A stretch of 64,000 nt of DNA from Heptranchias perlo (taxonomy: Eukaryota). The notes under the pieces were generated by a model. It was not told the origin of the DNA. It did no database searches and saw only the letters and a program-made list of their open reading frames with translations. Of this stretch, positions 1 to 64,000 are shown piece by piece; position 1 is the stretch's first letter; every line of letters starts with the position of its first letter. Where the stretch lies: contig NC_090325.1 of assembly GCF_035084215.1 (NCBI RefSeq), positions 151,652,001-151,716,000 of the forward strand, in the 5' to 3' direction. Made by a program: the position numbers and the translations under genes.

Positions 1-431
1 GCATTATCACCTGATGAGGCGGTTTTCACACTTCAACAAAAGTGCTTGTCACATTGATTGCCAAACGTGCTCAAGTCCTAATGATGAGGTGAAAAAGACT
101 CTGAAACATCAATGGTTTGGTTACTAGGCAATTTTTATACCTAAACAAAAAAACTTGTAAGAGAGTTCAAAACAGCGATTGGCAAAACTCAACACATCGG
201 CTTTAGCAAGGCAGGGCAGCGCTTAAAATGAATAGATCCAGACTTTTGAAATTCATCTAAACATTTCATTCATTTACCAGTTATTCATTTAACAGAGATG
301 ATTATCATTGGAAAAGACAGAAATGGGATTTGTAGATGGAGATTTTATTCTCAAACATTTTATTCATTTTAGGTGGGCTTGACTGTATTCTGGTTTTTTT
401 TCCATGCTTTATTTTCTGTCTATATGGCCAA

Positions 432-572
432 CTAAGGAGTAATGATTAGCTTGTATTGTAACCAAAGAGCACTGTTTTTTTCTCTTTTGTACACTCGTCC
501 TAAAAAAGGCAAGATGATATTTTCTGGAGCCTTGTCGCTTGGTAACAACAAACTTCGTGCCACTGGGGGGAC
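432..572 (-). CDS. Candidate terminal coding exon (46 aa + stop), possibly the 3' end of the minus-strand ANK-ZU5-UPA-DD gene; product unknown
   Basis: Strong acceptor (gtgttgttttcag|GTC). Open phase-0 frame VPPVARSLLLPSDKAPENIILPFLGRVYKREKNSALWLQYKLIITP*. AATAAA 18 nt after the stop (408-413, minus). Confidence 0.4.
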   Translation of the reverse strand, partial: VPPVARSLLLPSDKAPENIILPFLGRVYKREKNSALWLQYKLIITP

Positions 573-2195
573 CTGAAAACAACACACAAAAATCTGGAGA
601 GTGTGGATTAATTAATGGAAAGTTTGATAGTCTGTCCATCTCATCTAATCTAATCCTGTGGAGAGACTGGAGATTTTGTTCCAAATGTTTGGCAGCAAGA
701 CTTGTGATGTTAGGAGCAAAGAACCTTCAGCTGGGAAAAAGCAGACTACCACAACAGTGCAGGTTCTAGCACTTTATATGATCTGGACATGCAGCACTGA
801 CTATCAATAATGTCATGCCTGTGCTCAGCATGTAACTTTTCTAGAAGCCTATTAGGCAAGGCTGTATTCATACAATGTGGATGGATATGGAGTCAAAAAT
901 GGAATTAATTTTTATGACCAAACTCATCAGAAAAGTGAAACGGGTGGAAAACTAGAAATGAGCCCAGACAAACCATGTACAGCAACAAATCTGTTAGGAT
1001 ACCTTTCCCAAGACAGAAGGTTAAGAAAATTTACTTACACCATATTTAAGGCATAATATCATGATTTAACCTTCAGACCATCATTAATTTAGCATTAGGA
1101 GAAAACAATTATGACATCCACTTAATGACCCCAACAATTTCATTGGAACACTATGAAATATATTTGTGAAGGGAAATGGGAGGCTTGCAAATATCACCAG
1201 TATTTCACTAAGTCGCTCATGTTTGCTCAAGTGCTGTGTTCTTGCTTTGAATACATTGCTCTTTCAGCTCTGGGACCTAGGTTCACATTCAGCCCAGACT
1301 AATGGAGTCTCCTCTCTCTGCTGTCTGCATCCTACATGAACTGTATGGGCAGTCTCAATCGAATTTTCATTGGGTATAGGTCCACAACAGAAAATCAATT
1401 GGCAATCCCACTGGTACTCTTTCTGATAAACCTCTAGAGGCATGGAAGTGGCTTGCAAGTGAAGCTGCTTCCCATGCCATCACATTGTTTGCACTGCACG
1501 TCTCACCCAGGTTCAAATCTGCATGGGCGAAATATATTATTTTAACTAACAATGCAAAAGTAACAGGTAACATGCTAACAGGTCGCATGCCAAAGCTACC
1601 AACCGCTGAATAAACTGTACTGAAAGTTCAAGACCCACAGCAGTGGTGGCAGTGTGGATGTGCTGAAACTGAGTAAGCAGAATAATGCAATGGGAATAAG
1701 TATTGCAGCCAGCAAGTTAAGGTGCCAAAGGGGTGACTCTGACATCTGATGCGCGCACAAAAAAAAAAGCTACTGTTGAAGGAACTGTTGCATGATTTAC
1801 TTTGCTAAATGCCTCTGATAAGTGCGCCAGCAGACAACACTGCAAAGTAAAAGCAGAATCAGACTGGACACAAGGTTAGTGTGGAAAACAAAAACACTAC
1901 CCTGGTAGAATTGGATGCTCTTCTGAGCCAGATAAAAGCACACCCATGGAGCAGAGTAGAATGCTTTATTTTGCATCTGCCTCTATACACACCTGGCACT
2001 GAGCAATCAAAATTGAAAAAAGTGTTCTATTTCCAGAGGTAACATTCGTCACCGCAAAGTTTCACCAAAACCACACTTGCATAATCAAGAAATTAATGCA
2101 GGGGTTTTAGCAAATTTAATGCAACAAAGCTTCATGCAATTTTCAACAATGTGTCATGAGACAATAGGAGGCATAATTAAAGACATTTACGAGAC

Positions 2196-3125
2196 ACATG
2201 TATGCTGACGACACCCAGCTTTACTCCTCCACCCTTCCACTGCCTCTCTGATATCAGACTGTTTGGCCGATATTCAGTATTGAATGAGCCACAATTTCCT
2301 CCAGTTAAACATTGGGAAGACTGAAGCTATCGTCTTCGGCCCCATGCCCACAAACTTCGTACCCTCACCACCGATTCCATGTAAGGTGCACAACTTCAGC
2401 CACCGTCTCAGTTGAACCAGACTTTTCGCAGCCTCAGTATCCTTTTTGATTCAGAGCTAAGCTTCCAAACCCACATCCTCTCCATCACAAAGCCCACCAT
2501 ACTTCCATCCCTGTAACATCGCCTCAGCCCATCTGCTGCCGAAACCCTCATACATGCCTTTGTTGTCTCCAGGCTCAATTATTCTAATGCTCTCCTGGCC
2601 GACCTCCCATCCTTCACTCTCCATAAGCTTCACTTCATCCAAAACTCTGCTGCCTAACCAAGTCCCACTCACCCATCACCCCTATGCTCACTGACCAACA
2701 CTGGCTCCCGGTCCACTAACGCCTAAAATTTAAAACTCTCATTTTCGTGTTCAAATCTCTTCATGGCCTCACCCCTTCCTATTTCTGTAACCTTCTCCAG
2801 CCCTACAACCCTCCTCAAATTCTGCATTCCTCCAACTCTTGCTTCTTGTACATCTCCCATTCCCTTGGCCCCGCCATTCGCAGCCGTGCCTTTAGCTGTC
2901 TTGGTTTTAAACGTTGGAATTCCCTCCCTGAACATTTCCGCCTCTCCACCTCCCACTCCACCTTCAAGGTCCTCCTTAAAACCCACCTTTTTCATCAAGC
3001 TTTTAATCACCCCTCCTAATATCTCCTTCTTTGGCTTAGTGTAGATTTTAGTCTGATTACACTTCTATGAGGCACCTTGGAATGTTTTTTCATGTTACAT
3101 AAATGCAAGTTGCTGTTATTGTTGT
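2196..3125 (+). mobile_element. L2-clade LINE, 3' part (RT C-terminus and 3' UTR), degenerate
   Basis: HMYADDTQLY and NFLQLN..KTE motifs at 2196-2330. FKSLHGLTPSY...RAFS....WNSLP..R in ORF 2747-3019. 3' tail ending in tgttgttg. Confidence 0.85.
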
Positions 3126-3439
3126 TGAGACACATAGAACATGTGAATAGATGAGGCAGTGATGGGTGGGGCAGGCAAAAATTAAAGCAAGAAATGAAAC
3201 AGGAAAAATTGGCAAAGCAGGCTCCAGTGGCCCGGGAGCCTCCGAGAAGAAAAAAATCAGATTGACACCAAGGGTGCATAACCACTCTGTCAGCAGAGTG
3301 TTCTGATGGAGTGTCCCCACCCCAAGAATCAATCCGCCCCTCCCTCTGACCTCCCCCTGCCTCCACAACCACCCGAAACATTAACAAACACATCCCACGC
3401 TGCCAACATTTCCCGGTAAAGTGAAAGTGGGAACCAAAG

Positions 3440-3650
3440 TTAAGGTCTGAAGTTATTAAAAATCAATATTACGGCCAGAGGGTTACAAAGTGCCTAATAG
3501 AAAGATACAGTGCTGTTCCTTCAGTTTGAACAGTGTAGAAGGCCAAAGACAAGAGATTGGAGTAGAAGTGAGACAGGGAATTGAAATGAGACAACAATAA
3601 CTCATCTGTTCTCTCCACAAATACTAACTAGCCTGCTGAGTGTTTCCAGA
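3440..3650 (-). mobile_element. Old Penelope-like element remnant (GIY-YIG C-terminus plus inverted pLTR end), second family
   Basis: Minus strand resembles EQH.IF.LGTL.P.G.NI.F. Similar to 42340-42490. 3600-3650 resembles the reverse complement of 39985-40040. Confidence 0.55.
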
Positions 3651-4632
3651 AACAAGGTATACCTTGACTAGGGTTGTTTTTTCATCATTGCAAACATTTG
3701 TCTTGCCAAGTGTGTTCTTCCACCAGGATACAGCTAAATGGAATTTGTCCACTTATTTTATTACAAAATATCAAATTTCCTGAAAAATTAATTAACACTG
3801 TGCCAATTGTATCACACCTACAATAAACTGCGTCATCGCTTTACCAGATCTTGAACAGCGAGCATTTCCTATGTTTTAATGAACTATGCACTGTCGTGAA
3901 TGTTGCATAACAAAGCAAACATAAAATGTGATATGAAAACATTGGGGACTAAAGTCCAGTCATCTTTATAACTGACAGCGTTATGCCACCATGTTGCAAT
4001 TTCTGGTCCTTTAAAGATTTTTTTTCTCTTAACAGTAGTTCCCATAAGCAGACTCTCTCCTTCTAGTCTCCCATGATCCAGAAGCAGCACCTTTTCAATT
4101 ACCTGCCCCAGCAAAGTTGTGTGACCCTGAGGATTAACAATCATCCTACTTATAACAAACTGCATACTGAATTAAATATCATCTCATGCTACACTATTCC
4201 ATGCACTTCAGATAAGTGTATGTTAAACACAGGTCAAATTCTCTGGCGAAAATGAACATCTATATAATTAAAAGTTTTGCACGTGATGCATGTCCCAACG
4301 TGACCAAAACATGCTGATTTTTATTTACTAAAAAAACACCTGAGTGACCAATGTCAGTGGGGGCGCGGAACCAATGGCTCAGATATTAGAATGGAGGCAA
4401 GATGCCAGTGGCAGGGGGGGAATGGACACGCAGGTAACCCGACCAATAATGTCCGTTTCCCACACGATCGCAATTCAATTGGTGCCACTTAATGTGGCTT
4501 CCGGGTTTGCCGTCCGAAAGCTGCGCAGCGGGCAGACTTGCGCACCCGCATCACAGGCTGTCAGCTGGAGGAGCTCTACTTAAAGGGCCATTGCTTCAAT
4601 GGCTTTTTCTGGAGTAAACACCCCACACCACA

Positions 4633-6644
4633 ATGGAGCAGCACAGGGGCAAGGTTGCTTCAAGGTTCCATGATGCCTCACTCCAGGTGCTACTGGAGTG
4701 AGGAGGAGGAAGGATCTGTTTTACCCGGCGGACAGGAGAAAGTGGCCTGCCTCTGCCACCAAGAAGACCTGGCTCGTGGTGGCAGAGGAGGTCACCAGCA
4801 GCAGCAACATCTCGCGCACATGGATCCAGTGCAGGAAGCACTTCAATGACCCAACTAGGTCAGCCAAAGTGAGTACACTTATTGATACTCCTACATTCCA
4901 TCTTCCACATCACCGCCCCCACCCCCCAACTCATTCTGCACTGCCAACACTACTCTATCACATCACTCCTCACGCCCACTGAAGGCTCATCCTCAACCTT
5001 TTTTTTATTCGTTCATGGGATGTGGGCGTCGTTGGCGAGGCCAGCATTTATTGCCCTTGCCTAATTGCCCTTAAGAAGGTGGTGGTGAGCCGCCTTCTTG
5101 AACCGCTGCAGTCCGTGTGGTAAGCTGCACGTCCTCACCTTCCCCTTAGTCACCCCACCACTACCACCCAATCCTCATCCAATGTCATAGCTCTGTCTCA
5201 TACTCACCCTCTGATGCACCTCTTTCACAGTCAGCCTCACCCAAACCAATGCATTCATCAATTGGCCGCTTCACCATCAGTTGGCCACTTCACCATCACT
5301 CGCTCACAGGTCTGTTCTCCCCCCCCCCCCACCCTTCTAAGTGAGCGCAAAAAGCACTGAATAGGGCGAGGACCGGAGAGGGGGCACAACAAATCGTCAT
5401 CCTCACAGACGCAGAGCAGGAGGCGTTGGAGCTCAGCCGAATCCTTGAGTGCCTGTCCGTCGGGGACGCCGAGACTGGCACCCCATAAACATCTGGTGGC
5501 ACAACTTTAACATTCATCACACACAATATGAATTGATGTTAACATGCCTTGCCATCTTCAGCATCTCAGTATGCTCATTGCAACATGACACATCTGTGAT
5601 GATGCTTAATATTGCCTTCTGTTCTCTTACAGGCCCTTCAGCGACCCTATGACGGCAGCGGGCAATTCTGCAGAGGACCTGCCGGCCTCTGAGGATACAC
5701 AGTCACATCTTAGCGAGCCATCCATCAGAGCAGATATTCACCTCGGTGGGTCCTAGTCCTCAGTTAGTTGGGGTCGCACATGGTGAGTTACTACACATGA
5801 GCATGAGCAAACACTGGTGGCAGGGGCAGCTGCGGAGAGTCTGCGTCGGTGGGAGCACTCCTTTCCAGGCTCTGCTCAGCTGGATGCAAATGCAGAACCC
5901 TTTAAAATGAGAATGATCAAGGGACAGTAGCACATTTGCAAGGTACTGGAACAGGTGCCATGCGCACTCTCCACAATAGTAGAGAGAATGGAGGAGCCTA
6001 ACTCTTGCATGAGTGGAATGGTGGCACAGGTACAGGAGGGAATCTCTGAGATACTGTCACAGGGACGTGAGCAACTCTCTGAGATAGTTTCAGAGGTAAG
6101 TGCAGAAATATCTGCGATGGAGAGAAGGCTAGCCTCCAATGAGCTTCAAGCATGGCTCACAAATGAGTCCATTCAGGCCCTGACAACGGCCGTTCGGACT
6201 CAGGATGAACAACATTCTGCCGCCTTAAACAGGCAGACAGATACACTAGCACTGGCCTTACAAGGCAATACACATGTCCTCCAAACTGTTGTCCAGCAGA
6301 GTGGTAGTAGTGATATGGCCCTGGCCCAGGGGAAGGGTGATGGCAAAAGGGGACATGGAAGTGGGGACGCCACTCAAAGCGCTCCCACGTCTCATCCGTT
6401 GCCCCTCTCTCAACCAGTACCCGCAATGCTGCCTCCTCTCCAGGTGGCCGAGTCTGCCCCTACACAGCTGCAGGTGGAGCAGTCTTTGGAGGGGCCCTCA
6501 CAGGCTCCAAAACCGAGAGGGTGTAGGTCCAAAGCATCTAAGCAGTCAGGGCATGAAGATGAGCAACCTGCCACTACCTCTGCTGCAGGCACAGGGGATG
6601 CACCACATAGAAGTAGCTGCAAGAGAAAGGCGAAAGTTTTGTAA
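4633..6644 (+). pseudogene. Harbinger ORF1: Myb/SANT-like DNA-binding protein (NAIF1-like), three exons, degenerate
   Basis: Exon 1 4633-4868 (MEQHRGKVASRFHDASLQVLL...KKTWLVVAEEV...RTWIQCRKHFND, donor GTGAGT). Exon 2 ca. 5340-5495 (RTG.G...LTDAEQEALEL). Exon 3 from acceptor ttacag at 5633 to TAA at 6644, including the coiled-coil-like 229-aa ORF. Frameshifts present. Confidence 0.8.
4998..5122 (-). mobile_element. 3'-end fragment of LINE family B inserted in Harbinger intron 1
   Basis: Near-identical to the 3' tail at 12712-12840 and 59682-59810, with poly-T on the + strand. Confidence 0.85.
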
Positions 6645-6961
6645 GCACGAGGGGTACACACAAAGGTGTTTGACAAATGCTCGTGTTTTTCATTTATATT
6701 TGCTTTTTGTTAAAATCACATTAGATATTATGAATGTCACCACTACTGCCACGTTTTGGCCATTCTTGAATGGCTTTTGTGATCGGGCTCTTTCATGAGG
6801 TTCACCGTGAACGGCGACACTTGATACCACCCACTGGGTCACTTTACAGTGGGTGTATGTGTAGTTGCAGGACTGTTTTGTGCAGGGAGGGGTGGGCGGC
6901 CTGGTGTGGGCGCTGCTCTTTCCAGGTTGTGCGAGGACTGGACTCTTCACACTGTCTGATG

Positions 6962-8099
6962 TTAGGAGAACCGTTCACATATCAGTGACTCCCTGGCCTC
7001 ACTAGCAGTTGCTCTGCCCATGGGTTCCTCCTCCTCCTCAAGCGGCACCCCTCACTGTTGTGCCATGTGGTGCAGGGCACAAGAAACTACTATAATGCGT
7101 CCCACTCTGGCGGGTATTGAAGCGCTTCCCCAGAATGATCAAGGCACCGAAATCGCATCTTGAGCAGCCCTATAGCATACTCCATTGTAGACCTGGTGGC
7201 GATGTGGCTGTCATTATATCAACGCTGTTGTTCGGTGGTGGGGTTCCTCAGAGGTGTCATGAGCCACGTGAGGAGGGGATATCCCTTGTCCACCAACAGC
7301 CAGCCCTTAAGGGTGTTCGGTGCATGGAAGAGGGGCGGGATGTTGGATTCCCTCAGGATGAAGGAATCATGGCAGCTGCCAGGGAATGTGGCGCACGTGA
7401 AGGGATCTTTTGCAGTGGTCACAAACAAGCTGAGTGTTGATGGATTGATACCCCTTCCTCTTGATGAACAGTCCTGGCTTGTGTGGAGGTGCTCGGATTG
7501 CTATATGGGTGCAATCGATTGCACCCTGCACCCGTGGGAAGCCAGCCACAGAGTGGAATCCCACTGCCCTCTCCGTCTAGCTTGAGGTCACCCATGAGGA
7601 AGATGACCTACTGCAAGGCCCTGCAAAACAAGCAGTCGGTGACCTGCCTTATGCACTTGCGTGCAGACGACGAAGACACCCCGGCGATGTCCCTGGTGAC
7701 ACCCTGGAATGATCCGGAGGCGAAGAAGTTGAGGGCGGTGGTGACTTTGACAGCGACAGGTAAGGCGATGCCGCTCGGCCCAGCCAGGAGCAGCTCGGCA
7801 TGAAGAAGGCTGCAGATGTCTGCGACTTCCTGGCGACTCACTATTATCCTCCATATGCACTGGCCCTCAGAGAGGTCCAGGAAGCTGAGCATCGGTCTGT
7901 AGACCCTGTGGCGAGGGTAGTGCTTCCTGCGACGCCACTCTCTCTGTTGTTGCCCTCTGTGCTCTTGTGCAGGTGCCCGTGGCACAGCACTGTGTTGTGG
8001 AGCTCCATGTGGCGGAGGTGCCGCCGTGCGTGGCAAGGCTAGTGATGTTGCTCCTCCTCGGATGTAGCAGTGAATGCAGCCATGGTGCACCCCCCCCAT
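6962..8099 (-). pseudogene. Harbinger transposase, HARBI1-like (DDE_Tnp_4), frameshifted
   Basis: Motifs [50 protein letters not shown] and [16 protein letters not shown] are split over ORFs 7608-8099, 7367-7564 and 7219-7428. C-terminus ARESLICERFS* ends at 6962. Confidence 0.92.
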
Positions 8100-8880
8100 C
8101 CTGATGGTGAAAGTTTGAGGGGGTCCGAAAAGTTGTTAAGTATGTGTGAACAGCTGAATTGTGAGTGGAAAGTAAGAATTTTCAATGAAAACACAAAGAT
8201 CTCACAGCCAAAAGTTTTTGTGAAAGAACTGAGTGCCCTGCTGCAAGAACTCACCTTTTCTCCCCATCTGTCAAACAAGTATTTGAATGTGCAACTGGCT
8301 GCTGGTTGAAACATGTCTGTTAGAACATGGAGTGTTTCCCCACAGCAGGGGAAACACGCTGAGGATGCTTCAAAATCGGACCCCTGCCTCAATGTGGAGA
8401 ATATTAAGTACTTCAAGTACTTAAACTATCTAAACAAATGTGTTAAGTATCATTCTGCCGGCTTTAATTTCCGGTGGGACTTCCGCATTCGGGAGGCAAG
8501 CGTGCACCTAGACACGTCAGTGGGGAACCCGTAAGTCTGCGGGTTGGAGCCGGGTTGCGAACCTGATCGGGATTTCCCTGATTTTTGGAGCTCCCCCACC
8601 CCCAACTTCCCTACAAAATTGAGCCCAATGTGTCTTCCTTTAACAAAAATCCCTATTCACTAAATAAAATAACATTTTTCAACAAAAAAAGCTTCAGAGA
8701 CCTTTGGGATGCCAAACTCATTCCCTTCTACGCCATGAAATACTGTATCCCTAAAAAATAAAATTTATACAGAACACACACAATAAACATCTATGATTTT
8801 TGGAGAGAGAGGGAATCACAAAATGTACCCATCCCACTTTGCAAATCTCTCTAACCCCATTCCACTATATGGGCATTCAC

Positions 8881-9011
8881 TCTTTCAGGGGCATTAGTAT
8901 TCCCTTTTGCGTTGTTCCTTAGAAGTTCAGTTGGGCCTTGCATCGAAATATTTTCTGGTCTTTGTACATACTTGACTTCAATCCCAGTCAACCAGCAGGG
9001 AGTTCTTGCTC
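8881..9011 (-). CDS. Candidate internal exon (phase 1 to 0), open frame
   Basis: Acceptor ...aacaatag|GA after a long T tract, donor AGA|gtgaat. Translation (G)ARTPCWLTGIEVKYVQRPENISMQGPTELLRNNAKGNTNAPER. Phase-compatible with the 432-572 exon. Confidence 0.3.
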
Positions 9012-10629
9012 CTATTGTTAAACATTTCAAAGCAAAAAAAAACAAATCGCATCATCTTATTACTAGTTTTCATCTAGATTATTTACTTGAAACTTGTATA
9101 ACATTCCTCTGTACTTTCTATATATTTGATCATTTCAATAGTTTTGGGTGGGGGCATGTCACGTGCCACAATCTACTTATTGCATCTCTTTCAGTCTTTG
9201 CATAAATGAGTATCAAGAGGTGGGTCAAGAGCACAAACACAAGATAAAATAAATGAGTGTAGCAGTATAAATACCTGCAACTTAGCTGCTGAGAGTGTGG
9301 CTCACAGCATAGCCATCACAATTTCTTAGCTACGATCTGCATGCTGCTTGCCTCAGTTCTGTTGAATATGCCTAAATCTACATACTGGTATCCCTACCCA
9401 AACACCATTTTCGTCCTCCCTCCTCCAGAGTTCTCCAAAAAGTAACGCTTAGCAGAAATTAGGTAACTTATTTTCTGTGTGTGATGGGTGTGTTGCATTT
9501 AGAAAAATCCAGGCTCCAAAGCAGGCCCTGAAGCATCACGACTACTGATACTAATAATTTGATTTTTTTTTTAAATCCCCTCCTGTGTTCCCAAACTAAC
9601 TATCTCCTGAGTTCTGCCAGTTTCAAGGAACTCACCCTCCAAATTACTTTGATACCCAAGCACCCCTTGAGTGTTGCCAGACCTCAGATCCCAACTCAAC
9701 AAGTCCCTCTCCACCCCCACAGGATCAATTTGCCTTACAAAATGAGGCTCAAACCTCAACTACTCCAGTCCTGGCACAGTCCCCTCCCCCAAGTATTCCC
9801 AAACTCTAACTCTCTCTTCTCTTCCATGATCTCAGCCCAACCTCTCCGTGCCGCGCCCCTCCCCCCCCACCTCAGCTTAGGAACACAATGAGCCTCTTTA
9901 CTTTCAGCCACAACCCTCCTCTCACTCCGTGCTCCCAAACTTCAGGCCCCAAGTACTAAGACACCCCAGTCTACCCTTCATCAAATGGTATCACACCCTC
10001 AAACCACCACCTCAGTACTTCCATGTTCACCCACACCACTCAAAAGCTGCTCACTCATTCCCAACTCAACCCTCCCCTCGCTGCTTCTATTCCCCAGCGC
10101 TCAGCCCTTCTCACCTGCCACACTCTAGCACATGGTCTTTGAAGTGCTACATACTGCTGCCATCCAAGATGTTCAATGAAGCAATCTCCTACTTCATAAA
10201 TTTCAATGGCCTTTCAGTAGTGGCCAAACATTGAAAATTCCTACCAACATCAAACAAGTAAGAAATCAGAACTCAGCAACACACTATGACCTTAAAAAAG
10301 TATAACTTTACAAGAGAAGCACAGAAAAAGGGGCTTCACTTCTCACTTTTTAAAAAATCTGTAAGCAATGTCATGGGAAATTATCTAGTATTTTATAATT
10401 AATTAAAGATATGAACCACAAGAGATCAGTGAATGTTAATAGAAGAAATAATAAAATACACATGCAAGTAAAGTCTGTAATGGTTAATTACCCTTTGCAA
10501 GAGACGACTTTGTGTAAAACAGCAAGTCTGAACTACTTCTACTGTCTTAATATATCTGTCAAAATGTTTAATAGTTCACTGTGAAAACAGTCTCCTTTCT
10601 TCGGCATACAATTCAATTGAAATTTCTGA

Positions 10630-10935
10630 ACTTTCAGATGAGATGTTAAACCGAGGCCTCACCTGCCTATTGATATGGATGTGGATGTAAAAAAATTCCA
10701 TGGCACTATTTAAAGGGTTCGGGAGTTTTTCCCGGTATCCTAGGCAACATTTATCCCTCAACCACCACCATCAAAAAAAGCTAAACTGGTCACGTGTCTC
10801 ATTGCATACTGGGATCTTGCTGTGTGAAATTGGATGCTGCTTTTGCCTGTATAACAACAGTGACTGTATTTCAGAAGTAACTCATTCGCTGTGAAGCACT
10901 TTGGAAAATTCTGAGGCCACCAAAGGTGATAAATG
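10630..10935 (+). mobile_element. Old Deu-domain SINE fragment (body and tail)
   Basis: gatgagatgttaaaccgaggcc and ccatggcactattt are shared with the SINE at 21110-21405. The tail matches 18395-18540. Confidence 0.7.
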
Positions 10936-12005
10936 AATGAAAGTTATCTTTTTCTTAACTCCTGTGTTTTTGCCATGCCCTGCTTTTAGTCATTTGGTCT
11001 ATTGAAATTTAATGAAATTATAATTCATAATAGAAAAGCTTCACTCAACAATTGCAACACACACATACACAAACAAACAAACGTGCAACTGGAACTCACA
11101 TCATAGCATTTTGTTCCCAATGGTTCATTCAAATCATAACTCTTCCAGACATTCACAACGGACAGCAAATTAGCTCATTCACCACAAAAATCCCTACAAT
11201 TACAAACTATACAACTATTTGCAATTTACTAATGGGGAAATGACAGCATGCAGGTACAAGTTGGAAATGGGAGGGTGAAATCAGTCAGCGAGATAGCAAT
11301 CATTTTTCTAATTTTTTTGGATTCATGATTAGAGCCATACCACCAATTAGTGTGCCAAAATTCCAATTTGATTCAATAATCAGCCAAACTTACTCCAAGA
11401 AAATAGAACTCTGAATTTGTTGAGATTTACTTAAGAAGTTTCAGAAGATGTTTGTTTTCAGCACTTTCCTAGAAATTTTAAATGTTCCCAGACATCAAAT
11501 GCAATTAATTTGGAAATCTATACTGCAATATATCCAGAAGAGTACTCTTTATTGTTGAAATCTCTGACTTCCCAACGACTCTGCAAATTTATCCAACTCG
11601 TAAGGTTCCAGGTTCTGTGCTAAGTTAGTTGATCTCAGCCACATCAACATTAGGGGAACTACAATTGGCTAAAGCACCCCTGGTGAAAGGGTACAGGTGC
11701 GGACAGGATCAGGTTTAGCAGTGATGCCACATGGTCAAGTAGTCCGGTGATACTCATGATCAAGTTTCATGCATGAAATAGCCACTTAAGGAAGGTTCTG
11801 GTAAGCAACTACGTCATTGCAACTGTATGGCAGCAGGGCGCCAACTCCCTCAAGGATCAAGTATATGATGCAAAATGTACACTTACTCATACACAATAAA
11901 ACCGGCAAATCAAAATACAATATATTTGAAGGGCATAAAATCCTCTTGGGGGTAAGGATGGGTGGGGTAGGTGGAGATTGCTTATCTGATCACACATAAT
12001 TTTAC

Positions 12006-12105
12006 TTGCAGACTACCATGTCTTCATGCAACTGTGTTATAAATAATTCTCAAACCTAGCTACATCATTGTTGCAGTATATTAAAGATCTCTCCCATACA
12101 ATTAT
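12006..12105 (-). pseudogene. Decayed death-domain exon (C-terminal half of DD)
   Basis: Acceptor tttgctctctttttcag|, donor |gtaaaa. Translation (D)NCMGEIFNILQQ*CS*V*ELFITQLHEDMVVC resembles DD helices 4-5 (EQIYQMLxxW...LxxAL), with TGA at the conserved Trp position. Confidence 0.5.
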
Positions 12106-12711
12106 CTGAAAAAGAGAGCAAACATAGTCTAAAAGCTTGGAATCAGTGCCAGGGGAACATTCATCCGAAAGAAAGATGGAATCACAATTGATGGCAATCA
12201 CAGAAATCCACAGCTTTGTGTTCAATAAACCTTTTAACATAAATTATGAAGGACTTGCAGGATTCACTCATGCGGTCAGCTGAGCTCCTCTGGGGACTGC
12301 TCATTTTAGAAAAGGAAAGGTACCGGCATTCACATTAAGTTAATCCATCTCACTTCGAAAAAAGAAAAGCAACAAAACAAAAAGAGACAGAGTTCCAGAA
12401 TATTCCATAGTAGGAAGTTTTCAAAATTGTGGCAGATAGTATTTCAATCTTCAGAAGGATTTTCTTTAATAACAAAGTCTATTGTAGCCATTAGCAGATA
12501 ATGAATTGTGGAACCAGCTGGACAACATTTAACTGGCAATTATCCAAGTGGGCTGGTTTTAAAAATTATTTTATTACCTACTGGTTGATCTCCCATGGTG
12601 TGACTAACAGTGCTTTACCGTCTCTTACAAATTTCTTCCCAAATTAATTCAATGGAGATAAGCACCCCTCTCCCCACTTTCATACCTCGGCCCTTCTTCA
12701 CCTGCAACAGT

Positions 12712-13272
12712 TTTTTTTAATATTCGTTCATGGGACATGGGCGTCGCTGGCAAGGCCAGCATTTGTTGCCCATACCTAATTGCCCTTGAGAAGGTGGTGG
12801 TGAGCCGTCTTCTTGAACCGCTGCAGTCCGTGTGGTGAAGGTTCTCCCACAGTGCTGTTAGGAAGGGAGTTCCAGGATTTTGACCCAGTGACGATGAAGG
12901 AACAGTGATATATTTCCAAGTCGGGATGGTGTGTGACTTGAAGGGGAACGTGCAGGTGGTGTTGTTCCCATGTGCCTGCTACTCTTGTCCTTCTAGATGG
13001 TAGAGGTCGTGGGTTTGGGAGGTACTGTCGAAGAAGCCTTGGCGAGTTGCTGCAGTGCATCCTGTGGATGGTACACACTGCAGCCACTGTGCGCCGGTGG
13101 TGAAGGGAGTGAATGTTTAGGGTGGTGGATGGGGTGCCAATCAAGCGGGCTGCTTTGCCCTGGATGGTGTCGAGCTTCTTGAGTGTTGTTGGAGCTGCAC
13201 TCATCCAGGCAAGTGGAGAGTATTCCATCACACTCCTGATCTGTGCCTTGTAGATGGTGCAAAGGCTTTGGG
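12712..13272 (-). mobile_element. LINE family B (CR1/L2 supergroup), 5'-truncated 3' end
   Basis: ORF 12776-13393 contains YKAQIRSVMEYSPLAW...LDTIQ.KAARLI...HRRTVAA. A-rich 3' end. Confidence 0.9.
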
Positions 13273-13274
13273 GC

Positions 13275-13510
13275 ATAAATACGGTAAGTATTACATTTTT
13301 AATTTTGTATGGAACTGTCCTAGCTATACACCCCAACGTCCAATTTTTTTTCCCTGTGACCTTGCAACACTGGTTGTGGTACTCCAACGTCATAATGTTA
13401 CGCAGGCGGCCAATCTGCTATCTCCTGTTTCTGTCACTGCCAAAAGAGAAAATTGGCCCCACCCAGACCCAAATGCATCAAGCTGCATTTGTCTACATTG
13501 AAGAAAATTT
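13275..13510 (-). mobile_element. Old CR1 LINE fragment
   Basis: Minus-strand FNVDKCSLMHLG and QC.KV..K.N.TLGCI.R.V.YK motifs. Confidence 0.7.
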
Positions 13511-14608
13511 ATCACAAGCATTTCTTTTTTTATTAGGAAAATAAAGTTATTTCTTTTTCAAGTGTTCAACGTTTTGACTATTTTCCGTGGTTTGTAAATC
13601 TGCAACAAGGGGATATAAATTTTGCATTACTACCTAAATCATAAACCATAAAATTAGAAATATTTAATAGGGAATTAAATCAACATGAAAAGAAAATATT
13701 AAAGATAATGGTGAGAGAGCAGGAAATGGAATTCAAGTAAATATCTCCTTTGTGAAGTCAGGACTGGCATGCGTATGATAGGAACCTAGTTATAGAATGA
13801 GGCCATTTGACCTATCATTCTTTCTCTTGCCAAACCTGAATACAAGTGAAAATCAAAATGCTTTATGGGCATATGACAGTATATTCTTGAGTTTCAGTCA
13901 CCACCAGTGTCAAATCTGTAACAATGTAAGAACACGTACCTTCCCACTTGCTACGGTAGCCTAGTGGCTATTGTACTGGACTAGCAACCCAGGAGGTTGA
14001 GAGCGCAAATACAGAAATGGCACAATGGGAAACTGAATTCAATAAATCTGGTAATTTGTGGGCAAGCACCGGAAAAATAAACATGAAAGCTTCCAGCCAA
14101 CATCCCAGACTCCTCTAGCACCATCTGTGGATATGTCCTTTCCTAACAGTAGGACAGAGGTACCAGAGGTGGTGGCACATTTTTGTAAATCATGCAGGAG
14201 TGACTTTGGAGCGCATGGCTTCAGGTCAAACAAGGTCAAAGAATGTTGAATGGTGTAGAAGACTGCCCTCTCATCCTATCCACAAAAAAGAGTAACTCTG
14301 ACCCATCAATTACCAATTGTTAGTCTCCTCCAAATCATCAGTAAAGTGATGAAAGGGAGTTTATCAATAGTATCACTTGACACCGACTCGCCAATAACTT
14401 ATTCACTGACACACACCGACGACATGTGCCGGCAGCCTTAATCTAGACTTGGTTGCAAGAACTGAATGCCAGAGGACAGATAAGAGAAGCTGCCCTCAAC
14501 ATCAAGATAGCATTTAACCGAATATGACACCAATCAGCCCTAGCAATATTGAACTCAAAGGGAAAGCACCTCCAGGGGCTGGAGTCATACATGACGCAAA
14601 GGAAGATA

Positions 14609-14824
14609 AATGTAAGGAATCTTACAACACCAGGTTATAGTCCAACAGTTTTATTTGAAAATCACAAGCTTTCGGAGGCTTTCTCCTTCGTCAGACTCAC
14701 CTGACGAAGGAGAAAGCCTCCGAAAGCTTGTGATTTTCAAATAAAACTGTTGGACTATAACCTGGTGTTGTAAGATTCCTTACATTTGTACACCCCAGTC
14801 CATCACCAGCATCTCCACATCATG
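14609..14824 (+). mobile_element. Minimal Penelope-like insertion: 87-bp perfect inverted repeat plus ca. 37-nt tail
   Basis: Arms 14608-14694 and 14701-14787 around the spacer ACTCAC. Tail caccccagtccatcaccagcatctccacatcatg. 13-bp TSD gcaaaggaagata (14596-14608, 14825-14837). Confidence 0.9.
14697..14733 (+). ncRNA. Minimal type I hammerhead ribozyme (Penelope-associated)
   Basis: TCAC-CTGACGA-A-GGAG(aaagc)CTCC-GAAA-GC-TT-GTGA: helix I TCAC/GTGA, conserved core, palindromic AAGCTT in place of helix III. Confidence 0.75.
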
Positions 14825-16742
14825 GCAAAGGAAGATAGTTATGGCTGTCGGTCACTGCTGTGCAGGGAAGCTTCCTGAAACCAACGATCTTCAGCTGCTT
14901 CATCAATAACCTTCCCTTTGTCATCAGATCAGGAGCGAGGCTGTTCGCTGATGATTACAGTGCCGTGATCCATTCACAATTCCTCCAATAATGAAACAAC
15001 CTATGCCAGACTACAGCAGGACTTGAATAACATTCAGGCTTGGGCTGACAAGTGGCAGATAACATTCGCACTAGGTAGGTGGCAGGTAATGACAACCATC
15101 AAACAAGAGAAAGCCCAGCTGATTCTCCTTGATTTTCAACAGCATCACCACTGCCAAGTCCCCCACCATGAATCATTGACCAGAAGCTGAACTGGACCAG
15201 CCATATCAACACTGTGACTACAAAAGCAAGTCAGAAGCTGGGTACTCTGCGATGGGTGGCTCACCTGCTGATCCTTCAAAGCCTCTCCAAAATTTACAAG
15301 GCTCAAGTTAGGAATATTCACCACTCACCCAGATGGACAACTCAAGAAACTCAACACCATCCAGGACTGAGCAGTATGCATGATCAGGGCCCCTGCTACT
15401 GGACTCAATATCCATTCCCTCCACCATCAGAACGTTGTGGCTGCAGTACGTACGATCCACAGCATTGTAGCAACTCTCCAAGGTTATTTCGACAGCACTC
15501 TCTCCCTTGCGACCCCCAGCACCAAGAAGGACAAGAGCAGCAATGTTACGAGAGCACCGTCTCCAAGCTCCGTTCCAAATCACACATCATCCTGATTAGG
15601 ATATATATCACTGTTCCTTCACCATTGCTGGGTCAGAATCCTGGAATTCCCTACCAACCACTGTGGGAACATTATGACTACGAGGACTACAACAGTTCAT
15701 GGAGAAGGGCCACCATCACCTTCGCAAGGCATCTAGGGATGGGCAATAAATGCAACCTTGCCAGCATCACCCACATCGCAAGAATAAATAGAAGTAGCAA
15801 TGTTACTGCTACAACAGCGGTGTCTCTATTTTCAGTTTCCTTCCTTCACCTAATGCTATATTAAGTACGTAGGCAAATCAGTGGTATTTCTACAAGTAAG
15901 AAAGAATTAGATCACTTGGTCTTGAGAGGTATGCACATATAATTCTAACTTAATATGAATGTGCATTTCAGATATGAAGAGCAGTCTATTTAGTGGACTA
16001 TGATAATCCAATTATGTTTTTCCTCTGCAAGTAATAAATCAGTGAAGTAATTCCTTAGTGTACAAATCTCATGAGCGCAAACACTATATATGTTAAGTAT
16101 TAGCCAAAATTACTTTGTCTCCGATATGCCTTTATTGGAGCTCTTGCTAGAGTGCATAAGTGTAAGACATAAAAAGCACAAGTACGCCTAGTGAGAAACA
16201 TTTTTTTTTCCAAAAAAACATTTTGCTAACTGTGTTGCCAAACTATTCATAGAATGTTCAGGCTGTCTAACTTGCATATTTGTAACTCCTTACCCCCATT
16301 CTTGAGATGGAAAGGTTAATTCCCATACACAATACATAAAAGTGTATAACTGTAGTAATATATTAGTACTGTAATTGAAGTATTAGTCTTTCCCCCATGC
16401 ACACATCGTTCTCACTTTTCTTTGCTGCTTGTAAGTTGTTACTAGGTAAAAACTTTTTGGCATTAGGTTCTGCTTACTAGACTGTGAACTAGAATACCTC
16501 AGGGGCTCCAATCTACTACCACAGACATCAGCAGTTGTGTTTCTCCTTCACTTTTTTCTGGCCTACTCTCTCTCATTTATAAAAGTACCCTGAAAGTATA
16601 ATTGTGTGAATGAGAACATAGTTTAAAATCAAATCAAAATCCTACACTAGAAAATTACCCAGAAGCTCGTGACAAAAGCTTGAAATTACCATTGGCATTA
16701 CCATGAACATTAATATGATATTCCTCTGCCTATTTTGTGGGA

Positions 16743-17383
16743 ATTGTAAACAATTTTACAACACCAAGACGCTGCGACAACGGATGAACGGACACCGCGC
16801 AACAATCGCCAGACAGGAGGGTTCCCTCCCAGTCGGGGAACACGTCAGCAGTCAAGGACATTCAGCCACCGACCTTCGGGTAAGCATACTCCAAGGCGGC
16901 CTTCGAGACACACGACAACGCAAAATCGTCGAGCAGAAATTGATAGCCAAGTTCCGCACCCATGAGGACGGCATCAATCGGGATCTTGGGTTCATGTCAC
17001 GCTACATGTAACCCCACCAGCGAACATATGTTATCTGTTTTTAATATAATGGGTCATTTGCTGTCTTTTCTATGTCTCTGCCTCTCTCTGTTTTTTTTTG
17101 GTGGTTTGTATATTCGGTGGCCTTTTAGGTAACACCTCTCTGTCTGCACACTGTGATTGCCGTGGCAACGGGCAGTTGGAAAGACTATCTGTAATCACCA
17201 GGCATTGTTCTGTGATTTATAAATGAGAAGGGTTCGAGGATTTCATTTCCACAACATTCACCTGAGGAAGGAGGAAGCCTCCGAAAGCTTGTGAATTTCA
17301 AATAAAATTGTTGGACTATAACTTGGTGTTGTAAAATTGTTTACAATTGTCAACCCCAGTCCATCACCGGCATCTCCACATCA
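16743..17383 (+). mobile_element. 5'-truncated Penelope-like retroelement (GIY-YIG endonuclease C-terminus and pLTR)
   Basis: TLRQRMNGHR...PVGEH...RKIVEQKLIAKFRTHEDGINRD. Short 5' inverted terminus of about 26 bp. 12-bp TSD tattttgtggga (16731-16742, 17384-17395). Confidence 0.92.
17256..17296 (+). ncRNA. Minimal type I hammerhead ribozyme
   Basis: ATTCAC-CTGAGGA-A-GGAGG(aag)CCTCC-GAAA-GC-TT-GTGAAT; 6-bp helix I and 5-bp helix II. Confidence 0.8.
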
Positions 17384-18394
17384 TATTTTGTGGGAGTCAT
17401 TAAACCATTTGATATAAACAGGTTGAGGTCTACATTAAAATAGCAAACAGAAGAATGTCATCTGAGCATCTTAAATTGTCATCTGCTTATATGACCACGA
17501 GCAATTTCTAGGTTCGCATATCTAATCTTTAGGTTGAGAAATGTCATGGTTTCTTCAGATGTCTGAAAAGCAGCTTTTGATTCAAAAGTCCTATTAAGGA
17601 GGGGAAGAGAGAATGTGCAGAAGTCTCAAATCTTTTAGGGATATAGAAGACATTCTTTAAAGCAAGATTTTCTAAACAATATACAGTCTTATGACAAATA
17701 CGATCAGTCATGAGCAGCAGAGAGGTTCCGTAACTGCAGTTGTCACATTCCATTTTTCAGTTCATCAAAACTGAAACTTGTAGAATGTACATTTTCACAT
17801 CTCGATAACAGGTGATGGAGTAAGGATTTTTTTTTAAGCAGTATCATTCAAAGTGAAATTTTAAATGTTCTTAATAGCTGAACCTAATTTGTTTTCCATA
17901 GGCAAGGGGACACAGATCTTAGATTTACTTCTTAACTGAGGAATGATTCTCAAATTAACCTGCTACAGGATAAAATTAATTTATTTGCTCATATGTTTGT
18001 GAAATCATTTTTGATTCCTCTAACTTTAGTCAAAATGTATCATATTTAGTGGCAGCCTGCTATTAAACAATAAAACAGTCCAGAATCCAACAAAGGAGCA
18101 AATGGGGGGCAACACCAGTGCTAGAAACATAAGCAATCTTCAAAGAGGGAAAGACAGGGGCAAAGGCAAAATTAAGAATGATAAGTATAAATGGAATAAG
18201 AGTAAACTGACAATAAATGAGAGAAAATAGAGAAGATGACAGAGAAAGGGAACGAGATAGGCAGAAGAGAGGGGAAGAAAATAGAAAAGTGGAGGGGGAT
18301 GAGAAATAGGGAATGAGGGAGAGAAATTCACACATGTATAGGATATGTGCAAGTGAGCATGAGTGCGACTGATAGAGAGAAATTGTGAAAGAAA

Positions 18395-18540
18395 GACTTT
18401 TATTTATATAGCGCTTTTCACGACCTCAGAACGTCCCAAAGCACTTTATAGCCAATGAGATACTTTTTGAAGTCCAGTCACCGTTGTAATGTAGGAAACA
18501 CGGCAGCCAATTTGAGCACAGCAAGGTCCCACCAACAGCA
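18395..18540 (-). mobile_element. 3' half of Deu-domain SINE (L2-like tail)
   Basis: Continues the SINE at 21110-21405 across the CR1 insertion. Tail is similar to L2 3' ends (gcgctatataaat). Confidence 0.75.
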
Positions 18541-21110
18541 AGAACAGAAGAAATAGGAGCAGGTGTAGGCCATACAACCCCTCGAGCCTGCTCCGCCATT
18601 CAATAAGATCATGGCTGATGATCTACCTCAACTCCATTTTCTCGCCTGATCCCAATAGCCCTTGATTCCCTTAGGGTCAAAAAAATCTATCGACCTCAGC
18701 TTGAATATACTCAATGACGGAGCATCCACTGTCCTCTGGGGTAGAGAATTCCAAAGATTCACAACTCACTGGGTGAAAAAAATTCTCATCTCAGTTCTAA
18801 ATGGCCAACCCCTTATCCTGAGACTACACCCCCTAGTTCTAGACACTCCATCCAGAGGAAATAGCCCCTCAGCATCTGCCCTGTCAAGCCCTCTCAGAAT
18901 CTTATGTTTCAATTAGATCACCTCTCACTCTTCTAAACTCCAGAGAGTATAGGCCCATTCTACTCAATCTCTCCTCATAGGACAACCCTTTCATCCCAGG
19001 AATCAATTTAGTGAACCTTCGTTGCACCGCCTCTAAGGCAAGTATATCCCTCCTTAGGTAAGGAGACCAAAACTGCACACAGTACTCCAGGTGTGGTCTC
19101 ACCAAAGTCCTGTACAAATGCAGCAAGACTTCCTTCTTGTACTCCAACCCCCTTGCAATAAAGGATAACATACTATCTGCCTTCCTAATTGTTTGCTGTA
19201 TCTGCAGGTTAACTCTTGTGTTTCGGGTACAAGGACACCCAAATCCCTCTGAATACCAACATTTAAGGATTTCTCACCCTTTTAAAAAAATTCTGTTTTT
19301 CTATTCTTCCTACCAAGTGAATTCCCCACATTATACTCCATCTGCTACCTTCCTGCCCACTCACTTAACCTGTCCATATCCCTTTACAGATGCTTTGTGT
19401 CCTCACAACTGACTTTCTCACCTAGTTTTGTATCATCAGCAAACTTAGATGAAGGGACCGAGTGTAATTTATCCAAGTCATTAATATAGATTGTAAATAG
19501 CTAAGGCCCAAGCACTGATCCTTGTGGCACCCCTCTAGTAACAGCCTGCCAACCTGAAAATGACCCATTTATTCCTATTCTGTTTTCAGTCCGTTAACCA
19601 ATCCTCCATCCATGCTAGTATATTACCCCCAACCCCATGAGCCCTTATCTTGTGTAACAACCTTTCGTGTGGCACCTTATCGAATGCCTTTTGAAAATCC
19701 AAATATACTACATCCACTGATTCACCTTTATCTACCCTGCTAGTTTAATCTCAAAACCACACGGACTGCAGCGGTTCAAGAAGGCGGCTCACCACCACCT
19801 TCTCGAGGGCAATTAAGGATGGGCAATAAATGCCGGCCTCGCCAGCGATGCCCACATCCCGTGAACGAATAAAAAAAAACTCTAAGCAGATTTGTCAAAT
19901 ACGATTTCCCTTTCATAAAACCATGCTGACTCTGCCTAATCATATTATGATTTTCTAAGTGCCCTGTTACCACGTCCTTAATAATGGATTCCAGCATTTT
20001 CCCGATGTCAGGCTAACTGGTCTGTAGTTCTGTTTTCTCTCTCCCTCCTTTCTTGAATAGCAGGGTTACATTTGCTACCTTCCAATCCGCTGGGACCATT
20101 CTAGAATCTGGGGAATTTTGGAAGGTCACAACCAATGCATCCACTATCTCTGCAGTCATCTCTTTTAGAACCCTAGGATGTAGGCCATCAGGTACAGGGG
20201 ATTTGTCTGATTTTAGTACCATTAATTTCTCCATACTTTTTCTTCACTAACATTAATTACTTTAAGTTCCTCACTCTCATTAAACCCTTGGTTCCCCACT
20301 ATTTCTGGTATGTTTTTGTGTCTTCGACTATGAAGACAGATACAAAATATTTGTTTATCGTCTCTGCCATTTCCTTATTTCCCATTATAATTTCTCCTGT
20401 CTCAGCCTATAAGGGACCCATGTTTACTTTTGCTATTCTCTTCCTTTTTACAAACTTGTAGAAGCTCTTACAATCTGTTTTTATATTTCTTGCTAGTTTA
20501 CTCTCATACTCTATTTTCTCCTTTATCTTCAATTTTTTGGTCATCCTTTGCAGGTTTTTTAAAACTCTCCCAATCCTCAGGCTTACGACTACTCTTGGCA
20601 ACACTATAAGCCTCTTCCTTTAATCTAATACTATCCTTAACTTCTTTAGTTAGCCACGGATGGATCGCTTTTCCCATGGAGTTTTTATTTCTCAATGGAA
20701 TGTATATTCGTTGAGAATATTGAAATATTTCTTTAAATGTTTGCCATTGATTATCTACCGTCAGGTCTTTCAATCTAATTTCCCAATCTACCTTAGACAA
20801 CTCGCCTCTCATACCTATGTAAGTGGTTTTGCTTAAGTTTAAGACTCTAGTTTCAGACTTAAGTACGTCACTCTCTTTAGATTTATAATTTCCCCTCACC
20901 TGAACCCTCCCCCACAACCACCACCACTCGCACCCCCCATCCCCCCAGTTTTTAATTTAAAGCCCTAGTTATTTGATTCGCCAGGACACTGGTCCCATCC
21001 CAGTTTAAGTGAGGCCCGTCCCAACGGAACAGCACCCTCTTTCCCCAGTACTGGTGCCAGTGCCCCATGAATCGAAACCCGTCTCCCCCACCACTCTGAG
21101 CCACGCATTT
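18541..21110 (-). mobile_element. CR1 LINE (RT, endonuclease-RT linker and ORF1 remnant, with deletions)
   Basis: LVRPHLEYCVQFWSP, KSP.PDGLHPRVLKE and SQHGFMKGKS motifs. ORF1 esterase piece at 20965-21110. Contains a family-B tail at 19757-19880. Confidence 0.92.
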
Positions 21111-21405
21111 GATAATGTGATAATGACCAGATAATCTGTGTTAGATGCTGGTTGAGGAATAAACATTGGCCAGGCCACCGGGGAGAACTCCCCTCCTCTT
21201 TTTCGAATAGTGCCATGGGATCTTTTATGTCCACCTGAGAGGGCAGACGGGGCCTCGGTTGAACGTCTCTTCCAACAGTGCAGCACTCCCTCAGTACTGC
21301 AATGGAATGTCAGCCTAGATTTTGTACTCAAGACCCTGGAGTGGGACTTGAACCTACACCCTTCTGACACAGAGGCGAGGGTGCTACTATTGAGCCATAG
21401 CTGAC
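21110..21405 (-). mobile_element. tRNA-derived Deu-domain SINE (SacSINE1/AmnSINE-like), 5' half
   Basis: Pol III A-box-like tggctcaatagtag and B box ggttcaagtccc. Deu core accgaggccccgtctgcc...aaagatcccatggcact. Confidence 0.8.
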
Positions 21406-21442
21406 AGAGTGGCAGCCTATATGTGTTGTACGAGAGAAAGAG

Positions 21443-21444
<2 letters not shown>

Positions 21445-21490
<46 letters not shown>

Positions 21491-21492
21491 CG
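21445..21492. repeat. (TG)n(CG)n alternating purine-pyrimidine microsatellite
   Basis: About 19 TG units followed directly by about 5 CG units. Confidence 0.95.
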
Positions 21493-22318
21493 TATAAAAG
21501 AGACACAGACAGACAGTCATGCACACACAGATTGTGCGCAAGAGAAAGAAATATACTTTGGGTTGACAATTGAGTCAATATACTTTGGATAGCTGGCAGC
21601 CATTGCACTGAAGTTCATCAGGCATCAGCTCCGCATAACACCAGGCACAGAGCCTGAGGCCCACCACAAGCCCAACGTGTTCTTTGCCCCATGCACTTGG
21701 CTAACAGTAAGCAATCTGCGAGCCTGCACACGAAGGGCTTACAAATTATTTAAAATAGGGGCACCACCATAATGCAAGAGAAAGACAAAGACTGTACGAA
21801 TGAGACTGTGTGCAAGAAGGAGAAAGAGAATTTGTGTATGCGGAGAGAAAGCGTTAGCAGCCATGTGCAAGATCAAATTTGAGAGGCGAGTAGAATGAGT
21901 CATGGAGAGGAGGAATAAAATGAAGGAGAAAAGAAATAAAACATCCAGATTTCAAGTGAATAGTTGCAGTCATAGCATGTCAAAAGTCACAACGATAGTT
22001 TAGCCTATCATTTGTGTATCCCTATCCGTGGAAAACAACTTTCTGGCTCGGGACTGTGCAATCAATTAAGCCACACTGACAGTTAAAGGAAGGCAAGACA
22101 GGGGAGGGAAGAAATTTAAGTATGGTTGGGAAGAGAAACTAAAATATGGGCAGTTCATTTTTAATAGTTCCACTTTTTATATATTTAGTAATGAATTCAT
22201 CAATAAACAGCATTTTCTTCAAGACTAGTTACTAAAAGAAATTATTTTGAGAAAATTGTTTCCCCATATTTTTATAACCCTGTAGCTGTAAAATTTTAAA
22301 TTAATAGTCTTATCTTAC

Positions 22319-22483
22319 TGTCAAACAACCCATAATTAAGTTTAAGGAAGACTAATTTCAGTTGAAGGAAATATGCTAATACTACATTGTACTCTATTAT
22401 TGCAGTCCCCATGTTGCAGAGCCTACAAGCCTGCAAAGGCTCCATACAGTAACTGTCATTTGTAAAGAAAATAACAAACCATT
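22319..22483 (-). pseudogene. Exon at the ZU5/UPA boundary (open frame)
   Basis: Donor gaca|gtaaga. Acceptor ccatccag| (alternative ttcttcag| at 22503). Translation (E)WFVIFFTNDSYCMEPLQACRLCNMGTAIIEYNVVLAYFLQLK resembles PIDD SWYWLWYTTKNC and ankyrin RFWL...ATQLY...PYMAKFVVF. Confidence 0.5.
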
Positions 22484-23604
22484 CTGGATGGTAGCAGCTA
22501 TCACTGAAGAAATAGATGTTCATTCAGCTAATAAATAAAACAATGAAATCAAGCTGTTTAAAAATGTATTTAGGAGCATTCCTCGCTTTCCTTGGTTCTT
22601 CAGTTGAAAGCTACCAGCAGGTATTTGGACGAGGGAAACAGCTAATGATTTTAGCAAGGATACTTCATTATTTCATTGCCCAATTTGAGTGGGATTTCTC
22701 TCTGAAAAATGATTACAAGAGGATGTTTCTCAGCTGAGAGCAATTAGTGCTCAGGATCCCCTTTGTTTTGCCCCTAATTAAAAGAATCAGAGGAAAAAGA
22801 AAACAGAACATGTGAACAGCTCGCCAAATTATAGGCTTGTCACCACTACGAACAGTTTAAACCTTACAAACCGAAAGCTAAATTATATACTGTAAACACC
22901 TTCTCCAGGCTCACACAATCAGTAGCCAATTTTACAAGTTTCACTGAAATGAACATATGTAGCTATCATTTTCTCCCCCTTCCTCTTCTCTCTCCCTCCA
23001 TCCAATATCTGTTAGTGTTTCCATGTTCACAGTATCCGGAATAACTACATTGGGAAATGATGTTTTTCTTTATGAATTTGCACCCAGTATCAGCTTCATA
23101 CCTTTCCAACTACAATATTGAATGCAGCAGAAATTCAGTTTGCTATATTGCTTTAAATCTGGCATGTGCTTTATAGCAAATTCTTCAGTATAAACAGTAC
23201 TTAACTATTTATGCCAACCCCAAAGGAAAAAATGTCACTTGTGAGATGTAGACTGGAGAAGTGTTGCAAGGACAGAGGGCTTTAGCTGGTATAAACATCA
23301 ACGCAAATCTCTTGACTTTTGAGTGGTAGTTTAATGTCCTCAAGACAGTATAAATGCAGGGAGTGTGGTCTTGTATAAATGTAAATATAATCTCAACTAC
23401 GTGTCTAAGCCTCAGGCTTAGTCACATTACCTTGGGTGTGCGCTGTCAATTGCAGATATGCAGTTCTTTTGTCAACAGCACTCTTAAAAGCAGGCGACTT
23501 CTAGGGTATCAAAGGTAACACAGACCAAGATTTTCGGAAATCTAATGAGCTCCTGTTGAATTAACCGTCCTTTGTTCGGAGCTGCTAAAGGTATGCAGAC
23601 TCAC

Positions 23605-23817
23605 AGAATCAGCTCCGTTGTAATATTTTAAAAATTGTACTTATCCTTTCTGGTTCAAAAAATTAAGGGTTGAGCAGATCAGAATACAGAAATTTGGCCG
23701 GGTAAAGTGCTCAGGTTTCCCATTTTAAAAAAGCATCGGAGTGACGTGTGTCATACAATTAATTATAAAATCATACACTATTTCCGTGCCCACTTGATCA
23801 GCCGGAATCGAAAGCAC
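23605..23817 (-). pseudogene. Decayed ZU5 exon (213 nt, phase 0-0) with two in-frame TAA
   Basis: Strong acceptor ttcttctgcag| and donor |gtgagt. VLSIPADQV...THVTPMLF*NGKPEHFTRP...G*VQFLKYYNG matches ZU5 SP(L/I)...F.(K/Q)P...LRLL. In phase with the exon at 27716-27879. Confidence 0.6.
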
Positions 23818-24544
23818 CTGCAGAAGAATGGCAAGAAATGGCAACTTGCCCAACCTCAGTTTGTAACCTTAAAGGAAAACTTCATGCTCTTTCTGAACTG
23901 TTTACATACACATAACACTCCAGCAATATCTTAGGAGTATTTTAATATTTCATCTTCACTGTATTTTACACTTCCAACAAAAATAATTTGTTTCCTTTAG
24001 TGAGTGCCTTTTGTCACTAGAAGTTTTGGACTTAAAAAGTGTAGCGGACACAAAACTAGATATTAATAAGGTGAGTGTTCAAACTATACAAACTAGTACC
24101 CAAAATTAAACAATTTTTAAATTGACTTCTAGGTACAAAGTACAAAGAATAGTGTGTATATAAAAACATGCATATTAAGTACAGGATGAAAAGCAACACA
24201 TCTTAAAACATTTTTAATTATTCATCCACTTAACTAAAAACATATAGGGCAATGTTATTTTGCAAATTTAATAACTTGCTGATTTAGTGTAGAATCATTT
24301 TCACATTTTGAGTTGCATATAAGCTATATATATAAGGAGTGACATTACACAGAATTGTGGTCTTAACTTCTCCAAGGATAAATTAAAGAAACCAGCGAAA
24401 ACACAAAAGATTATCAACAGTTCCTCATGAAATAAAATCAACATAATTATACCTTAATAGAAAATAAAACATAATTTCAAACAAATAAAATAGGAATTGC
24501 AACGTTGTCATCCTGTTCCTGTTTTAGCCCTGGTGATCCCACCT

Positions 24545-25692
24545 TTTTTTTTATTTGTTCATGGGATGTGGGCGTCACTGGCAACACCAGCATTTATTGC
24601 CCATCCCTAATTGCCCTTGAAAAGGTGGTGGTGGACCGCCTTCTTGAACTGCTGCAGTCCGTGTGGTGAAGGTTCTCCTACAGTGCTGTTAGGAATGAAG
24701 TTCCACGATTTTGACCCAGCGACGATAAAGGAACGGCAATATATTTCCAAGTCGGGATGGTGTGTGACTTGAAGGGGAACATGCAGGTGGTGTTATTCCG
24801 ATGTGCATGCTGCCTTTGTCCTTCTAGGTGGCAGAGGTGGCGGGTTTGGGAGGTGCTGTCGAATAAGCCTTGGCGAGTTGCTGCAGTGCATCCTGTGGAT
24901 GGTACACACTGCAGCCACGGTGCGTTGGTGATGAAGAGATTGAATATTTAGGGTGGTGGATGGGAGGCTAATCAAGCGGGCTGCTTTGTCCTGGATGGTG
25001 TTGAGCTTGTTGAGTGTTGTTGGAGCTGCACTCATCCAGGCAAGTGGAGACTATTCCATCACACTCCTGACCTGTGCCTTGTAGATGGTGGAAAGGCTTT
25101 GGGGAGTCAGGAGGTGAGTCACTCGCCACAGAATACCCAGAGACTCTGACCTGCTCTTGTAGCCACAGTATTTATGTGGTTGGTCCAGATAAGTTTCTGG
25201 TCAATGGTGACCCCCAGGATGTTGATGGTGGGGGATTCAGCGATGGTAATGCCATTGAATGTCAAGGGGAGGTGGTTAGACTCTCTCTTGTTGGAGATGG
25301 TCATTGCCTGGGCACTTGTCTGGCGCGAATGTTACTTGCCACTTATCAGCCCAAGCCTGGATGTTGTCCGGGTCTTGCTGCATGCGGACACGGACTGCTT
25401 CATTATCTGAGGGGTCGCGAATGGAACTGAACACTGTGCAATCATCAGCGAACATCCCCATTTCTGACCTTATGATGGAGGGAAGGTCATTGATGAAGCA
25501 GCTGAAGATGGTTGGTCACTGCCCTAAGGAACTCCTGCAGCAATGTCCTGGGGCTGAGATAATTGGTCTCCAACAACCACTACCATCTTCCTTTGTACTA
25601 GGTATGAGTCCAGCCACCGGAGAGTTTTCCCCGATTCCCATTGACTTCAATTTTACTCGGGCTCCTTGATACCACACTCAGTCAAATGCTAA
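24545..25692 (-). mobile_element. LINE family B, 5'-truncated
   Basis: MFADD, WADKWQVTF and AAPTTL.KL.TIQDKAARLI motifs; A-rich 3' end. Confidence 0.92.
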
Positions 25693-26617
25693 CCTAATAA
25701 ACTAACAGGCACACATTATAAACAATGTATTTTATCATATCTTATTGTTGTTAATCATTTCCAAATATTAAAAATACATCTGCAAACAATTTAAACCTGA
25801 CAGATTGCCCTTTTCTGCAAATGAAAGGACTGATGGATTTTGCATGATTTTACAAGCAAAATCAAACAGAAGAAGCTTTCAGAAAGAAGTTGATTTTGCA
25901 TGTTCTAAGAAAAGGGATCCCTCCAGTATCCTGATTCTCCCATCACAACATCCAGTTGCACCTTGGACTCCAATGCTTTTGTCTCTAATGCCCTGCCTGG
26001 CAGCCCATTCCAAACATTTAGCAGTCTTTCAGTATAGGAGTTCTTTTTGCTATCTCTAAATTTTGCTTTTCACTATTTTCCATTTATGCACTCTGGTTCT
26101 GCACTACCACAATCAAGTGTCCTGCAATTAATTAGTTGGACTTGGGTTCAGTCCAGGATTCTGAGCAGGCCTTTATTATTTGGAGCTGTATACACGTATT
26201 TCCATCCTTGGAAACATTTTGAATGGTCTCTTGCTTTGGCATTCATTATTTCTGGTGCTTTGCATGCTGAAGCACTACATAATTGCCAAGCAGCATATCC
26301 AAAGATTATGGCAACTGCTAACCCACAAGGTTTCCATAATAACCCTCATAACGCAGGACACAGAATCCCAAGTAAATTCAAATCATTTTCAAATGCCTTG
26401 ACCCAATATCACCACAATTGTATTTTCTTTTGGGTAAGGGGGGGGGGGAAGACAGCAGTCAGAAAAAAATTAATTTATAAACATTGTATGGACACAACAG
26501 GACAATAAAGTGTCTTTTTACTTCTCAATTATTCTTCTCCATGTTCGTTGGTAATGTTCTGAAATAGTCTCTTTTGCACAAAACAATATTGCTGTGCAGC
26601 CTGTGATTTTGTATCTC

Positions 26618-26835
26618 CCACCATCAACATCCTGGGGGTCACCATTAACCAGAAACTTAACTGGACCAGCCATATAAATGCTGTGGCTACAAGAGCAGGT
26701 CAGAGGCTGGGTATTCTGCAGCGAGTGACTCACCTCCTGATTCCCCAAAGCCTTCCACCACCACCTTCTCAACGGCAATTATGTATGGGCAATAAATATT
26801 GGCATTGCCAGCGACGCCCACATCCCATGAACAAT
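26618..26835 (+). mobile_element. LINE family B, internally deleted fragment
   Basis: PTINILGVT..QKLNW.SHI..VATRAGQRLGIL joined directly to the 3' tail. Confidence 0.8.
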
Positions 26836-27124
26836 TTTTTTTTAAATGAGACGGAAAAACACTCGCGGTGCGTCAACGATTTCCCAAGACATGCCCTGGT
26901 AAGCACCACTTCCCATTGGGAACGCCAGATCACAAAATCACTCATTACATTAACTTTAGATAAACATGTTACTTTGATGCTATGAGTTTGTTTCCTGATG
27001 GCCAAGCACAAACATTTATAAAAGACACTGAACAGGAAAATACTGTGAATTTCAAAACAGCAATTCGTTGCCAATCAGGTATCATAAATTTATCATAGCA
27101 ACTCTGCACACATGCATCTGACTA

Positions 27125-27430
27125 ACACAACAACAACTTGCATTTATATAGCACCGGTAATGGTTAACATCGTAAAACATCCCACAGCGCTTCACAGGTG
27201 CGTAATCAGTCAAAAATTGACACCAAGCCAAAGTAGGAGACATTAGGACAGGTGACCAAACGCTTGAACAGAGAGATAGGTTTTAAGCAATGTCTTAAAG
27301 GGGGAGTAAAAGGTGGAGACGTTTGGGGGTGGGGGGGGGAATTCCAGAGTTTAGGGCACAGCCACCAATGGTGGGGCGAAGGAAGTGGGGGATACACAAG
27401 AGGCCAGAGTTGGAGGAATGCAGAGTTTCT
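27125..27430 (-). mobile_element. L2 LINE 3' end
   Basis: Reverse complement of the 2900-3125 tail. Confidence 0.75.
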
Positions 27431-27715
27431 GTATTTTAATATAACATATATATTGTACATGATTCAGAGCAAAACTAATATTGTGCTACATTCTGTTTCA
27501 TATGTTGATGGACAAAGAAAAGACAAAATTAAAGCTAAAGCAGCCCACTGTGTCACATAATAGTCGCCTGCATCCCTCATCCCACCATGAGTATAGACAA
27601 TGGCTAAAAGGCCAATTTTGACATTTAAAAAAAAATCAATCATTCCAGTATCAGTTGTTTAGAGTGAAAATAAATTCCAGAAAAAAAGTTTCTCAATCTC
27701 ATTCTCAATACTAAC

Positions 27716-27879
27716 CTGTACGCTACACCTTAGGTTCCCGATTTGTGATTGGAACCCAGGAGGAAAGTGCAAAGTCAGTGATGGGTACGTAGAATGTTGA
27801 ATTCCTGAAACCAACCCCCATTTTGTAAAGTTGGGCACTTTCATAATGGATGGTGCTAAAAATACCATCACATAGGAAC
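27716..27879 (-). pseudogene. ZU5 (second ZU5, N-terminal part) exon, open frame, phase 1 to 0
   Basis: Acceptor tttttctgttttag|, donor CAG|gttag. (G)SYVMVFLAPSIMKVPNFTKWGLVSGIQHSTYPSLTLHFPPGFQSQIGNLRCSVQ aligns by eye with ankyrin YFAVV...P.VQASFPEGA....VGLQAQ and PIDD/DTHD1 (F/Y)PPG. Confidence 0.6.
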
Positions 27880-27944
27880 CTAAAACAGAAAAACCATTTG
27901 TTCCTAAAGCCCCTCTTTCCATCAGTGAATGTACCATCAACACC

Positions 27945-28165
27945 ATCAGGATTCTTCAAGTTAAGCTTTTATATAGTACTTAGCGAGGCTCCGGGGCCAC
28001 AAGCTCCCAACACAAGTTTCACAGCTGCCAGCAACCCCAGAGTAAATTCACTGGATTCATAAGAATGGCTAATCAAAAGTAATGTTTTTTACTTGGTCTT
28101 CCTGGTGGCTAGTCTTAGCAAATCCAGTAAGTTTACTCTCGATTTGTCACTGACTGCACAATCCC
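27945..28165 (-). pseudogene. Candidate decayed first-ZU5 exon
   Basis: Partial ZU5-like motifs in different frames (GLCSQ*QI...NITFD*PF; TLLLISH...LGLL; CWELV). Boundaries uncertain. Confidence 0.3.
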
Positions 28166-28424
28166 TACTAAATGTAATATAAAAGTGCCTACAATCGCCT
28201 GACAGAATTGAAAGAATACAAGGAAATCTTTCAAGATGATAATATGCGAAGTTCATTATGCTTCCTGATTCAAGTGTACAAATGTTACCACCTACCATAT
28301 TGGTGAGTGCTGCCAAAGCAACCACAGCATTCCTTCACCTCTGAGCCCTGTTTCAAGTCCAGCTCAGACTGATGAAATAAGTTTCCTCTCTCTTTTGAAT
28401 CCAAAGTGAAACAAGTGTTTCAGT

Positions 28425-29985
28425 AGAAACACAGAAAATAGGAGCAGCAGTAGGCCAATGAGCCCTTGGAGCCTGCTCAGCCATTCAATATGATCATGGA
28501 TGATCCTCTATCTCAATACCATATTCCCGTTCTCTCCCCATACCCCTTGTTGCCTTGTGTGTCTAGAAATCTATCGAGCTCCTTCTTAAATATACTCAGT
28601 GACTTGGCCTCCACAGCCTTTTGTGGTAGAGAATTCCACAGGTTCACCACCCTCTGAGTGAAGAAATTTCTCCTCATCTCAGTCCTAAACTTCCTACCCC
28701 GTATCCTGAGACTGTGATCCCTTGTTCTGGACCACCCTGCCAGGGGAAACATCCTCCCTGCATCCAGTCTGTCGAGCCCTTTCAGAATTTTATATATTTC
28801 AATGAGATCCCCTCTCATTCTTCTAAATTCGAGTGATTACAGGCCGAGTCGACCCAATCTCTCCTCATACGACAGTCCTGCCATCCCAGGAATCAGTCTG
28901 GTGAACCTTCGCTGCACTCCCTCTATGGCAAGTATATCCTTTCTTAGGTAAGGAGGCCAAAACTGCACACAATACTCCAGGTGTGGTCTCACCAATGCCC
29001 TGTATAACTGCAGTAAGACATCCTTGCTCCTGTACTCAAATCCTCTTGCAATGAAGGCCAACATACCATTTGCCTTCCTAACTGCTTGCTGCACCTGTAT
29101 ATTTGCTTTCAGTGACTGGTATACAAGGACACCCAGGTCCCTTTGTACATCAACATTCCCCAATCTATCCCCATTTCAATAATACTCTGCCTTTCGGTTT
29201 TTCCTTCCAAAGTGGATAACTTCACATTTATTATACTGTATTTGCCCACTCACTCAACTTGTCTAAATCGCCTTGAAGCCTCTTTGCATCCTCCTCACAA
29301 CTCACGATCCCACCTAGTTTTGTATCATCAGCAAACTTGGAAATATTACATTTGGTTCCCTCATTCAAATCATTGATATATATTGTGAATAGCTGGGGCC
29401 CAAGCACTGATCCCTGCGGTACCCCACTAGTCACTGCCTGCCACCCTGAAAAAGACCCATTTAATCCTACTCTCTGTTTCCTGTCTGTTAACCAATTTTC
29501 AATCCATGCCAGTATATTACCACCAATCCCATGTGCTTTAATTTTTCACACTAACCTCTTATGTGGGACTTTATCAAAGGCCTTCTGAAAATCCAAATAA
29601 ACCACATCCACTGGTTCTCCTTTATCTGTTCGACCAGTTACATCCTCAAAAAACTCCAGTAGGTTTGTCAAACATGATTTCCCTTTCATAAATCCATGAT
29701 CCCATTGATATTTTCTAAGTGTCCTGTTATCACATCCTTTATAATAGACTCTAGCATTTTCCCTACTACTGATGTTAGACTAACCGGTCTGTAGTTCCCT
29801 GTTTTCTCTCTCCCTCCTTTTTTTAAATAGTGGGGTTACATTTGCCACCCTCCAATCTGCAGGAACTGTTCCATAATCTATGGAATTTTGGAAGATGACA
29901 ACTAATGCATCCACTATTTCCATGGCTACTTCTTTTAGTACTCTGGGATGCAGATTATCAGGTCCTGGGGATTTATCGGCTTTCA
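28425..29985 (-). mobile_element. CR1 LINE, 5'-truncated
   Basis: [33 protein letters not shown] and RGDLIE motifs. Confidence 0.95.
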
Positions 29986-30420
29986 ATCTAGTTATTAACA
30001 AACATGTCTCTACAGCCAAAACTGTCCAAACATTGACTCATCCAGAGATCACAAGAATAGATGGCATGAGCAAATGAAAATTGACTCCAGTACAATAGGG
30101 AATGTCCTTCAGCGATTAGGTTCAAGGTAAGTTACTGGGGATGAACAGGGCGAGCTTCACATCAAACTGTGTTATATCTGATCTCAACGTTATCAACACT
30201 GGTGAATACCTCAATTCAAACAATTAAAAACTGTTGTGATTTTCCAGACCGTAACATTTAAAAATTTCTCATGTGAATCATGAGCATTAAAACGAGAGTT
30301 AGAAAATCACAACCTGGGTGAATTGCAAGTGTTGGCAATACTGTGACCTAAGGGTGCTTGATGCTGGCGCTATATACCAAAAATGGGAAAATTTAATCCC
30401 ACATCACTAACTTGGCTCAC

Positions 30421-30555
30421 CTTGATAAAAAGGAGAAATAACCTTATATTACTCAACTCTAAGCAGGTGGATTCCACAGATGACAAAGTCATGTTCGCAA
30501 CACAAGAAATATTGTTTTCATAGATCGTCTGTGCATTAGTTGTTTTTGATGACAA
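30421..30555 (-). pseudogene. Candidate exon with the N-terminal strands of the first ZU5
   Basis: Strong donor AAG|gtgagc. CVANMTLSSVESTCLELSNIRLFLLFIK resembles UNC5 AYGTFNFLGGRLMIPNTGISLLI. Upstream in-frame TGA; acceptor not located. Confidence 0.35.
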
Positions 30556-30824
30556 ATTGTAAAAGGTAGGTCAATTTAGGCCATTCTCATGCCGTTTCTC
30601 CTAACGACTAGTTTGAGAACAGCAGAGACTTAAAAGGATCTGCACATTCTCTCATCCAGGGAATAATGCTTGGCATGAGTGGAAAACTAGGTAGGAAGTC
30701 TCCATTGAGCTGCTCTTATACATCTGCCAACAACACTACGGGCCTGAAAAAAGGCTGCCCACCTCTCAATTACAAAAATTGTGTGGCTTGAGAAGGAAAA
30801 CACTTTCAATATCCCGCATGTAGA

Positions 30825-31165
30825 GTAGCCTAGTGGTTATGGTGCTGGATTAGCAGCCACAACAAATTGTGCAACTGAATTCAATAAATTTGGAACGTTT
30901 ATGACCTAGCTCTATAAAAATGAACATGAAAGCTGTCAGACTATGGTAAAAACTCAACTGGTTCACTAATGTCCTTCAGGAAAGAGAACCTGTCAACCCT
31001 ACCTAGTATGGCCTACACATGACTCCAGTCTCTCACTATGTGGTTGAGTCAGTTGTAAAACAATAAGGACAGGCAGTGGTTCAAGAAGCCCACCACCACC
31101 TACTCAGGGCAGCTAAGGTGGGCATTAAATGCGGCCTTGCCAGCATTGCCCACCTCCCCAGAGCA
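30825..31165 (+). mobile_element. Old tRNA-headed SINE with a LINE-family-B-derived tail
   Basis: Head gtagcctagtggtt. Tail ggttcaagaag.ccaccaccacct...aatgcggccttgccagc. Confidence 0.65.
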
Positions 31166-31889
31166 ACATTTTTTTTTAAAGTTTCTTCTTCACGCTCTTC
31201 CCCCGCCCACCCACACACCCCCGCTCCCTCCTTTCCCAAAAAGACATTTCAGTAAACTTTTCATTGTTCACTCAGTTGTGGAGTTCATCTCATGGCTTAC
31301 TGCCTATTTAAGAGATTCCAGTACCAAAAATAACCACAAAACAGCTGAGCCAGAACCTTTTTTTTATTAATAATTAATGGTTGTAGTAGCCTTAGACTTA
31401 TTTCTCAAAAGGAAACTAGCACAGCTAAACGTTTTCACAGTGAGGTTATTTTTGATCACTCTGCAAGTGAATAGTAGCACTGGTGGCCCCATGATATGTG
31501 CCTCAAGCGGCCATTATTTTTGCACAAGCATGAAGTTTGGAGCACTGGCAAGCTATTGAGATACATTAACAGTGAACTGAGATACAAACAGTGAGATACA
31601 TTAAAGTCAACTATATAATACACATGCACACGCGCACAGAACCAGCAGTTACTGGATAGCGATCAGGCATGGGAATTCTTGAGAATTTCTCCTCCCTGGA
31701 GAAACGAAACCAGTTGGACATCCTTGCTTCTGTCTGAATGTGATCAGCTGGTTCAGCTCACACTGCTACCTTTCTAGTCTATATAACTCAGCTAATCACT
31801 GGATAAACTCAGTGAGCCATCTGCTCATACTTAAGATGGTAGTGTTTACCAAGCAGCAAGAGTACAATTCGATCTTTACAAATTACTAA

Positions 31890-32001
31890 TTTAAATTGGT
31901 AGCTTATTGGTGGTAAAATTGCAATATTAGGAATTCCACTATAGTACTAATGCCAATTAACCAATGTCATTCCTTTAAATTTTAGCAGTACAGTGGTGTA
32001 T
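31890..32001 (-). pseudogene. Candidate decayed ankyrin-repeat exon
   Basis: Acceptor gttttctcag|AT ACA CCA CTG gives (D)TPLYC* and later GISTIVEFLI in the same frame. Confidence 0.3.
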
Positions 32002-32489
32002 CTGAGAAAACTCTATTGGAAGCTACATTGGAAGCAGCATAAAGTGATTTAACTGGAAAAACATCCAGATGCTCTGCATTCCATTCCGAAGTTCAACCAC
32101 CAGTGACACTAAAATACACACAAGACCTTATGCAAGCAGGGCGTGGGAGAAATATTTCAAGCAATTTTCAAAAATTATTAACCTGTACAACTCTCAGTCC
32201 TGCAGTGACTATCACTAATTATGTAACATAGGATGTTTGAAATTAATCATGATTGGGATCAGAACTTTTATTTTAATTCTTCAGACAGAAGCCAAAACAC
32301 AAATCATTAAGAATATTTCTATCTGCAAACGTTGACATGATTTGACATCAAACCATGCAGACATAAGAAAGGACTTCAAAAGCAATAAACAAGCCACTTT
32401 AAAAGAAGAGTATGAACTTGCAAATAGCATTTACGCAATTCCAGCTGAAACATTTTTCAACATTTGCGATAACACATCCGACACCGACT

Positions 32490-32780
32490 TCATCTCACCC
32501 TATCAGCATATCCTTTTATCCTTTCTCCCTCATATACTTATCTAGCTTCCCCTTAAATACATCTACGCTATTCGCCTCAACAATTCCATGTGGTAGCAAG
32601 TTCCACATTCTAACCACTCTCTGGGTAAAGAAGTTCCAACCGAATTCCTTACTGGGTTTATTAGTAACTATATTATATTTATTGCCCCTAGTTTTAAACT
32701 CCCCCACAAGTGGAGAGCATAAACACCGGCATATACCAGTTGGCCGAATGTCCTGTTTCAGTGCTGTAAATTCTATGTAA
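32490..32780 (-). mobile_element. CR1 LINE 3' end
   Basis: FFTQRVVRMWNLLP...FKGKLDKYM and CR1 tail. Confidence 0.85.
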
Positions 32781-35700
32781 TTTGTTTTGCTGTTGTCACT
32801 GGTGCTGTGGAATTTATCAGCAATGCAAACAGGGATGAATCTATAGCACAATCATAATGCAATATCTCAAGTATTGTGTATTTAAATATAACGGGGGTAT
32901 AATTGAACATATTCCAGCTTTTCTACTAATCAAATCAGCAGTTACATTGTTATGTTTTGGCAGGATTACACAGTGAATACATGCATGGCAGATCCAAGTT
33001 TGAAACCAATGCTTTTGTCATTTTTATTTGCCAAATCTCTAGAGATTTCAAGAAGGCCCTTCGATATATCTAATTCCTCCCTTTATACTAACTTCACCAT
33101 TTACTTTGTACAGGCTCAGATTGCAACATCATGAATTGTTGGTAAACGTGGTCTTCCATCATAAACTCAAGTGCATAATGGATTCAAGAATCTCACGAGT
33201 AGACACTGCAACAGTAGTGTAACATGAAACTGCCATGGATTTCACGCCTGGATACACAGTGTGGCTTTTCTGAAAAGGTTCTGTTTTAACAGAGGATCTT
33301 AGTTGCGTGTGGAAAACACTTGTAAAAATAAGAGGCTATATTATTACCCTGTAATATGAAGCTAAATGAAACCAGATATTACTAGAATGTCCACATTTCA
33401 GTTCAAATCACAAAATTCAATAGCGAGAATCTACCGTTTGCCATGGAAAAAATCTCATTAGAATGGAAGAAAAATAAACTCTACAATTTTAACTTTATGC
33501 ATTATATCTGTATATCTATAAAATCTTACATATGCATGCAATTCCTGTCTGCACCATTTAACTTCCTATCATGTTTTGTCTCACTTTGTGTCAACTTTTT
33601 CCCACAATAAATTCCTATGTTCACATTCAATGTGGATTTTGCTTAGTAAACTTATCATGCTGTAATTGCACAATCTGATCATGAGTAGTGCTGTACAGTG
33701 AACTTCTCCTCAGCCATTTTGTTTTTTCCCTCATCGTCTAGTGAGTATTAAAACTTTGAACCTTTTAATTTTAAAAAAAATTTCTGTGTATAAATAATAT
33801 AAATGGTTAAAAATTACCCAGTTTTGGCAGCCCACCACCCTCTGCGTAGCCTTTTTCTTCACCCGCTAGTGGATCCCTGCTGGCTCCTCAGCGTTGTCTG
33901 AAACCTGCCCAGATTTCTTCACCCACTCTCCAGCCTATCAGCATCCTCTTCTCTTTCCCACCACCCCCCCCCCATATTTTGCAAGCCCTATTTCTTCATT
34001 GTTCTCTGCAACCTGGCCCATTCACTGATCCTGCCTGCCTCCAGGAGCCAAGTACTGCTCCTAATGTTGTTTCTCCCCCAAGTTTCACTGTCAGGGGCGC
34101 TGTTCTCCATTTGCCATGACCAGCATCGCAGTCACTAATTCCACCGCCCCCCCCGCCCCACCCCGATACCCCTCTCCCACCCCATGGGAGCCAAGTCCCA
34201 TTGCTGGTATCATTCTACACCCAGCTCGAAGACCCACGTCCCATTGCCATCACGTTGTTCCCTGACTGCAACACACAGAGTTGCAGTCATCAATCCTCCC
34301 ACAAACCCGATAATAACTGTGAAAACTAATGAAGTTTGCTGCACTGAATATTTTTACAATGACCAAATTGAGACCGGCTGAACTCAACTTCATTTGAGCT
34401 TTGATCCAAAGCCAAACTTATTATTTTTCTTTGCCATTCCGGTCAAGCTGCTCTTGTGCCTTTGCAGACTCACCTCACAACACCCCTCCCCTGGGCACTT
34501 AGAGTCCTACACTTGCTGAAATCTTCCCTCCAGCTGCCCATGCCCTTTTGTGGCCGTTGATCCCGCTCATCACTGCCTCATCGGGTCCACTCCACTCATG
34601 GGACCCGTTCCTACCCCACTGACTGAGGAAAAGAAGTGCAATAAGATTTATTTAATTTTTATTCTATTCATTGACGGAAATTATTTAATTTTTTTATTTG
34701 TTTTTCATGCACAAGCTGAATGCTCTCATGGCTTACCCACCCCACTCGTGAGTCCGACCTCCACTTCCACCCTGTCATCATCATATATCACAGACAAGAA
34801 CATGCCATCCACAGTGCTCACTTAAAAGACATCGACACAAGCCAATAAGATGTTCCTACCTGGACCATCTAACATAGCATCAATGAAAATATATAAATGG
34901 AAAAAAAATGTATTAATCTTTTAACGTGATTAATTTTGGTTTCATATACATCTAATATACAGATAGCAGCTATTGTACCTCATGCAACAAAAATGCAATA
35001 AACACACATATCTGATATTCCAATGCGTGTTAAACAGTGGAAACAGCATGCTGCAGACAGAGCTAAACGATCCCACAACCAACGGATCAGATCAACAGTC
35101 ATGCCATATCCAATCGTGAACAGTATTGGACAATTAAGGTCCTAACGGGAGGAGGAGGAAACTCCATGAACATCCCCATGCACAATGATGGCAGAGTGCA
35201 GCATACGTTCGCAACCATCTTCAGCCAGAAGTACTGAGTGGATGATCCTTCTCGGCCTCCTCCTGAGTTCTCCACCATCACAGCTGCCAGTCTTCACCCA
35301 ATTTGATTCACTCCACATGATATCAAGAAACAGCTGAGTGCACTGGACACAGCAAAGGCTACAGGCACCGACAACATCCTGGCTTTAGTGCTAAAGATCT
35401 GTGCTCCACAACTAGCCATACCTCTAACCAGGCTGTTCCAGTACAGCTACAACACTGGCATCTGCCTGACAATGTGGAAAATTGCCCAAGTATTTCTGTC
35501 CACAAAAAGCAGGACAAATCCAACCCGGCTAAATAGCGTCCCATCAACCTCATCAGAAAAATTAATGGAAGGAGTCATCAACAGTGCTATCAAGCGGCAC
35601 TTACTCACCAATAACCTGCTCACTGATGCTCAGTTTGGGTTCTGTCAGAATCACTCGGTCCAAACAGGAATAACAAGAGCTGAATTCCGAAGATGAGGTG

Positions 35701-35964
35701 AGAGTAACTGCCCTTGACATCAAGGCAGCTTTTGATCAAGTGTGACACCAAGGAGCCCTAGTAAAACTGAAGTCAATGGGGATAAGGGAGAAAACTCTCC
35801 AGTGGCTGGAATCATACCCAGCACAAAGGAATATGGTTGTGGTTGTGGAAAGCCAATCATCACAGCCACAGGACATCACAGCAAGAGTTCCTCAGGGCAG
35901 CTTCCTAGGCCCAACTAACTTCAGCTGTTTCATCAATGACCTACCCTCCATTATAAAGTCAGAA

Positions 35965-36064
35965 TGTGGAGATGCCGGTGATGGACTGGGGTTGACAATT
36001 GTAAACAATTTTACAACAAATAAATTTGTTGGACTATAACTTGGTGTTGTAAAATTGTTTACAA
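35965..36064 (-). mobile_element. 100-bp Penelope terminus with short inverted end
   Basis: Reverse complement of the tail (gatgccggtgatggactggggttgac) plus the attgtaaacaattttacaaca / tgttgtaaaattgtttacaat IR. TSD ttataaagtcagaa (35951-35964, 36065-36078). Confidence 0.85.
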
Positions 36065-37483
36065 TTATAAAGTCAGAAGTGAGGATGTTCGCTGATGAAA
36101 GCACAGTGCTCAGTTCCATTCACGATTTCTCAAAATGAAATAATCCATGCCCGCGTGCAGCAAGACCTGGACAACATCCAGGCTAGGGCTGATAAATGCA
36201 GCTCCAACAACACTCAAGAAGCTCAACATCATCCGGGACAAAGCAGCACGCTTGATTGGCACCCCATCCACCACCCTAAACATTCACTCCCTTCACCACC
36301 GGTACACCGTGGCTGCAGTGTGTACCATCCACAGGATGCACTGCAGCACCTCCCAAACCCGCGACCTCTACCACCGAGAAGGACAAAGACAACAGACACA
36401 TGGGGACAACACCACCTGCACGTTCCCCTCCAAGTCACATACCTACAAAAAGAGAGTATGAAAAGAAAATTGCAAGGGATATCAAAACCAATACGAAGAA
36501 CTTTTATAGTTATATTAGGAAAAAGAGGGTGGTCAGGAGCAGTGCTGGCCACTCAAAAACTGAAAGTGGGGATATTGTCATTGACAATGGGGAAATGGTG
36601 GACATGTTGAACAATTACTTTGCGTCAGTATTTACAGAAGAAAAAGAGGATAGCATGCCGGAAATCCCAAGAAAACTAATATTGAATCGGGGACAGGGAC
36701 TCGATAAAATTAATATAAGTAAAGCAACAGTAATGAAGAAAATAATCGCACTAAAGAGTGACAAATCCCCAGGACCAGATGGTTTCCATCCCAGGGTTTT
36801 AAAGGAAGTAGGTGAGCACATTGCAGATGCCCTAACTATAATCTTCCAAAGTTCTCGATATTCAGGAACTGTCCCTCGAGATTGGAAAATTGCACATATC
36901 ACTCCGCTTTTTAAGGAGAGAGAGGGAAACCGGGGAATTATAGGCCAGTTAGCCTAACATCTGTTGTGGGGAAATTGCCGGAGTCTATAATTAAGGATAG
37001 GGTGACTGAACACCTCGAGAATTTTCAGTTAATCAGAGAGAGCCAGCATGGATTTGTGAAAGGTAGGTCGTGCCTGACAAACCTGATTGAATTTTTTAAA
37101 GAGGTGACTGAAGTAGTGGACAGGGGAATGTCAATGGATGTTATTTATATGGACTTCCAGAAAGCATTTGATAAGGTCCCACATAAGAGACTGTTAGCTA
37201 AGATAGAAGCCCATGGAATCGAGGGAAAAGTACGGACTTGGTTAGGATGTTGGCTGAGCGAAAGGCGACAGAGAGTAGGGATAATGGGAAGGTACTCACA
37301 TTGGCAGGATGTGACTAGTGGAGTCCCGCAGGGATCTGTCTTGGGGCCTCAATTATTCACAATATTTATTAACGACTTAGATGAAGGCATAGAAAGTCTC
37401 ATTTCTAAGTTTGCCGATGACACAAAGATTGGTGTAAACAATTTTACAACACCAAGTTATAGTCCAACAAATTTATTTTAAAT

Positions 37484-37522
37484 TCCACAAGCTTTCGGAG
37501 GCTTCCTCCTTCGTCAGGTGAA
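37484..37522 (-). ncRNA. Minimal type I hammerhead ribozyme (inverted arm)
   Basis: Exact reverse complement of 38154-38192. Confidence 0.75.
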
Positions 37523-38153
37523 CGGTGTGGAAATGAAATTTTCGAATCCTTCGCATTTGAAAATCACAGAACAATGCCTGGTGATTACTGCCCGTTGCCA
37601 AGGCAATCACAGTGAGCAGACAGAAAGGTGTCACCTAAAAGGCCACCGAATATACAAACCCCCAAAAAAGAGAGAGAGAAGGAAGACAGTCAATGACCCG
37701 TTATATTAAAAACAGACAACATTTGTTCACTGGTCGGTGGCTGAATGTTCCCCGGGGAACACTTCAGCAGTCATGGACATTCAGCCACCGACCTTCGGAT
37801 AAGCATACTCCAAGGCGGCCTTCGAGACACAAGACAACGCAAAATCGTCGAGCAGAAATTGATAGCCAAGTTCCGCACCCATGAGGACGGCCTCAACCAG
37901 GATCTTGGGTTCATGTCACACTACACGTAACCCCACCAGCGAACAAATGTTATCTGTTTTTAATATAACGGGTCATTGACTGTCTTCCTTCTCTCTCTCT
38001 CTTCTTTTTTGGGGGGGTTTGTATATTCGGTGGCCTTTTAGGTGACACCTTTCTGTCTGCTCACTGTGATTGCCTTGGCAACGGACAGTAATCACCAGGC
38101 ATTGTTCTGTGATTTTCAAATGCGAAGGATTCGAAAATTTCATTTCCACACCG

Positions 38154-38192
38154 TTCACCTGACGAAGGAGGAAGCCTCCGAAAGCTTGTGGA
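38154..38192 (+). ncRNA. Minimal type I hammerhead ribozyme
   Basis: TTCAC-CTGACGA-A-GGAGG(aag)CCTCC-GAAA-GC-TT-GTGGA. Confidence 0.75.
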
Positions 38193-39934
38193 ATTTAAAA
38201 TAAATTTGTTGGACTATAACTTGGTGTTGTAAAATTGTTTACAATTGTCAACCCCAGTCCATCACCGGCATCTCCACAACAAAGATTGGTGGCAATGTAA
38301 GCAGTGTAGATGAAAACATAAAATTACAAAGCGATATTGATAGATTAGGTGAATGGGCAAAACTGTGACAAATGGAATTCATGTAGACAAATGTAAGGTC
38401 ATCCACTTTGGATCAAAAAAGGATAGAACAGGGTACTTTCTAAATGGTAAAAAGTTAAAAACAGTGGATGTCCAAAGGGACTTAGGGGTCCAGGTACATA
38501 GATCATTGAAGTGTCATGAACAGGTGCAGAAAATAATCAAGAAGGCTAATGGAATGCTGGCCTTTATATCTAGAGGACTAGAGTACAAGGGGGCAGAAGT
38601 TATGCTGCAGCTATACAAAACCCTGGTTAGACCACACCTGGAGTACTGTGAGCAGTTCTGGGCACCGCACCTTCGGAAGGATATATTGGCCTTGGAGTGG
38701 GTGCAGCGTAGGTTTACTAGAATGATACCCGGACTTCAAGGGTTAAGATACGAGGAGAGATTACACAAATTGGGGTTGTATTCTCTAGACTTTCGAAGGT
38801 TAGGGGGTGATCTGATCGAAGTTTATAAGATATTAAGGGGGGTGGATAGAGAGAAACTATTTCCGCTGGTTGGGGATTCTAGGAGTAGGGGGCACAGTCT
38901 AAAAATTAGAGCCAGACCTTTCAGGAGCGAGATTACAAAACATTTCTACACACAAAGGGTGGTAGAAGTTTGGAACTCTCTTCAGCAAACGGCAATTGAT
39001 ACTAGCTCAATTGCTAAATTTAAATCTGAGATAGATAGCTTTTTGGCAACCAAAGGTATTAAGGGATATGGACCAAAGGCAGGTATATGGAGTTAGATCA
39101 CAGATCAGCCATCAAAATGGCGGAGCTGGCACGAGGGGCTGAATGGCTACTCCTGTTCCTATGTTACCATCCCGACTTGGAAATATATCGCCGTTCCTTC
39201 ATCGTCGCTGGCTCAAAATCCTGGAATTCTCTTCCTCACAGCACTGTGGGAGAACCTTCAGCACATGGACTGCAGCGGTTCAAGAAGGCAGCTCACCACC
39301 ACCTTCTCGAGGGCAATTAGGGATGGGAAATAAATGCTGGCCTCACCATCGACACCCACATCCCATGAACGAATATAAAAAAGTGCCAAGCAACATTCAC
39401 ACCACAGAAGTGCCAGGCAATGACCATCTCCAATAAGAGAGAGTCTAACCACCTCCTCTTGACATTCAATAGCATTACCATTACCAAATCCCCCACAATC
39501 AACATCCTGAGCACCACATTGACCAGAAACTCAACTGGACCAGCCACATAAATGCCATGGCTACAAGAGCAGGTCAGATGCCAAGCATTCTGCAGCGAGT
39601 GGCTCAATGCCTGACCCTCCAAAGCCCACTACCACAAGGCACAAGTGAAGAGAGTGATGGAATGCTCTCCATTTGCCTGGATGGGTGCAGCAGCAACACC
39701 ACTCAAGAAGCTTGACACCTTCCAGGACAAAGCAGTCTGCTTGATTGGCAGCCCATCCACCACCTTAAACAACCACTCCCTCCACCACCAGCACACCAAG
39801 GTTGCATTGTCTATTATCTACAGGATGCACCACAGCAACTTGGCAACACTCCTTCGACAGCACCTCGCAAACCCGTGACCTCTACCACCTAGAAGGGCAA
39901 GGGCAGCAGGCGCACGGGAACACCATCGCTTCTA

Positions 39935-42570
39935 AATCAAAAGCAAAATACTGCGGATGCTGAAAATCTGAAATAAAAACAGAAAATGCTGGAGAAACTC
40001 AGCAAGTCAGGTAGCATCTGTGGAGAAAGAAACAGTTAATAGACCCGATATTAGAGGAGGGCGGCGGGTTCGCAGCGGGGGGGGTCGACTGGGCACGTGG
40101 GTAACGCGCCCAGTGAAATCGGGTGCCGCACGCAATCGCAGGCTAATTGGAGCCACTTTCCTGTGCTTCCAAGTTTTGCGCTGGAAAGCTGCGCAGCGGG
40201 CGGACTGCGCATTTGCAGCAAAGGCTGTCAGCTGGAGGAGCCCTATTTAAAGGGGCGGTCCTCCACTGGCTGATGCGGCAGGAAATAGGAAAAATTACAG
40301 CATGGAGCAGCCCAGGGGGAAGGCTGCTCCCAGGTTTAATGATGCCTCACTCCAGGTATTATTTGATGGGGTGAGGAGGAGGAGGAGGACAGAGATCTTC
40401 TCCCCGGCAGGCGGGAGGAAGCGGCCTGCCTCTGCCACCAAGAAGGCCTGGCTCGAGGTGGCAGAGGACGTCACCTGCACCACCAACATATCGCACATCT
40501 GCATACAGTGCAGGAGGCACTTCAATCACCTAAGTAGGTCAGCCGAAGTGAGTACACTTACTCATTCTCCTACACTCCGTCTGCCACATCACCGCCCCCA
40601 CCCCATATCTCCTTCTGCACTGCCAACACTACTCTATCACATCACTCCTCACACCCACTCAAAAGTCATCCTCATCTTACCTGCACTTACTCACCTCGCC
40701 AGTACTCATCCCAATCCTCATACAATCTCATGCTCACCCTCTCATGCATCTCTTTCACGGTCAGCCTCATTCAACCTGCCACGACCTGTGCTGCAGCCAC
40801 AGGGCATGCATCACATATGTGTACTAGGAAGCGTAAGGCAAACATGTCGTGAGCATGAAGGGGATGCACAAGGGTGTTTGAGGGTTTGTCATGGTTTTTA
40901 CCTATTTTTAATTTCTGATCAACTCACATAACATATTATATTGTCACCACTACTGCCAAATCTTATCCGGTTTGTGCAATAATGCCCTCTCCTGAGGATC
41001 ACTATGAGGACCCACAACTGATGCCACCCATTGTGTCACTGCAGAGTGGTTGTAGGTGTATTTGCAGGGCTCTTTTGTGCAGAGGACTGAGAGATGTCGG
41101 CGATGTCCCCGGTGGCACCCTGGGAGGATGCGGAGAAGTCGTTGAGGGCAGTGGTGACTTTGACAGCAACAGGTAAGAAGGTGGTGCTCGGGCCAGCCGG
41201 GAGCAGCTCGGCGCGAAGGAGGCTGCAGATGTCCACGACTACATGTCAAGTGACTCTGAGCCTCCGTGTGCACTGCTGCTCAGAGGTGTCCAGGCAGCTG
41301 AGCCTCGGTCTGTAGGCCCTGTGGCGAGGGTAGTGCCTTCGGCTACGCATCTCTCTCTGCTGTTGCCCTCCGTCCTGCTGTGCAGGTGGATGTGTCACAG
41401 CACTGTGTCATGGGACTCCACGTGTCAGAGGTGGACGGCGTGGCTAGTGATGCTGTTCGTCCTCCGAGGAGGTCATGACTGCAGCTACGGCGGCCCCCAT
41501 CCGGAAGATGTACATTTGAGGGGGTCCACAAGGTAGGTAAGTGTGTCTGGACACCGGGGTAAGTGTGCAAGTTGGTGAATTTTATGGTTGTGAGGAGGGT
41601 GGTGGAGGCCAAACTTTGTCCAAAGTGACAGAGTGGCCTCCTGCAATGAGTGAGGGTCTCCACACCACCCCCCCCCCACACCTGTCAAATGGACCTTTGC
41701 AGCTGCCACAGGCTGATGGCTGCAACACGTCCATTTCAACTTGGAGTGTTTCCCCCAGTACGGGAAACGGTCCCAGTTGTTTGGAAAATCCCACCCCTCC
41801 TAAAACATCATGTTAATCAGATCTCTAAATGACCTGAAGTACCGAAATGATTACCTTAAGCGGCACCCCGCCGGCTTTAATTGCTGGCGGAAGTTCCACA
41901 TGCGGGGGCTACACGCGCTTGTCAGCGAGTCACTGGCGAACCCAGAAGTGGGTGGGTTGGAGCCGGGCTCCAGACCCGCCCCGGGAATCCCTGATTTTCA
42001 CAGCCCCCTCGCCACGAACGCACCTGCTCAGGGGTGCGAAAATCGAGCCCATTGTTTCAGGTCAAAGACTTTGTCAGAACTGGAAGATGTTGAAAGAATT
42101 AAAGTACAGAGTCAGGGAAAGGCTTCGGGGGGGGAGGGGAAAGAGAGGGGAGGAAAGAGCAAAAGGGAGACTCTGTGATAGGGTAGAGGGCAAGAGAGAT
42201 TAAATGACAAAAGGGATGATGGTGCAAGGCAAGGAAGGTGGTATTAGGACAGGTTAAGAAACAAAAGGTTAGTCAGGAGTAGCTGTAAATGGCAGCAGCA
42301 GAACCATTACCAGCACTTGCTGTCCAAAAAAAATGGGAGCAGTGGTTATGATCTGAAGTTATTGAAATCAATGTTGACTCCGGAAGGTTGTAAAGTGCCT
42401 AAACAAAAGATGAGATGCTGTTCCTCGAGCTTACGTTGAGCTTCAGTGGAACAGAGGTCAGAGTGGGAGCGGGACAGGGAAATTAAAATTAATTAATAAA
42501 ATTGATTCCCGTCCCACTTCTGACCATTTTAATTCCCTGTCCCACTCCCACTCTGACCATTTTAATTCCC
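39935..42570 (-). mobile_element. Second-family Penelope-like remnant (pLTR and GIY-YIG C-terminus), split by a Harbinger derivative
   Basis: Minus strand 42340-42490 reads AQRKLEEQHLIFCLGTLQPSGVNIDFNNFRS*. pLTR at 39935-40040 and 42051-42085 with a degenerate CTGA...GACCT-GAAAC hammerhead. Small inversion at 42505-42570. Confidence 0.7.
40041..42050. mobile_element. Non-autonomous Harbinger derivative (2.0 kb), same orientation as 4376-8626
   Basis: TIRs agacccgatatt / aaaatcgagccc; TSD aat/att. Open Myb exon 1 (40302-40547). Transposase N-terminal half only. Confidence 0.9.
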
Positions 42571-42879
42571 ACCTTCTCTACTGCTTTCTTTTTGGTGGCC
42601 ACCGAAGGGCCTCCTCCCCACACCTAATATCACCATTCCATTCCCACTCAGTCCCATTTCAGCGGGCCTCTGACTCCTCTGTTTGGCCCCATTCTGCACT
42701 ATTGCTGCGGTCCATGGTTCTTCACATTGTTGCTGCTCTGGCTGTTCAGTCTACCAAAAGTATTCAAACTGTCCATTATTCATTTGGGACGTCTTGATTA
42801 ATACAGTCTCCAAAAGCTCCCCAGTGAGTATTCTCCATGTCTCTAGTGTTTTCTGAATAAATTACGATATTAGTGGCAA

Positions 42880-43330
42880 TTTAATTCATTAAATTATCTG
42901 TATCAGTAAATGGAATGCACTGAATTCTGTAAATAATGTCTGTTTGAGTGAATGAAATCCAATCAATTATATTCTCCATGCCTGAATGAGTGTTATTAAA
43001 TAATACTCCAAATTCAATCCAATGAATTCATTAAATTTTGTGTGAATAGAATGTACCAAATTCTTTAAATAATGTCTGTCTGAATGAATCAAATTTGATC
43101 ATGTTTCTCATTAATTTGAGTTGAATAAATTCATTAAATCATACCTAGCTAAGTGAATGGGATGGACTGAGTTTAAGTGATTTTTGCTGAGCGAATCAAA
43201 TCCAACAAATTGTTAAATAATCCATTCCTCAGTTAATTAAATCCAACAAATTCATTACATAATGTGTCGCTCAGTGAACACAATCCAGCAAATTTATTGC
43301 ATAATCTGTGGCTCTGTGAAATCCAGTGAG
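42880..43330. repeat. Degenerate minisatellite, unit ca. 40-42 bp, roughly 10-11 copies
   Basis: Recurrent aattcattaaataat....ctgagtgaat.aaatccaac. Confidence 0.65.
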
Positions 43331-43937
43331 ACCTCTCAGCTCATTACACCAATACTCATTAACCACCCGCCACATACTAACTACTCTATCCAAGATTCAT
43401 CACTTTCTCCAAATCATATTATCCCACATGCCTAATCTTCATCACTAACTACCCCACCCCCCCAAATACTCAATACCCATAGTACTCCCTGCAATTAATT
43501 AGATCTTCCTATCCTTTCACTACTCAATACTCTACCTTCAATAACCATCTCCCCAAATCCTCAATTATTTTCTATGCCAACTACTCTCCTTTATCCTGAA
43601 ACATATTACCCCAACATTCATCTTATTTCCCCAGTCCCTCAAACTACTCCCACCCCCCCAAATCATCACAATCAATATCCCCCAAAAACCAGGACTTCTC
43701 ACTTACCGACACCACGCTAGTACCCCTTCCTCATGAATCATTGTATCTTCTGTCTTCTTTTCAGCAACTCAACTGACAATGCACTAGTAAGAACAAAGTC
43801 TGCTTTGAGGACAAAATATATCTCAAGACTTAGTAACAATTGATAGACCATTTTAATTTTGATTTCACTGTTTCGAACCACTTATGTATTAGTACCTTGC
43901 TGTACACCTAAACCATGCATCTCTCAACATCCATAAT

Positions 43938-44375
43938 TTTTTTAATTCATTCTCAGGATGTGGACGTCGCTGGCAAGGTTGGCATTTATTGCCCGTGTCT
44001 AGTTGCCCGGACGTGGTGGTGGTGGAGTTTCTGTTGTGGTTTTATACAATTAAGTGGCTTGCAGAGAGCAGTTAAGAGTCAACCACATTGGCGTGGGACT
44101 GAGTCATATCGAGTACAGACCAGTATGGACGGCAGGTTTCCCTCCCTGAAGGGCATTAGTGAACCAGTTGGGGTTTTTTTTTACAACAAACAAACAGCTG
44201 TTGTGGTCACTTTTACTGGTGCCAGCTTTGTATTTCCAGATTTTGTTTTAAAAACTTTAAAAATGTAAAATTTCTCACACTGCAATGCTGGAATTTGAAC
44301 ACACGTCTTCTGGATTATTTGTCCAGACCTCCAGATTACTAGTTCAGTAATCACTACAATGCCGTATGTACCCTG
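43938..44375 (-). mobile_element. tRNA-headed SINE with LINE-family-B 3' tail
   Basis: B-box-like gttcaaattcc. Tail gggcaataaatgccaaccttgccagcgacgtccacatcc plus poly-A. Confidence 0.75.
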
Positions 44376-45021
44376 CAATTAAGAGTTAGTATACCCAAAA
44401 CCCCAAATGGCCACGGTAATATAAACAAGTAGTCTGGTGGAGAAGGGAGGGTATCTATATAATTATAATGGATTGTGTATTTCATTCATATTTCCTGTCA
44501 CTACATAATACCATGGATTTTTATCCTAATAGAAAGTAGGAAATTGTCTCTATTTTATCTAAATATTAACTGGGGAATTATTTGGCAATATGGACATGTG
44601 TATTTTTATATTATGTGAAAAGCTATTGCACAATTTAAAATCAAAAAGTTCCAAGTGGCACAGCATTCTATAACACAGCCCATTCTGGAACCTGGGTGTG
44701 AATCTTTTATTCCAAAATGGTGGCATGAAAGACCCCTCTTGCTGTTAGCTGTAAATGTCAAGTTAAATTGGCTTGTCCAGTCTCAAATCAGTTCCATGTA
44801 AATATCAACCTAAAGCGCAAAACTGCTCTTAATTCAGCACTAAACAGTCTCATTCAGAGTCCACAAGGATTGTTCCAGTGGAATACGAAAATGTCACATT
44901 GATGCAGTAGGTGGTGCTCTTCTAAAACTGTGGTTAAGGCACACTGCTGGATCAAAATAAAGGGACCTTTTGCCCTCTAAGCCAAGCTATACAAAATCTG
45001 GGAGTACTTGAAGTTGGCACT

Positions 45022-45082
45022 GTCATTTCTGCACCTTTCTCCAACAAAATAAAATGACCTTTTGCAAATGCCCCAAATAGTC
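45022..45082 (-). pseudogene. Candidate decayed ankyrin-repeat exon
   Basis: After acceptor ttatgtag|: YLGHLQKV then, with a 1-nt frameshift, LLEKGAEMT. Confidence 0.35.
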
Positions 45083-45679
45083 CTACATAATGTCTTGATC
45101 TATTTACTCACTCAATATACAGTATTCAAACTCAGTCCAAGCAATAAGCTGCTTACTGCTACTTCCCAACATCTAGAATCAAAAACATTCTCCAAATACA
45201 CAACTCAACGAGGTAAGTGAGCAAACTATACTTATATTCTTGTTACAGTTCATACCAGAGAGGATTAGAAACAAAAACTAGCTAAATCAGCATTCCAAAC
45301 ACTGAATTTTTGGTTTTGGGGAACTGCACTATGAGTCAGTATCTGGGACTTTTTGGCTTCTTCCAACCTATCATTTACATGGGCCAAACTGTACACTTGT
45401 GCAAGCTTTTTTTTTCCCCAAAAGATGTTTCTCAGCAAAGCGATAAATGATTGATGACAAAAGACACCAGCACTCTAATAGTCTATTGTAAACGCACAGC
45501 AGCTCTCCACAGAACAGTGTCACCAAAACAAGGCCTTTCTTACATATATTTCACGTTAAATGATTTACGAGTTAATTACACAAAATATTAAGCATGAAAG
45601 TGGTACACCAACCAAGTTGATTTTAATTTTAAAGTAATATATTAACATCTAGAGTTGTGATGTGAAAGTATAAACAAGA

Positions 45680-47335
45680 ATAACAGAGTCCACAGCACAG
45701 AAACAAGCCAAACGGCCCAACTGGTCTACGCCGGCGTTTATGCTCCACACGAGCCTCCTCCCTTCCTACTTAATCTAACCCTATCAGCATACCCTTCTAT
45801 TCCTTTCTCCCTTGTGTGCTTATCTAGCTTCTGCTTAAATGTATCTATGCTGTTTGCCTCAATTACTCCTTGCAGTAGCGTGTTGAACATTCTTACCACT
45901 CTTTGGGTAAAGAAGTTTCTCCCGAATTCCCTATTGGATTTATTAGTGACTATCCTATATTTATGTCCTCTAGTTTTGGACTCCCCACAAATGGAAACAT
46001 TTTCTCTACATCTACCCTATCAAACCCTCTCATTATCTTAAAGACCTCCATCAGGTCACCCCTCAGCCTTCTCTTTTCTAGAGAAAAGAGCCCAAGCCTG
46101 TTCAGCCTTTCCTGATAAGTATATCCTCTCAGTCCTTGTGAATCTTTTTTGCTCCTTTTCAATGTCTCTATATCCTTTTTATAATATGGAGACCACAACT
46201 GGTCACAGTACCCCAAGTGTGGTCTAACCAAGGTTCTATACAAGTTTAACATAATTTCTCTGCTTTTCAATTCTATCCCTTTAGAAATGAACCCCAGTGC
46301 TGGGTTTGCCTTTTTTATGGCCTTATTAACCTGTGTCGCTACTTTTAGTGATTTGCACATCTGTACCCCGAGATCCCTTTGCTCTTCTACCCCATTTAGA
46401 CTTATTATCCAAGCAGTACGTGGCCTCCTTATTCTTGCTACCAAAATGCACCATATCACACTAATCTATGTTGAAATTCATTTGCCAATTACACATCCAT
46501 TCTGCAAGTTTATTAATGTCTTCGTGTATTTTGACGTATTCTTCCTTCATATTAACTACACCCCAAATTTGGTGTCGTTCTCAAATTTTGAAATTGTACT
46601 TCCGATTCCCCAATCCAAATTGTTAATGTAAATTGTGAACAACAGTGGTCCCAGCAGTGATCCCTGTGGAACATCACTTCCAACCTTTTGCCAGTCTGAC
46701 TAGCTACCTTAACCCCTACTCTGTTTTCTGTTTTGGAGGCAGCTTGCTGTCCATCCTGCTACCCATCCCCTGACTCCACAAGCTCTGACCTTAGTCATGA
46801 GACTACTCATCAAAGGCCTTTTGAAAATCCAAATACACTACATCTACTGCATTATCCTTATCTACTCTTTCTGTTACTTCTTCAAAGAATTAAACAAGGT
46901 TGGTCAAGTATGACATTCCCTTCTGAAATCCGTGCTGACTACTCTATGATATTTTTGTTTTCTAAATGTTTTTGAATGAAGGTTCCATTATCTTTCCTAC
47001 CACTGACGTCCATCCCACAGCCTACATCCTTAACCTCACAGATAGCAAGTACATTATACCAGTTGGATAGGACCAGTGTCTGCAGGACCTCCTTTTCGAC
47101 CTCCCCTTGGTTCCCCTGACCCTGCTGACTAAGTCACACTCTCCCCTTCCTGTACCTGTGCTTTCCTCTGAGGTACGACTGTACTCTGGAGAAAACTATC
47201 TAAAAATCCTCCCCCTCCTTTATGTGTCGGAGTGTCTCTAATTCTCTAATTTCAAGGCAGAAACATTTCCTGCAGATGTGGCAATCCAGGACAGTCTCAC
47301 TGTCCACAAACTCCCACATATCACAGTCCCAACAC
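45680..47335 (-). mobile_element. CR1 LINE (3' RT part plus deleted upstream/ORF1 pieces)
   Basis: ORF 45950-46459 with RDLGV, LVRPHL, RLRGDL; CR1 3' tail at 45680-45790. Confidence 0.85.
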
Positions 47336-47338
47336 ATA

Positions 47339-49378
47339 GGCCTCCATTTTAGCACCCGCTATCGGGTGCGTTCCTGGCGGGGGGCTCCGAAAATCGGGGA
47401 ATCCCGGAGCGGGTCGGGAGCCCGGCTCCAACCCGCCCACTTCCGTGTTCCCCAAAGAGCCACCGACGTGCACGCGCAGCCCCCGCATGTGGGACTCCCG
47501 CAGGCAATTAAAGCCGGCGGGGTCCCACTTGAGACTATTTACCGAGGTATTTCAGGTCATTAACAAACCTGATTAAGGGAATATGTCAGGAGGGGTGGGA
47601 TTTTAGAAACAACTGGGACTGTTTCCCATACTGGGGGAAACAGTCCCAGTTGAAATGGACGTGTTGCAGCTATCAGCCTGTGGCAGCTGCAAAGGACCAT
47701 TTGACAGGTGGGGGGGAGACCCTCATTCATTGCAGGAGGCCACTCTGTCACTTGGAACAAAGTTTGGCCTCCACCACCCTCCTCCTGACAATCAAATTCA
47801 CCAACTTGCACACTTACCCCGGGGTCCAGAGACATATACCTACCTTGCGGACCCCCTCAGATGTACATCTTCCGGATGGGGGCCGCCGTAGCTGCAGTCA
47901 TGACCTCCTCGGAGGGCAAACAGCATCACCAGCCTCGCCGGCCGTGGAGCTCCACAACACAGTGCTGTGACACATCCACCTGCACAGCAGGAGGGAGGGC
48001 AACCGCAGAGAGAGATGCGTCGCAGGGGGCACGACCCTCGCCACAGGGTCCACAGACCGAGGCTCAGCTTCCTGGACCTCTCTGAGCAGCAGTGCACACA
48101 GAGGCTCAGAGTCACTCGACATGTAGTTGTGGACATCTGCAGCCTCCTTCATGCCGAACTGCTCCCGGCTGGCGCGAGCACCATCTTCTTACCTGTCACT
48201 GTCAACGTCACCACTGCCCTCAACAACTTCTCCTCCGCATCCTTCCAGCGTGCCACCGGGGACATCGCTGACGTCTCTCAGTCGTCTGCTCAAAAGAGCC
48301 CTGCAAATACACCTACACCCACTTTGCAGTGACACAATGGGTGGCATCACGTGTGGGTCTTCATTGTGATCCTCAGGGAAGGGCATTATTGCACAAACCA
48401 GACAAGATTCACAAAGACGTGGCAGTAGTGGTGACAATATAATATGTTATGTGAGTTGATCAGAAATTAAATATAAGTAAAAACCATGACAAACCCTCAA
48501 ACACCCTTGTGCATCCCCTTCATGCTTACGACACGTTTGCCTTACGCTTCCTACTGCACATATGTGATGCATGCGCTGTGGCTGCAGCACAGGTAGTGGC
48601 AGGTTGAATGAGGCTGACCGTGAAAGAGATGCATGAGAGGGTGAGTATGAGATAAAGCCATGAGATTGTATGAGGATTGGGTTGAGTGGTAGCGGCGGGA
48701 TGAGTACTGGCGAGGTGAGTAAGTGCAGGTAAGATGAGGATGAGGTTTGAGTGGGTGTGAGGGGTGATGTGACAGAGTAGTGTTGGCAGTGCAGAAGGAG
48801 ATGTGGGGTGGGGGCGGTGATGTGGCAGACGGAGTGTAGGGAATGAGTAAGTGGCTGACCTACTTAGGGCATTGCAGCGCCTCCTGCATTGTATGCAGGT
48901 GGGCAATATGTTGGTGGTGCAGGTGACCTCCTCTGCCACCTCGAGCCAGGCCTTCTTGGTGGCAGAGGCAGGCCGCTTCCTCCTGCCCGCCGGGGGTGGG
49001 GGGGGGGGGGGGGGGGGAGATCTCTATCCTCCCCCTCCTCCTCACTCCATCTAATGATACCTGGAGTGAGGCATCATTAAACTGGGAGCAGCCTTCCCCC
49101 TGGGCTGCTCCATGCTCTAATTTTTCCTATTTGTTGCAGCATCTGTCAGTGGAGGACTGCCCCTTCAAATAGAGCTCCTCCAGCTGACAGACCTTACTGC
49201 GCATGCGGAGTCCGCCCGACGCGCAGATCAGCAGCGGGGAACCCAGAAGACCAGGTAAGTGGATCCAATTAGGCTGCGATCGCGCACGGGGCAGACTGAT
49301 TTCACTGGGCGCGTTACCCACGCGCCCAATAGCCCCCCCCCCCCGCCGCGAACCCGCAGCCCTGGTAACATCGAGCCC
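47339..49378. mobile_element. Non-autonomous Harbinger derivative (2.04 kb), inverted relative to 40041-42050
   Basis: TIRs ggcctccatttt / aacatcgagccc; TSD ATA (47336-47338, 49379-49381). Same internal deletions as 40041-42050. Confidence 0.92.
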
Positions 49379-49534
49379 ATAGCCTGCAGTGCCAATTCCA
49401 GTTTTTTAAAAATTTATTTATTTATTTAGTAGTAAATTTAATTCTAGATGTAGTCAATTACTTAAGATCTAGATTATATTTAGTAGATGGGTTTAGTTTG
49501 ATTTCAGATTAATTTGTAACTAATTTGCCATAAC

Positions 49535-49655
49535 CTACAAGGCTACAGACCAAGAGCTGTAAAGTGGGATTAGGCTGGATCGCTCTTCTTCAGCCAGCAC
49601 AGACATGATGGGCCGAATGACCTCCTTCTGTGCCGTAAATTTCTATGATTCTAAT
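49535..49655 (+). mobile_element. CR1 3' tail
   Basis: gggccgaatgacctccttctgtgccgtaaatttctatgattcta. Confidence 0.8.
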
Positions 49656-50099
49656 TAGTCTTATTTTTTGTTTATTAAAGTATCCCCTTAACACCTATTT
49701 ATGTAAACCAGATTTTTAATTAATGCAATTCGAATCCCTTTAATGTTGGTATCCTCTATTTAGTTAATTTAAATTTTATCCCCTTAGATCTAATTAATTA
49801 CTGATTATTTATTGGTTTAAACCCTTTGGTTTAAATTACTTAACATCTCCTTCCAACTCTCACCAAATGGCCCATTATTGTGAGCTGTTTAACTGTAGCT
49901 GATTGTTCAAATGAATTTTCCTTCTTCCTGAGTTGTCTCACCTCTAGACTATTTCTGTCTGTTGATGCTATATTTCACACATATAAATAGGAATTTTATT
50001 TCTATTGTAGAGAATATAAAAACTGAAGATTGTCCTTTTTGAGAATAGGAGCAGCATTCTTGTGCGATGGTTTGCAGCAAACCCAGAAATGGAAATAGT

Positions 50100-50878
50100 A
50101 AAGTGTAACTACAGATTTTACACCACATTCACGTAAAGAATAACGAGCCAAATGGCCACATGGCATGAAAAATAAAAGAGTCACTTTCAAATGGCCACAA
50201 TTTTGTAACTGAACCCAGTATTGCAGTCTTGACTATGCTAGCAAGGTTTCATTCATGTAGAGGAGAACAATCTTCTACACTTTGCTACCTCTTGACATAC
50301 AGCTGGTCTTACAAATAACCTTGCAATTTTCAAACAAGAGCATCACACATTGTGAAATCACAGCAGCAATGAAGGAGGCAATTAGGAAAGCCACAGGATG
50401 TATTGGCTTGATTTGTATCATACCTGTATTGTCTACTATACTGCATCTGTTAGTCACCCTTCGACAGGAACCCATTGTAAACAAGCTTTCATGCTTAACC
50501 GGGATATCCTGCATAAACATACATTTCCTACAGCTGTGTTTCATATGCAATTCTTAACAAAAGGACACTGAACGTCAATTAAAATCTAGTCTGTACCCAT
50601 GACTTGCTCAGAAAATTTCTCTTAACCCTTTCTTCAAGCATCCAATTTCAAATAGAAATAAAGGGCACATCTGTAATTTACAGCAGAAAAGTAAAACCAT
50701 TTGGTAATAAACCTTGTACAAACAAGCAGAGGACACATCAAGCTAACAATCTTATGCTATTTTACAGCACTGCTGATGAAAGCAGTTCCACTTCAGCAAC
50801 AATGCCGTAACATCAGTCAGACGGCACCACATCCAAGAAGCAGCACTATAGTCTCCAACCACAACGGGTGGTTTCTCC
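50100..50878 (-). pseudogene. Cluster of decayed ankyrin-repeat exons (50766-50878, 50424-50508, ca. 50100-50275)
   Basis: LETIVLLLGCGA...SGTAF after acceptor tgttgcag|. ACLQW/FLSKG/SIVDNTG|gtatga. DCSPLHE* and CGHLKV...LRECGV. Stops and frameshifts throughout. Confidence 0.45.
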
Positions 50879-52039
50879 CTGCAACACATAAATGGATATC
50901 ACTGTTGGTGCTCGGTATTAAATGGTACCATTGTAGTCTATCTGTGGGCAGACTGAGCTGGGTTTGCATTGCTGGCTAGTAGAGACCTTCCACATCATCA
51001 GGGACGGTGCAAGGCCAAAAACTTGAAAGCCAAAAGTGCAATTATTTCAATGTTCCTGCTCATCCCCTGAAATCCAACCAGCTTTAGCAGTTCCGTAATA
51101 TAAATACTACATTTACTCCAGCTTTATGGTCTTCGCAATTTACCATTTATGCAGAAAATTGCTACATGGTTCTGTCAACCCCATTTCAGGATAGATTCTT
51201 CTACCATCTCTCACAAACAATCACTTCTAGATAAATAAAAGCTTGTTGAATAGTCACTAATTTTTCTCTCACCATCACAACCTTTTTCATTTTCTTTACT
51301 TTTTCATTTTCTTTACTTTTTCAATATAATATACGCTGCTCCTCTAAAGTCTAAGTTGTTCCCTTTAAGGTCCATATATGCCGTTACGTGCTCTTCCCCT
51401 GCATATTCACATCGTTGAAATCAAAGCTCACTGTGCTAATTCAGAATCCAACTCATTCTTTGCCAGAACCACAAAACTATGAAACTCTTTATCTCCTCTT
51501 TACTTCTTTCCATCCTCCTACACTTTACAGACTTTTAAAAACCAAGTTTGACATCACCTAACCACCACCTTCCAGTTCATCTAGTGCTGTTCCTGCTGTT
51601 TTTAATCTTGATTGGCTCCTACACTATGAACCTGGGGAAGAACAGAAAGAGAAAACAGGGTATTTTAGATCTTCGTTTTTTCCTTTGCGAATTGCTTACC
51701 ACCAAGCATCCTCTCTAGACTTCAGGTAGAGTGATCCGGTCAAGTGCAGAATCGGCCACAAGGTGTAATTCAAGCAGGGAGAATCACAGGTCAATTTTCT
51801 TACTCTTGAAGTAGAATAGATTACTTCGAGGTGGTACTTCATTTAGTAGCGCAGCTGAGAATAGACCACTCACATAAAATTGATGCAATTCTGTCCATTG
51901 GGCGAGCAGGCCCTGAGTGGTGGTGGTGCAGGGGGGTGGGGGTTGGAGAGGAGGAAGAGAGGGAGAGAATTCAATGGTAAGCAGTACAGAAATTGTGTTT
52001 TTAATCAAACTGAAATTTAGCTTAGTTTTTTAAACTCAT

Positions 52040-52365
52040 AAAAACTGTCTTTTGCCTTGAAGTTCATAGTTTAGTTTTTGCTCTTGCCTATATATCTATA
52101 TTAAGTTTCTCCTATATACTTAAATATTAAAATATAACTAAATAAATGTTAGTTGGCTGTTAACTGTATGTAGGTCACTGGCTAGTTGTTAATTAAATAT
52201 TGTGTGGCTGGGGATTGGCTGGCCAGTTAAAACTGGTACATGCCTGAAAAGTATTTATTAGAGGGCATATATATTTTAATATTTAACTACATAGGAGATA
52301 TGGGGCTACAAAACTAAATATAGATATATAGCAAGAGCAAAAACTAAACTATCAACTTTAAGGAA
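52040..52365. repeat. Imperfect inverted repeat immediately upstream of CR1 ORF1
   Basis: atagtttagtttttgctcttgcctatatatctatatt (52066-52102) versus aatatagatatatagcaagagcaaaaactaaactat (52317-52352), with further pairing inward. Confidence 0.8.
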
Positions 52366-52812
52366 AACAGTGGACAGCTGAGCCTCGTTGCATGCGCATC
52401 CTGTGCCATATGGGAACTCCAGGACTCTTTGTCTGTCCTGGACAACGACGCGCGCAGGAAGTGCCTTCGGCTGCTCGAGCTCAGGGTTTCTGAACTTGAG
52501 AAGCGGCTGGTGTCTCTACAGGGCATACGGGAGGCTGAAAGTTTCTTTGATTGCACATTTCAGGAGGTGGTCACCCCACAGCCACAGAGAGATCAGGAGA
52601 AGAATGAGTGGATGGCAAAGCAGCATGGCAGGAAGAGGAGGCAGGCAGTGCAGGAATCCTCAGAATGTGGCACTCACAAACAGTTTCTCGCTGAATACCC
52701 ATGAGGGCAATGGCATCGCGGGGGAGTGCACTCTAGAGCAAATCCATGGCACCATGGTGCAAATGAAAGCTCAGGGAAGTGTAGCAATGCAGTTGTCATG
52801 GGGGTTTCCATA

Positions 52813-52862
52813 GTCATGTTGGTGATTTCGGAAACAGGTGTTTCCGAAATCACCAACATGAC
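52813..52862. repeat. Perfect palindrome (24-bp arms, 2-nt spacer) inside CR1 ORF1
   Basis: gtcatgttggtgatttcggaaaca-gg-tgtttccgaaatcaccaacatgac. Confidence 0.95.
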
Positions 52863-54966
52863 CTCGCAGGGTGTGTTATCTCCCTGGTGCCAGGGTAGAG
52901 GATGTCACAGAACGGGTGCAGAACATTCTGCCGGGGGTGGGGGGGGGGGGGGGGGGGAGGAACGAACCAGAAGTCATGGTTCATGTTGGAAGCAATGACA
53001 AAGGAAAAAGGTTGAGGTCCTACAGGCACAATTTCAGGAGCTAGAGAAGAGACTGAACAGCAGGACCTCAAAGGTCATAATCGCTGGATTAGTCCCAGTG
53101 CCATGTGTTAATGAGTATAGGAACAGCAAGATAAAGCAGGTTAATGAGTGGCTGGAGAAATGGTGCAGGAGGGAAGGCTTCAGATTCCTGGGGCATTGGG
53201 ACCAGTTCTAAGGCAGGAGGGACCTGTACAACGGTGGACGTGTTGTACCTGGAGAGTTGGGACAAATGTCCTCGTAGGGCGGTTAACTAATTCTGTGGGG
53301 GAGGGTTTAAACTAATTTGGTAGGGGGAGGGGAACTTGAATGAAGCACCAGAGAGGAAAGACAAGGTGCACAGAGGATTGGGAGAGATAAACAGCATTAA
53401 AATAAAGAGTAGTCCACAAAGAGGAGGAGGGATCAGAGAGGGGAGCAATGTAAAGCGGACTAAGGCAGGTTTGGACTGCATGTGCATAAATGCACGGAAC
53501 ATGACAAATAAGGTCGATGAGCTGCAGGCACAAGTTGCCACATGAAGTTATGATATAATGGCAATAACGGAGACCTAGTTCAAACAAGAGCAGGAATAGA
53601 AACTTAATATTCCTGGCTGCAATGTATTCAGGATGAATAGGGAAAGAAAAAAAAAGGGGGTGGCAGTATTGATCAAAGATAAAGTTACAGCCCTTGAAAG
53701 GGATGAGGTGCTTCAGGGTTCAAAGACAGAATCTATTTGGTTAGAGTTAAGGAGCAGAAGGAGCTGTTACGTTGTTAGGTGTATTCTTTCGTTCATCAAA
53801 TATTGGGAAGGAGATGGAGGACCAAATATGCAAGCAAATTTCATAAAGCTGTATAAAACAATGGAGTAGTGATAATGGGGGACTTCAATTATCCCAATAT
53901 AGACTGGGAAATAAAACAGTGTAAAAGGAAAGGAGGGGAAGGAATTCCTGAACTGTCTGCAGGAGAACTTTCTTGATCAGTATGTTTCCCACCAACAAAG
54001 AAGCAAGCAGCACTGGATCTAAATCTGGGGATTGAAGAGGGGCAAGTGGAGCATGTTTCAGTGAGACAGTATTTGGGAAACAGTGATCACAATATTAGGT
54101 TTAGAGTAGTTAGGGAAAAGGACAAGGAACAATCAACAATGAAGACACTCAACTGGAAAAGGGCTAATTTCAGTGAGTTGATATGGGATCAGCGCCCAGG
54201 TGGATTGGAAACAAAGATTGGAAGGTAGAACAGTAACTGAGCAATTGGAGGCATACAAAGAGGGGCATTCATAGCTAGAGCTCTCTAAATGACTAATGAA
54301 ATTGAGATTAAAATGAGACAGAAAAAAGGAGGCTTATGATAGGTGTCAGGTTCACAATACACTAGAGAATCAAACTGAATACAGAAAGTGCAGAGGAGAA
54401 CTGAAAAGGGAAATGAGGGGCAAAGAGTGTGTGAAAAAAGATTAGCAGCTAACATAAAAGGGAACACAAAGTATTATATAAAAAGAGTAAAAGGATATGT
54501 CAAAGGAAGGGTGGGTCTGATTAGGGAACCAAAAGGGAAACCTTCTGGTGGAGGCAGAGAGCATGGCTGAGGTACTAAATAAGTACTTTTATAAAAGAGG
54601 ATGCTACCAATGTCACAGCAAAGGAGGAGGGGGTAGAGAAATTGGATAGGATAAAAATAGATAAAGAGGAAGTACTAAAAAGGCTGGCCACGCTCAAAGT
54701 AGAAAAGTCACCCAGTCCAAATGAGATGCATCCTAGGTTGCTGAAAGAAGTACGGTGGAAACAGGGGAGGCTCAGGCCACAATCTTTCAAACCTCCTTTG
54801 ATATGGAAGTGGTGCCAGAGAATTGGAGGGTTGCAAATGTTACACCCCTGTTCAAAAATGGGAAGAAGGATAAACACAGCAATTACAGGCCAGTCAGCCT
54901 AACGTCAGTGGTGGGGAGACCATAATCCGGGACAAAATTAATTGTCACTTGGAAATACATGGGTTA

Positions 54967-56297
54967 TAAGAACATAAGAAATAGGAGCAGGATTAGGCCA
55001 TATGGCCCCACGTGCCTGCTCCGCCATTCAATCAGATCATGGCTGATCTTCAACCTCAACTCTACTTTCTTGCCCGATCCCCATATCCCTTCACATAAGA
55101 TCCCTTGATTCCCCTAGAATCCAAAAATCTATCTCTCTCAGCCTTCAATATACTCAACCAGTCAGCATAAACAGCCCTTTGGGGGAGAGAATTCCAAAGA
55201 TTCACAACCCTCAGTGAAGAAATTCCTCCTCATCTCAGTCTTAAATGGCTGATCCCTTATCCTGCGACTATGCCCTCTAGTTCTAGACTCTCTAGCCAGG
55301 GGAAACAACCTCTCAGCATCTACCCTGTCAAACCCTCTCAGAATCTCATATGTTTCAATGAGATCACCTCTCATTCTTTTAAACTCCAGAGAGTAAAGGC
55401 CCATTCTACTCATAGGACAACCCTCTCATCCCAGGAATTAATCTAGTGAACCTTCACTGCCACGCCTCTAAAGCAGTTATGTCCTTCCTTAGATAAGGAG
55501 ACCAAAACTGTACGCAGTCTCACCGAAGTCCTGTACAATTGTATTAAGACTTCCTTACTCTTGTATTCCAACCCCCTTGCAATAAAGGCCAATATGCCAT
55601 TTGCTTTCCTAATTGCCTGCTGTACCTGCATGCTAACTTTTTGTGTTTCTTGTACCAGGGACACCCAAGTCTCTTTGGACACCAACGTTTAATAGTTTCT
55701 CACCATTTAAAAAAATTCTGTTTTTCTATTCTTCCTACCAAAGTGAATAACTTTACATTTCCCTGCATTATACTCCATCTGCCACCTTCTTGCCCACTTA
55801 ACCTGTCTATATCCTTTTGCAGACTTCTTGTGTCCTCCTCACAGCTTACTTTCCCACCTAACTTTGTATCATCAGCGAACTTGGATACATTACAATCAGT
55901 CCCTTCATCTAAGTCATTAATATAGATTGTAAATAGCTGAGGCCCAAGCACCAATCCTTGCGGTATCCCACCAGTTACACCCTGCCAACCTGAAAATGAT
56001 CCGTTTATCCCTACTCTTTGTTTTCTGTCCATTAACCAATTCTCATCCATGCTAATATGTCACCCCCAACCCCATGAGCCCTTATCTTGCGTAACAACCT
56101 CTTATGTGGCACCTTTTCGAATGCCTTTTGAAAATCCAAATATATACATCCACTGGTTCCCCTTTATTTACCCTGCTAGTAACATCCTCAAAAAACTCGA
56201 ATAAATTTTCAAACATGATTTCCCTTTCATAAAACGATGTTGACTCTGCCTAATCATATTATGGTGTTTTAAGTACCCTGTTACCACTTCCTTAATA
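54967..56297 (-). mobile_element. Younger CR1 LINE inserted antisense into the older CR1
   Basis: [10 protein letters not shown] and RGDLIE on the minus strand; flanking direct repeat atgggtta (54959-54966, 56298-56305). Confidence 0.9.
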
Positions 56298-58249
56298 ATG
56301 GGTTAATAAATGGCGGTCAACATGGATCTGTTAAAAACAAATAGTGTTTGACAAACTTGATTGAGTTCTTTGACGAAATAATGGAGGGGGTTGATGTTGT
56401 CTATATGGTCTTTCAAAAGGCCATACAGTACCACATAATAGACTTGATAGCAAAATTGATGCCCATAGGATTCAAGGGGCAGTGGCAGCACGGATAAAAA
56501 AAATGGGCTAAGGGACAGAAAGCAGAGTAATGGTGAACGGTTGTTTTCAGACTGGAGGGCAGTATGAAGTAGTGTCCCCCAGTGGTCGGTATTAGGACCA
56601 CTGCTCTTTTTTATACTAATGACTTGGACTGGTTATAGGGGGCATAATTTCAAAGGTTGCAGATGACATAAAACTTGGAAATGTAGTAAACAGTGAAGAG
56701 ATTAGTAGCAGACTTCAGGAGGACATGGGCAGACTGGTGAAACAGACAGACTTATGGCAGATGAAATTCAATGCAGAGAAGTGTGAAATGATTCATTTTG
56801 AAAGGAACAGAGGAGCGACGATATAAACTAAATGATACAATCTTACAGGGGGTGCAGGAATAGAGAGACCTTGGGGTTCACATAAACAAATCTTTGAAGG
56901 TGGCAGGACAAACTGATACGGCCGTTAAAAAAGCATACGGGATCCTTGGTTTTATAAATAGAGGCACTCACTCCATGCTCAGTAATGTTCCCAACACAAC
57001 GCCATTTGGTAAAACTGTGGCCTAAACTGAATTCCTCACCTAATAGTTTTCTATTTACACTACTGTATTTAAAAATGCCTATGTATAGCAAAATGACTCA
57101 TTTCAAATGTGCGCTGCAACAACTTATAAAAATTCAAAGTTAATATCTTACCTAGGCAATGCAGCCCATACCCCACCGTTTTTATCATTCTGAACATCAC
57201 TAAAGTCTTATATTCACTAGTATTTGCAGATCAATCAACACTACCAAAGGCTTGGTTTTCTTTTCTGCAATGCACATACTGTAAATTATGCAATTGGAGA
57301 GAATGGTCTAAGCTCAGGGTTAATGGAGGAGGGACAGCAGAGTGCCACCAATAATGATACTTCCAAATTATGTCACCAAAGCATAGAATATAAGCATTAA
57401 AGAGGGCCAAGGATGGAACTGGGGTACAGAAGTGACTCTGCAGGAATGAAGAGAAGCTGTTGGAGATAGAATATCTATAATAAGGCACATAGGAGTGAAA
57501 AGATGAGAAACCAGTGCCTTGGAGGATAGTAGACATGACATCAGAGGATATTTATGATCAATGATGTCAATGGGCACTAGGTGGAGTAGGATGAGAAAGG
57601 GAAGTGAGCTGTGCTCACAGTTTACAGTTTGCTCACCGTGACTCACAGGTAATGCTGTTCCAAGCATGTCTCTCTATCTTGTCCTCACAATTAGGCAAAG
57701 GAATCAGAAGTGTGTGGTTAAAACAACCATTTTTATTCAGTAACAGAGGTGGTTTCATCAAGGCCAGCTGATTACTGAGAGATCACATCAGCTAAAAGTC
57801 ACAGATAACAAAAGAAGTATCGACATTCATCTGACTTGTTTCATATAAATTAAAACTTATGAACCAGGTTATGGGCACTTGTTTTTAAACTAACAGTTTT
57901 TCCAAAAACAGCTTTAAACATAACAACAGGGACAAAACATACATCCTACAGAATAAAGGTGGTAGACAAACTACAAATAGACCATTGTAGACACTGGGCA
58001 TTTTAACTTACCTCTACAATTGAACCAACTACTGAAGCCTGTTACCAGGAGATAAAATTCCTTCAAATTTTCTTGGGAGTTTATCCAGTGCTTCTATACA
58101 AATGCACTAAGATTTAGAAATAAATCAACAGAACTGCAGCTAAATGCTGCTACTGAAAATCCTAAACTGATGTCCCATGGATGGGTCTGAATTTAACATG
58201 CATGGGTAAACACCGCTTAAGAAAAATAGATTGGGTTATGGGAAGGAAC

Positions 58250-59680
58250 AGTGGCCATCTTCATAAAGAAAGGAATAAGTGTAGTTGTGCAGAGGAATAT
58301 TCCAAGTAGCAGAAATAGTAGCAAGGCACTCTGGTGTTTCTGCTAAGCGCCAGTTGGAGCCAGAATGCTACAAGTCTGTGCTACAGATCACCAAATCAAG
58401 AGAAGGATGAGGATCTGCAATGTGGACTCAAATCAATAGGAAAGCCAATGAAAGGAAAATAATATGGATAATTGAAATTCATCACTTTATAAAGTGGACA
58501 AATAAGGGGCAGTCACAAGAGATGGGAGGCCCCTGAATGCAGTTTTATTGATAATCAATAATTGCTTCTCAACTCATGGGCAAGTACTAAAAGAGACAAT
58601 ATATTAGATTAGTATTGAGCTACAGCTGATAGATGAACTAAAAGTAGGAAGCCCCTTGCAAATTTGGGCCACTGTTATATAAGATTTAAAATATGGAGCT
58701 GTAGTAAGTTTAGGGACAAGAGTATGCTGGTGCTGCATTTTGGAAAAGCATGGTTTATGGAAATGAAGGGGTTAGACTTAGCAGGGGTTAAACTGGAGAG
58801 GCAGCTGGTGCAGATGACCACAACACACAAAAAAGGCACTTGAAATAAAACGAAGCCTTATATAAAATCGGTGAAAAGAAACATGGATACAATGCAAGAA
58901 AGCCACAATGGGTACATGGGGAGTCAATTCAACTGAAAGAGTGTTTTGGGAGTTATGAATGAAGTAAGTGTCCTCAACATAGAGAAAGGCACAAAAGACA
59001 ATTGGGTATCAGAAAGGCTAAAATGAATCTAGAGAAGAGGATAGTAGATAATAGGATAATGGGAAAGCATTTTTTGCTTACGTTAGGAGTCAGATCAGTT
59101 AGGGAATAAATAGGACCATTGCATGATGACTTGGGGACAGTTATAAACGATGGGAAAGGCATGGTAGAAGAATTAAAGAGAGATTTAGTATCTGTTTTTA
59201 ACTACGAGAAATTTGCTTATTAAATTGGACTAAAACTCATATAGGTTGTTTGCATATAACAAGGGGTTAGCTAAATTAAAAGGACTCTAGGTAGAAAAAG
59301 CAGCATAGCCAAAACTAATTTACGCTAGGGTTCTAAAAGAAATGGTAGAAGTCTTCTGTGATGCCCTGGTAGATATTTTCAATAGTTCACTGAGATCTGG
59401 GCAATGCCAGATGATTGGAGAAAAGTACATGTGGTCCCCTTGTTCAAGAAGGGATTAAAGTCAAATCTGGGAAGCTGTAGACCAGTGAGTCTAACTTCTG
59501 TGGTGGGAAAGATAAAGGACAGTAGCATTTGGGTTACTATAAACGAACACTTAGAACTTACGGGGGTAATAGAGGATATCTAATGCAGCTTCAGAAAACA
59601 GAGGTCATATTTGACAAACCTGACACGCTATTTTTGTTTGAAGAGGTGACTAGTACAGTAGATCAAAGAGACCCAGCAGA
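58250..59680 (+). mobile_element. Highly decayed CR1 ORF2 fragment
   Basis: RVLKE, DWR...V.PLFKKG and [11 protein letters not shown] remnants at 59320-59520. Confidence 0.65.
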
Positions 59681-59681
59681 A

Positions 59682-60085
59682 TTTTTTTTTAATTCGTTCA
59701 TGCGATGTGGGTGTCGCTGGCAAGGCCAGCATTTATTGCCCATCCCTAATTGCCCTCGAGAAGGTGGTGGTGAGACGCCTTCTTGAACCACTGCAGTCCA
59801 TGTGGTGAAGGTTCTCCCAACAGTGTTGTTAGGAAGGGAGTTCCAGGATTTTGACCCAGCGACGATGAAGGAACGGCGATATATTTCCAAGTCGGGATGG
59901 CGTGTGACTTGGAGGGGAACGTGCAGGTGGTGTTGTTCCCATGTACCTGCTGCTCTTGTCCTTCTAGGTGGTAGAGGTCACGGGTTTGGGAGGTGCTGTC
60001 GAAGAAGCCTTGGCGAGTTGCTGCAGTGCATCCTGTGGATGGTACACACTGCAGCCACGGTGTGCCGGTGGTGAAGGGAAGCAAC
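59682..60085 (-). mobile_element. LINE family B 3' end
   Basis: Near-identical to 12712-13110. Confidence 0.9.
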
Positions 60086-60814
60086 TTGAGGTGGGGGGGG
60101 GGGGGGGGGGGGGGGTGGTTTCCACGGGTGGACACAGATGGAAGTGGGGTTGGGAAAGGGAAGTGGAAAGGGGAATGTGAGTGGAGAGGGACACAGGGAA
60201 GTGATCAGATTGACATGATGGGAGGAGAGAGGCCGCATGCAATAGCAAGGTCGAAGAGGTGGCCGTGAATATATGGAAGGAGGATAAGGGGGTAGAGAAC
60301 TCAGAGGAGAGGGCATGATGAGTTGAGATGGAGGCTTGAATCACCAAGGATGAGAAGTCGCTCGGCACTGAAGGAGAAAAGCAGTGAAGATATTTGAGAA
60401 ATTTGGCATGGTTATTGGGTGGTCCCCATTATGGTCCTGTTGTTTCTGCATTTTTCCTCTAAGTTGTCTACATATCTCTTCCATTTTTTTCACCGTTCAG
60501 AGATCTATAATAGAGTAAGTGTCCTTCCTATTCCTTAACTCTAATGAAACAAATTCACCTTTTGCACCATCCCTTATGTTCTAGTAATCGAATGTTTGAT
60601 TGAAACTATCATCCCTCCTCCCTTTTTTCCTTCTGTATCCCTTCTGAATATTTTGGAATCAGTTAACATCCAGTTCCCCATCCCACCTTAGTCTAAACTA
60701 TGTTTCTGTTAATGACATTAAATTATAACCACCACCCTCACTTCTGTCTTTAGCTCACAAATTATATTCACAATATTTCATGTCTTTTCATACATACGAC
60801 CGGACGGACCACCC

Positions 60815-62736
60815 GACATCAGAACACTAGGCACAACATAGGCAAAGGCAAACCAAGCCCAGTCGACCCTGCAAAATCCTCCTCACTAATATCTGGGACT
60901 TGTGCCAAAATTGAGACAGCTGTCCCACAAACTAGTCAAGCAACAGCCTGACATAGCCATACTCACAGAATCAGACCTTTCAGCCAACGTCCCAGGCTCC
61001 TCCATCACCATCCCTGGATATCTCACCGGCAGGACATACCTACCAGAGGTGGCGATACCATGGTATACAGTCAGGAGGGGGTGGCCCTGAGAGTCCTCAA
61101 CATTGACCATCTTCAGCCAGAAGTGCCGAGAGGATGATCCATCTCGGCCTCCTCCCGATATCCCCATCATCACAGAAGCCAATCTTCAGCCAATTCGATT
61201 CAAGCCACGTGATATCAAGAAATGGATGAGTGCACTGGATACAACAAAGGCTATGGGCCCCGACAAAATCCCGGCTGTAGTGCTGAAGACCTGTGCTCCA
61301 GAACTAGCCACGCCTCTAGCCAAACTGTTCCAGTGCAGCTACAACACTGACATCTACCAGACAAAGTGGAAAATTGCCCAGGTATGTCCTATCCACAAAA
61401 AGCAGGACAAATCCAATTCGGCCAATTACCACCCCATCAGTCTACTCTCAATCATCAGCAAAGTGACGGAAGGTGTCGTCGACAGTGCAATCAAGCGGCT
61501 CTTACTCACCAATGTTCAGTTTGGGTTCCACCAGGACCACTCGGCTCCAGACTTCATTACAGCCTTGGTCCAAATATGGACAAAAGTGCTGAATTCAAGG
61601 TGAGGTGAGAGTGCCCGCCTTTGACATCAAGGCAACATTGACCGAGTGCGGCATCAAGGAGCCTTAGTAAAATTGAAGTCAATGAGAATCAGGGGGAAAA
61701 GTCTCCAGTGGCTGGAGTCATACCTAGCACAAAAGAAGATGGTAGTGGTTATTGGAGGCTAATCATCTCAGCCCCAGGACATTGATGCAGGAGTTCCTCA
61801 GGGCAGTGTCCTAGGCCCAACCATCTTCAGCTGCTTCATCAATGAACTTCCCTCCATCATAAGGTAAGAACTGGGGACGTTCGCTGATGATTGCACAGTG
61901 TTCAGTTCCATTCACAACCCTTCAGATAATGTACCAATCCGTGCCCGCATGCAGCAAGACCTGGACAACGTCCAGGCTTGGGCTGATTGGTGTGAATGTT
62001 ACTTGCCACCTAAGAAGTGCCAGGCAATGACCATCTCCAACAAGAGAGAGTCTAACCACCTCCGCTTGACATTTAACGGTGTTACCATCGCTGAATCCCC
62101 CACCTTCAACATCCTGGAGGTCACCATTGACCAGAAACTTAACTGGACCAGCCACATAAATACTGTGGCTACAAGAGCAGGAGAGAGGCTGGGTATTCTG
62201 TGGCAAGTGACTCACCTCCGGATTCCCCAAAGCCTTTCCACCATCTACAAGGCACAAGTCACGGGTGTGATGGAATTCTCTCCCCTTGCCAGAATGAGTG
62301 CAGCTCCAACAACACTCAAAAAGCTGGACAACATCCAGGACAAAGCAGCCCGCTTGACTGGCACCCCATCCACCTCCTTAAATATTCACTCCCTCCACTG
62401 CAGTATGTATCATTTACAAGATACACTGCAGCAACTCGCCAAGGCTTCTTCGACAACACCTCCCACACCCGCGACCTCTACCACCTAGAAGGACAAGGGC
62501 AGCAGGTGCATGGGAATACCACCACCTGCACATCCCCATGACTTGGAAGTATATCATCTTTTCTTCATCGTCGGTGGGTCAAAATCCTGGAACTCCCTAC
62601 CTAACAGCACTGTGGGAGAAACTTCACCATACGGACTGCAGTGGTTCAAGATGGCGGCTCACCACCACCTTCTCACGGTCAATTAGGGATGGGCATTGCC
62701 AGTGACACCCACATCCCATGAATGAATTAAAAAAAA
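60815..62736 (+). mobile_element. LINE family B, endonuclease N-terminus joined to RT (internal deletion)
   Basis: KQQPDIAILTES; KAMGPD.IP..VLK.CAPEL; [10 protein letters not shown]; FADD; poly-A at 62728-62736. Confidence 0.9.
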
Positions 62737-62744
62737 CATGCATC

Positions 62745-64000
62745 TCAAACCTCCCCATCGGTTTAGCAATTTTGCCCTTTCTTCATTTCCTCGTCCTTCT
62801 AATCTGTTTAATCGCTCATCTTTCCTACATTCTTTGTCTCTTTTGCTCACTTTTCTAATTTCTCTTTCTTCTCCCTTTACCCTGTCCATCTTGTACAGGC
62901 GACTCCTGCCCCAGAATTAGTTCCAATGTCTCAGGAATCTGAACACGTCCCTCTTACATCTCTCCAATCACACATTTAACTCCCTAACTTTGCTATTCCT
63001 ATGCTGATAGTGTATGGGGCCAAGAGTAGTCCTAAAATTGTTACCCTCAAGGTCCTGCTTTTTAATCAATCTCCTAGTTATTGAAACTCCCTTTGCAAGA
63101 CCCCAATTCTATTTCTTATGACTTCTAGCTGTACTCCCTCTCTCCCCAAAATCTTTTGCACCTGCTCCACGTCCCTTATCCTAGAATCTAAGAGGCTCAC
63201 ACCATTCGGGATCCTCCGTTACACTGCAAAAGCACCTGTCTATTCCCCTGACCATGGAATCTCCCACTACTACTACTACATTTCTACACTTCACTGCCCT
63301 CTCTTTGGCAACTACTTGCTCCACAGTGCTGGGGTTTTGCTCATGGGTGCTCTCCTCTGAGTTATCATACACAAATCTTTGAAAATGGCCAGTAGAAATC
63401 TTTGAAGATGGCAGGACAAATTGTTAACAAAGCATAAGGGATCCTTGGCTTTATAAGCAGAAGCATAGAGTACAAAAGCAAGGATATCATGCTAAACCTT
63501 TATACATCACTAATTAGGCCTCAGCTGGAGTAGTGTGTCCAGTTCTGGGCACCACACTTTAGGAACAAAGTGAAGGCCTTGTAGAGGATACAGAAGAGAT
63601 TTATGAGAATTATACCAGTTATGTGGTGAGATTGGAAACGCTGTGATTATTGCCCTTTGAGCAGAGACTGCTGTGGGGAGCGGAGATGTCGCGCACAAAC
63701 ACGCGGGAATAATTGGACCGCTCTTTCAAAAAGCCAGCACATGCACAATGGGCTGAATGGCCTCCTTCTGTGCTGTAAGATTCTATGATTATCATCATTG
63801 TTACAGTGATACTGAATACCTATTTGTTAATTCAACATTCCCAGGAAATCCCTGCACTGCTTCCTGTCCACATTTCCTACTCTGATGGTTGGTCATGCAC
63901 TTCCATTCCTCTCAAACTCACTTTGCTTATAGGGTGACCACCTCCTGCAATGTACATTCCAAGAACCCTTCAGCTTCCCAAATGTGACAGTGGCACCAGT
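62745..64000. mobile_element. CR1 fragments: ORF1 esterase on minus (62745-63330, 63800-64000) and RT 3' end on plus (63360-63790)
   Basis: VVVGDSMVRGIDR (63181-63372, minus); LIRPQLE.CVQFWAP and CR1 tail on plus. Confidence 0.75.

Follow-up and report, generated by a model that had tools for sequence, protein, structure and literature searches.

The non-repeated DNA of a 64,000-nt shark window (the whole stretch of DNA that was analysed) probably carries the relic of some ZU5-UPA(-death domain) gene, with or without ankyrin repeats. The fuller reading, a dead non-canonical ankyrin-repeat/ZU5-ZU5-UPA/death-domain gene on the minus strand, is tentative and held with somewhat less than even confidence. 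As read from sequence, the core of the evidence is the putative second ZU5 domain (ZU5-B) and UPA end; the proposed ankyrin repeats and death domain are tied to it by no more than position and weak motifs. The similarity is borderline, no living relative turned up in the libraries searched, and what may be a fossil gene is a lead rather than a discovery. The candidate segments are as follows.

50750..50878, minus strand: candidate first ankyrin-like exon (weak); acceptor in the top 0.9%
45006..45082, minus strand: best ankyrin-repeat-like segment of the window; internal gap relative to the 33-residue repeat
31900..32001, minus strand: third ankyrin-like segment of the original prediction, unsupported; one short motif
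30310..30420, minus strand: first ZU5-A exon of the original prediction, unsupported; acceptor in the top 1.2%
28093..28198, minus strand: second ZU5-A exon of the original prediction, unsupported; acceptor 28164 or the stronger 28198
27815..27928, minus strand: open frame resembling the middle of ankyrin ZU5-A; begins 49 nt upstream of the acceptor
27716..27879, minus strand: exon A, first half of ZU5-B in the originally predicted register; 54 stop-free codons, FPPG at 27766
23431..23817, minus strand: exon B, putative second half of ZU5-B to the ZU5/UPA boundary; stops and frameshifts
22319..22483, minus strand: exon C, putative ZU5/UPA junction and UPA start; 54 open codons
16702..17590, minus strand: exon U, putative UPA end, split by an insertion; acceptor 9th of 1814
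16743..17383, strand not given: repeat inside exon U, 641 bp, with a 12-bp target-site duplication
13720..13835, minus strand: extra candidate exon for the first half of a death domain, absent from the original prediction; acceptor in the top 1.9%
12006..12105, minus strand: originally predicted second half of a death-domain exon; 2 stops in 33 codons

Unique islands and splice sites

All candidate segments sit in islands that have no second copy in the window, as had been claimed; self-BLAST within the window marks 39% of its length as repeated, and an origin of the segments in known repeats is rejected as far as this self-comparison can tell. The ten acceptors named in the original prediction are all AG sites in non-repeated minus-strand DNA, two of them off by one base (corrected exon starts 30420 and 28164). 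Sites were scored with a rough splice matrix and ranked among 1814 AG and 1713 GT sites: five of the ten acceptors (23817, 17590, 12105, 50878 and 30420) fall within the best 0.2-1.2% of AG sites, with 23817, 17590 and 12105 ranking 3rd, 9th and 10th, and the exon A acceptor (27879) is in the top 3%, but four (22483, 28164, 32001 and 45082) are unremarkable at 10-37%. Donors 27715 (exon A), 22318, 16701, 23604 and 12005 are in the top 1.3, 6, 6.5, 10 and 12% of GT sites. The proposed frames hold 14 stops in 416 codons against a background of 6.0%, a comparison that flatters frames partly picked for openness.

Putative ZU5-B and UPA end: the core signals

Among 91 candidate exons drawn from both strands, exon B scores highest (z 3.78, equalled by none of 100 shuffles of its own), a best-of-91 score equalled with 12 of 100 shuffled profiles, and the chained alignment picked it unprompted at profile columns 209-333. 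The exon end first proposed, at 23605, did not hold up: donor 23604 gives no frame open for 15 codons either side of the join to 22483 and a z of 1.1 against 3.2 for the longer exon, and was rejected as the preferred end. Donor 23430, in the top 1.9%, does give such an open join, and the exon starting at 23817 more likely ends at 23431.

The predicted in-phase splice from 27716 to 23817 was borne out as a phase-0 junction with the frame open across it; 5% of 1754 strong joins are equally open. From 23431 the join to exon C is phase 1, again with an open frame, and the consecutive in-phase joins from A through B to C, with their long open frames, fall in the top 5% and top 9-14% of the 1754. 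By profile, exon A ranks 10th of 299 and exon C only 138th of 255, and the best-fitting columns for exons B, C and U (333, 362 and 450) lie inside the predicted domains, whereas those for exon A (122) and exon D (348) are in the wrong place. Read as a single ZU5 domain, the A+B join reaches significance with none of the ankyrin, mixed and bacterial profiles (27 of 300 shuffles and 118 of 1413 random joins equal it).

The UPA end at 17590-16702 does form a single exon-like unit broken by a repeat (17383-16743), with a perfect target duplication at 17395-17384 and 16742-16731. The repeat, which we take to be Penelope-like, shares 89% identity with a copy at 37753-38281 across 551 bp, and its ORF has no Pfam match. 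Two UPA-type motifs lie in one frame of exon U, behind a top-0.5% acceptor; of 36 ankyrin profile windows, the one at column 420 puts this exon first, and the whole segment ranks 15th of 256. In chain and joined-exon tests, excising the insertion also took out 6 bases of the target duplication, in frame, and left the frames unchanged. Exon U is out of phase with exon C: a middle UPA exon is missing between them or there is a frameshift, and no such exon was identified.

Exon-like pieces carry stops, and one holds a repeat; therefore no such protein can be made today. Provided that the exons are real, the gene is disabled, as the unitary pseudogene first proposed would be.

Putative ZU5-A, ankyrin repeats and death domain

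The open frame at 27928-27815 is the best unspliced match on either strand to the whole ZU5-ZU5-UPA-DD profile (26.4 bits, equalled by 4 of 58 shuffles), with 7/12 identities to mosquito ankyrin (pairwise E 0.016), in a register that clashes with the one originally read there. The assignments of ZU5-A to exons at 30421 and 28165 found no individual support. Against the matching ankyrin segment the first ranks 42nd of 401, and its acceptor site also scores as a strong donor (6.9); the second ranks 242nd of 500 against an ankyrin-derived profile.

An ankyrin-repeat N terminus likewise lacks individual support, and 45082 alone stands out, marginally. That segment is first of 431 ankyrin-repeat profile peaks; its one-repeat score of 13.9 bits is equalled by 16 of 28 DNA shuffles and its two-repeat local score of 21.0 by 1 of 28, and its acceptor and donor are both weak. 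The region of 50750..50878 gives only sub-top profile scores (50811-50823 and 50600) and no Pfam match for its translations, and 31900..32001 placed 12th in one of eight ankyrin-repeat scans and below the top 14 in the others. The 33-residue spacing is broken in all three.

At the other end, the predicted death-domain exon at 12105 is individually unsupported: it ranks 346th of 450 against ankyrin death domains, and its helix-spacing motif is expected 1.3 times by chance. Simulated remote death domains likewise rank just 95-191 of 450, a sign of low power. The additional candidate at 13720..13835 ranks 127th of 298, is unsupported, and has no good donor.

Chance resemblance or a remote, decayed relative

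The three borderline window-wide profile signals, at 45082 (1/28), 27928-27815 (4/58) and 23817-23431 (12/100), all lie on the minus strand and follow the predicted order. Fisher's method, by hand, combines them to about 0.03, and shared strand and order bring another 1 in 24; since the best variant out of several was used, both values err on the optimistic side. The proposal of a decayed minus-strand ZU5/UPA gene has only borderline support from these profile signals and fails in four whole-gene chain tests. Spliced and chained alignments are at noise level (6/74, 21/51 and 36/66 shuffles score as high), as many as 4-20 of 55 shuffles match the sliding-window chain test, depending on threshold, and joined exons show no advantage of order (z 2.1-2.4 in the wrong order, 0.9-2.4 in the right one). 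The earliest spliced alignment was dominated by GC bias and was thrown out.

It is possible, though on balance unlikely, that all of this is chance: AT-rich intronic or intergenic DNA between repeats, with AG/GT sites and motifs picked by eye. No library search and none of the four chain tests gave a positive result, and no single profile test is convincingly below 0.05 after window-wide correction. Strong acceptors abound on either strand (63 minus, 48 plus), by-eye matches occur in mutually exclusive frames, and identical bases match different domains, as at 31959 and in one 78-residue frame that gives both ZU5-like and ankyrin-repeat-like matches. Against chance, three independent best matches fall on the predicted segments, on one strand and in order; the paired UPA motifs of exon U share a frame behind their strong acceptor; and the negative tests could hardly have picked up a relative that is both remote and decayed. 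Short family motifs also occur once each, all minus-strand and correctly ordered, with shuffle expectations of 0.05-0.3 each for six, although the patterns were tuned after the window had been seen and these expectations are not blind.

The library searches were broad. Pfam returned no Ank, ZU5, UPA or Death match in 30 + 49 segment translations, so that domain identity through a profile library failed for all 79; this covers the ankyrin repeat (PF00023/PF12796), the death domain (PF00531), ZU5 (PF00791) and UPA (PF17809, UPA_2), the last without a PDB match either. Five PDB queries gave no relevant match, a word-indexed protein search gave four candidates and none scored, and a library of 1.84 billion proteins gave only two matches, a nonsense repeat ORF and a Calx-beta protein, each an artefact of summing over repeats, with no relative of exon A. 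The ESM Atlas showed low recognition and no usable match; plasmid tBLASTn and Rfam were empty. Among the literature searched, with most subscription papers outside its scope, no report was found of a shark gene or pseudogene of this kind.

A bacterial ZU5 profile (111 of 116 members are Pfam ZU5) detects ANK1/2/3, ZO-1 and UNC5B in the PDB as a positive control, and gives ANK1 ZU5-B only 4.5-9 bits, making it a weak and too remote probe. It gave no score on the window or on the A+B join, which was in the top 4.7% of joins in another run, and a search with it returned bacterial proteins only. A mixed alignment of bacterial ZU5 with two exons misaligned and was dropped.

Simulation suggests how these blanks may be read. 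These tests would miss a remote, decayed relative, and the ranks found are consistent with a relative of 20-45% identity that has decayed by 15-25%, which would account for the empty library searches.

Relation to ankyrins, PIDD1 and DTHD1

The proposed domain order is like that of ANK1/ANK2/ANK3 (24 ankyrin repeats, ZU5-ZU5-UPA and a death domain), and 27928-27815, 23817-23431 and 17590-17485 show borderline likeness to ankyrin ZU5/UPA profiles. The segments would belong, if real, to the same ZU5 fold family as UNC5 receptors (ZU5-UPA-DD) and bacterial ZU5 domains (PF00791), the bacterial profile's blank on the window setting them apart from the latter as far as so weak a probe can.

A rather improbable alternative is that the relic is a duplicated PIDD1 or DTHD1 that died, or belongs to a sister family built on such a ZU5-ZU5-UPA-DD core, its N terminus made of leucine-rich repeats or absent and its ankyrin-like pieces due to chance. 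DTHD1 has the core and is not known to carry ankyrin repeats, and the core is what it would share with the relic. The proposed C-terminal module order also resembles that of PIDD1; by eye, exons A, C and D look like PIDD1, and FPPG in exon A, together with the junction and death-domain exons, presumably lies closer to PIDD1/DTHD1, a lead only. Weak splice sites or wrong spacing in the ankyrin-like segments suit this alternative. So does an alternative frame at 31959, which reads as a leucine-rich repeat if stops are taken as leucine, but such a match is expected 1.5 times by chance and was found once in unique DNA; strict leucine-rich repeats, which would be expected of PIDD1, numbered none in this motif search (0.8 expected). 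The measurable signals, moreover, are to ankyrin profiles. PIDD1 combines leucine-rich repeats, ZU5-ZU5-UPA and a death domain and cleaves itself at His-Phe-Ser where each ZU5 ends (accessible text of PMC9162469), whereas no intact His-Phe-Ser was seen at either ZU5 boundary in the proposed frames; decay could have erased it. For DTHD1, the death domain and ciliary detection are confirmed, though not a ZU5/UPA core (accessible text of PMC12310455).

Canonical ankyrins are at least 42% identical even to that of Trichoplax and detectable by cassette tBLASTn (PMC5135030, in the part available). Here tBLASTn with 12 named ankyrin ZU5-ZU5-UPA-DD regions gave a best E of 0.40 and nothing at the proposed exons. 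A simulated canonical ZU5-B/UPA exon decayed by 20-30% ranks first in 80-100% of trials, and an ANK1/2/3 copy with no more than 30% decay would stand out at once; a recently decayed copy is thus rejected, and the view that the sequence is too divergent for ANK1/2/3 holds for moderate decay. The relic would differ from ANK1-3 further in having about three repeats at most and in being disabled.

A canonical paralogue decayed much more deeply, for instance a missing fourth copy from the early vertebrate genome duplications, is improbable. Vertebrates have three ankyrin paralogues from two duplications (PMC5135030, same part). In a second register, the top matches for 6 of 36 profile windows (columns 53, 68, 135, 150, 360 and 420, at 27836, 27809, 24134, 24095, 23279 and 17485) are all minus-strand and ordered, and the observed scores match a canonical exon decayed by 40-50% in simulation. 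At that decay, however, intact AG at seven exons has a probability of at most 0.0008, and the formal chain test on sliding windows is not significant. The 24 upstream repeats of the ANK1-3 kind were not found: at most three are suggested, in about 20 kb, and the others could be deleted or transposon-overwritten. Nor does a long ORF of the giant-exon kind lie between UPA and DD, and no ORF of the window reaches 250 aa.

A living gene with mis-picked exons, its stops lying in intron or wrong-frame sequence, is scarcely credible: the frames of exons A and C are open and unique DNA leans mildly towards T>A and towards G>C on the minus strand, each in 12 of 17 islands, as a transcribed unit should, but exon U has stops and an insertion, exon B needs frameshifts, and the relatives expected in the 1.84-billion-protein library are absent for exon A. 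No neighbouring gene was recognised anywhere in the 64 kb.

A possible lost branch of ZU5-UPA-death-domain proteins

If the relic is a dead non-canonical ankyrin-repeat/ZU5-ZU5-UPA/death-domain gene, a spliced minus-strand gene would have died long ago, its introns later filling with retro- and DNA-transposons. When alive, its product would presumably have worked as other ZU5-UPA-DD proteins do, by analogy with UNC5, ANK2 and PIDD1, from which the fold-back and release mechanism is taken (accessible text of PMC9162469). UPA and death domain would have folded back on ZU5, keeping the death domain inactive, until the binding of a partner by the N-terminal repeats released it to nucleate a death-domain signalling complex.

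Going further, the sequence may speak, doubtfully, for an undescribed vertebrate family: an ankyrin-repeat-gated ZU5-ZU5-UPA-death-domain adaptor apart from ANK1-3, PIDD1 and DTHD1, which died early, is legible only through slow mutation, and may be intact in other cartilaginous or jawless fish. Such a family can be pictured as an "ankyrin-sensor PIDDosome"; a lost fourth ankyrin ohnologue is less likely.

The present value is that of a cheap and sharply testable lead, concerning a known architecture, a dead gene and borderline evidence. If true, the few vertebrate ZU5-UPA-death-domain proteins known would gain a lost branch, and the module would be seen to have been swapped between sensor heads, ankyrin in one case and leucine-rich repeats in the other. 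The epaulette shark mutates at 7e-10 per base per generation (PMC10587355, in the part available); if the relic is real, gene losses of great age that annotation overlooks would still be legible as fossils in slowly mutating genomes.

Exon-like segments in unique DNA

Read on the minus strand, a series of short segments in this window is probably what remains of some ZU5/UPA-type gene; this verdict is rough, and all such verdicts here are judgements rather than computed values. The original prediction had placed ankyrin-like, ZU5, UPA, and death-domain (DD) segments in nonrepeated islands, and all of them do fall within the 17 unique islands (about 28.5 kb) used for every test:

50878, 45082, and 32001, minus: starts of ankyrin-like segments
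30420 and 28164 (first given as 30421 and 28165), minus: proposed ZU5-A exon starts
27879-27716, minus: exon A, first half of ZU5-B
23817-23431, minus: exon B, second half of ZU5-B
22483-22319, minus: exon C, ZU5/UPA junction
17590-16702, minus: UPA exon
12105-12006, minus: death-domain exon

All 10 named acceptors are AG, two having been off by one base. When the 1814 minus-strand AG sites are ranked by a rough splice matrix, five of the named acceptors lie in the top 1.2% and one in the top 3%, those at 45082, 32001, 28164, and 22483 being ordinary. Position 30421 scores well as an acceptor and also makes a strong donor (score 6.9), with which an acceptor at 30743 (minus) would pair; what was taken as the start of an exon may instead mark its end. 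One frame has a His-Phe-Trp-Tyr run at 30385-30374 (minus).

The join from exon A to exon B (27716-23817, hereafter A+B) is in phase 0 with an open frame, as predicted. The donor first proposed at 23604, ending exon B at 23605, is weak and gives no open join to 22483; that at 23430 (top 1.9%) makes a phase-1 join to 22483 in an open frame. Joins equally open make up 5% (27716-23817) and 9-14% (23431-22483) of 1754 strong joins. Inside exon B, the 20 nt at 23604-23585 (minus) begin with a donor-like GT and end with a pyrimidine-rich AG. They are too few to form an intron and possibly represent a collapsed one.

The UPA exon is split by a 641-bp repeat flanked by a perfect 12-bp target duplication, and the insertion is fairly young since the repeat and a copy near 38 kb share 89% identity. 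The proposed frames, partly selected for openness, carry 14 stops in 416 codons against a background of 6.0%. If the exons are real, the locus is dead today because of its stops, its frameshifts, and the insertion inside an exon.

No minus-strand acceptor in the unique DNA scores higher than the one at 51631, which is accompanied by a donor at 51699 and, upstream, by a weaker acceptor at 51912; the stretch 51912-51560 (minus), which has no Pfam match, could possibly hold 5' exons of the proposed gene or of another transcript.

Database searches and short motifs

A lack of profile matches had been named as one of the outcomes that would refute the gene. Pfam searches with 30 wide and 49 tight translations returned no ankyrin, ZU5, UPA, or death-domain match for individual exons, and the concatenated peptide was compared only with profiles built in the present analysis. 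Five PDB queries returned nothing relevant. The best open exon had only two matches among 1.84 billion proteins, both repeat-summing artefacts, and found nothing in a word-indexed protein search or the ESM Atlas. Among the publications listed by literature searches, none describes a gene of this kind in sharks.

Across all six reading frames of the unique DNA we tallied 12 short patterns, with expectations from 100 shuffles. Six family motifs each occur exactly once, all on the minus strand (expected 0.05-0.29 per motif), in the order ankyrin (45059, 32002), ZU5 (27766, 23742), and UPA (17529, 17448). One of the 12 patterns is absent from unique DNA, and loose ZU5, ankyrin, leucine-rich, and death-domain patterns are at or near chance level. 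The result is suggestive only, because the patterns were tuned with the window already seen; as a warning, matching by eye also yields convincing-looking matches in mutually exclusive frames.

Frameshift-aware profile tests

A ZU5-ZU5-UPA-DD (whole-cassette) profile was built from 12 named ankyrins (5 sauropsid ANK1, 6 nematode, 1 mosquito), found by search with E. coli YahD as bait, and an ankyrin-repeat profile from 59 repeats in 17 named proteins. Across both strands, the segment at 45082 scores highest with the latter, its one-repeat score being equalled in 16 of 28 shuffles and its two-repeat local score in 1 of 28.

The best unspliced cassette match, 27928-27815 (minus; 26.4 bits), is equalled in 4 of 58 shuffles and begins upstream of the acceptor of exon A; it fits the middle of ZU5-A (7/12 identities) and not ZU5-B, as the original prediction had it. 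Exon B is the best of 91 splice-defined candidates on both strands (z 3.78), and its alignment to the second half of ZU5-B runs from one end to the other; none of 100 of its own shuffles scores as high, or 12 of 100 once corrected for best-of-91. The runners-up, 655/572/562-278 (minus) and 33348-33098 (minus), reach z 1.8-2.3 and are out of order or without domain assignment. The UPA exon ranks first for 1 of 36 sliding ankyrin-profile windows. The window-wide values for the two-repeat score at 45082, for 27928-27815, and for exon B, each the best of several variants, combine by hand to about 0.03, and the shared strand and order of the three signals would add a further ~1 in 24 under the same caveat.

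With domains assigned in advance (first parameter set), the ranks from ZU5-A onward are 42/401, 242/500, 10/299, 8/302, and 91/301, then 138/255, 15/256, 127/298, and 346/450 through the death domain. Spliced or chained alignments do not rise above shuffles (6/74, 21/51, 36/66, and 17, 20, and 4 of 55). As a single ZU5 domain, A+B is equalled by 27-120 of 300 shuffles and by 118-284 of about 1400-1500 random joins, and joined exons score as well in the wrong order as in the right one.

Where ZU5-A meets ZU5-B, two ankyrin windows have as their top match a segment outside the original list, 24175-24065 (minus); it is AT-rich, has a tBLASTn match at E 0.40, and competes with exon A for one part of the profile.

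For a bacterial ZU5 profile, a GTDB motif scan gave 120 loci, of which 116 with a sufficiently long open frame were aligned (Pfam ZU5 in 111). It detects ANK1/2/3, ZO-1, and UNC5B in PDB. Neither the window nor A+B receives a score from it; A+B falls in the top 4.7% of joins. Among bacteria, ZU5 domains occur commonly in Planctomycetota, Myxococcota, and Elusimicrobiota; many of the best 120 matches are PKD/Ig-repeat proteins of 1,300-1,700 residues, and only 13 are labelled ZU5 in the precomputed Pfam column.

Repeats and transcriptional setting

The window has 43% GC, 39% of it is repeated internally by self-comparison, its longest ORFs are below 250 aa, and an Rfam search of it gave no match. 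Reverse-transcriptase domains occur in 3 of 14 repeat ORFs tested, and we take the repeats to resemble those of cartilaginous fishes. A GC-rich 2-kb element, presumably Harbinger-like, has ORFs (142-237 aa) with no Pfam match. It and other repeats lie as follows:

40058-42050 and 47339-49363: inverted pair of the GC-rich element, 85% identical; there is a third, older copy
4382-8606: pieces related to the GC-rich element
37433-38281, 35964-36066, 14605-14823, and 16743-17383: short-element family in which a 27-bp end recurs internally as inverted copies; the first element listed contains an inverted duplication, 96% identical
43199-43320: 42-bp tandem repeat, 2.9 copies, inside a degenerate AT-rich repetitive stretch

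The minus strand is richer in T than in A in 12 of the 17 unique islands and richer in G than in C in 12 of the 17, a mild skew that continues past the proposed gene ends. This suggests present or past transcription of the region in the minus direction; the pattern is as if the entire window sat inside one minus-strand transcription unit.

Competing readings and the proposed ancestral protein

A noncanonical ZU5-UPA gene with ankyrin repeats is our leading, still tentative, identification, at slightly under even chances. Simulated relatives at 20-30% identity and 15-25% decay reach a median rank of about 20-190 and come first in no more than 20% of trials (12-72% at 45% identity); given this power, the negatives are compatible with a remote family and also with noise, and chance resemblance, though less likely, is a serious competitor. 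A relic of PIDD1/DTHD1 type is improbable; the proposed exons may bear some resemblance to these proteins.

A deeply decayed canonical ankyrin is very improbable: a canonical exon falls to the observed level only at 40-50% decay, which is very unlikely with seven acceptors still intact, and the locus has neither the tBLASTn-detectable cassette nor the 24 repeats given as ankyrin criteria in excerpts of PMC5135030. Canonical ZU5-B or UPA exons decayed by 20-30% rank first in 80-100% of simulations, and tBLASTn with the named ankyrins recovers none of the proposed exons; a moderately decayed ANK1/2/3 copy is thereby ruled out, and the view that the sequence is too divergent for ANK1/2/3 holds for moderate decay.

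The noncanonical ZU5-UPA pseudogene proposed here has an already-known architecture. Self-cleavage is not indicated, because inspection of the proposed frames revealed no His-Phe-Ser. Packing of UPA and DD on ZU5 is described for UNC5 and ANK2 and proposed for PIDD1 in excerpts of PMC9162469. The ancestral protein would likewise have been a ZU5-UPA-DD switch, its UPA and DD packed on ZU5, an arrangement that would hold the death domain in an inactive state until engagement of a sensor at the N terminus.
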